Of a DNA stretch of 64,000 nucleotides, positions 1 through 64,000 are shown in pieces. This DNA comes from Acidimicrobiia bacterium. GTDB taxonomy: Bacteria; Actinomycetota; Acidimicrobiia; Spongiisociales; Spongiisociaceae. Below the pieces are notes generated by a model. That model ran no database searches, was not told where the DNA came from, and worked only from the letters and a program-made list of their open reading frames with translations. Position numbers and translations under genes: made by a program. Location of the stretch: positions 13,364 through 77,363 of the forward strand of contig JBFGLM010000023.1 in assembly GCA_041576165.1 (NCBI GenBank), in the 5' to 3' direction. The stretch's first letter is position 1, and each line of letters opens with the position of its first letter.

Positions 1-281
1 ACGGGGAGTCCGATCAGCCAACCGGCGACCAGGACAGGCTTGCGGCCGAGCCGGTCAGACAGCGCGCCGGCGAAGAAGTTGGTGGCGGCTTTCACCAGTC
101 CGAAAGCGGCGATAAAGGTGAGCGCAGCCGTGAATCCGGTCAGCCCGAACTCGTCCTCGGCCAACAGGGGGAGCACCGTTCGCTCCTGGCCCAGCATCCC
201 GCCGACCAAGGCGTTCACGCCCACCAGAAGTGAGAATTGACCCAGGTTCGCGCCAATCCCCAACCGGATAGGTTGTGTCAT
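1..281 (-). CDS. MFS transporter, N-terminal part (runs off window)
   Basis: Not in the ORF track; translated by hand: MTQPIRLGIGANLGQFSLLVGVNALVGGMLGQERTVLPLLA...GALSDRLGRKPVLVAGW, with MFS motif A (GxLSDRxGRK). Its ATG overlaps the upstream gene's TGA (ATGA). Confidence 0.85.
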   Translation of the reverse strand, partial: MTQPIRLGIGANLGQFSLLVGVNALVGGMLGQERTVLPLLAEDEFGLTGFTAALTFIAAFGLVKAATNFFAGALSDRLGRKPVLVAGWLIGLP

Positions 282-1609
282 GAAGTCACGGAGGCAGCGC
301 GGGCCGCGCTGACGTCGACGTGACCCGCCGCCGTGACCCCGATGCCGGCAGCGCCCTGCCGGTGGAGAAGGCTGGCGGCGGTCATCGCCCGCTGCCCGTG
401 CCCGCAATGCACCACGGAGCCATCCGGTACGTCTGGGAAGCGGGTACCAAGATCACCGAGTTCGCAGTGGATGGCGCCATCGACGTGTCCGCGGCTCCAC
501 TCGGAATGCTGACGGACGTCCACGATCGTCGCACCCAGTGCGATCGCATCGGCGGGCATCAGTTCGATCGTGGCGAGCTGGCCGCCTGTCGCCAGCCAGT
601 CATCCAGGTCGAGCCTTCCGGCGATGGCTCGGTGACCAATATTGAGCGCCTGCCGTACCAGGTCGCGTTCGTCCTGGTCGGAATCGAGGACGAACACGAT
701 CGGAGTGTCGGGCTCGAAGAGCCAACCCAGCCAGGTCCCAAATTGGCCGCGGAGCTCGATCGAGACCGAGTCGGGAACGTGCCCGGCTGCGAACTGCTCG
801 ATCGGGCGTACGTCGATGATCACCCGTCCGCCGAGATCCTCGGCCGGGATGGAATCGAGCTCGGGTAGATCCGGGCCGAACACGTCTGGTCCCGACTGGT
901 TCACCTTGCGGAGACGGCGGAAGTAGGTGGGATAGCTCCCCAAGCCGGCGAGCAGACGCTGCGCGAACTCTTCCGGATCGCTGTCCAGGGCGGCGGGGTG
1001 GTTCAGCTGCTCTGAGGCGATGGTCGAAACCGCAGTGCTCGTGACCGATGTCGAGGAACAGAACGAGCCGCCGCCGTGGGTGGGCCGCACTTCCACGTCG
1101 CCCGGCAGCATTTCGAGCAGGCGCCGAACGGATCGGCAGGCATCGCGGGCAAGTGGCCGGGTCAGCTCCGGTGAGATCAGATCCGGGCGAGCGACCCCAC
1201 CGGCCATCAGTGTCCCACCAGAGAAGACGACCTGGGGAGTGGAAGCCTCCGACACCACGTATGCGACATGTTCGGGGGTGTGCCCCGGGGTTCCCACCAC
1301 CCGGAGCAGGTAGTCGCCCACCGCCACCTCATCTCCATCCCCGACCGGAACGTACGGATACGCCAGCCGGCTCTCACGTGGTGCAATCAAGGTGGCGCCC
1401 ATCGCCATCAGTTCCCGGGCGCCCGAAACGAAGTCGGCGTGCAGATGGGTTTCCGCCACGTGCCGGATTTCGAGTCCCAGTCGCTCGGCGGCGTCGACGT
1501 AGGGGCGAGGGTCGCGCTCGGGATCCACCACCAGCCCCGACCCGTCTCCCAGATCGACCAAATACGACGTGTTTCCCAAACCCGGATTCGGGAGGGCGAC
1601 CAGCCGCAT
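278..1609 (-). CDS. Persulfide dioxygenase-rhodanese fusion (CstB-like MBL-fold protein with two rhodanese domains)
   Basis: THLHADF, TPGHTPEH and HGGGSFC motifs. First rhodanese domain (IDVR...GHVP) lacks the catalytic Cys; second has HCGHGQRA. Confidence 0.85.
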   Translation of the reverse strand: MRLVALPNPGLGNTSYLVDLGDGSGLVVDPERDPRPYVDAAERLGLEIRHVAETHLHADFVSGARELMAMGATLIAPRESRLAYPYVPVGDGDEVAVGDYLLRVVGTPGHTPEHVAYVVSEASTPQVVFSGGTLMAGGVARPDLISPELTRPLARDACRSVRRLLEMLPGDVEVRPTHGGGSFCSSTSVTSTAVSTIASEQLNHPAALDSDPEEFAQRLLAGLGSYPTYFRRLRKVNQSGPDVFGPDLPELDSIPAEDLGGRVIIDVRPIEQFAAGHVPDSVSIELRGQFGTWLGWLFEPDTPIVFVLDSDQDERDLVRQALNIGHRAIAGRLDLDDWLATGGQLATIELMPADAIALGATIVDVRQHSEWSRGHVDGAIHCELGDLGTRFPDVPDGSVVHCGHGQRAMTAASLLHRQGAAGIGVTAAGHVDVSAARAASVTS

Positions 1610-1625
1610 CGCACACCTCTCACAA

Positions 1626-1686
1626 TCAAATGTTTGTTTGAATATAACGGAGTGATGTGCCTAAGGTCAAATGAATGCTTGAATAT
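1626..1686. promoter_or_regulatory. Two copies of a TCAA-N8-TTGA operator-like palindrome in a divergent promoter
   Basis: TCAAATGTTTGTTTGAATAT (1626-1645) and TCAAATGAATGCTTGAATAT (1667-1686) in the AT-rich gap between the dioxygenase and the ArsR-rhodanese gene. Confidence 0.7.
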
Positions 1687-1690
1687 GATC

Positions 1691-2371
1691 ATGGCAACGA
1701 TCGGTACCCGCCCCGCCAAGGACGCGCTGTTCAATGCGTTTGGGCGCGTCGCCGCCTCGCTGGCCAGCGGTCGGCGGTTGGAGATCATCGACGTCCTGAG
1801 CCAGGCACCGCGAAGCGTCGAAGCGATCGCCGAATCGATCGGCCAATCGGTGGCGAACACCTCCCATCACCTGCGGCGACTGGCCGAGGACGGTCTGGTG
1901 GATACCCAGAAGGCCGGCCGTCACGTGGTCTACCGGCTCTCGTCCGATTTGGTGTACGACCTGTGGCGAGCGCTGCAGGCGGTCACTGCTGCCCACCACT
2001 ATCCGCTGTCCCCCGCAGCTGCGGCTTATGTGGGTGATCGTGACGAGATCGAGCGGATTGACTGGCATGCGTTGCAGGAGCGACTTGACCAGGGCGAACA
2101 TATCGTCATCATCGATGTCCGCCCGGAGGTCGAGTATGCCGCCGGTCACCTAGAGGGCGCCATCTCGGTGCCTCCCGATCGACTCCACACTCTGTTGTTT
2201 GATATTCCGTCGAACGCCGATGTCGTGGCCTACTGCCGCGGCACCTACTGCGCCTACGCCGACCAGGCCGTCCGCGAACTCCGAGCACGCGGTCGAACCG
2301 CCTACCGACTCGAGGGAGGATTTCGCGACTTCATTCGGGGCGCGGAAGGCCGCGACGTTGTGGGCCCCTAG
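1691..2371 (+). CDS. ArsR/SmtB regulator fused to a rhodanese domain
   Basis: N-terminal wHTH (RRLEIIDVL...ANTSHHLRRL...GLV) and C-terminal rhodanese (IDVRPEVEYAAGHLEGA, YCRGTYC). Start moved from 1268 to ATG 1691 (ATG 1685 is possible). Confidence 0.88.
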   Translation: MATIGTRPAKDALFNAFGRVAASLASGRRLEIIDVLSQAPRSVEAIAESIGQSVANTSHHLRRLAEDGLVDTQKAGRHVVYRLSSDLVYDLWRALQAVTAAHHYPLSPAAAAYVGDRDEIERIDWHALQERLDQGEHIVIIDVRPEVEYAAGHLEGAISVPPDRLHTLLFDIPSNADVVAYCRGTYCAYADQAVRELRARGRTAYRLEGGFRDFIRGAEGRDVVGP

Positions 2372-2570
2372 CGGCTCGCCACGGTCGAGTTGATCCGCGC
2401 CCGGCACGCTGATCTGGCGCTTCCATGCGCCCGGCCGCGAGGCCAGGACGCCGGCCATGCGGGAATACCGCGCGGCTCGGGAGCGGCCGGCCGAACCGCC
2501 GGCGGGCTGGTAGGGCGCTCGATGTCTGTGTGAATCGCACTGGCAGCCGCCAGTCGTCACAATGGTAAGG

Positions 2571-4379
2571 GTGAGCGATCAACCCATCGGCGAACATGCG
2601 ATGCTCAGCGACTGCCACTCGGCCGCCCTGGTGGATCGGATGGGTTCGATCGAGTGGTGGTGCGCACCGCGCTTCGACAGTCCATCAGTGTTCGGGAGGA
2701 TCCTCGACCCGGATGCCGGGCATTTCTCGATCACGGCTCGCGACGCCCGAAGAGTGCAGCGTCGGTACCTGGCGGGGTCCCTCGTCTTGGAGACCACGAT
2801 CACAACTGACTCCGGTCGGCTCGTCCTGACGGATGCTCTGGCAATGGGCGAGGGCGTCCGTCATCACGATCTCGGACTCGATTCCCCCCACGTCCTGATG
2901 CGTCTCGTCGAGTGCGTCGAGGGCGACGTCGAGATCGACGTCGAGTTCGTGCCGCGTTTCGAGTACGGATTGACCCGGCCGCTCGTGAGTCCCGTGGAAG
3001 GCGGTGTGGCCGCCAAGGGAGGGCCGGTCACCCTGTTGCTCGCCACCTCGCTTCCGCTGGAGGTCGTGGGGCCTTCGGCCACGCGGTCGACCGGGCTGGA
3101 GACGGGTGATCGCATCGGGTTTGCGGTGCAGATGGCGTCGAGCTGGGACCCGCTGCCTGCGGCGTGGACGGAGAATCACGTGCGGCACCGCCTCGCCGAC
3201 ACTCAGGAGGCGTGGCAGACCTGGGGTGAATCACATCACAACTACGAGGGTCCGTACGAGGACTTGGTCGCCCACTCAGGCCGGGTCCTCCAGGGCCTGA
3301 CGTACCGGCCGACCGGCGCCATGGTTGCGGCGCCGACCACCTCGCTGCCGGAGGATATTGGCGGCGAGCGCAATTGGGACTACCGCTATTGCTGGGTCCG
3401 TGACGCGGGGTTCACACTCCGGGCGCTCTGGGTCGCAGCCTGCCCCGACGAGGCGGGAACGTATCTGGACTACCTCACGGCGGCATCGAGTTCGGTCTAC
3501 GAGCGGGACCACCTGCAGATCATGTTCGGGATTCGGGGTGGGCGTGACCTGTCTGAACGCACCCTGCCGTGGCTGCGGGGGTGGCGCAACAGCGCACCCG
3601 TGCGGGTCGGCAACGACGCGTGGCGCCAGACGCAACACGATGTGTACGGAGAGATCCTCTCTGCAATGCACCGGCTCCGCGAACAGGTGGGTGACCTCGA
3701 TCAAACCGAGCAGCGTCTGTTGCGGCTTCTCGCCGATCGTGCTGCGGTCGTGTGGCGCGAGCCCGACGCCGGCATCTGGGAGATTCGCGGGCCGGCCCAA
3801 CACCACGTTCATTCCAAGCTCATGTGCTGGGTTGCGCTGGATCGGGCGATCGATCTCGCTCCACAGCTCGACGCTCATGAGCACGTGGAGGCGTGGCGCA
3901 GCGCGGCTGCCGACATCAGAGATGCCATCCTCGAGCACGGCTGGTCGGATGAGATCGGTTCGTTCACCCAGGCCTTTGGGGTCCCGGCACTCGACGCGTC
4001 GAGCCTCGTCATACCGATCGTGGGATTCCTTCCGTTCGACGATGAGCGAGTTTTGGCGACTGTCGAGACGATCCAGCGCGAGCTGGTCGACTCCCTGGGC
4101 CTCGTCCACCGGTATCGCGCGGACGACGGCCTCGCCGGCGACGAAGGCTCATTCCTCCTGTGCACCTTCTGGCTGGTCGAAGCACTCGCCGGCGCAGGGA
4201 GGGTGGACGAGGCGCACTCTGTCTTCCAGACTGCGATTGCCTACCAAAACGACGTCGGGCTGCTCGCCGAGGAGGTAGCTACCACCGGTGAGCTGGTGGG
4301 CAACTATCCGCAGGCGTTCAGCCACGTCGGCCTCGTGAACGGGGCATGGGCCATCGCGCAGGCGGAAACTCGCGGCTGA
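2571..4379 (+). CDS. Glycoside hydrolase family 15 (trehalase/glucoamylase-like)
   Basis: AAPTTSLPE..GGERNWDYRYCWVRD, DAGIWEIRG, GNYPQAFSH motifs. Start GTG 2571 or ATG 2562. Confidence 0.92.
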   Translation: MSDQPIGEHAMLSDCHSAALVDRMGSIEWWCAPRFDSPSVFGRILDPDAGHFSITARDARRVQRRYLAGSLVLETTITTDSGRLVLTDALAMGEGVRHHDLGLDSPHVLMRLVECVEGDVEIDVEFVPRFEYGLTRPLVSPVEGGVAAKGGPVTLLLATSLPLEVVGPSATRSTGLETGDRIGFAVQMASSWDPLPAAWTENHVRHRLADTQEAWQTWGESHHNYEGPYEDLVAHSGRVLQGLTYRPTGAMVAAPTTSLPEDIGGERNWDYRYCWVRDAGFTLRALWVAACPDEAGTYLDYLTAASSSVYERDHLQIMFGIRGGRDLSERTLPWLRGWRNSAPVRVGNDAWRQTQHDVYGEILSAMHRLREQVGDLDQTEQRLLRLLADRAAVVWREPDAGIWEIRGPAQHHVHSKLMCWVALDRAIDLAPQLDAHEHVEAWRSAAADIRDAILEHGWSDEIGSFTQAFGVPALDASSLVIPIVGFLPFDDERVLATVETIQRELVDSLGLVHRYRADDGLAGDEGSFLLCTFWLVEALAGAGRVDEAHSVFQTAIAYQNDVGLLAEEVATTGELVGNYPQAFSHVGLVNGAWAIAQAETRG

Positions 4380-4618
4380 CCAACCAGGCGCGAGGAGGGT
4401 CGGCCAGGCTCACGGGAGGAGCAGAACGGGGCGTGATCTGATCTGATCCCATCAGCAACAACGACCCATCCACCGCTTCCAATTGGTGCGCGGCTGGTCC
4501 GCAGTTCCGGGATCCCCGGTCCGGCGCTACCCCTCGGGTTCGCTCCCGGGACATGGTCCGAGCTCGGTACATGTGCAGGTCAGCGGATCGGCGGGGATCC
4601 CAGGGCGGCCGCCGGAAC

Positions 4619-5317
4619 CTATTCCTGCGCTTCGTCCCTTCCCGAGCCCATCGCCGGGTGCGAACTCTTGAACTCGCGCCACGATGACACCTGGGTGAGC
4701 TCGCCGGCGCGACGTTTCCGGAAGTACTCCCGCATCTCGGGAATGGTGGCGACGAGAAACAGCACGTTGACGAGCACCGCGTACATCGCCTCCGGCCCTG
4801 TTCCCAACCAGAAGAACCACGGGATCAGGAGAAACTGGCCGAGGGTGTACGCCGCGAACATGTCGCGCATGACGCCGAGCCCGATCGCCATCCCGAGCAC
4901 CGCCGTAGCGGGACCGGCCAGAGGGTCGACCGCAAACAGACCCCCGTAGAGCGGTGACTGACCGCGCCCGCCCTGGAATCGGTGATAGACGGGCCAGTTG
5001 TGTCCGACGATCACCATGACCGCCACGACCAGGTGATACGCATCGTTCGGCCATACGAGCCTCACTACGAGCACCGGGATGAAGGCCTTGAGCATGTCAC
5101 CCAGACCGACCACCAGACCCCACTTGGGCCCGGTCCTGGCACCGACCGCAGTCGCGCTGACCCCGCCATAGTGAATCGTGCTCCCACCGATCAGTTCCAG
5201 CGTCGTGGAGCTGATGTCCTCTTCGGGGATCACCCGGCCGGCCACGATGCGCGCTAAGGACACTGCGCCTATGAGATATGCGCCGACACCCAACACGACG
5301 GCCAGTCCCAGATGCAC
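4619..5317 (-). CDS. PlsY-like glycerol-3-phosphate acyltransferase family membrane protein (atypical motifs)
   Basis: AYLIGAVS, DMLKA, GHNWPVYHRFQGGRG. GAGGAGG RBS before the GTG. Confidence 0.78.
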   Translation of the reverse strand: MHLGLAVVLGVGAYLIGAVSLARIVAGRVIPEEDISSTTLELIGGSTIHYGGVSATAVGARTGPKWGLVVGLGDMLKAFIPVLVVRLVWPNDAYHLVVAVMVIVGHNWPVYHRFQGGRGQSPLYGGLFAVDPLAGPATAVLGMAIGLGVMRDMFAAYTLGQFLLIPWFFWLGTGPEAMYAVLVNVLFLVATIPEMREYFRKRRAGELTQVSSWREFKSSHPAMGSGRDEAQE

Positions 5318-5409
5318 GAGCCCTCCTCACTCCCACTGTATCCCGGATATCAGCCCAATACGTTGCCGGCTGTGGTTACGTACACGCCGGAGTGAGAGCG
5401 GGACAGCCA

Positions 5410-6039
5410 GTGGTACCACAGACAACCAGGTTGACGGCTCGCGCCGTGACCGTGGTAGCCACAGCGGGCGCCATCGTGGTAGTGATGAGCGAAGTCGCGT
5501 CAGCTCACGAGAGTCAGGTCATCAGGCTCGGTTCGTTCTTTGGCGGACTGCTGCATCCCGTCCTTGGTCTCGATCACTTCCTCGCCATGGTCAGCGTCGG
5601 CATCGTCAGCTCCATGGTGGGCGGACGGGCGATCTGGACCGTGCCCGGTCTGTTTGTGATCATGATGGGGGTGGGCGGCCTGGCCGGTGCATCCAATCTG
5701 GGCCTGACTCCGGCTGCCATCGAGACTGGCATCGCGCTGTCCGTGATCCTGCTCGGCCTAGCCATAGCGCTGGACCGATCTTTGCCGGCCCGGGCGGTGA
5801 TGATTGCGGTCGTGTTCTTCGGTTTCTTCCATGGCTACGCACACGGCGCCGAGATTCCCGAGATCGCCGGTCCGGTGGTCTACGCGGCCGGCTTCATGCT
5901 CGGCACTGCCTTGATCCACGTTACGGGAGTTGTCATCGGGGAGGTGGCAAGGCGCTACTCGTCGGGGCGTCTGGTGCTTCGCAGCGTCGGCGGCGCCTTC
6001 GTCATTCTCGGAATCTTGTTTCTGATTGGAGTGATGTGA
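5410..6039 (+). CDS. HupE/UreJ family nickel/cobalt transporter-like protein
   Basis: Signal peptide ending ASA-H, GLLHPVLGLDHFLAMVSVG, FHGYAHGAE, TALIHVTG. Start approximate. Confidence 0.88.
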   Translation: MVPQTTRLTARAVTVVATAGAIVVVMSEVASAHESQVIRLGSFFGGLLHPVLGLDHFLAMVSVGIVSSMVGGRAIWTVPGLFVIMMGVGGLAGASNLGLTPAAIETGIALSVILLGLAIALDRSLPARAVMIAVVFFGFFHGYAHGAEIPEIAGPVVYAAGFMLGTALIHVTGVVIGEVARRYSSGRLVLRSVGGAFVILGILFLIGVM

Positions 6040-6040
6040 G

Positions 6041-6691
6041 ATGACCACTGACGTCGTACCGGCGACCCACCGGCGGTTCGCCTCGCCGCTTTCGAAGTCG
6101 CAACGTCGAACCATTCTGTTGTGGGAAGTAGGCGCCTTTGTGTTCATCATGCTCGTCGGGTCGTTCTTTCACTTCATCTACGAACTATCTGGATTCCACC
6201 CCTTGGCGGCGGTGTTCGGATCGGTCAACGAGAGCTCGTGGGAGCACCTCAAACTCTTCTTCTATCCGGGGCTTCTTTTCTTCCTCGTGCAGCACGCATT
6301 CGTGAAGGAATTTGCCAACAACTACTGGTGGGGAAAGGCCATGGCGTTGCTGGTGACTCCAGTCGGCGTTCTGGTGTCGTTCTACTTCTACTTGGGCATC
6401 GTGCTTCCGATCTGGGGCGAGGGGACCCTGGCACTCGACATCGCCACCGGCGCCTTTGGCGTGCTTTTGGGCAACATCGTGTCCTACCGCATCCTGACCG
6501 CGCCGCCCTACCGCCCGAACCGTGCGGTTGTAGGTTTGGGCATCATGCTGGCGATCACGGTGGCTTTCTTGACCCTGACCTATTACCCGCCCAAGTTCTT
6601 CATCTTCGAGGATTTCATCGGCTACGAGTACCAAGGCGAGTACGGCATCCTCGAGGACTATTCGGACCATCTCGTTTTCACGGAGAACTGA
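6041..6691 (+). CDS. Membrane protein, DUF6512-like
   Basis: HFIYE and VNESSWEHLKL motifs with about 5 hydrophobic segments. Starts 1 nt after the HupE stop. Confidence 0.65.
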   Translation: MTTDVVPATHRRFASPLSKSQRRTILLWEVGAFVFIMLVGSFFHFIYELSGFHPLAAVFGSVNESSWEHLKLFFYPGLLFFLVQHAFVKEFANNYWWGKAMALLVTPVGVLVSFYFYLGIVLPIWGEGTLALDIATGAFGVLLGNIVSYRILTAPPYRPNRAVVGLGIMLAITVAFLTLTYYPPKFFIFEDFIGYEYQGEYGILEDYSDHLVFTEN

Positions 6692-6719
6692 TGGAGCAAG
6701 CCTGGACGCAGTTCGAGGC

Positions 6720-9071
6720 TCAGCCGTCGGAGTCGATCCGCACCGTACCCTCGTAGCCGTCCACCACGACTGTGGCACCGTCCGGAATCTGCAACGCCCC
6801 GCGCACGGACACCACACAGGGGATTCCGTATTCGCGAGCCACGATCGAACTGTGCGACAGCATGCCGCCGGCCTCCGCCACCACTGCGCCGGCCCGGGCG
6901 AAAAGCGGTGTCCAGCCAACATCACTGAAAGGAATGGCGACGACGTCGCCCGCCGCGACGCGATCGAAGTCGTCGATGGCATTCACGAGTCGCACGGTGC
7001 CTCGGTAACGGCCGCGGGCGGTGGGCACTCCGGTGAGGGTCCCGGTCGAGTCGAGCTGACGTCGAACAGGTATGAAATCATCACCGATGATGGTCTCCGG
7101 CATATCCAGCAGTTCGGCCGTCTCGATCTCCGCCTTCCGACTTTGGACCCGACCACGCTGATCGATCTCGGGGTTTGCAAACGCCACCCGCAGTTCGGGG
7201 TCGGTGAGGTACATGACGTCGTCGGCATCGTCCAGGCGGTCGGCCGCCACCAGCCGGCACCCCAGCTCCAAGAAGTACGGCCGGAACAAACCGTATCCGT
7301 GCGTGTACAGAGAGCTGACATGTTCCCGCAGCCCGATCAGGCGGCGGGTGCGGCGGTGCAAACGTCGGGCCGGGAGCCTCCATATCGGCGGAACAGCTCG
7401 CTCGGCTTCGTCCCATGGCATTTGCTGTGAAGGGTTCTCGTGATGAATGGTGTCGACGATCATTCGAGCTATTGCGTCCGGCGTTTCACGCCAGGTCGGA
7501 ACGGACATGTCGTTGCCGCTCATACTGAAGTGTCCGAACCGCTCCAGGAACTCATCGACCTGCGCGCGGAGGAACGCCGGCGCCGCGGCGTAACCCCGAG
7601 CCTGCACGAGGTCGCGTTCGTGTTCCGCCAGTGAAGCGGCCGCGACGCCCAGCTCGGCAATAGCGGCTTGGGGGTTGACCTCTGTCATCTCGTTCATCGA
7701 AATGATCTCGATCTGTTCAGGGTCGAGACCAGCCTTTAGAAGCGTCCGCCGCAGCAGCCCGTTGGACATGTTCGCGAGCAAGGGGATCACGATGTTCAGC
7801 GAGGCCGCCCGCGTGGTGATCCGCTTGAGCTCATCGATGTCATCGAACAGCTGCTCGGTCGTCGCCGAACCAAATTGCTTGTCAGAGAAGGATTCGTAGT
7901 CGGACCGCAGCCTGGCGAGTTCAGCGTCAGCTCGCCGCGCCAGACGCATCTTCCTCACCGCCAGCGCGGCCAGCCGCGGCGTCTTCTTCATCGTCGCCGT
8001 GGTTGGCTTGAACGAGGGCTGATCATCGCCTTCCGGCAACCCGAGCAACAGCTCGAGCGACTCGCGGGGCATGCCGAATGCGGCAAAGATGTCACCGAAG
8101 GCACCCATGTTGAAATAGGCGCGATATCCGAACGATCGTGCCAAGTCCTCTGGCTGCAGGTCGTTGGGGCCTATCGCCTCGGTGATGAGATCGATCCAAG
8201 CTCGGTTTACCACCGGGACATTGATCGACCAGACCAGGGGCTTGATGATTCCCGGCATGACCTCGCGGGCGATGCGGTTGCTGAAGATGGTGATGTCATC
8301 GATGCCGGTGATCGGCCGGAGCTGGACGAACCACACCTGCCGTCCGTCCCATACCCATTCCACATCCACGGACTGTCCGTAGGCGCCGGCAATCTGGCGC
8401 GTTTGATGCACAACCTCGCCGGCGATCGAGGATGGCAGGGACGGTGATGGCGGCTGTTCTGTGAAGCTGCCCCAGCGGTGCACCCACCGCTCGGGCGTGA
8501 CGCCCTGTCCTACCAGCTGATCACCGCGTCCCGGCACCGCTTCGATCACGACCTCGTCCAGGCCGGTGATTGGGTTGCGAGAAAAGGCGACGCCCGAGGT
8601 GACGGCAGGAACCATCTCCTGGACGACCACACCCATTTCGATTGTCGCCGGCTCATAGCCGGCATGTTCGAGATAGGTTGCCACCTCAGGGCGATGAGCA
8701 GAGGTTTGCACGGCCTGGATGGCCGTCGCGACGTCCTCGCGCCCGTCGACGTCGAGTTTGGTCGTGAACTGGCCGGCGAACGAGAAGTCGAGGCCATCTT
8801 CGACGGCCGCGGACGAACGCACGGCGTAGCGCTGGCGTGGTGCAAGGGCGTCGAGTTGGCTCGCTGTGATGTGTACACCTGGTGAGATCACCCAGGTTCG
8901 AGGAACCGCCGCTCCCTGATCCATCAGCCAGCGCAGATTCGCTGCCTTGTTCCCAAACCGATCGACGTCGGCCGCAGCTTCCAAGGCAAACAGACTGCCG
9001 ATATCCACACCCTCCCTGTGCTCAGTGTACGGAACCGCCCGCCCTGTGGACGTGCGTGACGCCTGGGTCAC
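6720..9071 (-). CDS. PEP-synthase/rifamycin-phosphotransferase-like dikinase (ATP-grasp, substrate domain, C-terminal phospho-His domain)
   Basis: GNKAANL, AVRSSA..ED..SFAGQF, SGVAFSRNP, DVEW...QLRPIT, and C-terminal GWTPLF...GGMLSHSSIVAREYGIP. Confidence 0.88.
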   Translation of the reverse strand: MTQASRTSTGRAVPYTEHREGVDIGSLFALEAAADVDRFGNKAANLRWLMDQGAAVPRTWVISPGVHITASQLDALAPRQRYAVRSSAAVEDGLDFSFAGQFTTKLDVDGREDVATAIQAVQTSAHRPEVATYLEHAGYEPATIEMGVVVQEMVPAVTSGVAFSRNPITGLDEVVIEAVPGRGDQLVGQGVTPERWVHRWGSFTEQPPSPSLPSSIAGEVVHQTRQIAGAYGQSVDVEWVWDGRQVWFVQLRPITGIDDITIFSNRIAREVMPGIIKPLVWSINVPVVNRAWIDLITEAIGPNDLQPEDLARSFGYRAYFNMGAFGDIFAAFGMPRESLELLLGLPEGDDQPSFKPTTATMKKTPRLAALAVRKMRLARRADAELARLRSDYESFSDKQFGSATTEQLFDDIDELKRITTRAASLNIVIPLLANMSNGLLRRTLLKAGLDPEQIEIISMNEMTEVNPQAAIAELGVAAASLAEHERDLVQARGYAAAPAFLRAQVDEFLERFGHFSMSGNDMSVPTWRETPDAIARMIVDTIHHENPSQQMPWDEAERAVPPIWRLPARRLHRRTRRLIGLREHVSSLYTHGYGLFRPYFLELGCRLVAADRLDDADDVMYLTDPELRVAFANPEIDQRGRVQSRKAEIETAELLDMPETIIGDDFIPVRRQLDSTGTLTGVPTARGRYRGTVRLVNAIDDFDRVAAGDVVAIPFSDVGWTPLFARAGAVVAEAGGMLSHSSIVAREYGIPCVVSVRGALQIPDGATVVVDGYEGTVRIDSDG

Positions 9072-9153
9072 GGCAGCTCCCGGGCGATTGCCGGCTCCTC
9101 AGAGGGCAGACAGGCATCGCCGCAAGCCTCCCGGGCGCCTCGCGGTGACGCCG

Positions 9154-9516
9154 CTATTCGCGACTGATGTTGTATGCCACGATCCACGCCACAACGGCGA
9201 AGCCCGCGACCAGGAGAAGCTGCAGTCCGGACGCGCCGTAGTCGAGGCACGTGGGGTTGCCCGCCTCCCGGCACTGACGCACCAACCGTTCAGATCCAGC
9301 CGATGTTGCAGCACAGAGGAGGGCCACCAGCCCTCCGGCTATCAGGAAACGGCGGGCCGTCCGGGCCCTTTCCCTACGGAGCGCCACTATCAGGAGCGGA
9401 AGACTCGTGATCAGCACGAGTCCGCTGAACATCAGGAATGCCACGGCGAACGTCGCCACGGCCACCTCCTGGGGCGGATCACCCAATATAGGCGTCTCCG
9501 CCGTCGACCGCGCCAC
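9154..9516 (-). CDS. Small hypothetical membrane protein
   Basis: Three hydrophobic stretches and a Cys pair in the loop; fills an otherwise empty gap. Start uncertain. Confidence 0.45.
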   Translation of the reverse strand: MARSTAETPILGDPPQEVAVATFAVAFLMFSGLVLITSLPLLIVALRRERARTARRFLIAGGLVALLCAATSAGSERLVRQCREAGNPTCLDYGASGLQLLLVAGFAVVAWIVAYNISRE

Positions 9517-9748
9517 GCCTGGGGCGACTGTCCGTAGACCGCCGTAGTCCGTACCAACGGCCCGTCTTCGGCTCCACTGAGGGCTCCGGCCAGGCTGCTG
9601 CTGCCGGCCGGTGGTCCGATCGTCGGACTCTCATTGGGGCCGGTCGATATCCGGGCCAGGCCCGATTTGAGCAACCACGATCCGGCGAGAGTTGCACGAC
9701 GCCGAGCACCGGCTACCCGGATTACTCCTGACCGGTCCGACGGCGGCT

Positions 9749-11470
9749 TCAGACGGCCCGGAGGATCGGGTACTCCAGGTCCCAGATCATCTCGTCGACT
9801 GCCGCCTCCATCGATTCGGGTTCGAGGCCGGGAGCCACACCCGAGGTGATCGCTTCCTGGGCAACGGCTACAGCGATGCGACGCGTAGTCGACCGCAGGT
9901 CTGTGAGTGGCGGGTAGAGGTAGCCCGAAGACAGGAGCCTCGGCTCCACCTGAGCCGCAAGTTCGGCGGCGGCTGTCGCAAACATGCCGTCTGTTACTGC
10001 TCGGGCGCCGGTAGCGATGGCTCCCAACCCGACGCCCGGGAAGATGTAAACGTTGTTGCATTGGTTGACCGCGACCTGGCGGCCCTGGAAGGTGACCGGG
10101 TCAAATGGGCTACCGATGGCCACAACGGCTCGACCGTTGGTGGATGCGATGATATCCCGGGGGGTTGCCTCACATTTGCTCGTAGGGTTGGAGAGCGCCA
10201 TCACCAGTGGTCGGGAGGCATGGTGAGCCAGTTTGCGAAGTACGGCATCTGTGAATAGTCCGTGCTGTCCGGTGGTGCCGATAAGCACAGTGGGGCGCAA
10301 TGCACTGACCGCTCCGACGAGGTCAGTCGCCTGATCAAGTCCCCACTGCTTCGCCTGTGCCGAAGAGCTCGCGGCGGGCCGTTTGTACGACTCGAGGTGT
10401 GACCGGTCGTCGGTGACCAAGCCGTGAGTATCGAACATGACGACGGAATCGTGTATGTCATCGGCTGAGCTGCCGGCCGCAGCCAGTTTGTGGCGGAGCA
10501 GCCGGCCGATGCCGACCCCGGCGGCTCCGGCACCGACAAGCATGAACCGATGATCGGTAAATTTGGTGTTTGTGGCCCGGCAGTACGAGGCAATTCCTGC
10601 CACGACCACAGCTGCGGTGCCCTGAATGTCGTCGTTGAATGACGGCAACGAGTCGCGATGTTTGTCCAGGAGACGAAAGGCATTGCCTTTCTTGAAGTCT
10701 TCCCATTGCAGGACTGCGTCAGGCCAGCGGCGCCGCAAGGCATCGACGAACTCGGCGACCAGTGATTGATATGGCTCGCCCCGGAGGCGGGGGTGGCGCC
10801 ATCCCACATACAGGTCATCGGCGAGTAGTTCCTCGTTGTCGGTTCCGACGTCGAGACTGATCGGAAGCGTGAAGGCCGGGTGTATCCCTGCGGCCAGCGT
10901 GTAGAGAGCCAACTTCCCGATTGGGATGACCATCCCGCCGGCTCCCTGATCTCCCAAGCCCAGGATCCGCTCGTTGTCGGTGGCGACTACTAGACGCACC
11001 TTCCTACCGCGGACGTGTCCGAGGACGTCGTAGATGCGTCCGCGATGATCGGGAGTTATCCACAAACCGCGGCCACGCCGGAAAACATGACTGAACCGGA
11101 CGGCAGCCAATCCGACTGTTGGTGTGTACACGACCGGCACCAGCTCTACCAGGTGCTCGAGCAATACCTGATAGAACAACGTTTCGTTGCGGTCCAGGAG
11201 CGACATCATCCCGATGTACTTCTCGAGCGGATTGTCACCCTTGGCCGTGATGTGTTCGTAGGCGCGACGCACCTGCAGGTGACGGGGGTTGACGACATTG
11301 GGCAATAACCCCTCTAGTTCGAACACGTTGCGTTCGGAGGCGGAAAAGGCCGTTCCCTTGTTCAGCAATGAGTCCTGGAGCAACGCAGATCCCCGTTTCC
11401 AAACGCCGTCCAACGCCCAGGTGCCATCCGGCATGCGTTCGAGCGCATACTCCATTGCTACTCCGTCCAT
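9749..11470 (-). CDS. maeA: NAD-dependent malic enzyme
   Basis: NKGTAFS, PVVYTPTVG, ILGLGDQG, FNDDIQGT, GAGAAGVGI, ALSNPT, NQCNNVYIFPG motifs. Confidence 0.93.
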   Translation of the reverse strand: MDGVAMEYALERMPDGTWALDGVWKRGSALLQDSLLNKGTAFSASERNVFELEGLLPNVVNPRHLQVRRAYEHITAKGDNPLEKYIGMMSLLDRNETLFYQVLLEHLVELVPVVYTPTVGLAAVRFSHVFRRGRGLWITPDHRGRIYDVLGHVRGRKVRLVVATDNERILGLGDQGAGGMVIPIGKLALYTLAAGIHPAFTLPISLDVGTDNEELLADDLYVGWRHPRLRGEPYQSLVAEFVDALRRRWPDAVLQWEDFKKGNAFRLLDKHRDSLPSFNDDIQGTAAVVVAGIASYCRATNTKFTDHRFMLVGAGAAGVGIGRLLRHKLAAAGSSADDIHDSVVMFDTHGLVTDDRSHLESYKRPAASSSAQAKQWGLDQATDLVGAVSALRPTVLIGTTGQHGLFTDAVLRKLAHHASRPLVMALSNPTSKCEATPRDIIASTNGRAVVAIGSPFDPVTFQGRQVAVNQCNNVYIFPGVGLGAIATGARAVTDGMFATAAAELAAQVEPRLLSSGYLYPPLTDLRSTTRRIAVAVAQEAITSGVAPGLEPESMEAAVDEMIWDLEYPILRAV

Positions 11471-11704
11471 ATCTGCACTTTGATCAAGCTCCGATCAGGC
11501 CTCCACCGGGTAGAGGCGAAAGATGGGATTAGGAGGTTCGTCCGCACCCAGCCATCCTGCTTCACGCTGGCTGTCTTTCGACATCAAATGGCCACCTGGC
11601 CTGCCGGAGCTTCCGGGGGCGTCAGACGACGCCTTCCCATGCGAGGCTGATGGGGACATGGGAAACCGACACCGAGTGTCCGCGCCAGCTGAGTTGCATT
11701 CGAG

Positions 11705-14176
11705 ATGACCCGGCCACGTAGCGCCCTCGATCCGGTTCTCCCTACCCGTGCCCGGGTCGTCATCGTCGGCGGAGGGGTGATCGGATGCAGCGTCGCATAT
11801 CACCTCGCTCACCTTGGTTGGACCGATGTGCTGCTCGTGGAACGCGACCGGCTGACATCCGGGACAACGTGGCATGCCGCCGGGCTGGTGGTGACATTCG
11901 GCTCGCTATCGGAAACCTCCACCCAGATGCGCCGCTACACCCGCGACCTCTACAGCAGACTCGAGGTCGAGACGGGTCTGTCTACCGGTTTCAAGCCCGT
12001 GGGCTTTGTCGAACTGGCGACTGAGCCGGATCGGCTCGAGGAGTACCGCCGGGTGGCCGCCTTCAACCGTCACTGTGGGGTAGACGTATACGAGATTTCG
12101 GCAACCGAAGTGGCCGATTTGTTTCCGCTGGTACGCAGCGCCGATGTGCTCGCCGGCTTCTATGTTCCCGGCGACGGCCGGGCCAATCCTGCCGATGTCA
12201 CTATGTCGCTGGCGGCCGGGGCGAGACGGTTGGGCGTTCGCATCGTGGAAGGCGTCGCAGTCACCGACTTCCTCGGAAACGGAGGCGCCGTCAGCGGCGT
12301 CCGTACGGCGTACGGGGACGTCGAGGCTGAGTACGTCGTGAACTGCGCCGGCATGTGGGCCCGACAGCTCGGCGAGCGGGCCGGCGTCACGATTCCGCTG
12401 CAAGCGGCCGAGCACTATTACCTGCTCACCGAGCAAATCCCCGGGGTGGATTCTTCGTGGCCGGTCATCGAGGACCCGGCCTCCTACGGGTACTACCGAG
12501 AGGAAGTGGGCGGACTGCTCATCGGGCTGTTCGAACCCGTCTGTGCCCCGTGGCAGGTCGACGGCATCCCCGACGACGTCAGTTTCGTCGAATTGCCCCC
12601 CGACTGGGATCGGATGGCCCCGTACCTGGAAAAGGCCATGCAGCGGGTTCCCGTGTCGCTCGAGACCGGGGTGCGTAAGTTCTTCTGTGGTCCGGAGAGT
12701 TTCACGCCCGACCTGCAGCCGGTGGTCGGCGAGGCCCCCGAGCTGCGGAACTACTTCGTTGCCGCCGGTCTCAACTCGATCGGCATCATCACCGGCGGCG
12801 GTATCGGCCGGCTGGTGGCGCGCTGGATTGTGGAAGGGCGCCCCGACATGGATGTCACCGGATTCAACATCGACCGTCTCGAGCCGTACCAGGCAGCACC
12901 CGAGTATCGCCGGGCCCGGACCGTGGAGGCGCTGGGGATGGTGTACCAGTGCCATTACCCCACCCGGTCGATGCAAACAGCTCGCGGCATGCGGCTGTCG
13001 CCCGTCCATCAGCGGCTGGTCGAGCGGAGCGCGTATTTCCGGGACGTGAGCGGCTGGGAGGCCGCCGACTGGTACGCCCCGCCCGGCGAAAAGCCCCGGG
13101 TGGAGCGTCTGTCCTGGGGGAGGGAGAACTGGTTCCCATGGTGGCAAGCCGAGCATGAGGCAGCCCGCAACGGGGTGATCTTGATGGACATGTCGTTCAT
13201 GGCGAAGTTCCGAGTCGAGGGTCCCGACGCCGGACATCTACTCGAGCGGGTTTCCGCCAACCGAGTTGATGGCGAGCCGGAGCGAATCACCTATACACAG
13301 TGGCTGAACGAGGCCGGAACCATCGAGGCCGACCTGACGGTCAGCAAGCTGGCCGCCGACCGGTTCTGGGTGGTCGCCACCGACACGGCCCGCCGCCACG
13401 TGGAAGCCTGGTTGCGCCGCCACCGGGAAGACATGCATGTGGTAGTCACCGACGCCACTTCCGGCTACGCCCAGCTCAATGTGCAAGGGCCTCGATCACG
13501 CGAAGTGGTGCAAGCGGTGACCAACGCCGACCTCTCCGATGCCGTCTTCCCGTTCCGGACCGCGCGAGAAGTCGAAGTCGGCTCCGCCCAGGTGCTCTGC
13601 ACCCGGATCACCTATGTAGGCGAGTTGGGATACGAGCTGTACGTTCCGGTGGAGCACTCGATAGACGTGTACGACCGCCTGGTGACGGCGGGGGAGAGCG
13701 TGGGTTTGCGCCACGCCGGCCTCAAGGCGCTGGCCAGCCTCCGGATGGAAAAGGGCTACCGCGACTACGGGCACGACATTGACAACACCGACAACCTGCA
13801 CGAGGTGGGCCTCGACCGATTCGCTGATATCGACAAGCCCGGGGGCTTCATTGGTGGTGATGCGGTCGCTGCCCCAGCCCCGGGTCCACCCCACCGCCGC
13901 CTCGTGCAAGTCTTGCTCTCCGATCCCAACCCGCTGATGTTCCACGCTGAGGTCGTTCACCGCGATGGGGCGGCCGTGGGATATATCCGCGCAGCGTCCT
14001 ATGGATTCACTCTGGGCGGGGCGGTGGGCCTGGCAATGGTCGAGGCCACTGAGCCGATCACTCAGGACTGGCTCGACGCCGGCCAATGGGAGGTGGATGT
14101 CGCCGGTGAGCGCTTCCCGGCGGTGGCATGCCTCCGACCCCTCTATGACCCCACCATGGACCGGGTGCGCGGCTGA
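11705..14176 (+). CDS. FAD-dependent GcvT-family dehydrogenase (dimethylglycine/sarcosine dehydrogenase-like)
   Basis: GGGVIG FAD motif, SGTTWHAAG covalent-FAD His motif, GPESFTPD, and C-terminal THF-binding GcvT domain (ITYVGELGYEL, LRMEKGY). Confidence 0.92.
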   Translation: MTRPRSALDPVLPTRARVVIVGGGVIGCSVAYHLAHLGWTDVLLVERDRLTSGTTWHAAGLVVTFGSLSETSTQMRRYTRDLYSRLEVETGLSTGFKPVGFVELATEPDRLEEYRRVAAFNRHCGVDVYEISATEVADLFPLVRSADVLAGFYVPGDGRANPADVTMSLAAGARRLGVRIVEGVAVTDFLGNGGAVSGVRTAYGDVEAEYVVNCAGMWARQLGERAGVTIPLQAAEHYYLLTEQIPGVDSSWPVIEDPASYGYYREEVGGLLIGLFEPVCAPWQVDGIPDDVSFVELPPDWDRMAPYLEKAMQRVPVSLETGVRKFFCGPESFTPDLQPVVGEAPELRNYFVAAGLNSIGIITGGGIGRLVARWIVEGRPDMDVTGFNIDRLEPYQAAPEYRRARTVEALGMVYQCHYPTRSMQTARGMRLSPVHQRLVERSAYFRDVSGWEAADWYAPPGEKPRVERLSWGRENWFPWWQAEHEAARNGVILMDMSFMAKFRVEGPDAGHLLERVSANRVDGEPERITYTQWLNEAGTIEADLTVSKLAADRFWVVATDTARRHVEAWLRRHREDMHVVVTDATSGYAQLNVQGPRSREVVQAVTNADLSDAVFPFRTAREVEVGSAQVLCTRITYVGELGYELYVPVEHSIDVYDRLVTAGESVGLRHAGLKALASLRMEKGYRDYGHDIDNTDNLHEVGLDRFADIDKPGGFIGGDAVAAPAPGPPHRRLVQVLLSDPNPLMFHAEVVHRDGAAVGYIRAASYGFTLGGAVGLAMVEATEPITQDWLDAGQWEVDVAGERFPAVACLRPLYDPTMDRVRG

Positions 14177-14428
14177 CACGTCACCCGAGGCTGGCACCAA
14201 CCGGCTGGTCCCGGTGCCACGCCTGCGGGAGGAAGCTGGAACGGTTCGGCACGCGGGTGGCCACGAAAGAGCGCAACCTTGTCGTCGACGCTCTGAAGGC
14301 TTGCTTCGAGGAGTGAAAGCAGGGACCCGAAGCTCGGGCGGGACCGCCTCCGGGACTGTCGTCGTTACCGCTCGGCTGAAATCGGCGGTGGTGTCTCACG
14401 ACACGATGAGCCGTCGCCTAGGTCGGGC

Positions 14429-15424
14429 TCAGGCGCCCCTGGCCGCCAGCCAGTAGCCGCCAATGCGAGCGACGAATGCGTCAGGTTTCTCGACATACAG
14501 TGCCCGCCCCAGGTTCCTCGCATGCCACTGACGCTCGAGCCGCGCGCGGCGGATCAGTGACAACAGCAACGTCCGTTCCCGCTGGTTCGCAGTTGCGATC
14601 TGGTCGTGTTGCACGATGTTCTCCAGCAGCGCCAGGTCATGCTCCAGGCCCAGGACCTCGCCTAGCTCGTCGAGCCGGGCCGCCTGGGCTTTGAGCAGCG
14701 CCGGCCACAACGGCTGGAGGGCGTCCACCTGGTAGTGGAGATACTTGACCCGTTTGCGCCACTCGTGGAACGCGTCGGGCGAGCCGGCTAGATACGCAAT
14801 GCGCATCCCTCGACGTCCCCGCCGGTACACGCGAAGGAGCCCGCGAGAGACGGCTGAGAACTCATCGACCAGGCCGGCCGCACCGAGTACCGACGTGGGC
14901 GGGTTCGTTGTGCGCGCGTCCCAGGCGGCAAAACGAGCGCGGGCCGTCTTGATCGTGACCGTCACGTCCATGATCAGCGCCCGGTCCGCCAGGACAGCCC
15001 GACGGGCTTGGTCATGGGTCATGACCAGGTGGTTCCGGGTTCTCGTGAAGGCGTCCGGGGACAGCAGAGCCCGGTACTCGCCGCGAAGCTGGTCGAGTGT
15101 GCGAACCAGGACGAAGCCGTCGCGGACCGGAGCGAGCTTCCGTCCGGTGTCACGAAGTACGACGTTCTCGGAGCGGTAGGCGGCGTAGCCAACCTCGTCC
15201 CGGACCAGCCGGATCAGACCGCGCAGTCGCTTCAGCGTCTTGCGTACGGTGTGCACGGACGTGTCGGGGTCCTGCTCGACCGTCCGCAGCGCTTGCTCGA
15301 TGCGCGCGAATTGGCCGAGGACGGCTGCTTGAAATGAATCGGGGAAGGGTTGCAGCAGTTCGATGTGCGCCTGCACGGCTTCGTGACCGGTACTCATCGC
15401 TGAAGCATCGACCACGTCCATCAA
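14429..15424 (-). CDS. CHAD domain protein (polyphosphate-binding family)
   Basis: VHTVRKTLKRLR and FHEWRKRVKYLHY...LGLEHDL motifs. Start may be ATG 15397. Confidence 0.85.
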   Translation of the reverse strand: MMDVVDASAMSTGHEAVQAHIELLQPFPDSFQAAVLGQFARIEQALRTVEQDPDTSVHTVRKTLKRLRGLIRLVRDEVGYAAYRSENVVLRDTGRKLAPVRDGFVLVRTLDQLRGEYRALLSPDAFTRTRNHLVMTHDQARRAVLADRALIMDVTVTIKTARARFAAWDARTTNPPTSVLGAAGLVDEFSAVSRGLLRVYRRGRRGMRIAYLAGSPDAFHEWRKRVKYLHYQVDALQPLWPALLKAQAARLDELGEVLGLEHDLALLENIVQHDQIATANQRERTLLLSLIRRARLERQWHARNLGRALYVEKPDAFVARIGGYWLAARGA

Positions 15425-15583
15425 CTGAATGTATCAGGACCGCGACGCTGTCCCGCCGGTATCTCGCGCAGTCCGCGATCGCGCCCTGCCGGGCTGAGGC
15501 GTGCCGGGCCGTCATGTGTATTTCGGCACTATTGCCGGGGCGCCCGGAGGTGGACAATCCGCGCGAGTTGCAGGAGAGTTGCT

Positions 15584-17383
15584 GTGATCCGCGGACATGC
15601 GGTTGCGGTTGTGATCCTGTTGATGGTTGCAGCGTGTGCTGGACCCCAGGAGGGTCCGATCGCGAGCGTCGTGACAACCACGTCGTCGACTATGGCGGCG
15701 CGCCCCGGTGCGTCATCTACTACTTCCGTTACCCGGCCGGCGTCCATATCAACGACCGCGCCGCCGCGTGCGGCACCCGTCCATCTGACGTACGGCTGGG
15801 ATGGGGTGACCCGATTCCAGGCCGGCACCTCCGAACTGCTCGTGGTTGAACCGGTTTCCTGGGCGGAACAGGACGGGGCAGGCGGGATCGTGTTTCGGTC
15901 AGCGACGGACGAGCCAGGTTGGGCGTGGCTCGGCGCCGACGCCCAGCGGCCTCGCAGCCTGGACCTGGGTGACGGCGGCCGGAAGGAGATCCTCCTGGTC
16001 TTTGGGTTGGAAGGTCGTCCATCGGCGCTGGTGTCGAGGAACCCCGACGGTGCCTCCCGGTGTGACCCGAGCGATTTTGCCGAGGAGCTGACGATTCTCG
16101 ATCTCGCGACGGGTGACGAACAGTCCTTCGTGTGCCGCGAAGAAGGCGGCGATGGGGGCGAGCTTCTCACTTCCTTCGGCGGGGGTCTCTTCGCGGCTGT
16201 CAGCTGGGTCGCGGTCGGCGCAGGCGGCACAGACCAGCTCCTGGCGTTCTACGACATCAATGGTGAACAGGTAGTCCTCGACCACAACCCGTTTGCAGAG
16301 TCGTGTGCACCATGTCGACTGTCCGTGAAACTGTCGCCCGACGGGACATCAATGGCTTATGCCTTGTGGCCCACCGCCTATTGGGAGCAGCCATTGCCGG
16401 CCGGCCGCGACCACAGGGCGGCATTCGAAGAGTGGTACGAAGACCAGCGGGACCTCGAGACCGAAGTGGCGGTCATCGATCTGGCGAGCGGCCTCGACTT
16501 GTTCCGGACCCGAGTTGCCGCCAATTCCCAGCTCGATGCGTTCGACGGACGATTCTTGACAGTGTCCGGCGAGGCCGGCCGGAAGATCCTCGATGTCGCC
16601 ACAGGGCGCGTGACCGCAGCCCCGCCCCTCGAGACAGGTGCCGGCGGGTTTTGGACCGTGGTGCTGGCCTCACTCGACAACTCCGCGATGGGATATGACG
16701 CCGCTCAGGACGCCGCGAGCGGCTATGCAGACCGGCTCAACGTGATGACGGGTGTTCTGTGGTCAGATGGTCTACTGACCTTGAATCCTGGCTACTGGGC
16801 GGTGTTCACCGGTCACTTCTCGGATCGGAAAGCTGCCGCGGGCTTCTGCAACGCTCTGGCTACGGATTGTTATGTGCGGTATGTGGCCGCAGTCGCTACC
16901 GGCAATGCGGACCTGGCCCGGAGCATGCTCATGCTCGAGCCGGAGGGTTTGGGACTCGTTCGCTTCGGACAAGCTGAAGACGAAGTCCTCGCGGTGATGG
17001 AGCGATTGATGGGGTCGCCGCCGAGCGATCCTGGTGAGCAGGCCGATTGGGTCGAGTACATGGGCTGGGAGACCTTCGGCCTGTTCCTTGGTTTCAGCCG
17101 GCCAATGTGGACGGAATTCGATGGTGTTGCTCGATTCGTTGGCTGGCAATACGACGGTGGAAGCGCCGATTCTGACCTTCGTACGGCCGCCGGCGTCGGG
17201 GTGGGCGCCACAGCGGAAGAGTTGAAAACGGTCTATGGCCCTGAGCTGGAATTGGCCCAGGAGCCGGACGAATGTCGCGGCTGGGCGGTGCAACTGATCG
17301 ATGATGACGTCGGCATCGTGGTGTTGCTCGACGGTGCACAGGTCGTGCGGGCCATCGAGGCCGGCATCGGCGTCGGTTGCTAG
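15584..17383 (+). CDS. Modular lipoprotein with Ser/Thr linker and SPOR-like domain
   Basis: Lipobox VAAC, T/S-rich linker, and WTVVLASL...LNPGYWAVFTGHF...C..CYVR segment. Confidence 0.65.
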   Translation: MIRGHAVAVVILLMVAACAGPQEGPIASVVTTTSSTMAARPGASSTTSVTRPASISTTAPPRAAPVHLTYGWDGVTRFQAGTSELLVVEPVSWAEQDGAGGIVFRSATDEPGWAWLGADAQRPRSLDLGDGGRKEILLVFGLEGRPSALVSRNPDGASRCDPSDFAEELTILDLATGDEQSFVCREEGGDGGELLTSFGGGLFAAVSWVAVGAGGTDQLLAFYDINGEQVVLDHNPFAESCAPCRLSVKLSPDGTSMAYALWPTAYWEQPLPAGRDHRAAFEEWYEDQRDLETEVAVIDLASGLDLFRTRVAANSQLDAFDGRFLTVSGEAGRKILDVATGRVTAAPPLETGAGGFWTVVLASLDNSAMGYDAAQDAASGYADRLNVMTGVLWSDGLLTLNPGYWAVFTGHFSDRKAAAGFCNALATDCYVRYVAAVATGNADLARSMLMLEPEGLGLVRFGQAEDEVLAVMERLMGSPPSDPGEQADWVEYMGWETFGLFLGFSRPMWTEFDGVARFVGWQYDGGSADSDLRTAAGVGVGATAEELKTVYGPELELAQEPDECRGWAVQLIDDDVGIVVLLDGAQVVRAIEAGIGVGC

Positions 17384-17400
17384 TCAGATGTCAGGATCGC

Positions 17401-18489
17401 TCAGGCGCCCACCAGCTCGGCCGGTTTCCCGAGATTGTCGGCCTTGATTGCGTTCCGCTCGCCCATCGGTTCCGGCGGACCGGTAGTCGTATCCACCCCG
17501 GTCTGAGCTTCGAGCTCGGCGTCGAGTTCAGCGCCCAGCAAAACGATCAACGCCGACACGAACATCCAGAGGAGGAGCACGATCACTCCGCCCAGTGCGC
17601 CGTACGTCTCGTTGTAGCTCCCGAAATTGGAAACGTAGAAGTTGAGTAGCACCGAGGCGGCGAGCCAGACGATGGTCGCGGCGGCCGCGCCCCACGTCAG
17701 CCACCGCCACTTCGCCGGGTCGCGATTTGGTCCGAAGCGATAGAACGTTGCCAGGGCAACCATGAGGGCGATGCCCAGCACGGGCCAGCGCAGCCATGAT
17801 GCGGCTGTGATGAGTCCAGATGAGACGCCCAAGGCTCCCAGCAACACGGGCAGAGCTGTGATGACGAAGATGGCGGCGACCACGAAGAGGATCAATCCCA
17901 CAGTGAGCGCAAGGCTGATCATGCGCAGCTGCACGAAGCCTCGCGTCTCTGTCTCGTCGTAGGCCAAGTTGATGGCCTTGATCAACGCGGCGACACCCGA
18001 CGACACGCTCCAGAACGTGGCAGCCAGTGAAACAGCGAAGCTGAGTCCGAGCGCGGCGTTGGAGGATTCTACGATCGCGGCGAGCTGGGAGTTGATCAGG
18101 TCAGCTGCGGAGCCGGGGAGAATCGCGGTCAGATCGGCGACTTGGGCTTGTGCGGTTGCGGCGTCGGCTACCAAGCCGTATAGGGACACAACGGCGATCA
18201 GCGCGGGAAAGAGAGCCAGCACGCCGTAATAGGTCATGGCGGCAGCCACCATCGTCAAGTTGTCGTCCTTCATTTCGGCTGCGACTCGTGCCAAAACGTC
18301 CTTCCAGCCCCGGGGAGGGATGGCAGCGGGTCGAGACGCGGAGCGCCCTCGATGGCCGTCGGAAAGCCTGACCGGCCGATGCCCCCCCGTGCCGCCATCT
18401 GTGCTGTGGTTCTGGTCCCGGGCCATGACTGCCCGGGTGGCAGCGACCAGCACCGCGAGCTTGGTCGTGAGGTCGATGATTCGTCGCAT
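17401..18489 (-). CDS. YihY/virulence factor BrkB family membrane protein
   Basis: AAAMTYYGVLALFP, INLAYDE.ETR, YNETYGALGGVIVLLLW, GAELDAELE motifs. Start moved to ATG 18489. Confidence 0.9.
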   Translation of the reverse strand: MRRIIDLTTKLAVLVAATRAVMARDQNHSTDGGTGGHRPVRLSDGHRGRSASRPAAIPPRGWKDVLARVAAEMKDDNLTMVAAAMTYYGVLALFPALIAVVSLYGLVADAATAQAQVADLTAILPGSAADLINSQLAAIVESSNAALGLSFAVSLAATFWSVSSGVAALIKAINLAYDETETRGFVQLRMISLALTVGLILFVVAAIFVITALPVLLGALGVSSGLITAASWLRWPVLGIALMVALATFYRFGPNRDPAKWRWLTWGAAAATIVWLAASVLLNFYVSNFGSYNETYGALGGVIVLLLWMFVSALIVLLGAELDAELEAQTGVDTTTGPPEPMGERNAIKADNLGKPAELVGA

Positions 18490-18660
18490 GCCGGATCTGT
18501 ACCCGACACGGGTGGACTTCACACATGTCGCAGGTCGATTGAAATCCTTCGAGTCAGGATTCGCCGTGCGTGACTGCGGACTCGGCGCGAGCACCCATCC
18601 AGTCGAAACCCGTCGCGAGCCTGAACCCTGGCCGGTCTAGGCACGCCGCGCTGATGGCCC

Positions 18661-19224
18661 TCAGGCCGCGGTTGTCACTGCCCGCCAGGTGGCGTCGACG
18701 AGTGCATCGAGCTCTTCGTCCGACAGCTCAATGCCGGCCGAAACCAATCTCACAGCAGTGCCGAGCGACAGTAGATAGATGGCCTCGAGCGGCAAGTCCA
18801 CCAGCATTGCTGCCACATCCGGCCGGTTCGCCTCTTCGAGCAGCCGATCACCCTGCTCGAGCAGGAGCTCGCGGGCTCTGTCCGCAAAGGGCGAGTCCTC
18901 CAGCTGGGTGAGAAACCTCGCTCGGGCCGGTTCCCGGCGCAGGTAGTCGTGGGTGGCCTTCCAGATCTGGCGGTAGCGGTCGGCGGGCTCGCTCGCCGGT
19001 TCGAGCTGCGCAACTACGTAGTCACCCAGGTCCTGCTTGATCTCCAGATACGTCGCGTAGACCAGCTGTTCCTTCGACTCGTAGTACACATATGCCGTGC
19101 CCGTGGCTACTCCGGCCGCCTGAGCGACCGCACTCATCGACGCCCCATGAAATCCCCGTTCCGCCACAAGGTCGCGCAGCGCCCGACGTATGGCCGCCGG
19201 GCGATCGACCGCCGTCGACGTCAT
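18661..19224 (-). CDS. TetR/AcrR family transcriptional regulator
   Basis: GFHGASMSAVAQAAGVATGTAYVYYESKEQL HTH; overlaps the SDR stop. Confidence 0.92.
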   Translation of the reverse strand: MTSTAVDRPAAIRRALRDLVAERGFHGASMSAVAQAAGVATGTAYVYYESKEQLVYATYLEIKQDLGDYVVAQLEPASEPADRYRQIWKATHDYLRREPARARFLTQLEDSPFADRARELLLEQGDRLLEEANRPDVAAMLVDLPLEAIYLLSLGTAVRLVSAGIELSDEELDALVDATWRAVTTAA

Positions 19225-20162
19225 GACTGCGACATGGCCGCGTCGAAGTCGAGTGCAACGCCCGTCATGCTCTCAGACACCGTCCAGAGATTGTCTATCG
19301 CTGTGTCGAGCCCGATCCGACGCAAGATCGGACGCCGTACCGGCGCACCGGTGTTGATGAAACGCGGCGCGTACATCTCCCCACCTGTGGCCGCAGGGTC
19401 CGTCGCCGCTCGCAGCTGAGGCAGGGCCCCCTCCGCCGGGGACATTCCGGTCCGGCTGGCCATGGCCAGCGAAATACGGCCGATCAGCCCGCCGCCTCCT
19501 TGATCCATCATGTGGGTCTGGAGGCCGCTGTTGGTCAGGCCCGGATGCGCCACCAGGCTCTGGGCCGCCAGCCCACGTTTTTCGAATTCACGCTGCAGTC
19601 CCAGCGCAAAGTGATAGTTCGCCAGCTTCGACTGGTAGTAGCCCCTCCACGGCGTGTAGTTGCCCTCGAGGTTGGGGTTGTCCGGGTCCACCGCCCGGCC
19701 GAAGTGGTGAGCCGTGCTGGTAACCGACACAACCCGGGCCGCGTCGGCCGCCAGCAGGGAGGGAAGCAAACCAGCGGTGAGCATCCAGTGGCCGAGATGG
19801 TTGACGCCGAACTGCAGCTCGAACCCATCTTCGGTACGGCGCTCGGGCATCGCCATCAGCCCCGCATTGTTCATCAGGATGTCGATCGCCGGATGCCGCT
19901 CGGCGATGGCGTCGGCCGCGGTGCGCACCGACTCCAACGACGCCAGGTCGAGCTCGACGATCTCGAGAGACGGGTCGGGGTGGGTGCTTGCGATCCTAGC
20001 CTGAGCGATCCTGGCCTTGTTCTGGTTCCGGGCCGCCATCACAACGTGGGCGCCGGCGCCCGCCATCGCCTTGGCAGACTCGAGTCCGAGGCCCCCGTTG
20101 GCTCCGGTAACCACTGCGACCTTGCCGCTGAGGTCGGGGATATCGGATACGTTCCAAGCCAT
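19221..20162 (-). CDS. Short-chain dehydrogenase/reductase (retinol dehydrogenase-like)
   Basis: TGANGGLG, NNAG, YYQSK, HPG motifs. Confidence 0.92.
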   Translation of the reverse strand: MAWNVSDIPDLSGKVAVVTGANGGLGLESAKAMAGAGAHVVMAARNQNKARIAQARIASTHPDPSLEIVELDLASLESVRTAADAIAERHPAIDILMNNAGLMAMPERRTEDGFELQFGVNHLGHWMLTAGLLPSLLAADAARVVSVTSTAHHFGRAVDPDNPNLEGNYTPWRGYYQSKLANYHFALGLQREFEKRGLAAQSLVAHPGLTNSGLQTHMMDQGGGGLIGRISLAMASRTGMSPAEGALPQLRAATDPAATGGEMYAPRFINTGAPVRRPILRRIGLDTAIDNLWTVSESMTGVALDFDAAMSQS

Positions 20163-20172
20163 CTGAGCTCTC

Positions 20173-20215
20173 CCGGAGTGAATGTTCGTTCATATTGAAT
20201 GAACATTCACTCCGG
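20173..20215. promoter_or_regulatory. 43-bp inverted repeat holding two TetR-type operators
   Basis: CCGGAGTGAATGTTCGTTCA-tat-TGAATGAACATTCACTCCGG: 20-bp arms with 1 mismatch, 10 bp upstream of the SDR start. Confidence 0.75.
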
Positions 20216-20425
20216 TGTCAAACCGGCTGGTCGCGTGATGCTTCTGGAGGCGACGATTTCAGCGCATGGAACGACGGTCTGGTTGCTGCGGGCCGCGAGA
20301 CCGCACCGTATCCTTCCTCCGAATCGGAATGCTGAATCTGGCGTCGGCCGACGAGAACGTGCGGATGGCAGCTCTTTGCGTCGCCCCGATTCAAGGCGGC
20401 AGCTCGGTTGGTCGATAACGAGCAC

Positions 20426-20899
20426 ATGCGTTCGTTGTGGCTGCTCGTACTGCTCGTGGCGGGCACCGCGTGCGGCGGCAAAGCTGTCACGACGGACCCG
20501 GCCGCACTTCCAGATCAGTCCGAAAATGCGACGGTTGCTACGGATGCGGCGACCACGATCCCTGCAGTATCGACGGCCCCCACCTCGACGGTTGCCGACC
20601 CGACGGCCGTCGAAGCCGATACCCCGGCCTATGACGTGTTCCTGGCCGCAGTGGCCGACACTCTCGACGGCACCCGATTCGAAGGGGCACCATTTGAGGA
20701 TCCGGAGGTGTTCGCGGCGACCGGCCTGTTGTTCTGCGAGCGGATGGCCCAGGGCGAGGCCGGCGAGCAGGTCGTAGTCGAATTTCTGTCCGAACTAGCC
20801 GGCGGGGACGCCACGCTGGCAGATGGCGACCAGCTTGTGCTCACCGGAGCGCTCATGGGTGCCGCCACCGAAACGCTATGCCCGCGGGCGGCGGGGTGA
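20426..20899 (+). CDS. Hypothetical lipoprotein
   Basis: Lipobox GTAC, Thr-rich linker, C-terminal domain with two Cys (FCER...TLCP). Confidence 0.7.
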   Translation: MRSLWLLVLLVAGTACGGKAVTTDPAALPDQSENATVATDAATTIPAVSTAPTSTVADPTAVEADTPAYDVFLAAVADTLDGTRFEGAPFEDPEVFAATGLLFCERMAQGEAGEQVVVEFLSELAGGDATLADGDQLVLTGALMGAATETLCPRAAG

Positions 20900-20924
20900 C
20901 CGTGGCGTGGTGCGGATTGGAGGC

Positions 20925-21428
20925 ATGTGGATGAGAGGGCTGCGCACAACGTGCTTGGCGATGATGCTGAGCGTGATCCTGGCGATGGCGGCGGTGGCAA
21001 CTGCAACACCTGCGGATTTGCCGGAGGACGCCGCGGCCACAGTGGCCGAAGCCCACGCTCGAGCTGCCGCGGCTGCCTCTGAATTCGCGGCTGACAAGGC
21101 GGGGGGTCGCGACGACGACAAGACAACCGGTTTGGCGCGGGCAGCAGAAGTGTCCAGCTCCTGGCGGTTCACGAGAGAGGACCAGCCGGGGAACGGAAAC
21201 GGTCGCGGTCTCGGACAGGGTCGCGCCCAGGCTGTCCACGAGGCGCTGGCCAACGGCGAGTCACCATCCTCCCTCGACAGCCACGGCGAGGCGGTTTCGG
21301 CGGCCGCTCACGAAATGCGGGATGCGTTCGAGGGCATGAAGAACAAGCCTGATGGGCCTCCCGGCCGGGGCAAGGGCAAAGACAAAGATAAGGACAAAGA
21401 CAAAGAACGCGGCGCCGAAGACAGCTGA
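20925..21428 (+). CDS. Secreted low-complexity hypothetical protein
   Basis: Signal peptide, Ala/Gly-rich body, GKGKDKDKDKDKE tail; GGAGG upstream. Confidence 0.6.
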   Translation: MWMRGLRTTCLAMMLSVILAMAAVATATPADLPEDAAATVAEAHARAAAAASEFAADKAGGRDDDKTTGLARAAEVSSSWRFTREDQPGNGNGRGLGQGRAQAVHEALANGESPSSLDSHGEAVSAAAHEMRDAFEGMKNKPDGPPGRGKGKDKDKDKDKERGAEDS

Positions 21429-21635
21429 CTGCATGTCCACGGCTGCTCTCGCGGCCTTCTCTCGCCGCCGGACGGTCTCGCCAGGACCTGCACGGCGGGT
21501 CCCACCCTCTCCCATGTGCCCTATGCGGGGCGTGCAGACGACCGGAGAAACGCCGTGCCGGCTGCGCGGCTTGCGGGTCCCGGATCCTGTCGCAGGCACC
21601 GCATCGATCTGTCCCGGTCGGGTATTTTCAAGGCC

Positions 21636-22016
21636 ATGACGCAGCTGCAACGCAACAAGGAAAACGCAATCGCGTTCTACCGAATGGCGTTCGAGGGCAA
21701 CCCACGCCAGGCGGTCGAGCGATACGTCGGCGGCGAATACATCCAGCACAACCCTTGGGTGGGGGATGGTCAGGAAGCATTCGTCACCTATTTCGAACAG
21801 ATGAACGTTGAGTATCCCGAGAAGAGCATCGATTTCGTTCGCACTGTGGCGGAGGACGACCTGGTAGCGGTCCACACCCATCAGATCTGGCCCGGTGGAG
21901 TCGAATTCGTGACGATGGACTTCTTTCGGTTCGACGACGATGGCAAGATCGTCGAGCACTGGGACGCCGTCCAGGAGATTCCCGAAGAGTCGGCCAACGA
22001 CAACACGATGTACTGA
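21636..22016 (+). CDS. SnoaL/NTF2-like protein
   Basis: YIQHNP..DG, VAEDDLVAVH, DFFRFDDDGKIVEHWD motifs. Confidence 0.88.
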   Translation: MTQLQRNKENAIAFYRMAFEGNPRQAVERYVGGEYIQHNPWVGDGQEAFVTYFEQMNVEYPEKSIDFVRTVAEDDLVAVHTHQIWPGGVEFVTMDFFRFDDDGKIVEHWDAVQEIPEESANDNTMY

Positions 22017-22098
22017 CCGGAGCGCCCGTCCATGGCGATCTGGAGAGGCTTGCCTCGGCATACACTCTGGGTCGTCCTCAGGATTGGGAGAGGGAGTG

Positions 22099-22761
22099 AT
22101 GAATGATCTCAGTGTCGAGTGGGAGGACCCGAGTCGATTCTCAGACGACGAAGGCGCTGCGGCGAAGGCCTACTGGTCGCATCTCGAGACGCTGGACTTC
22201 TACACCGCCCCCACGCACTGGAGTCACGACATTGCCGAGCGGGTCTTGTCGTATGGTCCAAGGCGAGTTCTCGAGTTCGGCTGCAACGCCGGACGAAACC
22301 TCCACGCGATAAGCGAACGCGCTGGCAGTGTGGAACTCGTCGGGTTGGACATCAACGAGGATGCCGTGGCCCACGGCGCCGAACTCTTTGGTCTTGATCT
22401 CCGCGTTGCCGATGAATCGGGCCTCGAGGTATTCGAGAACGATTCATTCGATGTTTCCTTCACCATCTCGGTGCTGGATCATCTTCCCTACCCGCAAGTA
22501 GCGCTGACCGAACTGGCACGGGTCAGCAGCCTGGCAGTCATCCTGCTCGAGCCGGAGTTGGGGGTTGAAGGGCGTGTTGTCGCCAACCGCCATCCGGAGG
22601 AGGAAGAGGTCACACTGGCGACGCCCTATTCCTACTCCTGGGAGTATGAGCCGATGATTCGCGCAGTTGCCCCCGAGGCGTCGCTCACAATTCATCCGCA
22701 TCCCCTGAGGGGGACGCGCTGGGGTCCCTTCTACCGGCGTTTCGAGATCGACCTTCGGTGA
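22099..22761 (+). CDS. Class I SAM-dependent methyltransferase
   Basis: VLEFGCNAG, GLDIN, SFDVSFTISVLDH motifs; GGAG-rich RBS upstream. Confidence 0.8.
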   Translation: MNDLSVEWEDPSRFSDDEGAAAKAYWSHLETLDFYTAPTHWSHDIAERVLSYGPRRVLEFGCNAGRNLHAISERAGSVELVGLDINEDAVAHGAELFGLDLRVADESGLEVFENDSFDVSFTISVLDHLPYPQVALTELARVSSLAVILLEPELGVEGRVVANRHPEEEEVTLATPYSYSWEYEPMIRAVAPEASLTIHPHPLRGTRWGPFYRRFEIDLR

Positions 22762-22868
22762 GTCGGGCCAGGGATGGCGGCGCGCCGGCGGCGGAAGCTG
22801 GCCGCCGTCGAGTCGCCGAGGCGGATCGACCATCGCCCGTCGTAATGTGCCAACCGAAGGAGTGACGC

Positions 22869-24248
22869 ATGACATCCGAGATCGACCGCCTGACGGGTGA
22901 AACCATCCAGCTGCTGCAGGCCCTGATCCGCAACCAGTGCGTGAACGAAGGGACGGTCGAGTCGGGACACGAGTCGCGTAATGCTGAGCTTCTTCGCAAT
23001 GAGCTCGAGAGCGACGGAGTGGACATTCGACTCTTCGAAACCCTTCCCGGGCGGGCATCACTGGTCGCCCGTTACCAAGGCACCGACCCGGACGCTCCCG
23101 CGTTGTGCCTCATGGGCCACACCGACGTCGTCCCCGTCAGCCCCGAGGGTTGGGATGTGGATCCGTTTGAAGGAGAGCTGATCACGTCCCCTGACGGCAT
23201 CGCCGAGGTGTGGGGGAGGGGTGCAGTCGACATGCTCAACCTGACCTCTTCGATGGCCGTGGCCTTCCGGCATATCGTCCGTTCCGGTAAGCGTTACCCG
23301 GGCGACATCGTCTATTTCGCGGTGGCAGACGAGGAACACGGTGGTCTCAACGGCGCGAGCAAGCTGGTCGACCAGGAATGGGACACCCTTCACTGCGACT
23401 TCGTGCTCACCGAGTACGGCGGAACGCCAACAATGACCGAGGATGGGCCCGTCGTGCTCCTCACGACCGCCGAAAAAGGCGGGAGCCCGCGACGTATCAT
23501 CGTGCACGGCGAGCCGGGACATGGGTCCATGCCATATATGGCCGACAGCGCGTTGATCAAGGCGGCCGAGATCGTGCGCCGTCTCGCTGCGTACAACCCA
23601 GGGCCGCGTCTCGACGAGATGTTCGCGGCCCGCGTGAAGGCGATGGGACTCCCCGAGGACCTCGAACAGCGCTTGTTGGATCCGGTTTGCCTCTACGATG
23701 CGCTAGCGGAACTGCCTCCTGAGCTGTCCCGCAACCTCCACTCGTGCTGTCACACGAGTTTCAGCCCCAACATCCTGGCCAGCGGGGAGAAGTCCAACAC
23801 CATCCCCGACCGGGCGGAGCTCGTGGTGGATATCCGCCTCATCCACGGCGACTCACCGGATGATGCCGACGCGTATCTGCGTGACGCGATCGGTGACGAC
23901 CTGATGGCGTCTATCGAGGTGGAGCCCCTGTTCCCGGGAATGGAGGCGCTGGCTCTCGACCCAAGCGCTTCTCCGACCGATACGGTCCTGTGGGACGCTC
24001 TGAGCGACGCTATCTCGGTCGCCTACCCGGGCGCCAAGGTGCTGCCAAGCATCGTCACCGGAGGCACCGACGCCAGATACTTCCGCCGCCGGGGAGTGCC
24101 GTCGTACGGTGCGGGGTTGCTCAGCCCCCAGGTTCCCATGGCGGAATTCCTCAGCCGATTCCACGGCCACAACGAGCGGATCGACGTCGAGTCTTTGCAG
24201 CTGACCACCCAGCTCTGGCTCGACGTGTTCGATCGTCTGTGGATCTAG
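22869..24248 (+). CDS. M20/M25/M40 family metallo-hydrolase
   Basis: GHTDVVP, GRGAVDM, DEE, GHGSMP, GGTDAR, HGHNERI motifs. Confidence 0.92.
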   Translation: MTSEIDRLTGETIQLLQALIRNQCVNEGTVESGHESRNAELLRNELESDGVDIRLFETLPGRASLVARYQGTDPDAPALCLMGHTDVVPVSPEGWDVDPFEGELITSPDGIAEVWGRGAVDMLNLTSSMAVAFRHIVRSGKRYPGDIVYFAVADEEHGGLNGASKLVDQEWDTLHCDFVLTEYGGTPTMTEDGPVVLLTTAEKGGSPRRIIVHGEPGHGSMPYMADSALIKAAEIVRRLAAYNPGPRLDEMFAARVKAMGLPEDLEQRLLDPVCLYDALAELPPELSRNLHSCCHTSFSPNILASGEKSNTIPDRAELVVDIRLIHGDSPDDADAYLRDAIGDDLMASIEVEPLFPGMEALALDPSASPTDTVLWDALSDAISVAYPGAKVLPSIVTGGTDARYFRRRGVPSYGAGLLSPQVPMAEFLSRFHGHNERIDVESLQLTTQLWLDVFDRLWI

Positions 24249-24445
24249 TCCCGGCCGGAACGCCCGCCGCTTCCGGATCGGATGATCACCCTCCAGGAGT
24301 ACGGCGGCTCTCGGCTTCGTCTCCGCATTGCACAGCGAAGTGAAGTCGCTCGGCCTCCAGCCGGCGTAGCCAATCGTCCACCCCGGAGACCGTAGCGACG
24401 GCCCGGGGCCTCTGGCCTCCCTTTTCTCCAGACGGCGCCCGTACG

Positions 24446-25075
24446 ATGCCGGTCGTGAATCATCATGACGTCCCGACGCCAACGCGGCTCCAGAAATGGA
24501 CCGCCGCCGGCGGGATGGTCTCGCTGTTTCTCCTGGTGCCAGTGGTGGTGAGCGTATTCGGGAGGTCCGCGATTCGGTGGCTCCTCGCCGGCGGCGGGCT
24601 GCTGGTCATTCTTTGGATGGCTGTCGTGATCGTCCGGCGGCATAGGGCGAAACGCTTTCCGATCATCGTGTTCGGCATCGGGGACGTCTCGGCTCCGGCG
24701 GAGCAGGTCGAAGACGCCAAGGCGCGATTGGCGGGCGGGGACTACGCCGCGTTCGTGGTTGCCGCCGTCCGGGACCAATCAGATGAGGAAGCCCAGGGTC
24801 AGATCTGGGTGCATGCCGATCGGACCGGCGACATCAAGAAGACGGACCTCGTCGTCTACTTCGCTTGGGCGGGGCAGCCCGCCGCCGAACCAATCCTCGC
24901 CCGTCTGTTCGAAGACGGCTGGGAACTGACCCGCTGGGAGCCCGATCACTGGGCGATGTTCACCTATCCGGCTGGTATCCAATCCGCCGAGGCGATTTCG
25001 GTGCTCGTCGGTGTCATGTCAGCACTGTTCGATCTGCCGGTTTCGACGCAATGGAGCTTCCGGGCATTTGCCTGA
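24446..25075 (+). CDS. Hypothetical protein with two N-terminal TM helices
   Basis: Two hydrophobic helices followed by a soluble domain; natural-looking composition. Confidence 0.55.
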   Translation: MPVVNHHDVPTPTRLQKWTAAGGMVSLFLLVPVVVSVFGRSAIRWLLAGGGLLVILWMAVVIVRRHRAKRFPIIVFGIGDVSAPAEQVEDAKARLAGGDYAAFVVAAVRDQSDEEAQGQIWVHADRTGDIKKTDLVVYFAWAGQPAAEPILARLFEDGWELTRWEPDHWAMFTYPAGIQSAEAISVLVGVMSALFDLPVSTQWSFRAFA

Positions 25076-25190
25076 CGGACGCGACGGATTGCTGATCGCC
25101 CGGTTGACCTCTGCTGGGGATCACGTCCGAGATTCGCCGCGAAATCCCCATCAAACCCGAGTGCGTGACCCTGAGCGTCGCCAGTGCTTG

Positions 25191-25574
25191 TCAGTCAGCC
25201 CAGAATGCGTCCAACCCGTACGGGTCGGCGGGGATCGTCCAGACCTCCTGGACCCTGTCGTCTTCAACATGGAAGATGAATACGGTGTTTCCACTGAAGC
25301 TCTTGCCGTCCCGACTCAGCTGGCCTTTGCCGAGCACAACCACGTGTTCGTCGTCGGCAAGCGTCGCGTGCAACTCATTTTCGATCTGCGCCTCAGAGCT
25401 GATGTTCCCCATCATCTCGACGATTCGGTCCGGTCCGGTGTAGTCGCCGCTCCACCTGTTGTTGCCACCGCTGTGCCAGGTGGCATCTTCGGCGAACAGA
25501 CCCTTCATGGTGGCCATGTCACCTTCGGCGAAGGCTTGGAAGCCACGCATGACGATTTGCGCGTTTTGGTGCAT
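25191..25574 (-). CDS. NTF2/SnoaL-like protein
   Basis: AFAEGD...FAEDATWH.GG..SGDY.G pattern; AAGGAGG RBS. Confidence 0.85.
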   Translation of the reverse strand: MHQNAQIVMRGFQAFAEGDMATMKGLFAEDATWHSGGNNRWSGDYTGPDRIVEMMGNISSEAQIENELHATLADDEHVVVLGKGQLSRDGKSFSGNTVFIFHVEDDRVQEVWTIPADPYGLDAFWAD

Positions 25575-25697
25575 GATTTGACCTCCTTGCGGCGCGCAAT
25601 GCGACTCCGAAAGCTACACCTTTGGCGGAGACGGTGACCGTATGCCGATTGAAATATGACATCCCCGGAGTTCGAAAACAGGTCTAGCGTGCGGTGA

Positions 25698-26039
25698 GTG
25701 CATTACCTCCATGTCACCAGGTGCCGGGTTCCGATGACCCGCATGCAGCAATTCACGGCGCTCATTCAGCAGTGGGAACAGGACGCCCTGAGGGCGCCGG
25801 ACCGGCCCGAGTCTCACTCCGTCTACCTGCACAACGCCGACCCTTCGCATGTGTTGGTCGTGACCGAGTTCCCTTCTCGTGAGGCGGCCGAGCGTTTCGA
25901 GCAAACCGGCATGATTGTGCGCCTACACGACGACGTGATTGCGTGCACGGGCGAGGATCCCATTGCCTCCGAGGGATACGACCTCTACTACCGGGCCGGG
26001 GCCGACGGACGCCGGACCGTGTTCGGCGAGGAGCGCTGA
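25698..26039 (+). CDS. Hypothetical protein, possibly dimeric alpha-beta barrel (ABM-like)
   Basis: DPSHVLVVTEFPSREAAERF resembles ABM-type proteins. Start uncertain. Confidence 0.5.
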   Translation: MHYLHVTRCRVPMTRMQQFTALIQQWEQDALRAPDRPESHSVYLHNADPSHVLVVTEFPSREAAERFEQTGMIVRLHDDVIACTGEDPIASEGYDLYYRAGADGRRTVFGEER

Positions 26040-26075
26040 GCGGCGGTCTACGCGTGACGGCGTCCTGAGACCGTC

Positions 26076-26915
26076 TCAGAGTTCGCTGAGGGCAGTGGCC
26101 AACGGTTCGACGACGGCTGCTGAGTACGGCGATCGTAGGCTGAATACGGCCACATCGATGCCGACCCCGAAGAGTGCGGCCGCCTGTTCGGCGAGATCGC
26201 GCGGGTCGGCATCCGAAGGCGACAAAACGTGGCCACTCCGAATGATCTCCGACGGATCGCGACCTACCGCCGCGCAGTGCTTCAGCAAGACCTCGTTCTT
26301 CTGGACCCAGTCGTGGGGAGGTGTCCGCAGTGCATCCCACCATTGGGCGTACTTGGCGACGACCTTCAACGTACGGCGCTCACCAGTCCCGCCGATGGCG
26401 ATCGGCGGGCGCGGTTGCTGCGGTCCCTTCGGTTCGCATCGAGCGTCTGCGAACTGGTAGTACTTGCCATCGAAGGTCGTTGATTCGTTGCGGAGGAGGC
26501 CGTCGATGACCGCGACGCCTTCCTCGAAACGGTCCATCCGCTGCTGCATCGTCCCGAGATCCAGGCCGTAGGCGTCGACTTCCGGTTGAAACCACCCGGC
26601 GCCGAGGCCCAGATACAGCCGTCCTCCCGAGATCATGTCGAGGGTTGCGGCCATCTTGGCCGTGACCGCCGGGTGGCGGAAGTGCATACCGTTGACCATG
26701 GATCCGAGTCGCAGCCGCGACGTGATTTGTGCCAGCGCAGTCAGCGTGACCCACGACTCCATGATCGGTCCGTGCGGGTCACCGGCGATGGGGTAGAGAT
26801 GGTCGAAGAGCCAGGCCGATTCGAACAGGTCGATGTCATCCGCCGCCTTCCACACCCCAGCGATGTCGGACCAATCCGCGTGCTGGGGCGGTGTCTTGAT
26901 CGCAAACCGTGCCAC
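26076..26915 (-). CDS. LLM-class (probably F420-dependent) oxidoreductase
   Basis: WLFDH, RHPAVTAKMAATLDMISGGRL.LGLGAGW, PKG.Q.P.PPI.IGG.GE. GTG start after AAGGAGGA. Confidence 0.88.
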   Translation of the reverse strand: MARFAIKTPPQHADWSDIAGVWKAADDIDLFESAWLFDHLYPIAGDPHGPIMESWVTLTALAQITSRLRLGSMVNGMHFRHPAVTAKMAATLDMISGGRLYLGLGAGWFQPEVDAYGLDLGTMQQRMDRFEEGVAVIDGLLRNESTTFDGKYYQFADARCEPKGPQQPRPPIAIGGTGERRTLKVVAKYAQWWDALRTPPHDWVQKNEVLLKHCAAVGRDPSEIIRSGHVLSPSDADPRDLAEQAAALFGVGIDVAVFSLRSPYSAAVVEPLATALSEL

Positions 26916-27165
26916 CGCATCCTCCTTCAAACCGTCGTTCCGGGCATTCAATCTCGCTGCTGGGCAGAGATGCGGCTCCACCGCCCTCCGAGCAGGATAT
27001 CGCGACCAGCTAGTGCGGAGCCCTACGACTCGCCGGGAATGTCATCGCTGAGCTACACCACCCGACCGGCAGGTCGACGCTCCCCGAAGCTGCGGCGCGG
27101 GTACGCCTGTGGTGTCGGAGTGGGCGCCGAGCCTATGACGGCCTGGTCGGACAGATGTGAGCTGT

Positions 27166-29520
27166 TCAGGCAGCACGCTCTTTGATGATCTGGGCGATGG
27201 CGAGGCGCCGCATCGCTCGGAGACCGGGCCATTGGGAGAGCAGAGCCACCAGAAGCATTGCTCCACCTGCCCAGACATACGTCTGGATCTGGATCGTCAA
27301 GTCGAACGAGAACAGATCACTTCCGAACGAGGCCATTGCTTCCCGGGCTGCGAGATAACCGACACCGAGTCCGAGCGGAATCGCCGCGACCGTCACGAGC
27401 AGGTTTTCGGCCGCGACCAGCCGCCCAATCGCCCGTTGCCCTGCGCCGACGGCCAAGAGCGTGGCGGCTTCGCGCGAACGCTCTGCGATGTTGGCACTCA
27501 TGGTGTTGAAGATGACTGCGAAGGCCATGGCCGAACCAAATAGGAGCATCACCGCAACGAACAGATAGAAGAGACCCATGTAATCCTGCATGGTTTCGTA
27601 CATGGCCTGCGCATCGTCGAAGGCCGCCACAGTAGGCAGTTCGGTGATCGCGTGGCGCACCTCAGCGCCTACCGCGTCCTGCTCGAATCGGATGAACGCA
27701 CTGGTGGCAGGGACCGGAGAGCCGAGAGCAGCGGCCAGGCCATCGCGGGACATGTAGGCGATGGTCCCGAGCGGCTCGTCCACAAACCCGGCGACTCGGA
27801 CTCGAGTCGGCGTCCCGAGCGGACCGATCGAGACGTCCACCCCATCGCCGGGGCCCACTCCGAGCGTAGGTCCAAGGGCCTTCCCGACCAGCAGGCCGTC
27901 TGCCGGAAGGTCGGTCCAGGCGCCGTCAACGCCGCGAAACCGATGCATTTGCGTCCCGGCGGGCAACGCAACCAGGAGCGAGGCATACGAGCGCGTGCCG
28001 GCTGTTATTGAGATCGGGACCTCGATCACCGGCTCGGCAGAGACAACCCCGGTTGTACGTTCGAGGGCCTCCACGTCGTCGATTCCGACCGGGTCGATGA
28101 AGTGGACTGTGGCGTCCTGGCGTTCAATCTCGACGAACTGGAGCTCCATCAAATGGTTCACAGTGTCGAGCATGCCCCACGACACGAGGACCAGCATCAG
28201 CGAAAGAACGACCCCGAGCATCGTATAGATGGTCCGCCGGGGAGTCCGTTCGATCCCCCGCAGGATCATCTTCCACCGCACCGGCAGGCGCCTGACGGGA
28301 GGCACGACCCGTTCGACGATGCTGACCCGGCCGCGCCCCGGCGGGGTCTCGCCCCGCATCGCTCGGGCCGGTCGAACTCGCACTGCCAGCAGGGCTGGCG
28401 CCAGTGCAGCGAGCCCGGCTGCCGCGACGCCGAGAGTTACGCCGACGATCAGCGTATCGGGATGGAATTCGATCACCGTGACAGGAATCGAAAGCATCGA
28501 GGTGTACAGGCGGGTGATGACCTTGGCCCCCAGCATTCCGGTGGCAAGCCCGGGAACCGTCGCCAGAGCGGCGGGAACCAGACCGTAGCCGAGATAGTGG
28601 CGGAGAACCCGTCCTCGGCGCATTCCATTGGCGAGCAGTGCGCCGATGTGGGGTCGCTGCGCATATACCAGCCGGCTGATCATGACGTAGGCGGCCATGG
28701 CTGCCGACGACAGGAAGAGCAACGGAAAGAAGACTGCGATCTCTTCGAACCCTCGAATGTCTTCCATCAGAGCCGCATTCGACGGCTGCTCGGCTCGTGT
28801 GTACGCCGAGACGGCTCCCAACGACTCAGCTGATTCGACGAGTCGCGCCGTCAGGGCAGGATCATCGGTCCCATCCGCGTAGTAGACAGCCACTTCATTC
28901 GACGGACCGCCAACCGCGGTCGCAAGCGTTTGTGAGCCGAACACCACGCCGAAGTTGTCGGGCGACGTGATGAGCTCCTGGCGATCTCGGGCCGGCCATA
29001 TGTATTCGGGCGACGAGACAATGCCCACAACCTCGAGATCTGTCCAAGTGTTGCCCACCAGCGCCTCGATGGTGTCGCCGATGGAGAGCTCGAAATGTTC
29101 GGCCATGTGCTCTTCGAGCAAAACGCCGTGGGCCCTCGTCGGCTCGACGTATGACCCCTCCAGGATCTCGAGGCGATTGACTGCAGGCTGGTCGCTGTCT
29201 GGAACGCCCACGATCCGACCCAGCAGTTTCAGTCGGTCGACCCGAAGCGGCAGGTCAGCCACGGTTCGGGTGGAGGCCGACTCGACGCCCGCTTGCCGCC
29301 TCACCAATTCGGCTATCTGGTTGGAATCGCCCCCAGCGATGGTCAGGTTGGCGAATCGATAATGCGTGAACGTCGTCGAATACGACGTTTCGAGGTTGCG
29401 GAACGAGTCATAGCTCGCCGCGAAGATCGCGATGCCGAGGAAGATCGTCAGGGCAACGGCCACGAACTGGGACCGGTTCAGCAGGAGATCTCTCCAGAGC
29501 TTGCGAGCCAGCGGGTTCAC
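27166..29520 (-). CDS. ABC transporter permease, FtsX/MacB-like (two repeats)
   Basis: RKLWRDL, two TM bundles with large extracellular loops, ERSRE.ATL.AVG. Confidence 0.88.
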   Translation of the reverse strand: MNPLARKLWRDLLLNRSQFVAVALTIFLGIAIFAASYDSFRNLETSYSTTFTHYRFANLTIAGGDSNQIAELVRRQAGVESASTRTVADLPLRVDRLKLLGRIVGVPDSDQPAVNRLEILEGSYVEPTRAHGVLLEEHMAEHFELSIGDTIEALVGNTWTDLEVVGIVSSPEYIWPARDRQELITSPDNFGVVFGSQTLATAVGGPSNEVAVYYADGTDDPALTARLVESAESLGAVSAYTRAEQPSNAALMEDIRGFEEIAVFFPLLFLSSAAMAAYVMISRLVYAQRPHIGALLANGMRRGRVLRHYLGYGLVPAALATVPGLATGMLGAKVITRLYTSMLSIPVTVIEFHPDTLIVGVTLGVAAAGLAALAPALLAVRVRPARAMRGETPPGRGRVSIVERVVPPVRRLPVRWKMILRGIERTPRRTIYTMLGVVLSLMLVLVSWGMLDTVNHLMELQFVEIERQDATVHFIDPVGIDDVEALERTTGVVSAEPVIEVPISITAGTRSYASLLVALPAGTQMHRFRGVDGAWTDLPADGLLVGKALGPTLGVGPGDGVDVSIGPLGTPTRVRVAGFVDEPLGTIAYMSRDGLAAALGSPVPATSAFIRFEQDAVGAEVRHAITELPTVAAFDDAQAMYETMQDYMGLFYLFVAVMLLFGSAMAFAVIFNTMSANIAERSREAATLLAVGAGQRAIGRLVAAENLLVTVAAIPLGLGVGYLAAREAMASFGSDLFSFDLTIQIQTYVWAGGAMLLVALLSQWPGLRAMRRLAIAQIIKERAA

Positions 29521-30221
29521 CAGATCAGCTCCTCGGCTTCCACCGGCTGGGCAACGGTGTGATCGTCGACGACCTGACCGGAACGCAGGCGGATCACCCG
29601 ATCGGCCATCTCGCCGATGGCAGCATTGTGGGTTACGAGGAGGACCGTCCGGCTCTGGTCGCCACTCAGGCGCTGCAACAACGAGAGGATGACGCGTCCG
29701 GTCTCGAAATCGAGCTCGCCGGTCGGCTCGTCACAGAGAAGGACCGGTGGCTGTTTGACGAGGGCCCGCGCGATCGCCACCCGTTGCTGCTCGCCGCCCG
29801 AGAGTTGGGAGGGAAAGTGGTGGGCCCGCTCGAGCAACCCCACGTCGTTCAAGGCTTCCTTCGTCCGTTCCCGGTGGTCACCGTCGGTGAGCTCGGCCAC
29901 CAACTCGACGTTCTCGGCCGCGGTGAGCGTGGGGATCAGATTGAAGAACTGGAACACAAACCCGACGGTCGACCGGCGGAAGTCGACCAGTTGGTCGAGG
30001 TCGAGCAGGTCGAGCCGGTGGCCGTTCACCTCGACGATGCCGGCGGTCGGCTCGTCGAGGCCGCCGAGTAGGTTCAGCATGGTCGTCTTGCCGGACCCGC
30101 TCGGCCCCAGAATCACCAACAGCTCCCCCTGGGGCACGAAGAGGTCGGTGGACCTGAGGGCCCGAACCGCGTTGGGCCCTTCGCCGTACGTCTTCTCGAC
30201 TCCCTTCATGACGATGCTCAC
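29517..30221 (-). CDS. ABC transporter ATP-binding protein (LolD/MacB type)
   Basis: GPSGSGKT, GFVFQFFNL, LSGGEQQR, CDEPTG, VTHN motifs. Confidence 0.93.
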   Translation of the reverse strand: MSIVMKGVEKTYGEGPNAVRALRSTDLFVPQGELLVILGPSGSGKTTMLNLLGGLDEPTAGIVEVNGHRLDLLDLDQLVDFRRSTVGFVFQFFNLIPTLTAAENVELVAELTDGDHRERTKEALNDVGLLERAHHFPSQLSGGEQQRVAIARALVKQPPVLLCDEPTGELDFETGRVILSLLQRLSGDQSRTVLLVTHNAAIGEMADRVIRLRSGQVVDDHTVAQPVEAEELIW

Positions 30222-30481
30222 CGGACCTCCTCATCAATCGGGGTTCGCGCCCGGCCCAACAACCGCGCGAGCCTTCTCGTGGGTCCCGGAACCCACACCG
30301 ACATCATCCGACTGGGCAAACACGCCGAGTAGAGCAACATGACAGCTGTGCCCGGGACGACATCCTGATGAGAGGCGGCCCGGTCGTGGTGCGTCGGACC
30401 CAGAGAGACCCAGAGAGAGAGAGACAATCGCCAGCGCGAGGCCTCCGGCTGATCTGCCGCGTCGCCGGAGGGCGTAGAAGG

Positions 30482-31351
30482 TCAAGCTTCCCGCAGGAGA
30501 GTCTGTAAATAGCCCGCTTCCCGGGGCGCGAAGCTGTGCTGATCATTGTCGAAGTACACGTAGACGTCGCGTCCTTTTCTGGCGGGGGAATGAAGATCGG
30601 TGATACGGATTGCATCGGACGGCTCCGTACCCTGCTGCCATCGCGCGATTCGCGCCCGCCACCTACGCAACTCGTCAGTTCCATACCTGCTGGCGTACAG
30701 CTGGGCGGGACCGTGCAAACGCAAGTAGACGAAGCCGGCCGTGACCTCCTCGACGTAGGGCCAGGCGGCCGAGTGTGAGAACGCTAGAGCGGTCCCGTGA
30801 CGGCGCGCAATCGCGACCATTTCGCGACAGAGAAAGCTCTTGTGCCGCACCTCTATGACGTGGCGGATTCGATGCTTGGCCTCCGGCCCGTACGCCACCT
30901 CGCGCAGGCGTTGGTCGTGGCGTCGTGCCAACTCCACCGCAGCGGGCGTGCTACGGGGGAGCATCGCCAAGAACGCCTCGACCCGGGCAGAATCGAATCG
31001 GAGCGAGTCGGGCAGCTGCCACAAGATAGGGCCGAGTTTCTCACCGAGTTCCAGCACACCCGAAGCGAAGAAGTTCGCGAGGGCCGCGTCAACCCCCGCC
31101 AGCTTCTTGTTGTGGGTGACGAACCGGCCGCCTTTGACGGCGAAGACGAAACCTGCGGGCACCGATCCATACCAGCGACGGAAGGTGTCTGGCTTCCCCA
31201 GCCGGTAGAAAGTGCTGTTCACTTCCACCGTGTCGAAGCGCTCTCCAACGAAGGCCAGTTCGTCCCGGCGGCGGAGGGACTCGGGATAGAATGCACCCCG
31301 CCAGTGCGGGTAGTTCCAGCCTGAGATCCCAACCCTGATCCGTCCCATCAT
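30482..31351 (-). CDS. DUF72 family protein
   Basis: GISGWNYPHW.G.FYP, VEVNSTFY, YLRLHG, VYFDND motifs. Confidence 0.9.
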   Translation of the reverse strand: MMGRIRVGISGWNYPHWRGAFYPESLRRRDELAFVGERFDTVEVNSTFYRLGKPDTFRRWYGSVPAGFVFAVKGGRFVTHNKKLAGVDAALANFFASGVLELGEKLGPILWQLPDSLRFDSARVEAFLAMLPRSTPAAVELARRHDQRLREVAYGPEAKHRIRHVIEVRHKSFLCREMVAIARRHGTALAFSHSAAWPYVEEVTAGFVYLRLHGPAQLYASRYGTDELRRWRARIARWQQGTEPSDAIRITDLHSPARKGRDVYVYFDNDQHSFAPREAGYLQTLLREA

Positions 31352-31614
31352 CTGATCCTTGCAGCCCCGCCTCGTCGGGTCGCCGAGCCGGCCTCGGCCC
31401 GGAACCGGCTCGAGTGTCCCCTAGTCAGCGACACCTGGATCATCCGGCCCGGACTGGCTTGCTCCGGATCTCTGCCAGCCGCTTAGCATCACGATGATGG
31501 TGGACACCAAACGGCCGCACGTCCCCGACCGAGGAGCCAGGGCATGTGCTCGCCCGCCGCAATGGGTCGTGGCCAGTGCTTGATCAGCTCCACACTTCCC
31601 TGGCCGGGAGCGAC

Positions 31615-32574
31615 TTGGTCTCTGCGCGGCAGGAGAGTCACCAGGCGAGCGTCTTCGCTTCGCATCTGGCGCTGAGCGTGACCATCGAACGGAACCAGGT
31701 CGGCCCACCCTCGGGCGACGTCCACCTGCATCCCGCCGGCCAGGGCTTTTGGATCGCCCGGCTGCTCGCCCAGCTTGGATGCCGTTCGGTGCTGGTTGGC
31801 CCGGTAGGTGGAGAGGCAGGAGTGGTCCTTCGAGCACTGGTCCCACAGTGGGGCGTGGAACTCGCCGACGTGGAGATGCAGTCGGCGACGCCGTGCACCG
31901 TCGATGACCGCCGCTCTGGTGAGCGCCTTTCGCTCGCCCATGGACCTCGTCCGATCTTTCAGCGCCACGACGTTGACGAGCTGTACGGAGAGGTACTCCG
32001 GCTTGCACTCGAGTCCGACCTGTGTGTCGTGACGGGCCGCTTTCCCGGCGGGGCGTTTCCGCTCGGTGTGTACCACCGTCTCGGCGCCGACCTGCGGCGG
32101 CTGGGCGTTGCCGCTGTGGGAGATGTCCATGGCGGGGAGCTTGATGCCTTTCTCGAGAACGGCGAGCTCGATGTCCTGAAGGTCAGCGACGAAGAACTGG
32201 TAGCAGATGGGGCGATAGCGGACGTCTCGGAGAGGTCAGTGATCGATTGGATCAACGCCGCAGCGAAACGCAGGGTGCGATGGGTGGTGGTCTCTCGAGC
32301 CGAGAAGGGCGCAATCGTCGCGTTCGACGAGGCAATCTTTCGGGTAGTCCCGCCGGTCCTCCAGCTGGTCGATTCGAGAGGATCGGGCGATTCGATGACG
32401 GCGGCCCTGGCTGCCGCCCGCATGCACGATTTGAAGCCGGATGCGGCCATGCGGCTGGCATGTGCCGCCGGCGCGGCCAACGTCACCCGCCACGGCCTGG
32501 GTAGCGCCTCGGCGGAGCTGATCGTGCAGCTCGCCGAACATGTCGATGTGGAACACATTGGGGGTGTCAAGTGA
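31615..32574 (+). CDS. PfkB family carbohydrate kinase (1-phosphofructokinase-like)
   Basis: AGQGFWIAR, LKVSDEEL, DSRGSGDS motifs. Start uncertain (TTG 31615 follows GGGAG). Confidence 0.82.
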   Translation: MVSARQESHQASVFASHLALSVTIERNQVGPPSGDVHLHPAGQGFWIARLLAQLGCRSVLVGPVGGEAGVVLRALVPQWGVELADVEMQSATPCTVDDRRSGERLSLAHGPRPIFQRHDVDELYGEVLRLALESDLCVVTGRFPGGAFPLGVYHRLGADLRRLGVAAVGDVHGGELDAFLENGELDVLKVSDEELVADGAIADVSERSVIDWINAAAKRRVRWVVVSRAEKGAIVAFDEAIFRVVPPVLQLVDSRGSGDSMTAALAAARMHDLKPDAAMRLACAAGAANVTRHGLGSASAELIVQLAEHVDVEHIGGVK

Positions 32575-33410
32575 AAGCGAACGAACTGCTTACCGACGGG
32601 GTGGTGGTAGACGAACATCGTCAGCCGCGCTCCGATCGTCCGCGTATCCTCGTGACCAACGACGATGGCATCGAGGCCCCGGGCCTGAGGGCGCTCGCTG
32701 CCGGGCTGGCCGCCGATTTCGAGGTGATCGTCGTAGCGCCCCAAGCCGACATGAGCGGCAGTGGTACTGCCCTCGGACGGTTCGATCCCCGGGCTGGGGT
32801 CGCGTTGACTGAGGTCGCAGTCGAAGGAGTCGATGCCGCCTATTCGGTCGACGGTCCCCCCGGCCTAGCCGTAGTTGCGGCCGGGTTGGGAGCTTTCGGG
32901 AGCAGGCCGGACCTCGTCGTCTCTGGAGTGAACGCGGGAATCAACACAGGTCACTCCGTCATTCACTCGGGCACCGTCGGTGCGGCGCTCACCGCCCGCA
33001 CTCTCGGCAGCCATGGGCTGGCGGTCAGCGTCGACGAGTCCGACCCGTGGCATTGGGATACTGCGATCGCAATCGCCCGCTCGGCGGTCGATTGGGTGCT
33101 GAACCACACGGGACCTCGTGTTGTTCTCAATGTGAATGCTCCGGCGGTCCCGCTGCGGGACGTGCGCGGGATCAGATGGGCGGCCCTCGACGAATTCGGG
33201 CATCTGCGAGTCGCGATCGCCGACATCCCCGGTTCACGGCTGGAATTCGAAGTCAGGGGGTCAGCCAGCGGGCTGGATCCGGCCAGTGACACGGCACTTG
33301 TCTTCGACGGATTTGCCACGCTCACCCTGCTCTCCCCGGTCGAGCCGATGCCGTATCCGCCGGTCGAACCTCACGATATCTGGACCCCGCCCGGGATTGG
33401 AGTTTCCTAG
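32571..33410 (+). CDS. surE: 5'/3'-nucleotidase SurE family
   Basis: ILVTNDDGI.APG, SGSG, VVSGVNAG.N, HSGTVGAA motifs. Confidence 0.88.
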   Translation: MKANELLTDGVVVDEHRQPRSDRPRILVTNDDGIEAPGLRALAAGLAADFEVIVVAPQADMSGSGTALGRFDPRAGVALTEVAVEGVDAAYSVDGPPGLAVVAAGLGAFGSRPDLVVSGVNAGINTGHSVIHSGTVGAALTARTLGSHGLAVSVDESDPWHWDTAIAIARSAVDWVLNHTGPRVVLNVNAPAVPLRDVRGIRWAALDEFGHLRVAIADIPGSRLEFEVRGSASGLDPASDTALVFDGFATLTLLSPVEPMPYPPVEPHDIWTPPGIGVS

Positions 33411-33550
33411 GTTCGCCGGCTCCCCGCCGAACGAAGACTCAGTGGCGGAGCCCAGAGTGCAGAACCCTGGCCGCCGTCCAAATCCGTGACCTTCGGCCTC
33501 TGGTTGCAGTACAACGCGCTGAGGTTCCATGAAGACGGCAAGGAGGTGCG

Positions 33551-34240
33551 ATGAGCACAACAACTGCCGCCGCGTCGAGGGATGTCCGGACGTGGCGCCC
33601 GGTCCAAGCCCGAGGGGTGGTCGCCTTGCTCCTTCTATCCGCAGTCTGTGTGGCCGTGGCCCCGTATCTCATGCCTGAGTCGTACTCGGTGGTCGAGAAC
33701 GCCATCAGCGCATCGGGGGGCCAGGGCATCGATGCAGCGTGGGTCGCCCGGACCGGCTTCCTCCTGCTGGGGTTCGCCGTCCTGCTCTTGTCGATCGTGC
33801 GGTCCTCCCAGTGGGGATTCTGGGGCAGGCTCGTCATGCGCATCTACGGCATCTCGATGATCGCTGCCGCCGCATATGCGCACAAGCCATGGCTTGACGT
33901 CCCGTTTGACCAGTTCGAGGACCTTCTGCACTCGGTTGCGGCCACGACGGTCGGCGCGGCGTTCACGATCGGCGTGCTGCTGGTGACAGCGCGGCGCGGT
34001 CCCAATGCAGGATGGGTGCGGGCGTTCGACCTATTGGCCGTTGCCGCGGCCGTGATCATCCCCGTAACGATGTTCAACGTGACAGACGTCGAAGGGTTGG
34101 TCCAGCGAATCATGTTCGTGATCGGATACCTGTGGTTCGGGGCCGAGGCGGTGCGATCGCTGAGGAGCGGTGCATCCGTCGCGGCCGCGACCCGGGAGGC
34201 GGCATTCCCGCAGACGGACACGATATTGACGGGGAGATGA
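33551..34240 (+). CDS. DUF998-like membrane protein
   Basis: YS.VENAIS..G, LH...A and GLVQR motifs; AGGAGG RBS. Confidence 0.7.
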   Translation: MSTTTAAASRDVRTWRPVQARGVVALLLLSAVCVAVAPYLMPESYSVVENAISASGGQGIDAAWVARTGFLLLGFAVLLLSIVRSSQWGFWGRLVMRIYGISMIAAAAYAHKPWLDVPFDQFEDLLHSVAATTVGAAFTIGVLLVTARRGPNAGWVRAFDLLAVAAAVIIPVTMFNVTDVEGLVQRIMFVIGYLWFGAEAVRSLRSGASVAAATREAAFPQTDTILTGR

Positions 34241-34243
34241 GGC

Positions 34244-34801
34244 GTGGCGCTGGCAGTCGTTCACGGCGCTGAGCGAACGTCGGAGCGCACAGCGAAACCG
34301 ATCCTGCGACTGGAGGCGGTGGCCGTCGATGTGTTCGTCGTCGCTGGTTGGGCTGCGTTCGCGGCGGTGGCGGGCGGCGTGCTCCGATGGGCCGGTGTCC
34401 GTTTCGAGACCGCCCTCGAGTGGGATCTGTTCTCGTTCTCGACGTTGGTGCTGCCGGTGATCGTCACGTTCGTCATGCAAGAGGCCTGTCCGCGACATGC
34501 GACCTTGGGCAAACGCCGGATAGGGCTTCGCGTGGTGTTGGCGGACGGCACCCCGCTGGCTTTCGGTCGATCTGTCCTGCGCTCGGCGGCCAAGTTTCTT
34601 CCGTGGCAGCTCGCCCACACGGCCGTGTTTCACATGGTCGCGACGCCCTCGGGCGGATACCTGGTGCTGGCGGTCATCGCCCAGGCGCTGATTCTCGTGT
34701 CGCTGCTGGCAGTGATCCTCGATCCGGCGCGACGAGCGCTGCATGATTGGGCCGCCGGGACCCGGGTGGTAATCGCAACCCGACCAGAGAGCGAGCCATG
34801 A
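34244..34801 (+). CDS. RDD family protein
   Basis: RL.A..VD, TLGKRRIGLRVV, RRALHDWAAGTRVV motifs. Confidence 0.85.
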   Translation: MALAVVHGAERTSERTAKPILRLEAVAVDVFVVAGWAAFAAVAGGVLRWAGVRFETALEWDLFSFSTLVLPVIVTFVMQEACPRHATLGKRRIGLRVVLADGTPLAFGRSVLRSAAKFLPWQLAHTAVFHMVATPSGGYLVLAVIAQALILVSLLAVILDPARRALHDWAAGTRVVIATRPESEP

Positions 34802-35292
34802 CCGGCCTCATGCGTACCAGGATCGGTCGCCGAGCCGGCGATCTCGCCAGGCGAGCAGGTGGATCAGCCCTGGGTGTGAGGCTGATTCGCCGGATCGTAT
34901 CCCCGCTTCAGCGCTGGTTGTACCGCGTGTCGAAGGGTCGCCTGTCCTTGACGGGCCGCGCCCCCGTAGCGTTGCTCACCACCATCGGCCGGCGCACGGG
35001 CCGGTCCCGCACCGTCCCCGTCTTCTACGTCCGAGATGGTCGCCGGTTCGCCATATGCAATGTGAGACCGCCTGGCGAGCGCACCAATCCGTGGGTTCTG
35101 AATCTGTCTGCGCTGCCCTATGCGGAGGTGGAGACGGCCGGGCAGCGAACACGGTCTTCCGCCCGCCTCGCCACCGACCGAGAGATGGACGAACTCTGGC
35201 CCCGTTTCGTCGAGATCTGGCCAGCGTTCGAGCGGTTCGCGGGGGCCGGGGGCGAGCGGACCGTGTTCATACTCGAAAAGAAGGAGGGATGA
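34798..35292 (+). CDS. Deazaflavin (F420)-dependent nitroreductase/quinone reductase family
   Basis: LLTTIGRRTGRSRTVP and NPWVLNL.A.P motifs. Confidence 0.8.
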   Translation: MTGLMRTRIGRRAGDLARRAGGSALGVRLIRRIVSPLQRWLYRVSKGRLSLTGRAPVALLTTIGRRTGRSRTVPVFYVRDGRRFAICNVRPPGERTNPWVLNLSALPYAEVETAGQRTRSSARLATDREMDELWPRFVEIWPAFERFAGAGGERTVFILEKKEG

Positions 35293-35792
35293 TGGGGCGC
35301 ACCCGATCCCGATGGGCCTGGGTGGTGATCCTCATTGCCGAGGTTGCGATCCTGGTATGGGGTCTGCTCGTGCTTGTCGAGCCTGAGCAACTGGCTCTCG
35401 GCTTTGAGGGCTACACGGGTCAGCCATGGTCGGAGCTGGTTGCCGAGCAACCGTCCACTGCCGCCTTCATGCTCAACGTCTTTCGTTTGCTCGGCGCTTA
35501 CAACGTCGCTTTTGCGCTCGTGGCAGCGGCAGTCTGCGTCACGGCGTTCCGGCGGGGTGAGGCCTGGGCCTGGTGGACGCTGCTGATCGGCAACACGCTG
35601 GGATACGCCGCTCCGATGATCTACGACCAGGTAGTAGGTGAGATTGGGAGCTTCGAGATCCTCGAGTACGTATTCCTGGGGGGCGTCTACACCGCGCTGG
35701 CCGTCACTGCGCCGACCAGACGGAAAGGCCGGCGCGAGGAGACATACCACCCCGGGGGATCAGCCGAACGCCCGGATTCCCTGCTCAGCTGA
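35289..35792 (+). CDS. Hypothetical 4-TM membrane protein
   Basis: Four hydrophobic helices, AFRRGEAWAWW; overlaps the upstream stop. Confidence 0.7.
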   Translation: MMGRTRSRWAWVVILIAEVAILVWGLLVLVEPEQLALGFEGYTGQPWSELVAEQPSTAAFMLNVFRLLGAYNVAFALVAAAVCVTAFRRGEAWAWWTLLIGNTLGYAAPMIYDQVVGEIGSFEILEYVFLGGVYTALAVTAPTRRKGRREETYHPGGSAERPDSLLS

Positions 35793-35920
35793 TCCGCCAT
35801 GTCGGTGGTGCCTTGGGCCGATCAGTTGCCGTCAGACTCGATGACGATCTCGCACAACGGGACGGGAAGGGCCTTGTGCGGGCCCGACACAGTGATACGT
35901 TTGCGGTGAGGATTGCAGTC

Positions 35921-37537
35921 ATGAAGGCCGTCGAGATCGCCCGCCAGACACTCGGTGAGTGGCTGGCGGCTCAGCCGGACAACTTCTATGAGGCGGACCC
36001 TTTGCTGCAGATCCTGGTCGAGCGATCAGGACTCAAGGATCGGATCGGGGCCCTCCGGGCGTTCGGTGCGGTGGCGGCGGGTGCACTCGACGCAGCCGTG
36101 ATCGAGAACAACCGGCCCTCCAACCTGCCGGTGCTCGACTCGTACGATCAGATCGGCCGCTACGTCGCCAGGGTCGCGCACCACCCCAGCTATCACCGGG
36201 CCGGGAAGCTCATCTATGAGAGCGGACTGATGGCCGCGTACGCCAAGATACCCAATCCGCTCCCATTCGCGCTTTCTCTCTTCTATCTGTCGGTTCATGT
36301 TGGTGAAGGGGGACACAACTGTCCGGTGGCATGTACTGCTGGAGCGATTCGGGCGGTGCAGGCGTTGGGAACTGATGGCCAGCGGGCAGCCTGGCTCCCT
36401 AGGCTGCTGACCCCCGTCTATGGCGAGCATTTCGCCGCGGCCCAGTTCCTCACCGAGGTGCAGGGGGGCTCCGATGTTGGCGCCAATGCCGTCGTGGCCA
36501 TGCAGGAACCCGACGGCAGCTGGTGCATCTCCGGTGAGAAGTGGTTCTGCTCGAGCGCCGATGCCGACCTGTTCGTGATCACCGCCCGCCCCGAGGGTGC
36601 GGCGGGCGGCACCAGGGGGCTTGGCCTGTTCCTGGTGCCTCGTGAATACCGCGGCGAGCCGAACGGCTTTGTCATACGCCGGCTGAAGGACAAACTCGGC
36701 ACCCGTTCGATGGTCACCGCTGAGATCGATTTCGATAACGCCTACGCAGAGCAGCTCGGGCCTCTGGAGCACGGATTCCGCAACACCATGGAGCTCATCA
36801 TCGATACGAGCCGTCTGTACAACGCGTTCGGCTGTGCCGCCCTGGCTCATCGCGCCTATCTGGTGGCCCGCAGCTACGCCGAGCACCGCCGGGCGTTCGG
36901 GGAAACGATCATCAACTACCCGTTGGTCAAAGAAACCCTCGCGATGATTCAGGCCGATGCGGAGGCCGCGCTGGCAGGGTCATTCTGGCTGGCGGAGATC
37001 CAGCAGACGGTCGATGCCGGCGAGGCATCCGGCGAAGAAGCTGCGTTTCTCAGAATGGGGCTCAACCTCAACAAGGTTCGGACTGCGGCTCTCTCGCATG
37101 GTGCCATCAACCGGGGGATCGAGGTTCTGGGCGGCAACGGCACCATCGAGACCTTCAGTGTCCTGCCGCGACTCCTCCGGGACAACGTCATATTCGAGAA
37201 CTGGGAAGGCACCCACCACACCCTGCGCATGCAGGTTCTCAACGACGCGGTGCGGCTCAGCCTGCACGAGGGATTTTTCTCGGTGCTCGAGAAGCGGCTG
37301 GGGGCGGACCGGCTGCAAGCCGACCGGGAAGCCTTCGACCGGTGCATGCGCGAGCATGACACCCTGCTTCTGCGGCGTGTGTGCGACCGGTTGGGCTCGT
37401 GGATCCATCTCGCCGCCCTCGAGGGAATCGATGAATCGGGAATTCAGGCTCGAGCCGAGCTGACCAGATTGCGCCATCTGCTGGACGAGCCGAGGTTGGA
37501 AGGTTACGCCGACCTCATCGAGCGGTGCGCTTCGTAG
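35921..37537 (+). CDS. Acyl-CoA dehydrogenase family (AidB-like)
   Basis: FLTEVQGGSDVG, GEKWFCS, RLKDKLGT.S, GGNG..E, WEGT motifs. Confidence 0.9.
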   Translation: MKAVEIARQTLGEWLAAQPDNFYEADPLLQILVERSGLKDRIGALRAFGAVAAGALDAAVIENNRPSNLPVLDSYDQIGRYVARVAHHPSYHRAGKLIYESGLMAAYAKIPNPLPFALSLFYLSVHVGEGGHNCPVACTAGAIRAVQALGTDGQRAAWLPRLLTPVYGEHFAAAQFLTEVQGGSDVGANAVVAMQEPDGSWCISGEKWFCSSADADLFVITARPEGAAGGTRGLGLFLVPREYRGEPNGFVIRRLKDKLGTRSMVTAEIDFDNAYAEQLGPLEHGFRNTMELIIDTSRLYNAFGCAALAHRAYLVARSYAEHRRAFGETIINYPLVKETLAMIQADAEAALAGSFWLAEIQQTVDAGEASGEEAAFLRMGLNLNKVRTAALSHGAINRGIEVLGGNGTIETFSVLPRLLRDNVIFENWEGTHHTLRMQVLNDAVRLSLHEGFFSVLEKRLGADRLQADREAFDRCMREHDTLLLRRVCDRLGSWIHLAALEGIDESGIQARAELTRLRHLLDEPRLEGYADLIERCAS

Positions 37538-37630
37538 CTACGGGCGAGAGTCGGCCAACCTGTTGATGTTTTGGTGAGATTTCGTGACCTAGTCCTCTGA
37601 GTGCTCCGCAACAGGGGCGGGATGCTCTGG

Positions 37631-38863
37631 ATGATGGGTACCCGGAAGCGTAGGTGGCTCAGGGTCGTCGGCTGGCTGGTTACCGTCGTGGCTGGTGGGC
37701 TGGCTCTCTGGTTGGCGGTCGCAGCGGTCATGTACCCGTTTGAGTATGTGCGGCGCGTGGTCGTGTGGGGCGAATCGGACGTCGGCGACTATCTGGAGCA
37801 TTTCCCGCAACGACGCCTGACCGCCTCGTCCCAGCCGTTCCACTTCACGAGTACCCCAGACGATGCTCGGGTGTCGTCCATCTTCGAGTCGATCCTGGGA
37901 GTGAGGGACTTCGATGCGTTCCTCGAGTCGGCCCGTACCCAGGCGTTCATCGTCATTCGAGACGACGTGATCCTCTACGAGCGCTACTTCAGCGACTGGC
38001 ACCGCAAAATGATGGTGACGTCATATTCGGTGGCGAAATCGTTCACGTCCGCTCTTGTCGGCATCGCCATCAACGAGGGATACATCTCGGGTGTCGACGA
38101 CCCGATCACCGACTACCTGCCCGAACTCATAGAGCGGGACGTACGGTTCCGAGATGTGACCATACGTCACCTGCTGATGATGGCCTCCGGGATGGATTTC
38201 GCGGACGATCGTCCGTTCCTGTTCAACGGTGACGGTCCGTTGACCACCTACCACCCGGACCAGCGGAAGATCGCACTCGAGAACGGAATCCTGGATCCGC
38301 CCGGTGAGTACTTCCTGTACAACAAGTATCACCCTCAACTCCTCGGCATGATCCTCGAGCGTGTTACCGGCGTATCGGTGACTCAGTACACGCAGGACAA
38401 GTTATGGGATCCACTCGGGATGGAGTTCGACGGCGCCTGGAGCCTCGACAGCGAGGCAAGCGGATTCGAAAAGATGGAAGCGGGCCTCAACGCTTGCGCC
38501 ATTGACTTCGCCAAGTTCGGGCGCCTCTTCCTGGAGAACGGCAACTGGAACGGTCAGCAGGTCATCCCGGCGCGCTGGGTCGCTGAGTCAACCGGACCAG
38601 ACTCGGAGACTCATCGTGCGGACTACTACTCCCATTCTTTCGGGCCGGATGTCTACGCCTCTGGAAACGGGTGGTACAAGTACATGTGGTACGGGGCGGC
38701 CCGTGGCAACGATTCCTACGATTTCTCGGCGCAGGGCGACCGGGGACAGGTCATCTTCGTATCGCCGGCCAACAACGTCATCATCGTCCGGAACGCATTC
38801 GATTACGGGCTCAAATGGTTCGAATGGCTCGACGCCTTCCAGGAGGCGGCCGGCCGGCTCTGA
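37631..38863 (+). CDS. Serine hydrolase, class C beta-lactamase/NylB-like, membrane-anchored
   Basis: SVAKS (SxxK), HLLMMASG, PPGEYFLY, LWDPLGME, DFAKFG; N-terminal TM. Start uncertain (37601-37634). Confidence 0.88.
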   Translation: MMGTRKRRWLRVVGWLVTVVAGGLALWLAVAAVMYPFEYVRRVVVWGESDVGDYLEHFPQRRLTASSQPFHFTSTPDDARVSSIFESILGVRDFDAFLESARTQAFIVIRDDVILYERYFSDWHRKMMVTSYSVAKSFTSALVGIAINEGYISGVDDPITDYLPELIERDVRFRDVTIRHLLMMASGMDFADDRPFLFNGDGPLTTYHPDQRKIALENGILDPPGEYFLYNKYHPQLLGMILERVTGVSVTQYTQDKLWDPLGMEFDGAWSLDSEASGFEKMEAGLNACAIDFAKFGRLFLENGNWNGQQVIPARWVAESTGPDSETHRADYYSHSFGPDVYASGNGWYKYMWYGAARGNDSYDFSAQGDRGQVIFVSPANNVIIVRNAFDYGLKWFEWLDAFQEAAGRL

Positions 38864-39028
38864 TCACTAGCTCCTTCGGGTACGGACTCGGACCTCGTGA
38901 GTTTCGTGACTGTGACGTTGGGCACTATGGACCGCACGGTTGCTCAGACACGATGAGGGTGTTGGCCCGGCCCAGGGCCACCGGGGTTCGCCGCACATCT
39001 CGGGCCGCACGTATATATCTGGAAGAAA

Positions 39029-39952
39029 ATGTCTGAACAGGCCTCACAACCGGCGGTATCTGTGCGGAGCCTGGTGAAACGCTACGGCGAGACGGTGGCT
39101 GTGGCGGGGATCTCCTTCGATGTGCGGGAGGGCGAGGTGTTCGGCCTTCTCGGACCAAATGGGTCGGGAAAGACCACGACCTTCGAGTGTCTCGAGGGTC
39201 TGCGCCGGCGCTCGGAAGGCTCGATCTCAGTATGTGATGTGGATCCTGAACGCGAGCCGGGCCGGCTGGGTGAACTGATCGGTGTGCAGCTTCAGGCCGG
39301 CGGGCTCCCGCGGACCATGACCCCAGTGGACGCCATGACATTCTTCTCGGCCTACCGCCGGCGGCCGCCACGGTTGGATCTGCTCGAAAGGTTCGGTCTG
39401 TCCGACTCGCTCGACACTCGCTACGAACACCTCTCTACCGGTCTGCAGCGGCGGCTGAGTCTGGCTCTCGCAGTGGCCCACGACCCGCAGGTTCTGATTC
39501 TCGATGAACCTACCGCCGGACTCGATGTGGCTTCGCGATCGGAGCTCCATTTGGCGATCCAGGAACTCAGCGCCGCCGGACGCACGGTGTTGCTGGCCAC
39601 CCATGACATGGCAGAGGCCGAGCAACTGACCGATCGTGTGGCGATTCTGCTCCGGGGCCGCATCGTCGCAACCGGTAGCCCCCGTGAGCTGACAGCAGCC
39701 AGCGAAGGGCTCACCAAAGTCTCGATCCGGACGGAATCGATGACGGTCGTTGGGGTGTATCCACCCGGCGGCGCCGGCCCGGCCCGGCTGATGTCCGATG
39801 GTTATGCGGTCACCTTCTCCCAAGACCCCGGTCCGACGGTTGCTGCGCTGCTCGAACACGCGTCTCATGCCGGAGATCCGCTGATTGACCTCCGGGTGGA
39901 GCGGCCGTCGTTGGAGGAACGATTCCTGGAGTTGACGGAGGCGGCGGTGTGA
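39029..39952 (+). CDS. ABC-2 type exporter ATP-binding protein
   Basis: GPNGSGKT, LSTG..RR, LDEPTAGLD, THDMAEA, SLEERF motifs. Confidence 0.92.
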   Translation: MSEQASQPAVSVRSLVKRYGETVAVAGISFDVREGEVFGLLGPNGSGKTTTFECLEGLRRRSEGSISVCDVDPEREPGRLGELIGVQLQAGGLPRTMTPVDAMTFFSAYRRRPPRLDLLERFGLSDSLDTRYEHLSTGLQRRLSLALAVAHDPQVLILDEPTAGLDVASRSELHLAIQELSAAGRTVLLATHDMAEAEQLTDRVAILLRGRIVATGSPRELTAASEGLTKVSIRTESMTVVGVYPPGGAGPARLMSDGYAVTFSQDPGPTVAALLEHASHAGDPLIDLRVERPSLEERFLELTEAAV

Positions 39953-40758
39953 CAGCCTTCGGCACCCACCTCGGCTTCGAGTTCCGAGCGGGACTCCGCA
40001 ACGCGACCGCTCTGTTGATGTTCTACCTGTTTCCGCTCGGCTTCTACGTGCTGATGGGGATCGTGATGGTGGAGCTCAACCCGGCATTCGCCGACGTGAT
40101 GATTCCGGCGCTGGTGGTGGTGACCGTGATGGCGGGGACGGTTCTTGGATTGCCGTCTCAGCTGGTCGAGGCCAGAGACGCGGGCATATACCGGAGCTTC
40201 AAGGTAAATCGCGTGCCCGCCACTTCCATACTCCTCGTTCCGATCCTGGCTGCCGCTCTTCATACGGCGGCGGCATCAACCGTGATCGGTCTGACGGGGG
40301 AGCCTGTATTTGGCGGGAGGGCGCCGGTTGACTGGTGGGCCTTCTTCGGAGTCACGCTGCTCACGATCTTCGTGTTCGGCGGTATTGCAGCCCTCATAGC
40401 CGTTGTCTCGTCGAGCACGCAGGCGACGGTTATGTGGTCCCAGCTCGTGTTCTTGCCGTCGATGCTCATCGGAGGGCTCATGGTCGATCTGGCCGCCTTG
40501 CCCACGTCCGTACTCCCCGCGGCGAAGCTGTTGCCATCCACGTACGCAGTACAGGCGATGCTCGGGTCCGCCTGGCAGGCAGAAACCATCCTCGACGTCG
40601 ACCTGTCGGTGGTGGTGTTGCTGGTCACCGGCGGACTAGCTCTGGCTCTTGCGCGCCTGCTCTTCGAGTGGGATCCCCAAAACCAAACCCGCCGCATCTC
40701 GGTCTGGTGGGCGGCAACCGTCCTATTGCCACTGGCATCTGCAGCCCTGATTGCATGA
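39949..40758 (+). CDS. ABC-2 type exporter permease
   Basis: Multiple TM helices, R..GIYR, LLPSTYAV; overlaps the ATPase stop. Confidence 0.85.
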   Translation: MTAFGTHLGFEFRAGLRNATALLMFYLFPLGFYVLMGIVMVELNPAFADVMIPALVVVTVMAGTVLGLPSQLVEARDAGIYRSFKVNRVPATSILLVPILAAALHTAAASTVIGLTGEPVFGGRAPVDWWAFFGVTLLTIFVFGGIAALIAVVSSSTQATVMWSQLVFLPSMLIGGLMVDLAALPTSVLPAAKLLPSTYAVQAMLGSAWQAETILDVDLSVVVLLVTGGLALALARLLFEWDPQNQTRRISVWWAATVLLPLASAALIA

Positions 40759-40952
40759 GACCCTGCCGGCTGCGTGTTGGCATTACATGAGCCCCCCACC
40801 TGCGGTCAGCGGCCACAGCGGGTGTCGTGTGGTCGTCCAGCGGTCTTTGAGCCAGCGGCGTGACGCTCGGGCGATTGAGGGACGGATGGCCGTAGTGGCC
40901 GTGTTGGGCGCAGCGCGACGGTGGATGGTGAATATCCGATGAAAGGAAACCC

Positions 40953-43160
40953 ATGCGACGCGCTGGTTTCACGGGCCGATTGGCGCGCGGCGCTGCGCTG
41001 CGACCCTGGTGGACGATTGGTGCCTGGGTCGTGACCGTGGCAGCCGCCATCGCGCTACTCCCGGGCCTGGGTGACGTACTGACTGAAGAGGGGGAGCTGA
41101 CCGTTGAGACCGAGTCAGAACGAGCCCAGAACCTATACGCAGATCACTTTGCGACCGACATGCCCGAACAGGAGTTTGTGTTGGTCGAAAGCGAGATCGT
41201 CCGAGTCGATGATCCTGAATTCGCCACCTTTCTCGACGGTCTGGTTGCTGAACTGCGCAGCCTCGAGACGGTGATATCGGCCGTTTCGGCTCGAGACGGG
41301 GTGCCGGGGCTGACGTCAACTGATCTGAGTGTTGCGCTGATCCCCGTCACCGTTTCTACCGAAGGCGAATTCGTCGATATGGCGGAACCGGTGATCGAAG
41401 CCGTTGCGAGGGCCGATGAGCATCCGGACTTCCGCGTGACGACCTTCGGCATCGGGTCGGTGCTTTCTGAATTCAACAATCTGGCAGAAGATACCCTGCG
41501 TCGAGGTGAAACGCTGGGTGTGCCGATCGCGGCATTGATCCTGATTGTGGTGTTCGGCGCGGTCGTCTCAGCCGTCGTACCTCTCGTGCTAGCAGCTGTG
41601 GCCATACTGTTGGCGCTTGGTATGACCGTCGCCGTCGGCCAGGCATTCGACCTCTCCATCTTCGTCGTCAACATGATCACGATGATCGGTCTCGCCGTCG
41701 GCATCGACTACTCGTTGCTGGTCGTGCAGCGGTTCCGGGAGGAACGGGCAAAGGGCCATGAGTTGATCGAAGCCATCGAACGATCCGGTGATTCGGCCAC
41801 GAGGGCCATCTTCTTCTCGGGCATGACCGTGGTAGTCGCGTTGACGGGGTTGCTGTACATGCCGGACACGATCATGCGAAGCCTCGGAATAGGAGCAATT
41901 CTGGTCGTCCTTGCGGCTGTAGCCGCCGGGCTGACACTGCTCCCGGCCGTGCTCGGACTGCTCGGTGATCGGGTGAATCGTCTGAAGGTTCCATTTCTTG
42001 CCGGAACGTCATACCACGCGGGAGGTGGAAGGTTCTGGCACACGATCACGCGCGCGGTGACCGCCAGGCCGGTCCTGAGCATGCTGGCGGCCTCGGCCTT
42101 GCTGCTCGCCGCTGCCTCTCCATTTCTCACGCTGCGGACGGGTCAGAACTTCATCGAGTCGCTGCCCGACGACAGCAACGCGGTCCACGCTTTCGAGGTC
42201 CTCAATGCGGAATTCGAGACCGGCGCGATCATCACTCAGATCGCCATCGAAGCCGACCCCGCAGACCCGGCGGTGGGCGCAGCGATCGAACGCCTGGCCA
42301 CCGCGTTGGATGCCGACCCGGCCTACGGCGAGGTCATGGCCAGTCCAAGTCCGGATGGAGCCCTCGTGGTCATCGACGCCGTCACAAAGCTCGATCCGTC
42401 GACCGTCGAGGCGCGGGAAGCGGTCGAGGTTCTCCGAACCGAGACAATTCCCGCCGCTCTCCAGGGAACCGATCTCAACGCGTTGGTGACCGGCGACGCG
42501 GCGTGGACGGTCGATTACGTCTCGGTCATCAATGGTCGGACACCATTGATCTTCGTTTTCGTGCTCGGTCTCAGCTTCGTGGTGCTGATGCTCGTGTTCC
42601 GGTCGATCGTTGTGCCGCTGAAGGCGATCATCATGAACCTGCTGTCCGTTGGCGCCGCCTACGGGGTGTTGGTCCTTGTCTTCCAGCACGGCGTGGGTGC
42701 CGACCTGTTCGGCTTCAGGCGAACCGATGTCATCGAAGCTTGGATACCGCTCTTCCTCTTCGCCGTCTTGTTCGGCTTGTCGATGGACTATCACATCTTT
42801 CTGTTGAGCCGGATCAAGGAGCGTTACGACTTGACTCGGATCAACGATGAGTCGGTGGCGTTCGGCCTCGGCTCGACCGGAGCCATCATCACTGGGGCAG
42901 CGCTCATCATGGTTGCGGTCTTCGGAGGCTTCGCAGCCGGGGACTTGGTCATGTTCCAGCAAATGGGCTTTGGCCTTGCTTTGGCGGTGATACTCGATGC
43001 GACGATCGTTCGCTCGGTCTTGGTGCCGGCCACAATGAAACTTCTCGGCGACCGCAACTGGTACTTTCCGCGATGGCTCGAGTGGCTACCCGAGATCCAC
43101 ATCGAAGGCCGCCCCGAGCCCGTCGAGCCTCTGGAGCTCGATTGGGAAACACCCGTCTGA
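40953..43160 (+). CDS. MMPL family transporter
   Basis: GLAVGIDYSL...RFREE, FGLSMDYH.FLLSRIKE, TG.IITGAALIM, LLGDRNW motifs. Confidence 0.93.
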   Translation: MRRAGFTGRLARGAALRPWWTIGAWVVTVAAAIALLPGLGDVLTEEGELTVETESERAQNLYADHFATDMPEQEFVLVESEIVRVDDPEFATFLDGLVAELRSLETVISAVSARDGVPGLTSTDLSVALIPVTVSTEGEFVDMAEPVIEAVARADEHPDFRVTTFGIGSVLSEFNNLAEDTLRRGETLGVPIAALILIVVFGAVVSAVVPLVLAAVAILLALGMTVAVGQAFDLSIFVVNMITMIGLAVGIDYSLLVVQRFREERAKGHELIEAIERSGDSATRAIFFSGMTVVVALTGLLYMPDTIMRSLGIGAILVVLAAVAAGLTLLPAVLGLLGDRVNRLKVPFLAGTSYHAGGGRFWHTITRAVTARPVLSMLAASALLLAAASPFLTLRTGQNFIESLPDDSNAVHAFEVLNAEFETGAIITQIAIEADPADPAVGAAIERLATALDADPAYGEVMASPSPDGALVVIDAVTKLDPSTVEAREAVEVLRTETIPAALQGTDLNALVTGDAAWTVDYVSVINGRTPLIFVFVLGLSFVVLMLVFRSIVVPLKAIIMNLLSVGAAYGVLVLVFQHGVGADLFGFRRTDVIEAWIPLFLFAVLFGLSMDYHIFLLSRIKERYDLTRINDESVAFGLGSTGAIITGAALIMVAVFGGFAAGDLVMFQQMGFGLALAVILDATIVRSVLVPATMKLLGDRNWYFPRWLEWLPEIHIEGRPEPVEPLELDWETPV

Positions 43161-43224
43161 AGTGGCGGGCCTCGGTGAGCGCCTGCCGGCGCAGGCCAGG
43201 CTAGGCCGTCGCCGCATCGGTGCC

Positions 43225-44121
43225 TCAGGTGCGTTCGGTCGCGGGGGCGATGATTGATTCGTCCCGACGCTGGCGCCGCGCCCGGACCTCGCGGCGGAGG
43301 ATGACGATGCCGCACACCATGACCACCGTGCTCACTATCGCCGCGATCGTCCCGGTGCTTCCTTCGGTGGCCACGGCCCAGTTGTAGGACGCATGCCAAA
43401 GCGCCACCATCAGAACGCTTTGGGAGGTTCGGTTGTAGAGCCAGGCCAGCACCACTGCTCCGCCCAGCGAGAGGCCCACAATCCAACCGAGGATCTCGAG
43501 GGCACCCATGTCGAGGAAGTTGTCGACGAAGAAGAACACAGGAAGGTGCCAGGCGGCCCACACCAACGCCACGAACCCGGTTGCCTCCAGCGGACGCATC
43601 CGGGTCTGAAGGTGGTCTTGGGCGTAGCCGCGCCAGCCGGTTTCTTCGCCTACGCCGTTCACCAACAGCAGCAACACCCATATGCCAAGTGGTCCAGCCG
43701 AGGGTAGGCCATTCAACCGTCCGAACTCTTCGAGCGTGGGAATGGTCGACCCAGTTGCCGCCGCAACCGGCAGAGCAGCCACCAGTAGCAGCAATGGTCC
43801 GACTGCGGCGACCGCAAACCACCACCATCCCACCCGCCAGCGAGTCATCCTCCCCGCCAATTCCACGAGCCCGGCCCGGCCGGTCACCAGCCAGGTCGTG
43901 ATCAGTGCCGCGAACATGGGCCCCGTCAGGCCGGGGAAGTGGCTGGTCCATGGCACGTCGATCAAGCCGTGATAGTCGAGTGCCATCGGGATCCAATACC
44001 CCCACGACAGCCCGTAGGCGAGCACCAAATAGCAAGCCAGCGGATGCGCCCTGATCCGATTCCGGATCGACCAGGCCGCAGGGGCCGTACTGCGATCGGT
44101 ACTGGATGTATCCACGCTCAC
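43225..44121 (-). CDS. CPBP (CAAX protease II/Abi) family intramembrane metalloprotease
   Basis: GEETGWRGY, WAAWHLP, ALWHASYN motifs. Confidence 0.9.
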   Translation of the reverse strand: MSVDTSSTDRSTAPAAWSIRNRIRAHPLACYLVLAYGLSWGYWIPMALDYHGLIDVPWTSHFPGLTGPMFAALITTWLVTGRAGLVELAGRMTRWRVGWWWFAVAAVGPLLLLVAALPVAAATGSTIPTLEEFGRLNGLPSAGPLGIWVLLLLVNGVGEETGWRGYAQDHLQTRMRPLEATGFVALVWAAWHLPVFFFVDNFLDMGALEILGWIVGLSLGGAVVLAWLYNRTSQSVLMVALWHASYNWAVATEGSTGTIAAIVSTVVMVCGIVILRREVRARRQRRDESIIAPATERT

Positions 44122-44328
44122 AGGCGCGCCTCCCGGGTCCAGCGGGCCGCCCCCATGGTCCGGTTATAGACCGGGCGTGAGAGTCTCAGCTCCATGACAC
44201 CGGAGCCGGGGATTGGTCGCTAGAGCCGCATGGCCCTGGTTTCGGGTTCGGTCTCAGCCGTGGCGGGCTCATCGAATCGAGCAGCGTGGATGTTGCGTTC
44301 ATGAACGGCGTGTCGCTCCCGGCGCTCC

Positions 44329-44640
44329 TCAGGCCGTAGGCGTGACGATCTGTTCGTTCATGACGTCCCGAAGCATGTCCATCGCGGCGGTGATCTTCTC
44401 CGAGGTGAGTCGATACAGGATCCGCTGGCCGTCCCTCCGGGTGCGGACCAGTCCCTTGTCGCGCAAGATGGCGAGGTGTTGTGACACGTTGGCCTGCGGC
44501 AACTCCAACGCATCGCAGATGTCGCTCACGGCCATCTCGCCGTTGCGGAGAGCATCGATGATCAGCAGCCGTTTGGGATCGGCGAGGCCTTTGCAGACGC
44601 TTGCGTGGAGCCTCATGAGTTCGTCGCGCGTCGCAGACAT
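44329..44640 (-). CDS. ArsR/SmtB family regulator, divergent from the sHdr operon
   Basis: LADPKRLLII..L..GEM.V, ANVSQHLAILR..GLV.TRRDG...YRL. Start moved to ATG 44640. Confidence 0.9.
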   Translation of the reverse strand: MSATRDELMRLHASVCKGLADPKRLLIIDALRNGEMAVSDICDALELPQANVSQHLAILRDKGLVRTRRDGQRILYRLTSEKITAAMDMLRDVMNEQIVTPTA

Positions 44641-44743
44641 GCCGACACTATGGCACATTCCGGGGCGTGCGCAGGAAACGACGCGCGGTGCCTGGCACGA
44701 ACTGTTTGACGGCGGCATGGTTTCACCCCATACTCAGCACCGG

Positions 44744-44775
44744 ACATATTCGTGTATATGCGTACACGCATATGT
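44744..44775. promoter_or_regulatory. 13-6-13 inverted repeat, candidate ArsR operator for the sHdr operon
   Basis: ACATATTCGTGTA-tatgcg-TACACGCATATGT (1 mismatch), AT-rich, about 60 bp upstream of tusA. Confidence 0.65.
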
Positions 44776-44834
44776 GCTCGTGGGTACGCTTGTAGGCAGC
44801 CTCTCGAGGCGGCCGCCATGAGGGAGGAGTAGCG

Positions 44835-45074
44835 GTGTCGGACATCCAAGTGGACAGCGTTCTCGACTGCACGGGCCTGCTCTGCCCGATCCCCGTCGTC
44901 AAGACATCGAAGGCGATCAAGGAGGTCGAAGTCGGCCAGATCCTCCAAATGATCGCCACCGATCCCGGCGCACCCCCCGACATGGAGGCGTGGTGCCGTC
45001 AAACCGGCCACGAAATGGTTGATTCCAAAACCGAAGATGGACAGTTCATTTTCTGGTTCCGCCGCACCGTGTAG
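44835..45074 (+). CDS. tusA: Sulfur carrier TusA
   Basis: LDCTGLLCPIP and ATDPGA..D..AWC..TGH motifs; GGAGGAG RBS. Confidence 0.92.
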   Translation: MSDIQVDSVLDCTGLLCPIPVVKTSKAIKEVEVGQILQMIATDPGAPPDMEAWCRQTGHEMVDSKTEDGQFIFWFRRTV

Positions 45075-45087
45075 CGAAGGAGGCGAT

Positions 45088-45642
45088 GTGACCGCTGCGC
45101 CAGACGAGATGATCAAGCAACTCCACGAGGCGGATGCCGCCGCCGAAGGTCTGCCGAAACAGAAGAGCTTGGCGCTGGTGGCGTCCAAGGGTGGCCTCGA
45201 CGAGGTGTACCCGGTGCTCATCATGGCGTCGACCGCCGGCGCGCTCGGCTGGGACACGCGGGTGTTCTGCACCTTCTACGGCCTCGACATGGTCAACAAG
45301 AAGCGCCAGAAGAAACTCAAGGTATCGGCCACGGGCAACGCCGCCTCGCCGCCGCCGATCAACGGGGTAGAGGTCCGCGTCCCCACCATCCTGGGCATGC
45401 TGCCCGGCATGAACTCGGTCGCGACGTGGATGATGAAGAAGTGGATGAAGGACTCCAACATCCCGAACTACGACGAGTTATTCGATCTGTGCCTGGAGTC
45501 AGGGGTCAAGTTCTACGCGTGTGCCACCACCATGGGTGTCATGAACGTCAACATGGAGGATGTCATCGACGAGGCATCCTGCTTGGGCGCAACTGCCTTC
45601 CTCGACTTCGCAGCGGAGGCCGATCTGGCCTTGTTTGTCTGA
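45088..45642 (+). CDS. dsrE2: DsrE2-like (DsrE/DsrF/DrsH) sulfurtransferase
   Basis: SKG.LD..YP.LIMAST, FCTFYGL, GVKFYACATTM, GATAFL..A.EAD..LF. GTG after AAGGAGG. Confidence 0.82.
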   Translation: MTAAPDEMIKQLHEADAAAEGLPKQKSLALVASKGGLDEVYPVLIMASTAGALGWDTRVFCTFYGLDMVNKKRQKKLKVSATGNAASPPPINGVEVRVPTILGMLPGMNSVATWMMKKWMKDSNIPNYDELFDLCLESGVKFYACATTMGVMNVNMEDVIDEASCLGATAFLDFAAEADLALFV

Positions 45643-45677
45643 GTCATTGCCTGATCCCAGCGTGAGAGGAGCAGCTC

Positions 45678-46046
45678 CTGGAAGGTGATCCCACGGTCGT
45701 CTACGTCCAGACCCACGGCGTCGACGAGCCATCCAAAACCGCAACGCCGTTCTATCTGGCCACTGCTGCGGCCGCGATGGACATGAACGTCTCAATCTAT
45801 TTCACGATGCACGGTGCCACGCTGCTGCGAAAAGGGGCGGGGGAGATCACCGTCAAGGAAGGCGGTGCGCCGCTCGAATCGTTCATCTCCCAGGCGCAGG
45901 ACATGGGTGTCCGGTTCCTGGTCTGCCAACCCTCGCTCGACCTCAACGACCTGGTCATGGAGGACCTGATCGAGGGCGTCGAGATGATCGGCGGAGCCGC
46001 CTTCGCCGATATGGCCGTTTCGGCGGATGCGGTGATCAGCTTCTGA
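45678..46046 (+). CDS. dsrE: DsrE family sulfurtransferase, probable CTG start
   Basis: DsrE pattern VVYVQTHG..E..K.ATPFYLATAAAAMD..VSIYFT..G...LVCQPS continues upstream of the track's ATG 45777. AGAGGAG lies 6 nt before CTG 45678; in-frame TGA at 45663. Confidence 0.8.
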   Translation: MEGDPTVVYVQTHGVDEPSKTATPFYLATAAAAMDMNVSIYFTMHGATLLRKGAGEITVKEGGAPLESFISQAQDMGVRFLVCQPSLDLNDLVMEDLIEGVEMIGGAAFADMAVSADAVISF

Positions 46047-46786
46047 TGTCGGCCGTCGCCCCTCCTGCGCTCTTCACGGCCGATCGGGGGGCGACGATCT
46101 CGCCCAACAGCTACCAAGACGTCGCCTACGAAGAGAAGCTGCGCCTGTGGGAAGAGGTCAAGGCCGATGCTCGGTTCCCGACCTACCTGTACGGCTGCTA
46201 CGAGTGCGGGATCTGTGTGGCGGCGTGCCCCTCTGCCCGCTTCTACGACTTCTCGCCCCGCAAGATCGCGCAGGCAGCCGGGCGCGAGGACGTCGAGTTG
46301 ATCTTCGAGCAGATGAACGACGATGTCTGGAACTGCTCTCAGTGCTTCTCGTGCAACCGCTGTCCCCGCGAGAACTCGCCCGGTGGGCTCATCACCATCC
46401 TGCGTGAGGTCGCCGTCAACAACGGCCTGGCGTCATCCAAGGAGGCGCTGGAGGGGTATTCCCGGATCGTCTACAAGATCATGACCACCGGGACCCAGGT
46501 CTCGCCCGACATGCTCCAGGCCGACGCCTTCCCGGACTGGGGCCCGGGCGTGGTCGACGTGTCCGACAACCTCGACCTGTGGCGCCGCGCCCTGCCCCCA
46601 GAGACCCTTCACACCACCTCCATGAGCTGGGAGGTGGGCCAGGAAACACTCACCGAGCTGTACCTGATCTGGCACTACAGCGGGGTGATGGACATGATCG
46701 CCGAGATCGACGAAGGCCTGCACATGATCATCATCGACGTCATGGAGGAAACCCTCGAGGACGCCGGCTACGACATCGAACTCTGA
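46046..46786 (+). CDS. shdrC1: Sulfur-oxidizing heterodisulfide reductase-like subunit C1
   Basis: CYECGICVAACP and CSQCFSCNRCP 2x[4Fe-4S] motifs; FPDWGP; position in the cluster. Confidence 0.88.
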   Translation: MSAVAPPALFTADRGATISPNSYQDVAYEEKLRLWEEVKADARFPTYLYGCYECGICVAACPSARFYDFSPRKIAQAAGREDVELIFEQMNDDVWNCSQCFSCNRCPRENSPGGLITILREVAVNNGLASSKEALEGYSRIVYKIMTTGTQVSPDMLQADAFPDWGPGVVDVSDNLDLWRRALPPETLHTTSMSWEVGQETLTELYLIWHYSGVMDMIAEIDEGLHMIIIDVMEETLEDAGYDIEL

Positions 46787-46797
46787 TAGGAGAAACG

Positions 46798-47982
46798 ATG
46801 AGCTTCATTCCCATCGATGCGCTGCGGACCAAACCGCTGCCGAAACCCGAGGACGCACCCACCCGGGACGTGCATGAGATTCTCGATGAGCTCGAAGCTG
46901 CCGGCGAACTGATCATCCACCGCGTCCCGGAACCCTACGTGGAGGTCATGACCAAGTACGGGCGGACGAAGAAGATCCCCGAGCAGATGACGTGGCATCA
47001 CAAGTCGTGCGGCCAGTGCGGGCACATCCCGGGCTATTCCACCGCGATCTTCTGGCTGAACCGCGCGTTCGGGTTCGACTACGACGACCCAACTGACCAG
47101 ACGTCGTGCACGGCATGGAACTACTACGCGTCGGCTACGTCGAACGCGGCCGCCCAAGCCGGGGTGGCCATGCGCAACTTCGCGGCCGCATATGACACCG
47201 GGTACTTCCCAGTCATTCACTGCGGCACTTCGTATGGCCACTACAAAGAAGTACGGGAAGAGCTCATTCACCACGACGACCTGCGGGCCCAGGTCCGCGA
47301 CATCATGGCCAAGCTGGGCAAGCCGCTGGTCATGCCGGAAGAGATCGTGCACTATTCGGAGTGGGTGCACGCCATGCGCGGCCGCATCGCCGAGCGCCAG
47401 GTCCTCGATTTCTCCGACATCACGGCCACCGTCCACCCGGCCTGCCATTACTACAAACTGGTGCAGGAAGACGCCATCTACGACCCCGACCTCTACGGCG
47501 GCGAACGTACCGCCACTGTCTCGGCGCTGGTCGAAGCGCTGGGAGCCACCGTCGGGGACTACTCGACGTTCTTCGACTGCTGCGGGTTCGGCTTCCGCCA
47601 CATCTTGGTCGAGCGGGATTTCACGCGGTCCTTCGCCACCCAACGCAAGATCGAGGTCATGAAGGAAGAGGCCAACCCCGACGTCGTGCTCACCCACGAC
47701 ACGGGCTGCGTGACCACACTCGACAAGAGCCAGTTCGCCGCCCAGGCCCACGAGAAGAACGTAGGGATTCCCGTCATGTCGGACGCCCAGTTCGCTGCCC
47801 TGGCCATGGGCGCCCATCCCTACCGGGTGTGCCAGCTCCACTGGCACACCACCGACTACACCCCGCTGCTGGAGAAGATGGGCATCGACTGGCAGGCGGC
47901 CTGGGCCGAGTTCGAGGAGGACATCGGGCGGCTCCAGCGCAACGAGATCGAGTACTTGAGCTGGGAGGACGTTGGTGTCTGA
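46798..47982 (+). CDS. shdrB1: sHdr subunit B1 (CCG domains)
   Basis: HKSCGQCGHIPGY, DQTSCTAWNY, HCGTS, HPACHY, DCCGFGFRH, HDTGC. ATG after AGGAGA. Confidence 0.9.
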   Translation: MSFIPIDALRTKPLPKPEDAPTRDVHEILDELEAAGELIIHRVPEPYVEVMTKYGRTKKIPEQMTWHHKSCGQCGHIPGYSTAIFWLNRAFGFDYDDPTDQTSCTAWNYYASATSNAAAQAGVAMRNFAAAYDTGYFPVIHCGTSYGHYKEVREELIHHDDLRAQVRDIMAKLGKPLVMPEEIVHYSEWVHAMRGRIAERQVLDFSDITATVHPACHYYKLVQEDAIYDPDLYGGERTATVSALVEALGATVGDYSTFFDCCGFGFRHILVERDFTRSFATQRKIEVMKEEANPDVVLTHDTGCVTTLDKSQFAAQAHEKNVGIPVMSDAQFAALAMGAHPYRVCQLHWHTTDYTPLLEKMGIDWQAAWAEFEEDIGRLQRNEIEYLSWEDVGV

Positions 47983-49033
47983 ACGGGTCCTCATCATCGG
48001 CGGTGGACCGGCCGGGCTCGAAGCGGCTCGCCTGGCCGCGCAGCTCGGTGCGCGGGTGACGGTCATCGAGAAGGACGGGGCCCTGGGCGGCCGGCCGATC
48101 TCGGAGAGTTACGCCGCGCTCACTCACGGGTTCCAGTCGGCGGAGGAATTGACCAACAGCCTGATCGACGCCGCCACCCGCCAGCCGGGAGTCGAGGTCC
48201 GGCTCGGCTCGCAGGTCACTGCCGTGGGTGGATCCGCCGGGTCGTTCGACGTCACGGTCAGCTCCGACGGCGGCGACGCCCAGATGGACGCCGGCGCCAT
48301 CATCGTGGCCACGGGCTTCACGCACTTCGATCCCGGGCGTGAGACCCAGCAGTACGGGTACTACGAGTTCCCGGATGTGATCGGCATCCACGACGCGGAG
48401 AAGATGCTGAAGGATCATGCGTTCGTGACCCCCTCCACCGGCAAGGCGCCGGAACGGGTCGCCTTCATCCAGTGTGTCGGCTCGCGCGACCGCCAGATCG
48501 GCAACGAGTACTGCTCGAAGGTGTGCTGCGGGATCTCGTCCAAGCAAGCGATCGAAGTCCGCCAGCAGGTCCCCGAATCGCGCGTGTTCATCTTCTACAT
48601 CGACATGCGGATGTACGGCTACTGGGAGAACGAGATCTACTGGCCGGCGCAGGAGCAGCATCGCGTCAACTACGTGAAAGGCATCGTCACCGAGATTCTG
48701 TCCAAAAATGGCCGCCTGCTCATACGAGGCGAAGACACCACCATGGGCCGGCCCATGGAGGTCCCGATGGACGTGGTGGTGCTGGCGGTCGGGATGGAAC
48801 CGTCGCAGGGCACCCGCCAAATGGCCGAGGTTCTCGGCCTGGCGACCAACAAGTACGGGTTCATCGAGACTGTGCACGACACCCTCGATACGGTGTCGAC
48901 CGCGGCTCCCGGCATCTACGTGTGCGGGGCGGCCACCGGCCCCGCCGATCTCGACGATACGATCTCCTCGGCCGGTGCCGCCGCCGGTAAAGCGGTCGCC
49001 TACCTGCGCGCAGCAGTGGGAGCGCCCGCTTGA
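47975..49033 (+). CDS. shdrA: sHdr subunit A (short FAD/[4Fe-4S] HdrA)
   Basis: IGGGPAG, ATGF, QCVGSRDR, YCSKVCC, FYIDMR, GIYVCG motifs; lacks the ferredoxin inserts of methanogen HdrA. Confidence 0.9.
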   Translation: MSERVLIIGGGPAGLEAARLAAQLGARVTVIEKDGALGGRPISESYAALTHGFQSAEELTNSLIDAATRQPGVEVRLGSQVTAVGGSAGSFDVTVSSDGGDAQMDAGAIIVATGFTHFDPGRETQQYGYYEFPDVIGIHDAEKMLKDHAFVTPSTGKAPERVAFIQCVGSRDRQIGNEYCSKVCCGISSKQAIEVRQQVPESRVFIFYIDMRMYGYWENEIYWPAQEQHRVNYVKGIVTEILSKNGRLLIRGEDTTMGRPMEVPMDVVVLAVGMEPSQGTRQMAEVLGLATNKYGFIETVHDTLDTVSTAAPGIYVCGAATGPADLDDTISSAGAAAGKAVAYLRAAVGAPA

Positions 49034-49812
49034 GCGGAGCTTCCTTTTACTCCGGGCAGGTTGTCGACACTCCCACTGCCAGGGAGTTCACAACCCTCGC
49101 CCTGGAGCGGGTGAGCCGGGAGGAGCTGAGCGACATCGCCGGATTGCTCGAGCGCAAGGCCGCCGCGTTCCAGACGATTCTCGACCCTTCCCGCCTCGAC
49201 CGGATGTCCGAAGCCGACGCCAGGGCGTTGCTGCGTTCCGTGTTCGCAGCTCGCCGCCGCCATCGGGTGATTCTCGACACCGTGACCCTGGACGGGTTCA
49301 TCCGGCTGACCCGGGATCTGCTGACCGGCCCCGGGGAGCCGGGGGAGCGGCTGGAACGGTTCCACGCGACGATCGCCGCCATCGGACGAGACGTCCATCC
49401 CCAGGTCGGTTTCGACCTCGGCAGCAGCCTGCTCCATTTCTCCGATCCCGACCGGCATTGGCTGTGGACCCGATGGATGTGGGACCCGGACGCCGAGACC
49501 GGATCGCTGCCGCTGATTGTGACCGAAGAGGTCGATCTGGACGGCCCCGATGTTGCCGAGACCTACCGGCGGATCGGGATCGCCATGGCCTTCATCAACG
49601 ACGTGGGTGAGGCTGCCGAATTCCGACCCCAGGGTCACGGCGTCTTCGACACCGACGTGTTCCTCGCGACCGTGTACGCCATTTACATGTACACGACCCT
49701 GCGGATGCGCATGACCCAGGAGTTCAACCAGGTCGTGCCGCAGCTGCCGGAACTGCTGCGCCGTCTGCTCGGAGTCCATCGATCGCCACTTCTCGAGGAG
49801 CAGCCCGCGTGA
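49030..49812 (+). CDS. shdrH: sHdrH (conserved hypothetical subunit between shdrA and shdrC2)
   Basis: Canonical position; LLHF.DPDRHWLWTRWMWD....TG.LPL and C-terminal RRLLGV. Confidence 0.78.
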   Translation: MSGASFYSGQVVDTPTAREFTTLALERVSREELSDIAGLLERKAAAFQTILDPSRLDRMSEADARALLRSVFAARRRHRVILDTVTLDGFIRLTRDLLTGPGEPGERLERFHATIAAIGRDVHPQVGFDLGSSLLHFSDPDRHWLWTRWMWDPDAETGSLPLIVTEEVDLDGPDVAETYRRIGIAMAFINDVGEAAEFRPQGHGVFDTDVFLATVYAIYMYTTLRMRMTQEFNQVVPQLPELLRRLLGVHRSPLLEEQPA

Positions 49813-51101
49813 CTCGCCGCGCCAACCCCAAGGTCGAGCCCGAACGGGTGCGAGAACTGGAGCACGTCGTTGTCGACGACATGGACATCTCCGGTCACTG
49901 GAACCGGATGTTCGAGCAGCGAGTCATCTTCGACTACGACCCCCACCAGATCGACCGGGTAGCGGATCTGCCCGGCGGCGAGTCGATGGCTTGGTGCTAT
50001 CAGTGCGGCCAGTGTGTGGCGGTGTGTCCGGTCGACCATGTCGGCAGCTACGGACCGCGCAAGATCTACCGGGACCTGCAGGTGGGGATGGATCTGTTCA
50101 CCGACCCGCAGCTGTGGCTGTGCACGACGTGTGGCAACTGCCTCCGGGTCTGTCCCAAAGAGGTCGACTTCCTCCAGATCATGCCGGCAGTGCGCAAAGA
50201 AGCGGTCCTCGAAGGCGACGTCCCGGCCGAGCTTCAGGACGTATTCGAGAAGACCGCCCGGTACGGCAACCCGTTGGGCAAGAATCCCAAACGCCGGGCA
50301 GCCTGGACCAGGGGACTGGACGTCGAGGTCCCGGTGATCTCCGAAGTCGGGCGCAAGGTCGACGTGCTGTGGTGGGTCAGCGACTACCCGGCCTATCACC
50401 CGCGCGGCATCGACGCCTCCAAAGCGCTGGCCCGGGTCTTCACCCACCTCGGAATCGACTTCGCGATTCTCGGCGCAGAGGAGCGGCACGACGGCGACTC
50501 GATGCTGCGGGCCGGTGAGTCGGGCCTGTTCGAGATGCTGGCCGACCACAACATCGAGGTACTGAACCAGTACGAGTTCGACGTTCTGCTGACCACAGAC
50601 CCCCATGCCTACAACGCGTTCCTGCACGAGTATCCGGCCCGGGGCGGCACCTACAACGTCGTGCATTACTCGACATTCCTGGCCGACCGCCTGGACGAGA
50701 TGGGCCTCTCCGAGGACGTCACCCGCAAGATCACGTTCCACGACCCGTGCTACCTCGGCCGTCACAACGGCGAGTACGAAGCTCCCCGCCGGCTGATCGA
50801 AGCGTTGCCGGGCGGCGATTTCGTCGAGATGTGGAGGGTGCGGGAGAACGGTTACTGCTGTGGCGGCGGTGGAGGTGGCATGTGGCTCGACGGCCTCGCG
50901 GCGGAGCACCAGTCGATGCGGCTCTCGGAGAAGCGGGTGCTGGAAGCTATCGAGACCGGTGCCGACACGCTGTGCGTCGTGTGTCCCTACGAGGTATCCC
51001 GCTTCGAGGATGCCGTCAAGTCGACTAACAACGACGGGGCGCTGGAAGTCCTCGATGTTGCCGAGTTGCTGGCCGCGGCCCTGGGTTTGACGGACGAGTG
51101 A
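49809..51101 (+). CDS. shdrB3: Fused sHdrC2-B2 (sHdrB3 of type II sHdr)
   Basis: DISGHWNRMFEQR N-terminus, CYQCGQCVAVCP and CTTCGNCLRVCP, then CCG domains (HDPCYLGR, CCGGGGG). Confidence 0.82.
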   Translation: MTRRANPKVEPERVRELEHVVVDDMDISGHWNRMFEQRVIFDYDPHQIDRVADLPGGESMAWCYQCGQCVAVCPVDHVGSYGPRKIYRDLQVGMDLFTDPQLWLCTTCGNCLRVCPKEVDFLQIMPAVRKEAVLEGDVPAELQDVFEKTARYGNPLGKNPKRRAAWTRGLDVEVPVISEVGRKVDVLWWVSDYPAYHPRGIDASKALARVFTHLGIDFAILGAEERHDGDSMLRAGESGLFEMLADHNIEVLNQYEFDVLLTTDPHAYNAFLHEYPARGGTYNVVHYSTFLADRLDEMGLSEDVTRKITFHDPCYLGRHNGEYEAPRRLIEALPGGDFVEMWRVRENGYCCGGGGGGMWLDGLAAEHQSMRLSEKRVLEAIETGADTLCVVCPYEVSRFEDAVKSTNNDGALEVLDVAELLAAALGLTDE

Positions 51102-51141
51102 CTGAATACACGCCGGGGCATAGAAGGAGGAGCAGCACAGG

Positions 51142-51912
51142 ATGGAAATAGCCGTCGTGTTACGGGCCGTGCCCGATCCAGTCGAAGAACTCGAGCTGAA
51201 TGACGACGCCACCGATCTGGACCGCGAGTTCTTGGGATTTGTGCTCAACGAATTCGACGACCACGCCCTGGAAGAAGCCCTCCTCATCAAGGAGGAGGTG
51301 GGCGGTTCGATCACCGTGTACGCCGCCGGCACCGCCGACGAAGTCGATCAGATGCTGCACACTGCAGTCGCCAAAGGCGCCGACAAAGCCGTCAAACTGG
51401 GCGACGACTTAGGGGCGCTCGATGCCCACGCCCAGGCCGAAATGTTGGTGGCGGCGATGGACGGGACGGCCTTCGACCTGGTCCTGTGTGGCGTGCAGGC
51501 GGCGGACGAACTGGACGGCCAGGTAGCCATGCTGATCGCCGCCCGGCTGGGCCGGCCCCACGCCTCGGTGGTTGTGTCGGCTGTTCCGACGGGCGACGGC
51601 CTCACCGTGACGAAAGAATTCTGGGGCGGCATCACCGCCGACTACAAGGTGGAGCTGCCCGCGGTTCTCGGCATCCAGGCCGCCCGCCAGGCTCCCCGCT
51701 ACGTGGCCGTGAGCCGGATCCGCCAGGCGCAGGAATCTGGGGCACTGGAGGAGCGCGACGTTGCGGCTCCCCAATCACCGGCCCGCGTCCGGATCACCGA
51801 GGTTCGCATCCCCGAATCGGGGGCGGGGGCCGAGATGATCGAAGGCGACGAAACCGCGGCGGCAGAGAAGATCCTCGAGCTGCTCAAGGCGGCCGGAGTG
51901 GGAGGTCTGTGA
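51142..51912 (+). CDS. etfB: Electron transfer flavoprotein beta subunit
   Basis: VPD, NEFD..ALEEAL, GAD.A, DLVLCG.QA.D...GQV, PRY motifs. Confidence 0.92.
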   Translation: MEIAVVLRAVPDPVEELELNDDATDLDREFLGFVLNEFDDHALEEALLIKEEVGGSITVYAAGTADEVDQMLHTAVAKGADKAVKLGDDLGALDAHAQAEMLVAAMDGTAFDLVLCGVQAADELDGQVAMLIAARLGRPHASVVVSAVPTGDGLTVTKEFWGGITADYKVELPAVLGIQAARQAPRYVAVSRIRQAQESGALEERDVAAPQSPARVRITEVRIPESGAGAEMIEGDETAAAEKILELLKAAGVGGL

Positions 51913-52868
51913 TGGGCAACGTTCTGGTCATCGCCGAACACCTCCAGGGCAACTTCACCGATGCCACGTACGAGGCGCTGGCGGTCGCCCGCACCGTGGC
52001 CGGCCAAACCGGTGGCACCGTCGAGGCGGCCCTGGTCGGCGCAGATGTCACAGGTCTGGCCGGCGAGCTGGGTGGCGCCGACCGAATTCTGGTCGCCGAC
52101 CACAGCGGCCTGGCGGAGTTCGTTCCCACCGCCCACGCGGCGGCCTTTGCCGAAATCGTGAACGAGACCGAGCCGCAAATCGTTCTGGTGCCGTACACGT
52201 CCACCGGCATGGACGTCGCCTCCCACCTCTCCGTCCAGTGCGACTACCCGCTGGTGTCGTACTGCCAGTCGGTCGACGCCGACGGCGGCCTGTCGGCCAC
52301 CACCCAGTTGTATGCCGGAAAGTTGGAGGCAGATGTCGAGGTCGCAGGTGAGAGAGCCGTTTTCGCCTTGCTGGCCGGCGCCGGTGATGCCGAGGCCGGT
52401 CGGACCGGGGGAGCCGGTGAGGTCGTCAAGGTCACCCTCACAGACCCTCCCGCTGCGATGAAACTGATCGGGCTCGCTCAGCCGGACGCAGGCGACATCG
52501 ACATCACCGCCCAGGACGTGTTGGTGGTGATCGGGCGCGGCATCGAGTCGGAGGACAACATCGCCGAGGCGGTGGAAGTGGCGGATGCCCTCGGGGGAGC
52601 CGTAGCCGCCTCCCGGCCTATTGTCGACCAGGGATGGCTGCCCAAGACCCGCCAGGTCGGCAAATCCGGCCTCACCGTGAAACCCAAGGTGTACCTGGCG
52701 CTGGGCGTCAGTGGAGCGCCGGAGCACATCGAGGGAATGCGAGACGCCTCGACCATCATCGCGGTCAACACCGACCCACGGGCTCCGATCTTCGGAGTGG
52801 CCCACTACGGCTGGGTCGGCGACCTGTTCGACCTGCTGCCCGAACTCGCCGACCTACTCGACAGCTGA
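51912..52868 (+). CDS. etfA: Electron transfer flavoprotein alpha subunit
   Basis: IGRGI, ASRP.VD.GW, QVGKSG.TVKPK.Y.A.GVSGA.EH..GM, IAVNTD..APIF. ATG overlaps the etfB stop. Confidence 0.93.
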   Translation: MGNVLVIAEHLQGNFTDATYEALAVARTVAGQTGGTVEAALVGADVTGLAGELGGADRILVADHSGLAEFVPTAHAAAFAEIVNETEPQIVLVPYTSTGMDVASHLSVQCDYPLVSYCQSVDADGGLSATTQLYAGKLEADVEVAGERAVFALLAGAGDAEAGRTGGAGEVVKVTLTDPPAAMKLIGLAQPDAGDIDITAQDVLVVIGRGIESEDNIAEAVEVADALGGAVAASRPIVDQGWLPKTRQVGKSGLTVKPKVYLALGVSGAPEHIEGMRDASTIIAVNTDPRAPIFGVAHYGWVGDLFDLLPELADLLDS

Positions 52869-52873
52869 CCGCC

Positions 52874-54970
52874 GTGCCCGCCCTGCTCGCCACCGCCGAG
52901 GGCCGGGAGGTTTTCGAAGGATTCGCGTCGTACGCGATAGTCCTCTTCTACCTGCTGTCGGCGGTAGCGATCGCTGCGTTCGTGTACGGTTTCTGGCGGC
53001 GATGGCGCAAATACAGCGGCGGCACCCCCGGCCGCCAGGTCACCCTCCGGCAGGTCTGGCGGGCGGTCGTCGACCTGGCATCGCAGCGCACCGTGGCCAA
53101 ACGCGACCCCTATGTCGGGGTCGCGCACTTCCTGGTCTTCTGGGGTTTCATCGTGCTGCTGATCGGCACGACGATCATCGCCATCGACGAAGACATCATC
53201 GGGCTGATACTCAACAAACCCGAATGGCAGTTCTGGAGCGGTGCGTTCTACGTCGCCTACGCCCTGATCCTCGACCTGTTCGGGATCGGATTCATCGTCG
53301 GCCTGCTCATGCTGGCCCGCCGCCGACGCAGCCGCCCGTTCAAACTGGACTACACCCGGGTCGACCGTGACGAAGGCCAGTACGACCGATCCGGCTACTC
53401 GCGCGACGACCGGGTGTTCCTCATCGTCCTGCTGTTCTTGGGCGTGAGCGGTTTCCTGCTCGAAGGTTTCCGCATTGCGGCCAACGACTTTCCCTCATTC
53501 GAGCGCGTTTCCTTTTCGGGATGGCTGATCGCGCTCGTGACCCAGGTCCTGGGCGAAGGCGGCAACGACCTGGCTCGGATGGTGACCTGGTGGGTGCATT
53601 CGGTGGCGGCGCTGGCGTTTGTCGCCTACATCCCGTTCTCGAAGGCGATGCACGCTGTCGTTGATGGGGCCGCGCTGCTGCTGGCCGATTCCGATTCGGC
53701 AAGGTCGCTGCCCGACGTCGTCGACAAATCGACCCCCGGTTACGCCGAGCTCGCCGCCTTCACGAAGAAGGAATTGCTGGACCAGGACGCCTGCACCAAA
53801 TGCGGTCGGTGCCACGACGTTTGCCCCGCAAGAGGATCCGGATCGCCGCTATCTCCCCGCGACCTGATTCTCGATCTGCGCGAGTTCGCCGACGCCAGCT
53901 CCCACATCCGCCTCTGGTACGGCCCCGGCGCCCAGCCCCAGCATGCAGACCAAACGGAGGTCGCCGGTGGTGTCATAGCCACCGATGTGCTCTGGGGCTG
54001 CACCACCTGTATGGCCTGCATGGAGGTGTGCCCGGTCGGCATCGAACATGTGCCGACCATCGTCCAGCTGCGCCGCCGGCTGGTGGACCTGGGTGACGTC
54101 GAACCGGGCTTGCAGACGGCCTTCCAGTCGCTGGCTCGGGGCGGCAACAGTTTCGGCAAGTCGGCCAGGCAGCGGGCCCGCTGGACCAGGGGCCTGGAGA
54201 TCACGATCAAGGACATCCGGAAGGAACCGGCCGAATATCTGTGGTTCGTGGGCGACCACGCGTCCTACGACCCGCGAGCAACCGAGGTGACGAGGATCGT
54301 CGCCGGCCTGCTCGACAAGTCCGGAGTCGATTTTGGCATCCTCTACGACGGTGAGCGGAACTCTGGCAACGACGTGCGCCGGGCCGGGGAAGAGGGTCTG
54401 TTCGAGATGCTGCGCGACCACAACCGGGAGCTGCTGGGTGCCGCCCAATACGAGAAGATCTTCACGACCGATCCGCACTCCCTCAACACACTCCGCCACG
54501 AGTACAACATCTCTGCCCCGGTTACGCACTACACCGAAGTCCTGGTCGATTTGGCCGACACCGGCCGGCTGGCCGTGGGCGGACTCGCCGGCCGGGCCAC
54601 CTATCACGACCCGTGCTATCTGGGCCGCTATGCCGAGGAGTACGACGCGCCGCGGCGGCTGATCGAGGCGACGGGGCTGGAATTGGTCGAAATGCCACGC
54701 TCGCGGGCGAATAGCTATTGCTGCGGCGCCGGCGGCGGGCGGATATGGATGGACGACTCGTCGCTCGACGAAAGGCCGTCGGAGAGCCGCATCCGGGAGG
54801 CAGTCGGGTTGAGAGACGACGTCCGCTTTTTTGTCGTATCGTGCCCCAAGGACATGATCATGTACTCCGACGCGGTCAAGACGACCGGGAACGAGGACCG
54901 GCTGGAAGTAGTCGACATCGCGCAACTGCTGGAGCGGGCGGTAGCCACCGAGGAGGCACCCGTTGGGTGA
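52874..54970 (+). CDS. emo: Membrane Fe-S oxidoreductase, Etf:(mena)quinone oxidoreductase (EMO/FadF/HdrF-like)
   Basis: N-terminal TM domain with His residues (VAHFL, WWVHS, KAMH), CTKCGRCHDVCP and CTTCMACMEVCP, C-terminal CCG domains. GTG start. Confidence 0.85.
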   Translation: MPALLATAEGREVFEGFASYAIVLFYLLSAVAIAAFVYGFWRRWRKYSGGTPGRQVTLRQVWRAVVDLASQRTVAKRDPYVGVAHFLVFWGFIVLLIGTTIIAIDEDIIGLILNKPEWQFWSGAFYVAYALILDLFGIGFIVGLLMLARRRRSRPFKLDYTRVDRDEGQYDRSGYSRDDRVFLIVLLFLGVSGFLLEGFRIAANDFPSFERVSFSGWLIALVTQVLGEGGNDLARMVTWWVHSVAALAFVAYIPFSKAMHAVVDGAALLLADSDSARSLPDVVDKSTPGYAELAAFTKKELLDQDACTKCGRCHDVCPARGSGSPLSPRDLILDLREFADASSHIRLWYGPGAQPQHADQTEVAGGVIATDVLWGCTTCMACMEVCPVGIEHVPTIVQLRRRLVDLGDVEPGLQTAFQSLARGGNSFGKSARQRARWTRGLEITIKDIRKEPAEYLWFVGDHASYDPRATEVTRIVAGLLDKSGVDFGILYDGERNSGNDVRRAGEEGLFEMLRDHNRELLGAAQYEKIFTTDPHSLNTLRHEYNISAPVTHYTEVLVDLADTGRLAVGGLAGRATYHDPCYLGRYAEEYDAPRRLIEATGLELVEMPRSRANSYCCGAGGGRIWMDDSSLDERPSESRIREAVGLRDDVRFFVVSCPKDMIMYSDAVKTTGNEDRLEVVDIAQLLERAVATEEAPVG

Positions 54971-55466
54971 ATCGGTCCCGGTCTCGATCGGTCGCCAGGA
55001 GCCTCCCGCGCGGTCGGACGTCACCGAAGTCACCGCCCCGGGTGCCGCCATCGGCCACGCCGCAGCCGCCATGCTGGGCCACCTGGCGGCGGTGCTGGAC
55101 CGGGAAGACCGGCTGGAATCAGGATCGGGTGAATGGCTGGCCGGGTTCGCGGCGGACTCAGAAGCCGGACGGGCAGCCGTGCTACAGAGCGTGCTCCGGG
55201 CGCTGGGACTGGCAAGCGATCCGACCAACTTCGCCATCCTCACGGTGCTGGCGGGCGGAAACCCGCAGCGAATGGACCAGCTCGTAGCAGCTACCGGATT
55301 GACCGAGCTGAGCGTGGCCGAACGGGTATCCGACCTCGTGTCAGCCGGGCTCGCCACCAAGCTGCCGAGCGCGAATCAGGTGGTTGGTACCCAGGCGGGG
55401 GCTGCGATCGTGGCGCTGGTGACTGAAGCGGTGGAGGCCGGCGCCCGTGAGCTGGGCGCCAGATGA
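54963..55466 (+). CDS. Hypothetical protein with a C-terminal ArsR-like winged helix
   Basis: ASDPTNFAILTVL...QLVAATGLTELSVAERVSDLVSAGL; overlaps both neighbours. Confidence 0.62.
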   Translation: MGESVPVSIGRQEPPARSDVTEVTAPGAAIGHAAAAMLGHLAAVLDREDRLESGSGEWLAGFAADSEAGRAAVLQSVLRALGLASDPTNFAILTVLAGGNPQRMDQLVAATGLTELSVAERVSDLVSAGLATKLPSANQVVGTQAGAAIVALVTEAVEAGARELGAR

Positions 55467-55750
55467 TGCGCTGCCCATTCTGCGAGATGTCCGGACCCAG
55501 ACCGGAACTGCACGCCCACCTCACCGACACGCACGCCGACCAGGTCCAGACCTGGGAGTCGGGCAGCGGCCGGCGGTTCTACGAGCTCCAGTGCCCCAAC
55601 TGCGATGACTCCTACCGCCGGGAGGTCAAGCCGCGGCTGCGCGACCCCGGGTTTCTCGACGAGTACAGCCGGGAGATCCGGGTCGTGGCCTTCGACATGT
55701 TTCTGTATCACCTAGCCGCCGCACACGAGGAGGAAGAAGCAGGTGCCTGA
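55463..55750 (+). CDS. Small Cys/His zinc-finger-like protein, possibly sHdrI
   Basis: CPFC..LHAHL...H, CPNC, FDMFLYHL...H; immediately upstream of lbpA. Confidence 0.65.
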   Translation: MMRCPFCEMSGPRPELHAHLTDTHADQVQTWESGSGRRFYELQCPNCDDSYRREVKPRLRDPGFLDEYSREIRVVAFDMFLYHLAAAHEEEEAGA

Positions 55751-56186
55751 GGTTCGTGGCTGTCAGATCCCCGATGACCTGTTGTACTGGCCCGAGAAAC
55801 ATGTGTGGGCCCGGTTGAACGATGATGGATCCGTGACTGTGGGTGTGACCGACGTCGCCCAGAACCTGGCGCACAACATCATCTCGGCGATGCCCAAGGC
55901 GGCCGGCCGGGGCACCAAGAAAGGACGCAGTCTCGGCACCATCGAGAGCAGCAAATGGGTGGGGCCGGTCACGTCCCCTCTCACTGGGGAGATCTCCGAG
56001 ACAAACCCGGCGCTCGCCACCGACCCGGGGATCATCAATCGTGACCCCTACGGCGAAGGGTGGTTTGTCAAGCTCCAGCCGTCGGAGTGGGAGACCGAAG
56101 GCTCCGAGTTGGTCACCGGCGCCGACGGGGTCGCCGCGTACGAAACGTTTCTCGAGGCAGAAGGGATCAGCTGCGGCGAGGAATGA
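55743..56186 (+). CDS. lbpA: Lipoate-binding protein LbpA (GcvH-like), copy 1
   Basis: TIESSKWVGP lipoyl-Lys motif, INRDPYGEGW, and terminal Cys residues (GCQIP; ISC). Confidence 0.88.
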   Translation: MPEVRGCQIPDDLLYWPEKHVWARLNDDGSVTVGVTDVAQNLAHNIISAMPKAAGRGTKKGRSLGTIESSKWVGPVTSPLTGEISETNPALATDPGIINRDPYGEGWFVKLQPSEWETEGSELVTGADGVAAYETFLEAEGISCGEE

Positions 56187-56638
56187 GCATGCAGGTCTAC
56201 CACGGCTGCCACGTCCCCGACGACCGCCTCTATGACATAGAAGGCGATCTGTGGGTCCGCCTGGAGGGGGACCTAGCGCGCCTGGGGATGACCGACATCG
56301 CCCAGACCCGGATGGGGAAGATGGTCTCGATTCACTTCAAACGACCGGGCCGCAAGGTCAAGCCCGGTGGATCGGTCGCCACAGTCGAAAGCTCGAAATG
56401 GGTCGGACCCATCCACACTCCATTCGGTGGCGAAATCGTCGAACCGAACGAATCGGCTTTCGCGGCGGACATTCTGATCGCCAACCGCGATCCCTATGAG
56501 GTCGGCTGGATCACCATCATCCGCCCCGAAGACGTCACCCAGCCGCATCGACCCCTGCTCCGTGGCAACGACGCCTGGGAGGCGTACCGGGACCGGATCG
56601 ACGACCTCGAGATCAGGTGTTATCGATGCGCCGACTGA
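56183..56638 (+). CDS. lbpA: Lipoate-binding protein LbpA, copy 2
   Basis: TVESSKWVGP, NRDPYEVGW, N-terminal GCHVP and C-terminal CYRC. Confidence 0.88.
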   Translation: MSMQVYHGCHVPDDRLYDIEGDLWVRLEGDLARLGMTDIAQTRMGKMVSIHFKRPGRKVKPGGSVATVESSKWVGPIHTPFGGEIVEPNESAFAADILIANRDPYEVGWITIIRPEDVTQPHRPLLRGNDAWEAYRDRIDDLEIRCYRCAD

Positions 56639-57645
56639 GGGAACTACGGGTGATCGATTTCGGCGCGGTTTCACCGCTCCGGAGCCAGACGCTGTGGCAC
56701 GCCATTGCCCGGGGCGTCTCTCACGGGGCTCCACCGACGCTGTCCTTCATGCGGCCGCAGCTGCCCTACGTGTCGATCGGCTTCCACCGACACATCGAAG
56801 AGGTCGACCGCGCCTGGTGCAGGGCACAGGCGCTGCCCGTGTTCCGGCGCATGGTCGGTGGCGGGCCGGTGTACCTCGACGACGGCCAGTACTTCTTTCA
56901 GCTGACAGTCCCGGCCGCGCAGGCTCCGGCCATACGGGCCCGGGCAGTTGGGATGATGCTGGCGCCCGCGGTCGAGGCGTTTCGGGCGGCGGGGGTGGTC
57001 GACGCAGCACTCGACGGCCGCAACGAGGTGGTGGTGGGGGACCAGAAGATATGCGGGCACGGCGCCGGGCAAATCGACGAGGCGGTCATCGTGGTCGGGA
57101 ACCTGATCACCCGCTTCGACCACCGGTCCGCCGCCCGCGTGCTGGCGGCACCCGACCGCTGCGCAAGAGCCGAACTCGAATACATGATGCGCCGCTACGT
57201 ACGGCCCACCCGGATTGCGAACGACCACTTCCAGGAGGCGGCCGTCTCGGCCTACGCCGCATCCTTGGACGCCACCCCGCACCAGGGCGAGCTCGGCACG
57301 GTAGAGATCGAGCGACTGGCCGAACTCGACGCCCGATTCGTGACCGAGACCTGGATCAGTGACTCTCCGCCGCGCCGGTCCGAGCCGTGGACCGTCAAGA
57401 TCAAGTCCGGCATATGGGTGGCATCGGAACATGACGCGCGCACCCGGGTCACGCTCAGTGCGGTGGAAGGCCGGGTGTTCCGAATACGGATCGACGACGC
57501 CCGCCTCAACGGTCGGGCCGAGCGGCTTGAACAGGGGTTCGTCGGCGTGCCGGTGGGGAAACTGCGCGAGTGGGGCCGTGCGCTGGCGGTCCCGGAGAAT
57601 GTTCCCGATCTACTGTCACGACTGGAAGGATCCACACCACGATGA
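56626..57645 (+). CDS. Lipoate:protein ligase of sulfur oxidizers, sLpl(AB)-like
   Basis: LRSQ..WHA, PYVSIGFH, RRMVGGGPVYLD..Q, NEV....KICG.G, plus a C-terminal accessory domain (VKIKSG). Confidence 0.85.
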   Translation: MRRLRELRVIDFGAVSPLRSQTLWHAIARGVSHGAPPTLSFMRPQLPYVSIGFHRHIEEVDRAWCRAQALPVFRRMVGGGPVYLDDGQYFFQLTVPAAQAPAIRARAVGMMLAPAVEAFRAAGVVDAALDGRNEVVVGDQKICGHGAGQIDEAVIVVGNLITRFDHRSAARVLAAPDRCARAELEYMMRRYVRPTRIANDHFQEAAVSAYAASLDATPHQGELGTVEIERLAELDARFVTETWISDSPPRRSEPWTVKIKSGIWVASEHDARTRVTLSAVEGRVFRIRIDDARLNGRAERLEQGFVGVPVGKLREWGRALAVPENVPDLLSRLEGSTPR

Positions 57646-58112
57646 CAGACAGCCAACTGATGATCGAAGTTGTCTCCGGATTCCCGGTCCACATCGGATA
57701 CGGCTACGACCTGACCAATCACATGTGGGTCGACACGTTCGCTAACGGCAAGCTGCGGATCGGCATGGACGCACTGGGCTTGGAGACGTCGGGCACGCTG
57801 GCCCAGCTCGTGTTCCACGATCAAGGAGCCGATATCAAACGGGGCGCACCGTTCGGAACGCTCGAGGCGGAGAAGTTCGTCGGACCGCTGGTTGCGCCGG
57901 TATCGGGTCGCGTGATTGCTACGAACACCTCGGCTATGACCAACCCGGGCATCGTCCAGGCCGACCCATACGGCGGCGGGTGGATGATCGATGTCGAGCC
58001 GTCCGACCTCGAGACAGAGATGGCGATGCTGATTAAGGGGCGCGACGCCATCGTCCCGGCTTTCGAGCAGAAGGTGAAGCAGTACCGCCTCGAAGGGGTG
58101 CTGGCGGAATGA
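57642..58112 (+). CDS. Third GcvH/LbpA-like lipoyl carrier, cysteine-free
   Basis: HMWV, RIGMD, FGTLEAEKFVGP..APVSG, DPYGGGW; no Cys from ATG 57642 to the stop. Confidence 0.85.
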   Translation: MTDSQLMIEVVSGFPVHIGYGYDLTNHMWVDTFANGKLRIGMDALGLETSGTLAQLVFHDQGADIKRGAPFGTLEAEKFVGPLVAPVSGRVIATNTSAMTNPGIVQADPYGGGWMIDVEPSDLETEMAMLIKGRDAIVPAFEQKVKQYRLEGVLAE

Positions 58113-59092
58113 CGGTCGGCGCCGATCAAACCGCGGGGTTCTCGATCCGTCAGGCGAACTTCGACGGGGTCATGGAGTTCTTTGCCCCGGGGCTCAAGCG
58201 GTGGGAAACCGCCGAATGGAAGCCGGCCAGCCCGCGCCGTTTCTTGCCCATCTCGGTGACGGGTGGGGCGTGTGCGCTCCAGTGTGATCACTGTCAGGCC
58301 AAGGTCCTCAAGGGCATGGTGTCGGTCAAAGCGGGGGAGAACCTCTACGAGTTGGCCGAACGGATGAGGTCGCAGGGAACCGACGGCATTCTCGTCTCGG
58401 GTGGGTCCACCAAGAGCGGGGGAGTGCCGCTGCTGTTCCACCTCGACCACATCGCCCGCGTCAGGGAAGAGCTGGGCATGAAGGTGGTGGTCCACTCCGG
58501 CGTGGTCTCGCCGCCGATCGCGGAGGGTCTGGCCGAGGTGGGCGTCGACGGTGTGATGCTCGACATCATCGGGTCCGACGACACGATCCACGACGTCTAC
58601 CACCTGGACCTGACGACCGCCGATTTCGAGGAGTCGTTGCGGCTGCTGGCGGAGCACGACCTGCGGATCATTCCCCACATCGTGTTGGGCATGCATTACG
58701 GGGAATTCCGCGGGGAGCATTACGCCTTGGAGATGATTGGCCGCTATCCGGTCTCGACCCTGATCATCGTGATCCTGGTTCCGCTGGTGGGCACACCCAT
58801 GGAACACATTCCGCCGCCGCCGCTCGACCAATGCGTCGGTTTCTTCGAAACGGCCCGCCACGCGCTGCCCGACACGAAGATCAACCTGGGGTGTGGTCGC
58901 CCGATGGGGGAGATGAAGAAGGACCTCGATTGGGCCGCCATCGACTATGGGCTGAACGGGATTGCCTACCCGGCCGACGGCGCCATCGCCTACGCCGAGT
59001 CACGAGGTCTGCGGCCGGAACTCTACGAATACTGCTGTTCGCTGACCTGGGTCGGTGATGGGGCCAGCTACCAATCCGTGCAGATCGGCTGA
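58109..59092 (+). CDS. lipS1: Radical SAM lipoyl synthase LipS1-like
   Basis: ISVTG..CALQCDHC, LVSGGS...GGVPL, PHIV.G, LGCGRP, C-terminal YCCS. Assignment of S1 versus S2 is from recalled motifs. Confidence 0.8.
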   Translation: MTVGADQTAGFSIRQANFDGVMEFFAPGLKRWETAEWKPASPRRFLPISVTGGACALQCDHCQAKVLKGMVSVKAGENLYELAERMRSQGTDGILVSGGSTKSGGVPLLFHLDHIARVREELGMKVVVHSGVVSPPIAEGLAEVGVDGVMLDIIGSDDTIHDVYHLDLTTADFEESLRLLAEHDLRIIPHIVLGMHYGEFRGEHYALEMIGRYPVSTLIIVILVPLVGTPMEHIPPPPLDQCVGFFETARHALPDTKINLGCGRPMGEMKKDLDWAAIDYGLNGIAYPADGAIAYAESRGLRPELYEYCCSLTWVGDGASYQSVQIG

Positions 59093-59102
59093 GGAGGCCC
59101 GG

Positions 59103-60224
59103 ATGAGCCAATGGAGATATCTCACAGACGATTATCAAGGCGCCGCCCGAGGCCTGGCATTGGATGAGGCCCTGATGGAACGCTACAACCGGGACGCCCT
59201 CGAGTCGGAGCCTACCCTCCGGCTGTACACGTACGAAAGTCACGCCGCGCTGTGCGGCAGGTTTCAGCACATCGCCGCCGAAATCGATCTGGATGCGTGT
59301 CGGGCGAACGGGACCAGGTTCAACCGCCGGCCCACTGGCGGCGGCGCGATCGTAATGGGCGAAGGCCAGCTCGGAGTCGCCGTCGTCACCCGGGCTCCCG
59401 CCGCCGACCGGCCCAAGGCGCTGTTGCTCCGTTTCTCGGAGGGGATCGTGGCCGGACTGGCCGAACTGGGAATCGAGGCGGGGTTCGGGGGTAAGAACGA
59501 CCTCAAGGTGGGCCGCAAGAAGATCGCAGGCCTCGGCCTCTACCTCGATGGACGCGGGGGTCTGCTGTTTCACGCCAGCGTGCTGGCCGATCTCGACATC
59601 CCGTTCATGCTCGAGGTCCTGTCCACCCCGGTATCCAAGCTGGGAGACCAGGCGGTTGAGCTGGTGCAGGAGCGGGTGACGACGGTCAGCAATGAGACCG
59701 GCGGCGGATGGACCGGCCGGTCACTGCGGCCGGTGATCGAGGCAGGGTTCGCCAAAGCGCTCGAGATCGACCTCCAAACCGGGCGTCCGTCGCCAGACGA
59801 ACTGGAGTCGGCAGATCACCTCGTCGCGACGAAATACAACAGAGACGAGTGGATCTTCCAGCGCACTCCGCAGCCGGACGCGACCGCCACCGCCACGATC
59901 AAGACACCGGGCGGGCGGATACGGCTCTACCTGGCGCTGTCCGGCGCCACCATCAAGAGTGCGCTATTCACCGGCGACTTCAATCAGATACCGGAGCCAC
60001 TCGCCGAGTTCGAGAACCGGCTGAAGTGGGCCAGCCTCGACTGCCGCGAGATCGAACAGATCGCGGCCGCCACCCTTGGGGGCGGGACCGACCTAGGGAT
60101 CGAGCCGGACGAATTGGTCACTGCAGTGTTGAGCGCCGGGGAGCGGGCGGCGGGCGCCGAGATAGCTATGCCGGCCCGCACTGGGTCCTGCTACTTCCCC
60201 GAAGCCGAGGGGGTTACGACGTGA
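59103..60224 (+). CDS. Second lipoate:protein ligase/octanoyltransferase (LplA/LipM family, with C-terminal domain)
   Basis: LALDEAL, PTLRLY, RRPTGGGA, NDL....KKIAG, KTPGG.I...FTGDF. ATG after GAGGAGG. Confidence 0.85.
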   Translation: MSQWRYLTDDYQGAARGLALDEALMERYNRDALESEPTLRLYTYESHAALCGRFQHIAAEIDLDACRANGTRFNRRPTGGGAIVMGEGQLGVAVVTRAPAADRPKALLLRFSEGIVAGLAELGIEAGFGGKNDLKVGRKKIAGLGLYLDGRGGLLFHASVLADLDIPFMLEVLSTPVSKLGDQAVELVQERVTTVSNETGGGWTGRSLRPVIEAGFAKALEIDLQTGRPSPDELESADHLVATKYNRDEWIFQRTPQPDATATATIKTPGGRIRLYLALSGATIKSALFTGDFNQIPEPLAEFENRLKWASLDCREIEQIAAATLGGGTDLGIEPDELVTAVLSAGERAAGAEIAMPARTGSCYFPEAEGVTT

Positions 60225-61342
60225 CGGTGACGCCGCTGCGGAACCCAGAACGGCGAGCCGCCGAAGAGGCTTCCGGTGATCGCCATGTCAGCCCCGACTG
60301 GGTTCGTATATCCACCGCCAGCGCCATCGCCCTCCGATTCCGTTCGGGCCGCTTCGAGCGACCGTTCGATTTTGGTGGGATCAATCTGCTGCTGAACTAC
60401 ACGTCGGGTTGCCGCTCCGACTGCTCCTACTGCGGCTTGGCCCGGACCCGGCCGGGAGAGTACGAGGACAAGTCCTTCATCCGGGTGGAGTGGCCGCTGG
60501 TCGAAACGGACGAGTTGGTGGACCGGATGGCCAAATACGAGTCGACGCTGACCCGCTTGTGCATCTCGATGGTCACCCACGGCCGCGCCTACCGGGATAC
60601 GTTCGACATCACCGAGCGGATCCGCGCCAAAGTCGCGACGCCGCTCTCCATCCTGGTTGCGCCCCCGACCCTGAACCGCGCTCGGCTGGAGACATTCAGC
60701 GAGCTGGGAGTGGACATGATCGGGATCGGGCTCGACGCCGTCACCGAGGACCTGTTCCGGCGCCACCGCACCGATGTTCCGTCCGGCGGTGGGCTCGATT
60801 GGGCGAAATACTGGGAGGTGGTCAACGACGCCCGCGATCTGTTCGGGCCGTGGAAGGTCAACTGCCACACCTTGGTCGGCCTGGGGGAGACCGACTACGA
60901 CATGATCGACCTTTTCATCCGGTTGTGCGATCGGGAGATATTCCCCTACCTCTTCTGCTTCAACCCGGAGCCTGACTCGCGGCTGGGCAACGAACCGAAG
61001 GCGCCGATTGCCCGCTGGCGGCGTATCCAGCTGGCCAAGTATCTCATCGAGACGGAAGGCTTCCGCTGGGACCGCTTCGCATTCGACGACGCCGGGGCGC
61101 TGACCGAAATCCGGGGCGCTTCGCTGGATGAAACAGACGTGGTCGAGCTGGCGGTCGACAGCGGCATCCCGTTCATCACCAACGGCTGCCCGGGGCCTAG
61201 CGGAGAGCCGGGCTGTACGCGCCCCTACGGGTCGTACCGGCCATCGGAGCCCATGCGCGATTACCCGTTCCCACCCACCGCAGACGATCTACGCGTGATC
61301 CGGTCGGAAATGGCACTCGACGAGGTCTATGTCCGAGGCTGA
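60221..61342 (+). CDS. lipS2: Radical SAM lipoyl synthase LipS2-like
   Basis: LLLNY..GCRSDCSYCGLAR, FIRVEWP, RLCISM, GLGET, QLAKYL, T.GCPG...GCTRPYG. Confidence 0.8.
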   Translation: MTVTPLRNPERRAAEEASGDRHVSPDWVRISTASAIALRFRSGRFERPFDFGGINLLLNYTSGCRSDCSYCGLARTRPGEYEDKSFIRVEWPLVETDELVDRMAKYESTLTRLCISMVTHGRAYRDTFDITERIRAKVATPLSILVAPPTLNRARLETFSELGVDMIGIGLDAVTEDLFRRHRTDVPSGGGLDWAKYWEVVNDARDLFGPWKVNCHTLVGLGETDYDMIDLFIRLCDREIFPYLFCFNPEPDSRLGNEPKAPIARWRRIQLAKYLIETEGFRWDRFAFDDAGALTEIRGASLDETDVVELAVDSGIPFITNGCPGPSGEPGCTRPYGSYRPSEPMRDYPFPPTADDLRVIRSEMALDEVYVRG

Positions 61343-62000
61343 GGCCGGGATGCTCATCGTGGCGGACGACCGTCTGATCGTCCGCAATGCCATCCGGGCC
61401 GCCGAGGAGCTCGGGTTGCCGGTTTCGACCACCGCACCGGCCCCGGGAGCTCCACCGACGGTGGTCATCGTCGATCTGGACACGCCACAAGCAACGCAGG
61501 TCGTGGCAGATGCCAAGGGCCGCTCACCGACCACCATGGTGGTCGGTGTGCTCAGTCAGCCATCGGGGGAGATGTGGACCCAAGCGGAGGACCGGGGATG
61601 TGACGTCGTCACGTCCCGCGGAGCGTTGCGCAAAACGCTGCTCAGCAAGGTTCCGCCCTGGTTGGAATCACCCGGCGGGCGGCGGCTCCGCCTGTTCCCG
61701 GTGGATGACATCGCCGGACGCCTGGGGCTGGTGATGCGGATCGAGGACAGCCCGGTCGGGCCGCTAGCTGTGTTTCACATCGCCGGCGAGATCCTGGCCG
61801 TAGAGGACCACTGTCCTCATGCCGGGGCAACTCTGTCACAAGGCCCGATCAGCCTCGACGATGGGATCGTCACCTGTCCCGAGCACGGGAGCCGGTTCGA
61901 CACGCGCACCGGCGAACGCGTGCGGGGCCCGGCGGATGATCCGATCCGCACGTTCCGGGTGACAGTCGAGGACGGTTCGGCCTACCTGCACGTGTTGTGA
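61329..62000 (+). CDS. Receiver-like domain fused to a Rieske [2Fe-2S] ferredoxin
   Basis: N-terminal LIVADD...VIVDLD...GCDVV; C-terminal CPHAG..LS.G and VTCPEHGSRFD.RTG...GPA. Overlaps lipS2 by 14 bp. Confidence 0.8.
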   Translation: MSEAEAGMLIVADDRLIVRNAIRAAEELGLPVSTTAPAPGAPPTVVIVDLDTPQATQVVADAKGRSPTTMVVGVLSQPSGEMWTQAEDRGCDVVTSRGALRKTLLSKVPPWLESPGGRRLRLFPVDDIAGRLGLVMRIEDSPVGPLAVFHIAGEILAVEDHCPHAGATLSQGPISLDDGIVTCPEHGSRFDTRTGERVRGPADDPIRTFRVTVEDGSAYLHVL

Positions 62001-62042
62001 CGCGACGCCGGAGGTAGTGAGCCCCGAAGCTAGGCTCACAGT

Positions 62043-62828
62043 ATGAGGGCGACGGCCTGGCTGCTCTCCGCCATGTTGGTGTTCGCGGCCTGTACCGATG
62101 GTGACACGCCGGCTACTCCCGCCGCCGATGCGCCCGCCCCCACGGCCGAGTCTCCCGCCCCTGCCGCCGACGGCCAGCCCCCCGCCTTCCCGGGGGACGA
62201 GTTCGTCGATGAACGTGAAGAAATGGTCGATACGCAGATCGAGGAACGGGGGATCTCGAATCCGCTCGTGCTGGAGGCGATGCGTACGGTGCCCCGGCAC
62301 CTGTTCGTGACTGAAAACCAGTGGGAGCTGGCCTACGACGACCACCCTCTGCCGATCGGCCATGGCCAGACCATTTCCCAGCCCTACATGGTGGCGCTGA
62401 TGTCGGAGGAGTTGCAGGTTTCGCCCGGCGACAAGGTGCTCGAGATCGGCACCGGCTCGGGGTATCAAGCCGCGGTGCTGGGGCAGATGGGCATGGACGT
62501 CTACACGATCGAGATCATCCCCGAGCTGGCTCGTCGCTCGGGGGCGCTGCTGTCCGACCTGGGTTATGTCAACGTAGAGTCCCGGGCCGCGGACGGCTAC
62601 TTCGGCTGGGAAGAGGAAGCTCCATTCGATGCGATCATCGTCACGGCCGCACCCGACCACGTGCCGCAACCGTTGGTGGGCCAGCTGGTCCCGGGCGGGC
62701 GGATGGTGATACCCGTTGGACCGGTCGGCGCGGTCCAAACACTGTGGCGCTTCACGGCCGATGACACCGGTGAGCTGACTGCCGAGAATTTGGGTCCGGT
62801 GCGATTCGTACCGTTCACCCGCGAGTGA
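62043..62828 (+). CDS. pcm: Protein-L-isoaspartate O-methyltransferase with a lipoprotein signal
   Basis: VPRHLF, GQTISQP, VLEIGTGSGYQAA, APFDAI.VTAA, GGRMVIPVG, VRFVP; N-terminal lipobox FAAC. Confidence 0.9.
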   Translation: MRATAWLLSAMLVFAACTDGDTPATPAADAPAPTAESPAPAADGQPPAFPGDEFVDEREEMVDTQIEERGISNPLVLEAMRTVPRHLFVTENQWELAYDDHPLPIGHGQTISQPYMVALMSEELQVSPGDKVLEIGTGSGYQAAVLGQMGMDVYTIEIIPELARRSGALLSDLGYVNVESRAADGYFGWEEEAPFDAIIVTAAPDHVPQPLVGQLVPGGRMVIPVGPVGAVQTLWRFTADDTGELTAENLGPVRFVPFTRE

Positions 62829-64000
62829 GCTCGGGTTGCCGGCTTTCAGCCGGCGCCACCGGGACCGCGTACGCGGCGAGCAGAGCAGCTCCGGCATAAC
62901 AGAGCGCGCCGAGCCAGATCACGACCGTGAATCCGTAGCTGAGTGCCAAGACGGACGAGGCTGCAGCGCTGATGACCGACGCGGTCCCGTTGATGCCCCA
63001 TGCCCAAGGCACCAGGTGGGGCGCACGGTGTTCGAGGTGGGCCAGGCCTCGGGGAAACATGGTGCCCATCAGAAAACCGAGGGGGACGAGCGCTAGCGCG
63101 CCGACCGTGAGTCGCACGATGAAGGGTGTCCGGAGCAGGAGTCCCGTCAGCCAGCCCATCAGCGCCGGGTAAACGATGATGGCCGTAAGCAGCACGGCTG
63201 AACCCAGCCGCCACGGAATCCGGGCCGAGGCCAGCGACCCGATGCCGGATGCCAGCAACAACGCAAACAGCACCACCGCCACCGCGGTCGTGGGCCGGCC
63301 CACCAGCAGGATGTAGCGCTGGATCAGCGGGATCTCCACGAACAAGAAGCCAATCCCCAGGAAGCCGAAATAGCCGACCGTCCACCACCGGCTGTGGGGC
63401 GCCTGGCCGGTGCCGGCCGGGAGCCGCCTCAGCAACAGAGGGATGACGATCAGGGCCACCGAGCCCAGCGTTGATAGGCCCAGTAGGGCCAGCAGCACGA
63501 AGTAGCCGGCCCCACCGAACGGCTGCCAGGTGCGTCCGAGGGTGTCGAGGACCTGAGGAGCCTGAGCCCATTCGAAAAAATGGCCGAAGAAGGGATGGTC
63601 GTCGGTCGGCGGCGCGATGTCGAAATCGGTCGCTGCGTACGCAGATTGGAGTTTGCCGCTCAGCAAGTCCCCTGCCAGCGGGGCATAGTCATCGGCTGGG
63701 AGCACGTTGAAGCGGTTGGTCTCGTCGGACAGGAGGCCGGGCGCCGCCACGAGATCGAAGCGGCGTTCCTCGGCAAAAGTGCGGATCGTTGTGAGGTCAC
63801 CGGCGCTGAAGCCGCCAGGTTGGACGAGCAGGAGGATTGTCGAGTAGCCGCGCAGCGCCACGACCGCCTCTCTCGGGTTCACACCCTGGCGCCGGAGCGC
63901 CGCCGCCGCGGTTGCTACCAACCGTGACTCTTCGCTGGGTGGTGTCTGGACCCAGCGCATCGCAGTCAGAATCCCGCCGGGACGGAGCAGCTCGAGGTAG
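62815..64000 (-). CDS. Spermidine-synthase-like SAM-dependent membrane protein, C-terminal part (runs off window)
   Basis: PPTDDHPFF, YF..LGIGF.FVEI, PLGFLMG..FP.GL, WAWGING..SV motifs. Confidence 0.8.
   Translation of the reverse strand, partial: YLELLRPGGILTAMRWVQTPPSEESRLVATAAAALRRQGVNPREAVVALRGYSTILLLVQPGGFSAGDLTTIRTFAEERRFDLVAAPGLLSDETNRFNVLPADDYAPLAGDLLSGKLQSAYAATDFDIAPPTDDHPFFGHFFEWAQAPQVLDTLGRTWQPFGGAGYFVLLALLGLSTLGSVALIVIPLLLRRLPAGTGQAPHSRWWTVGYFGFLGIGFLFVEIPLIQRYILLVGRPTTAVAVVLFALLLASGIGSLASARIPWRLGSAVLLTAIIVYPALMGWLTGLLLRTPFIVRLTVGALALVPLGFLMGTMFPRGLAHLEHRAPHLVPWAWGINGTASVISAAASSVLALSYGFTVVIWLGALCYAGAALLAAYAVPVAPAESRQPELTRG

Follow-up and report, generated by a model that had tools for sequence, protein, structure and literature searches.

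A type II sHdr-LbpA gene cluster from an uncultured member of the Acidimicrobiia, with a dedicated set of lipoate-assembly genes

The region analyzed here most probably represents a type II sHdr-LbpA operon that is functional and allows an uncultured member of the Acidimicrobiia to oxidize protein-bound sulfane sulfur in the cytoplasm, a reading to which we assign a probability of about 85%. For this reading, this work provides the gene content and order, the motifs, the co-occurrence data, and the folds of two accessory proteins; the chemistry, the regulation, and the direction in which electrons flow are inferred from the literature on related systems. Pfam and NCBIfam searches identify 21 tightly packed co-directional genes between positions 44835 and 62000 of the window (the whole 64,000-nucleotide stretch of DNA; all genes below are on the + strand unless stated), in the order TusA, DsrE2, DsrE, sHdrC1, sHdrB1, sHdrA, the sHdrH position, sHdrB3, EtfB, EtfA, EMO, a winged-helix protein, a zinc protein, two LbpA copies, an LplA-like protein, a GcvH-like protein, LipS1, LplA, LipS2, and a Rieske protein. 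This corresponds to the order of about 20 genes proposed in the initial annotation, although the co-directional string starts at 44835 and not at 44329, being the first part of that span (44329-44718) a divergent ArsR-type gene that the annotation did not name. With the starts chosen, 13 of the 20 gene junctions overlap and gaps do not exceed 40 nt; moreover, high GC3 and low GC2 support the same frames as coding.

The gene order is kept across 80 related loci, and another public genome (G086) shows it from dsrE to the Rieske gene. Also, near-identical contigs from the runs of three studies cover the cluster stretch. The recurrence of one order in dozens of public loci, together with these contigs, indicates that the arrangement is not a product of chance or of assembly. 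A decaying or silent relic is extremely improbable, because all 22 frames (the 21 genes and the divergent regulator) are open, the catalytic and cluster-binding motifs are intact, the genes overlap tightly, and the core subunits are 60-87% identical to their relatives.

Among the core subunits, sHdrC1 (46046..46786, 246 residues) matches Fer4 families and contains two CxxCxxCxxxC motifs (residues 51-61 and 97-106) for two [4Fe-4S] clusters, and sHdrB1 (46798..47982, 394 residues) matches Pfam CCG (2e-8) and the HdrB model (9.6e-36), being 76-87% identical among related loci. The HdrA/B/C scores, like those of DsrE2, LipS1, and LipS2, all lie below the NCBIfam cut-offs, these models having been built for other subfamilies. 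The flavoprotein sHdrA (47972..49033, 353 residues, with a Cys cluster) can be aligned along its entire length with the sHdrA structure of Hyphomicrobium denitrificans (PDB code: 6tjr; 7.6e-78, residues 5-345 against 3-340 of 349), whereas the methanogen HdrAs, of 640-670 residues, match residues 102-344 only. A methanogen-type HdrA is thus ruled out by the short length, the full-length alignment, and the partial methanogen match, and the proposed assignment of the subunits to the sHdr type stands after this check. The next protein (49030..49812, 260 residues) has no Pfam or NCBIfam match and is assigned to the sHdrH position by its place in the order, which is kept in nearly all related loci. 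The sHdrB3 protein (49809..51101, 430 residues, Fer4 and CCG domains) is the C2/B2 fusion and contains two CxxCxxCxxxC motifs and one complete CCG motif (C314...C350C351...C389xxC392), the same composition given for this fusion in the corresponding passage of PMC11094781.

Downstream, EtfB (51142..51912, 256 residues, Pfam ETF 6.1e-23) and EtfA (51912..52868, 318 residues, Pfam ETF and ETF_alpha) precede the EMO-type membrane Fe-S oxidoreductase (52874..54970, 698 residues, Fer4 and CCG domains), whose residues 13-255 include 5-6 hydrophobic segments and which also contains two CxxCxxCxxxC motifs and a CCG motif. A second EtfAB pair is present elsewhere in the genome (contig C34), as well as a full-length EMO paralogue, 33% identical, on contig C1. 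The domain scans, the full-length match of sHdrA to 6tjr, the C2/B2 fusion with a single CCG motif, and the etfBA genes and membrane EMO in the same string identify the system as type II sHdr. The type I systems of H. denitrificans and Aquifex (shdrC1B1AHC2B2) share with it the C1, B1, and H subunits, an sHdrA that is alike over its full length, LbpA proteins in which cysteines flank the lipoyl lysine, and a ligase of their own together with LipS1/S2. In contrast to type I, here B3 combines C2 and B2 in one chain with a single CCG motif, EtfAB/EMO is proposed as the electron exit, and the second of the conserved cysteines is absent from the regulator.

At the head of the operon are three sulfur carriers: TusA (44835..45074, 79 residues, Pfam TusA 3.2e-23) with its Cys17-Pro18 motif, a DsrE2-type sulfurtransferase (45088..45642, 184 residues, Pfam DrsE_2 5.2e-37; NCBIfam SulfCarrDsrE2 155 bits, below the cut-off of 210), and a DsrE3-like sulfurtransferase (45678..46046, about 122 residues, Pfam DsrE 5.4e-12) with one Cys. 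The DsrE frame contains no ATG, GTG, or TTG before 45777, and its start is most likely the CTG at 45678, since homologues have TTG, GTG, or ATG at this place and the ribosome-binding site GAGAGGAG is present. Following the published models for this system, persulfide sulfur would go from TusA, DsrE2, and the DsrE3-type protein to LbpA, at its lipoate arm, and to the sHdr complex, which (as C1, B1, A, H, and B3) would oxidize it to sulfite. The EtfBA pair of the operon, dedicated to this task, would take up the electrons and hand them to EMO in the membrane, from which they would finally reach menaquinone, an ETF-to-quinone flow already proposed for type II sHdr.

The same machinery could instead serve a non-dissimilatory role, either the disposal of persulfides from organic sulfur in a marine heterotroph or a reductive one, with ETF electrons flowing to lipoate or protein disulfides. 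Such a role would fit a genome without a detected RuBisCO large subunit (at 96.5% completeness) or any SoxB match above the cut-off, a cluster without rhodanese or importer, and the description of type II sHdr, in the part of PMC11094781 consulted for it, as a system without biochemical tests. Nonetheless, TusA, DsrE2, and DsrE3 head the operon as in the proven type I systems, four matches to sulfite-oxidase-family molybdoenzymes in the genome could remove the product, and the cultured type II organisms treated in that part of the source are known sulfur oxidizers, so we consider this role unlikely in comparison with sulfur oxidation. The absence of a detected RuBisCO also fits the earlier description of the host as seemingly heterotrophic, although as one marker only.

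With regard to the host, the Acidimicrobiia affiliation suggested initially is supported by the nearest sHdrA relatives (77-81% identity, all from Acidimicrobiia metagenome-assembled genomes) and by the placement of the sHdrA of this cluster in a clade (SH-aLRT 99%) of 35 rows, 29 labelled Actinomycetota and six unlabelled. The bin itself has 7.5% contamination and measures 5.1 Mb, about twice the 2.3-2.8 Mb of the five other genomes of the family, none of which has sHdrA. This would be expected if the contig were mis-binned, in which case the cluster would come from a different organism than the remaining contigs, and what is said on heterotrophy would not apply. However, the GC content of the contig (0.644) is close to the bin mean (0.653), its tetranucleotide position is inside the bin range, and the nearest sHdrA relatives are Acidimicrobiia in any case, which makes mis-binning very unlikely.

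The lipoate-assembly genes bear out the remaining part of the initial claim, namely that the type II sHdr-LbpA cluster, recognized by its domains, motifs, etfBA, and EMO, carries its own set. The first LbpA (55743..56186, 147 residues, Pfam GCV_H 2.4e-32) has Lys71 in the motif ESSKWVGP and Cys7 and Cys144 near the termini, and the second (56183..56638, 151 residues, GCV_H 1e-26) has Lys72 together with Cys9, Cys146, and Cys149. LipS1 (58109..59092, 327 residues, NCBIfam LipS1 1e-67, 228.6 bits against a cut-off of 230) and LipS2 (60221..61342, 373 residues, NCBIfam LipS2 4.7e-53, 180.5 bits against 270) contain CxxxCxxC at residues 55 and 64, respectively. Between them is a lipoate:protein ligase in the sLpl(AB)-type position (59103..60224, 373 residues, LplA-B_cat 7.3e-35 plus Lip_prot_lig_C) that matches solved ligases with E values down to 1.7e-23, reproducing the published order lipS1-lpl-lipS2 (PMC10332631, section 8). 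The two Cys-bearing LbpA proteins would be made functional by the operon's own ligase and the radical-SAM enzymes LipS2 and LipS1, a lipoylation set separate from the housekeeping GcvH, LipA, and LipB-like genes, found on other contigs of the genome.

Moreover, two members of this region look new: a second ligase and a third lipoyl carrier without cysteine. The former, a divergent LplA-family protein named here LplX (56650..57645, 331 residues, Pfam LplA-B_cat 1.5e-21), matches solved lipoate ligases weakly (5.8e-9), and 16 orthologues retain both its Lys133 and the RRxxGGGxVYxD motif; a related ligase comes after lbpA2 in clusters without lipS genes. The frame 56496-57362 for this ligase was rejected for its low GC3, the real one being 56650 (or 56617)-57645. 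The carrier, Lbp3 (57642..58112, 156 residues, GCV_H 2.2e-22), keeps Lys78 in 18 of 19 sequences and is likewise Cys-free in 18 of 19, the copy in this cluster included.

Upstream of tusA, the divergent gene encodes an ArsR/SmtB-type regulator (44329..44718, - strand, 129 residues, Pfam HTH_5 1e-17), a candidate sHdrR-like repressor that adjoins tusA in most Acidimicrobiia loci. It scores 92 bits with NCBIfam HTH_metalloreg, above the cut-off, and 68 bits with the second-best model, BigR, below the cut-off of 155. As described in part of PMC10451225, the SqrR/SoxR/BigR/sHdrR repressors have the ArsR/SmtB winged helix and two sensor cysteines; the regulator here shares the fold, the first cysteine (Cys42, motif CKGLADPKRL), and a divergent position adjoining the operon that it would control. 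In contrast, no Cys is found in its C-terminal half, the region of the second sensor cysteine, and therefore the intramolecular polysulfide bridge mechanism cannot be assumed for it. Another cysteine, C68, is conserved in only part of Acidimicrobiia. The retention of only one of the two sensor cysteines looks new. The regulator-tusA intergenic region contains an AT-rich palindrome (44744..44775, no strand assigned; 13-nt arms, 92% complementary) as a candidate operator and three occurrences of the heptamer ATAT[TG]CG or its complement. This heptamer reaches 6.5 per kb in the corresponding regions of 17 related loci, compared with 0.08 per kb elsewhere, a density counted on the same sequences from which it was picked. 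The palindrome is probably where the ArsR-type protein acts, keeping the operon repressed until a sulfur signal comes.

In itself, the cluster is ordinary, a full set of genes known from earlier descriptions, and the high novelty claimed for the arrangement does not hold. Tanabe et al. 2024 (PMC11094781) already report type II sHdr from Actinobacteriota, and their Table S1 includes 14 sHdr-bearing Acidimicrobiia assemblies, of which 13 carry the type II flag and most are flagged for the TusA, DsrE2, and DsrE3-type carriers also found in front here. Cultured carriers such as Acidimicrobium ferrooxidans and Ferrimicrobium are listed in this table, and the same order occurs in G086. All core genes of the type II system (shdrC1B1AHB3-etfAB-emo), as presented in portions of PMC11094781 and PMC11582611, are in one string here, with the lbpA genes and lipS1-lpl-lipS2 likewise behind the core. 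Also, the etfBA genes and the 5-6-helix Fer4/CCG protein match the "hdr cluster II" of Sulfobacillus, the first drawing of type II, in the relevant part of PMC4378227. The differences from that system are the winged-helix/zinc pair between emo and lbpA, the second ligase and third carrier described above, and a pseudo-receiver/Rieske fusion at the place often taken by lipT, which was not seen in the cluster. The passages on these clusters in PMC11094781, PMC11582611, and PMC4378227 make no mention of such extras, and the few small accessory genes that invariably accompany the cluster appear to be undescribed.

The winged-helix (ArsR-like) protein (54963..55466, 167 residues, no Cys) has a weak MarR_2 match (E 0.009), its atlas neighbors carry HTH_5, and R50, L51, and E52 are invariant in 36 sequences. 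The small zinc protein that follows (55463..55750, 95 residues) has two C2H2-like sites of conserved Cys/His, being C4, H17, H19, H24, C44, C47, H83, and H88 invariant and C7 nearly so in 35 sequences; its AlphaFold2 model (pLDDT 89.9) has no match among solved folds, a feature that looks new. Of the 401 genomes sampled from the class, exactly 12 encode the zinc protein, the same 12 that carry sHdrA, and 10 of these have a strong winged-helix match (E <= 1e-24), always directly upstream of the zinc protein. Of 14 Chloroflexota loci long enough to cover this part, 11 also have the pair. Thus, the suggestion that several accessory genes are lineage-specific fails for this pair and holds for the Rieske fusion, the sole accessory seen only in Actinomycetota-type loci, with full-length matches in six of the 401 genomes, all sHdrA carriers, a restriction that also looks new.

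This last protein (61329..62000, 223 residues, Pfam Rieske 3.7e-13) contains the [2Fe-2S] ferredoxin motif CPH...CPEH and gives a confident AlphaFold2 model (pLDDT 91.3). In the predicted structure, residues 118-223 match Rieske ferredoxins (Z 16.8), superposing on those of the toluene, naphthalene, and carbazole aromatic-ring dioxygenases (Z 16.5-16.8), with which they share the CxH...CxxH motif. Residues 4-114 match receiver domains (Z 14.8), superposing on CheY-like ones with Z 12-14.8; the difference from both families is their fusion in a single protein. Asp occupies the acceptor position in only six of 12 orthologues and the conserved Lys is absent; therefore, the N-terminal half is not a working phospho-receiver.

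In an Acidimicrobiia bacterium, the region from 44329 to 62000 is best read as a type II sHdr-LbpA operon that carries its own lipoate-assembly genes; we consider this functional reading sound, with a probability of about 0.85. Since the G+C content is 64-66% across the whole window, long spurious open reading frames are common, and the coding frames were chosen by a high third-position and a low second-position G+C. With these frames, and with names from Pfam and NCBIfam, one unbroken string of 21 genes runs on the plus strand from 44835 to 62000. It starts with TusA, a DsrE2-type protein and a small DsrE protein (DsrE3-like), followed within 46046-51101 by an HdrC-like di-cluster ferredoxin (shdrC1), an HdrB-like CCG protein (shdrB1), an HdrA-like flavoprotein of 353 aa (shdrA), a 260-aa protein without a family at the shdrH position and a ferredoxin/CCG fusion of 430 aa (shdrB3). 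Then come EtfB (51142-51912), EtfA (51912-52868) and the EMO-type protein of 698 aa (52874-54970), whose N-terminal third is hydrophobic and which also contains two ferredoxin motifs and one CCG domain. The remainder comprises a weak winged-helix protein (wHTH, 54963-55466), a small zinc-finger protein (55463-55750), two GcvH-like proteins, a divergent LplA-like protein (56650-57645), a third GcvH-like protein, LipS1, an LplA-type ligase that includes the C-terminal domain (59103-60224, LplA-B_cat and Lip_prot_lig_C), LipS2 and a protein with a Rieske C-terminus (61329-62000). The gene list and the order of the initial annotation match this string exactly; at its starting point, 44329, ends a divergent gene for an ArsR-family regulator, which is encoded on the opposite strand (44329-44718) and was absent from that list.

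Using the best-judged start codons, neighbouring genes overlap at 13 of the 20 junctions, and the gaps reach at most 40 nt. For the DsrE3-like gene (45666-45780), no ATG, GTG or TTG occurs before 45777, and its homologues start at window position 45678, a CTG preceded by a GAGAGGAG ribosome-binding site; from the sequence, this CTG would probably be the start codon. Scans for sigma-70 promoters and for terminators gave counts that were not above those of shuffled sequences.

[quoted passage not shown] In the window, shdrC1, B1, A, H and B3 are consecutive at 46046-51101 and have the expected domains, etfAB are in the same cluster with emo adjoining, and the order from shdrC1 to shdrB3 is kept in related loci. 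Moreover, in the published description sHdrB3 is a fusion of C2 with B2 that can hold only a single noncubane cluster (PMC11094781), and the window protein shows two CxxCxxCxxxC motifs and a single complete CCG motif (C314...C350C351...C389xxC392), with one CCG stretch in Pfam. An origin of these subunits among the methanogen or Flx Hdr types, the alternative named in the initial annotation, disagrees with the alignments of the HdrA-like protein. An sHdrA-type subunit is expected to be short and to have one Fe-S cluster. Residues 5-345 of this short flavoprotein align to the sHdrA of Hyphomicrobium denitrificans (solved, 6tjr) over its full length, with 7.6e-78, whereas the long methanogen HdrAs (640-670 aa) align only to residues 102-344, with 5e-57 or weaker. 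The top 30 or so sHdrA relatives, with 68-81% identity, are titled Acidimicrobiia or Actinomycetota MAGs, and in a quick maximum-likelihood tree (89 rows) the window protein is in a 35-row clade (99% SH-aLRT) of 29 Actinomycetota and 6 unlabelled rows.

The EMO-type membrane protein has 5-6 hydrophobic segments and resembles the "longer hdrC with 6 transmembrane helices" of the Sulfobacillus hdr cluster II (PMC4378227). The same genome bin also has a full-length EMO paralogue with 33% identity on contig C1 (about 203264-205279) and, on contig C34 (about 39569-41277), a second EtfAB pair. Both are presumably the housekeeping ETF:quinone route, and their presence elsewhere in the genome suggests that the EMO and EtfAB of the operon are dedicated copies.

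Regarding the lipoate carriers, the three GcvH-like proteins match GCV_H and have a lipoyl lysine (K71, K72 and K78, respectively). Besides this lysine, LbpA proteins are marked by conserved cysteines close to both termini (preprint 10.64898/2026.10.01.755906), and these are found in carrier 1 (C7, C144) and carrier 2 (C9, C146, C149). The third carrier is Cys-free, as are 18 of 19 aligned sequences, and for this reason is not classed as LbpA; its lysine is kept in 18 of the 19. LipS1 and LipS2 both have the radical-SAM motif CxxxCxxC, and the top-scoring models for them in NCBIfam are LipS1 (228.6 bits, below the cut-off of 230) and LipS2 (180.5 bits, below the cut-off of 270). In about half of the bacteria with LipS1/S2, a lipT oxidoreductase is located near the lipS genes; no gene for this FAD oxidoreductase was found within the cluster. 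The ligase at 59103-60224 is between lipS1 and lipS2, lipS1-ligase-lipS2 being the published gene order (PMC10332631). Elsewhere in the genome, a canonical GcvH (contig C15), LipA beside a LipB-like gene (contig C85) and another ligase-family gene (contig C14) are found, so the lipoylation set of the operon would be a second, dedicated pathway, as in the studied sHdr organisms. On contig C85 (10873-12441), LipA and a LipB/LplA-family catalytic domain are within one open frame of 680 aa; it may represent a fusion of an octanoyltransferase with a lipoyl synthase, or else two genes with no stop codon between them.

The divergent LplA-family protein at 56650-57645 would be a second ligase, with RRxxGGGxVYxD and Lys133 kept in 16 of 16 orthologues and only ligase models among its NCBIfam matches at E <= 1. 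An assignment as a transferase of the LipM/LipL type was considered and seems less likely, since the motifs are LplA-like and the Cys beside Lys133 is not conserved. Proteins nearer to this second ligase than to the lipS-flanked one are located 3' of lbpA2 even in clusters without lipS, and two ligase classes are therefore regularly found in these clusters. Moreover, in a second actinobacterial sHdrA clade (loci L039, L051, L072, L078, L082, L092 and L093, recovered around sHdrA homologues), a five-gene module of ligase-like gene, Cys-free carrier, lipS1, ligase and lipS2 is placed between shdrB3 and etfB, and not behind lbpA. This different siting suggests that the module moves as a unit.

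The system itself is not new, and the window is one more case of the known type II sHdr. This type is reported in 130 assemblies, chiefly of Chloroflexota, Actinobacteriota and Bacillota (Tanabe et al. 2024, PMC11094781), and Table S1 of that work, in a version derived from a PDF in which columns may be misaligned, has 14 Acidimicrobiia rows, 13 of them flagged as type II, including Acidimicrobium ferrooxidans, Ferrimicrobium acidiphilum and Ferrithrix thermotolerans (PMC11094781). The order regulator(-)-tusA-dsrE2-dsrE-C1-B1-A-H-B3-etfB-etfA-emo-wHTH-Znf-lbpA-lbpA is repeated in most of the recovered Acidimicrobiia loci, which extend only 10 kb on each side of sHdrA, and in two other public genomes the order is identical from dsrE through the Rieske gene (G086) and through lipS2 (G384). 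Given these table rows and the same order elsewhere, the arrangement was already described in the lineage at survey level, and its novelty falls. In the literature searched, no main-text discussion of Acidimicrobiia sHdr clusters was found, and neither was a description of the small conserved sHdr-exclusive accessory proteins, which recent reviews or preprint supplements may cover.

With respect to the host, the window is on a 77-kb contig whose G+C and tetranucleotide make-up are within the range of its bin (161 contigs, 96.5% complete, 7.5% contaminated). The bin has 5.1 Mb, whereas five other sampled genomes of the family have 2.3-2.8 Mb, which may reflect either an unusually large genome or some mixing within the bin. 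sHdrA is present in 12 of the 401 sampled genomes of the class, the window's genome included, and in none of these five family members. The stretch is covered at 95-100% likeness by contigs from runs of three studies (marine, soil and marine), in 30/30 bins for two runs and 27/30 for the third, and one of the runs may be the source sample. Among the runs listed for 46046-55750, none is an RNA run. The genome has four sulfite-oxidase-family molybdoenzyme domains and a YeeE-like transporter; no RuBisCO large subunit was found in it, and no SoxB above the cut-off. Based on these genome-wide checks, it is plausible that the host would be a heterotroph able to oxidise sulfur, a reading from gene content that depends on one autotrophy marker.

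The accessory genes had been proposed to be lineage-specific, which is not the case for the wHTH and zinc-protein pair. Among loci reaching at least 1.5 kb beyond emo, the pair is present in 16 of the 19 labelled Actinomycetota and also in 11 of the 14 labelled Chloroflexota, and it is missing from those of Bacteroidota, Planctomycetota, Calditrichota and Rokubacteria. In the 401 class genomes, the zinc-protein profile matches exactly the 12 with sHdrA, once per genome, and the wHTH profile has a strong match in 10 of these 12, in each case immediately upstream of the gene for the zinc protein, with relatives in this sample not being independent and the carriers spanning at least six family codes. 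Seven weak partial wHTH matches elsewhere are typical of a generic helix-turn-helix. In 35 sequences of the 95-aa zinc protein, C4, H17, H19, H24, C44, C47, H83 and H88 are invariant, and C7 nearly so. Its structure model is confident (pLDDT 89.9) and has no match in the PDB at E <= 0.001 (Foldseek), the best Z against 48,161 chains being 4.7 and none reaching 5 (VIA-align), by which a new fold is not proven. Nothing relevant was found in the literature linking sHdr and zinc.

For the Rieske fusion (61329-62000), the predicted structure (pLDDT 91.3) is receiver-like at residues 4-114, with DrrB matching at Z 14.8, and a Rieske ferredoxin at residues 118-223 (Z 16.8), so that both halves of the receiver/Rieske label given initially agree with the modelled fold. 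However, only 6 of 12 orthologues have Asp at the acceptor position, which suggests that the N-terminal half is a pseudo-receiver, and there is no conserved Lys after the last strand. Full-length matches occur in 6 of the 401 genomes, every one an sHdrA carrier. In other loci the fusion adjoins the regulator and is not behind lipS2, which argues against a tie between the fusion and the lipoyl synthases.

The regulators SqrR, SoxR, BigR and sHdrR have two conserved sensor cysteines, equivalent to Cys50 and Cys116 of H. denitrificans SoxR (PMC10451225). In the window regulator, the first is kept (C42) and the second is gone, and no Cys is found after residue 68 in this protein or in the aligned Actinomycetota/Chloroflexota orthologues. 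The regulator-tusA intergenic region has a palindrome with 13-nt arms (44744-44775), and the AT-rich heptamer of this palindrome (ATAT[TG]CG/complement), picked after viewing these same sequences, is conserved and strongly enriched at the same position in L006, L011, L025, L030, L032 and other related loci. This AT-rich repeat would be a candidate operator.

As a tentative proposal, type II sHdr of Acidimicrobiia and Chloroflexota might include an undescribed obligatory pair, formed by a Cys-free ArsR-like wHTH and a 95-aa protein that has two C2H2-like zinc sites but lacks a solved structural relative. The pair might act as a zinc- or thiol-based sulfur sensor or else as an assembly or docking factor for sHdr-LbpA, and it may be accompanied by a pseudo-receiver/Rieske redox protein specific to sHdr and by a lipoylation relay of two ligases and three carriers. 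That a further Acidimicrobiia genome, marine or from sediment, joins the probable sulfur-oxidising heterotrophs is useful for bookkeeping of the sulfur cycle, if unsurprising. The more useful yield is the set of conserved, unstudied partners of a poorly characterised type II system (the zinc protein/wHTH pair, the receiver-Rieske fusion, the second ligase with the Cys-free carrier, and the one-cysteine regulator with its candidate operator), which are directly testable in cultured carriers, for example Acidimicrobium or Ferrimicrobium.

Finally, a gene for a protein-L-isoaspartate O-methyltransferase (PCMT, 62043-62828) is located on the same strand, 43 nt 3' of the operon. This gene and those for a CAAX protease and an MMPL protein were rejected as cluster members, since they are conserved beside the cluster in no related locus. 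The PCMT protein has an Ala/Pro-rich N-terminal extension of 55 residues.
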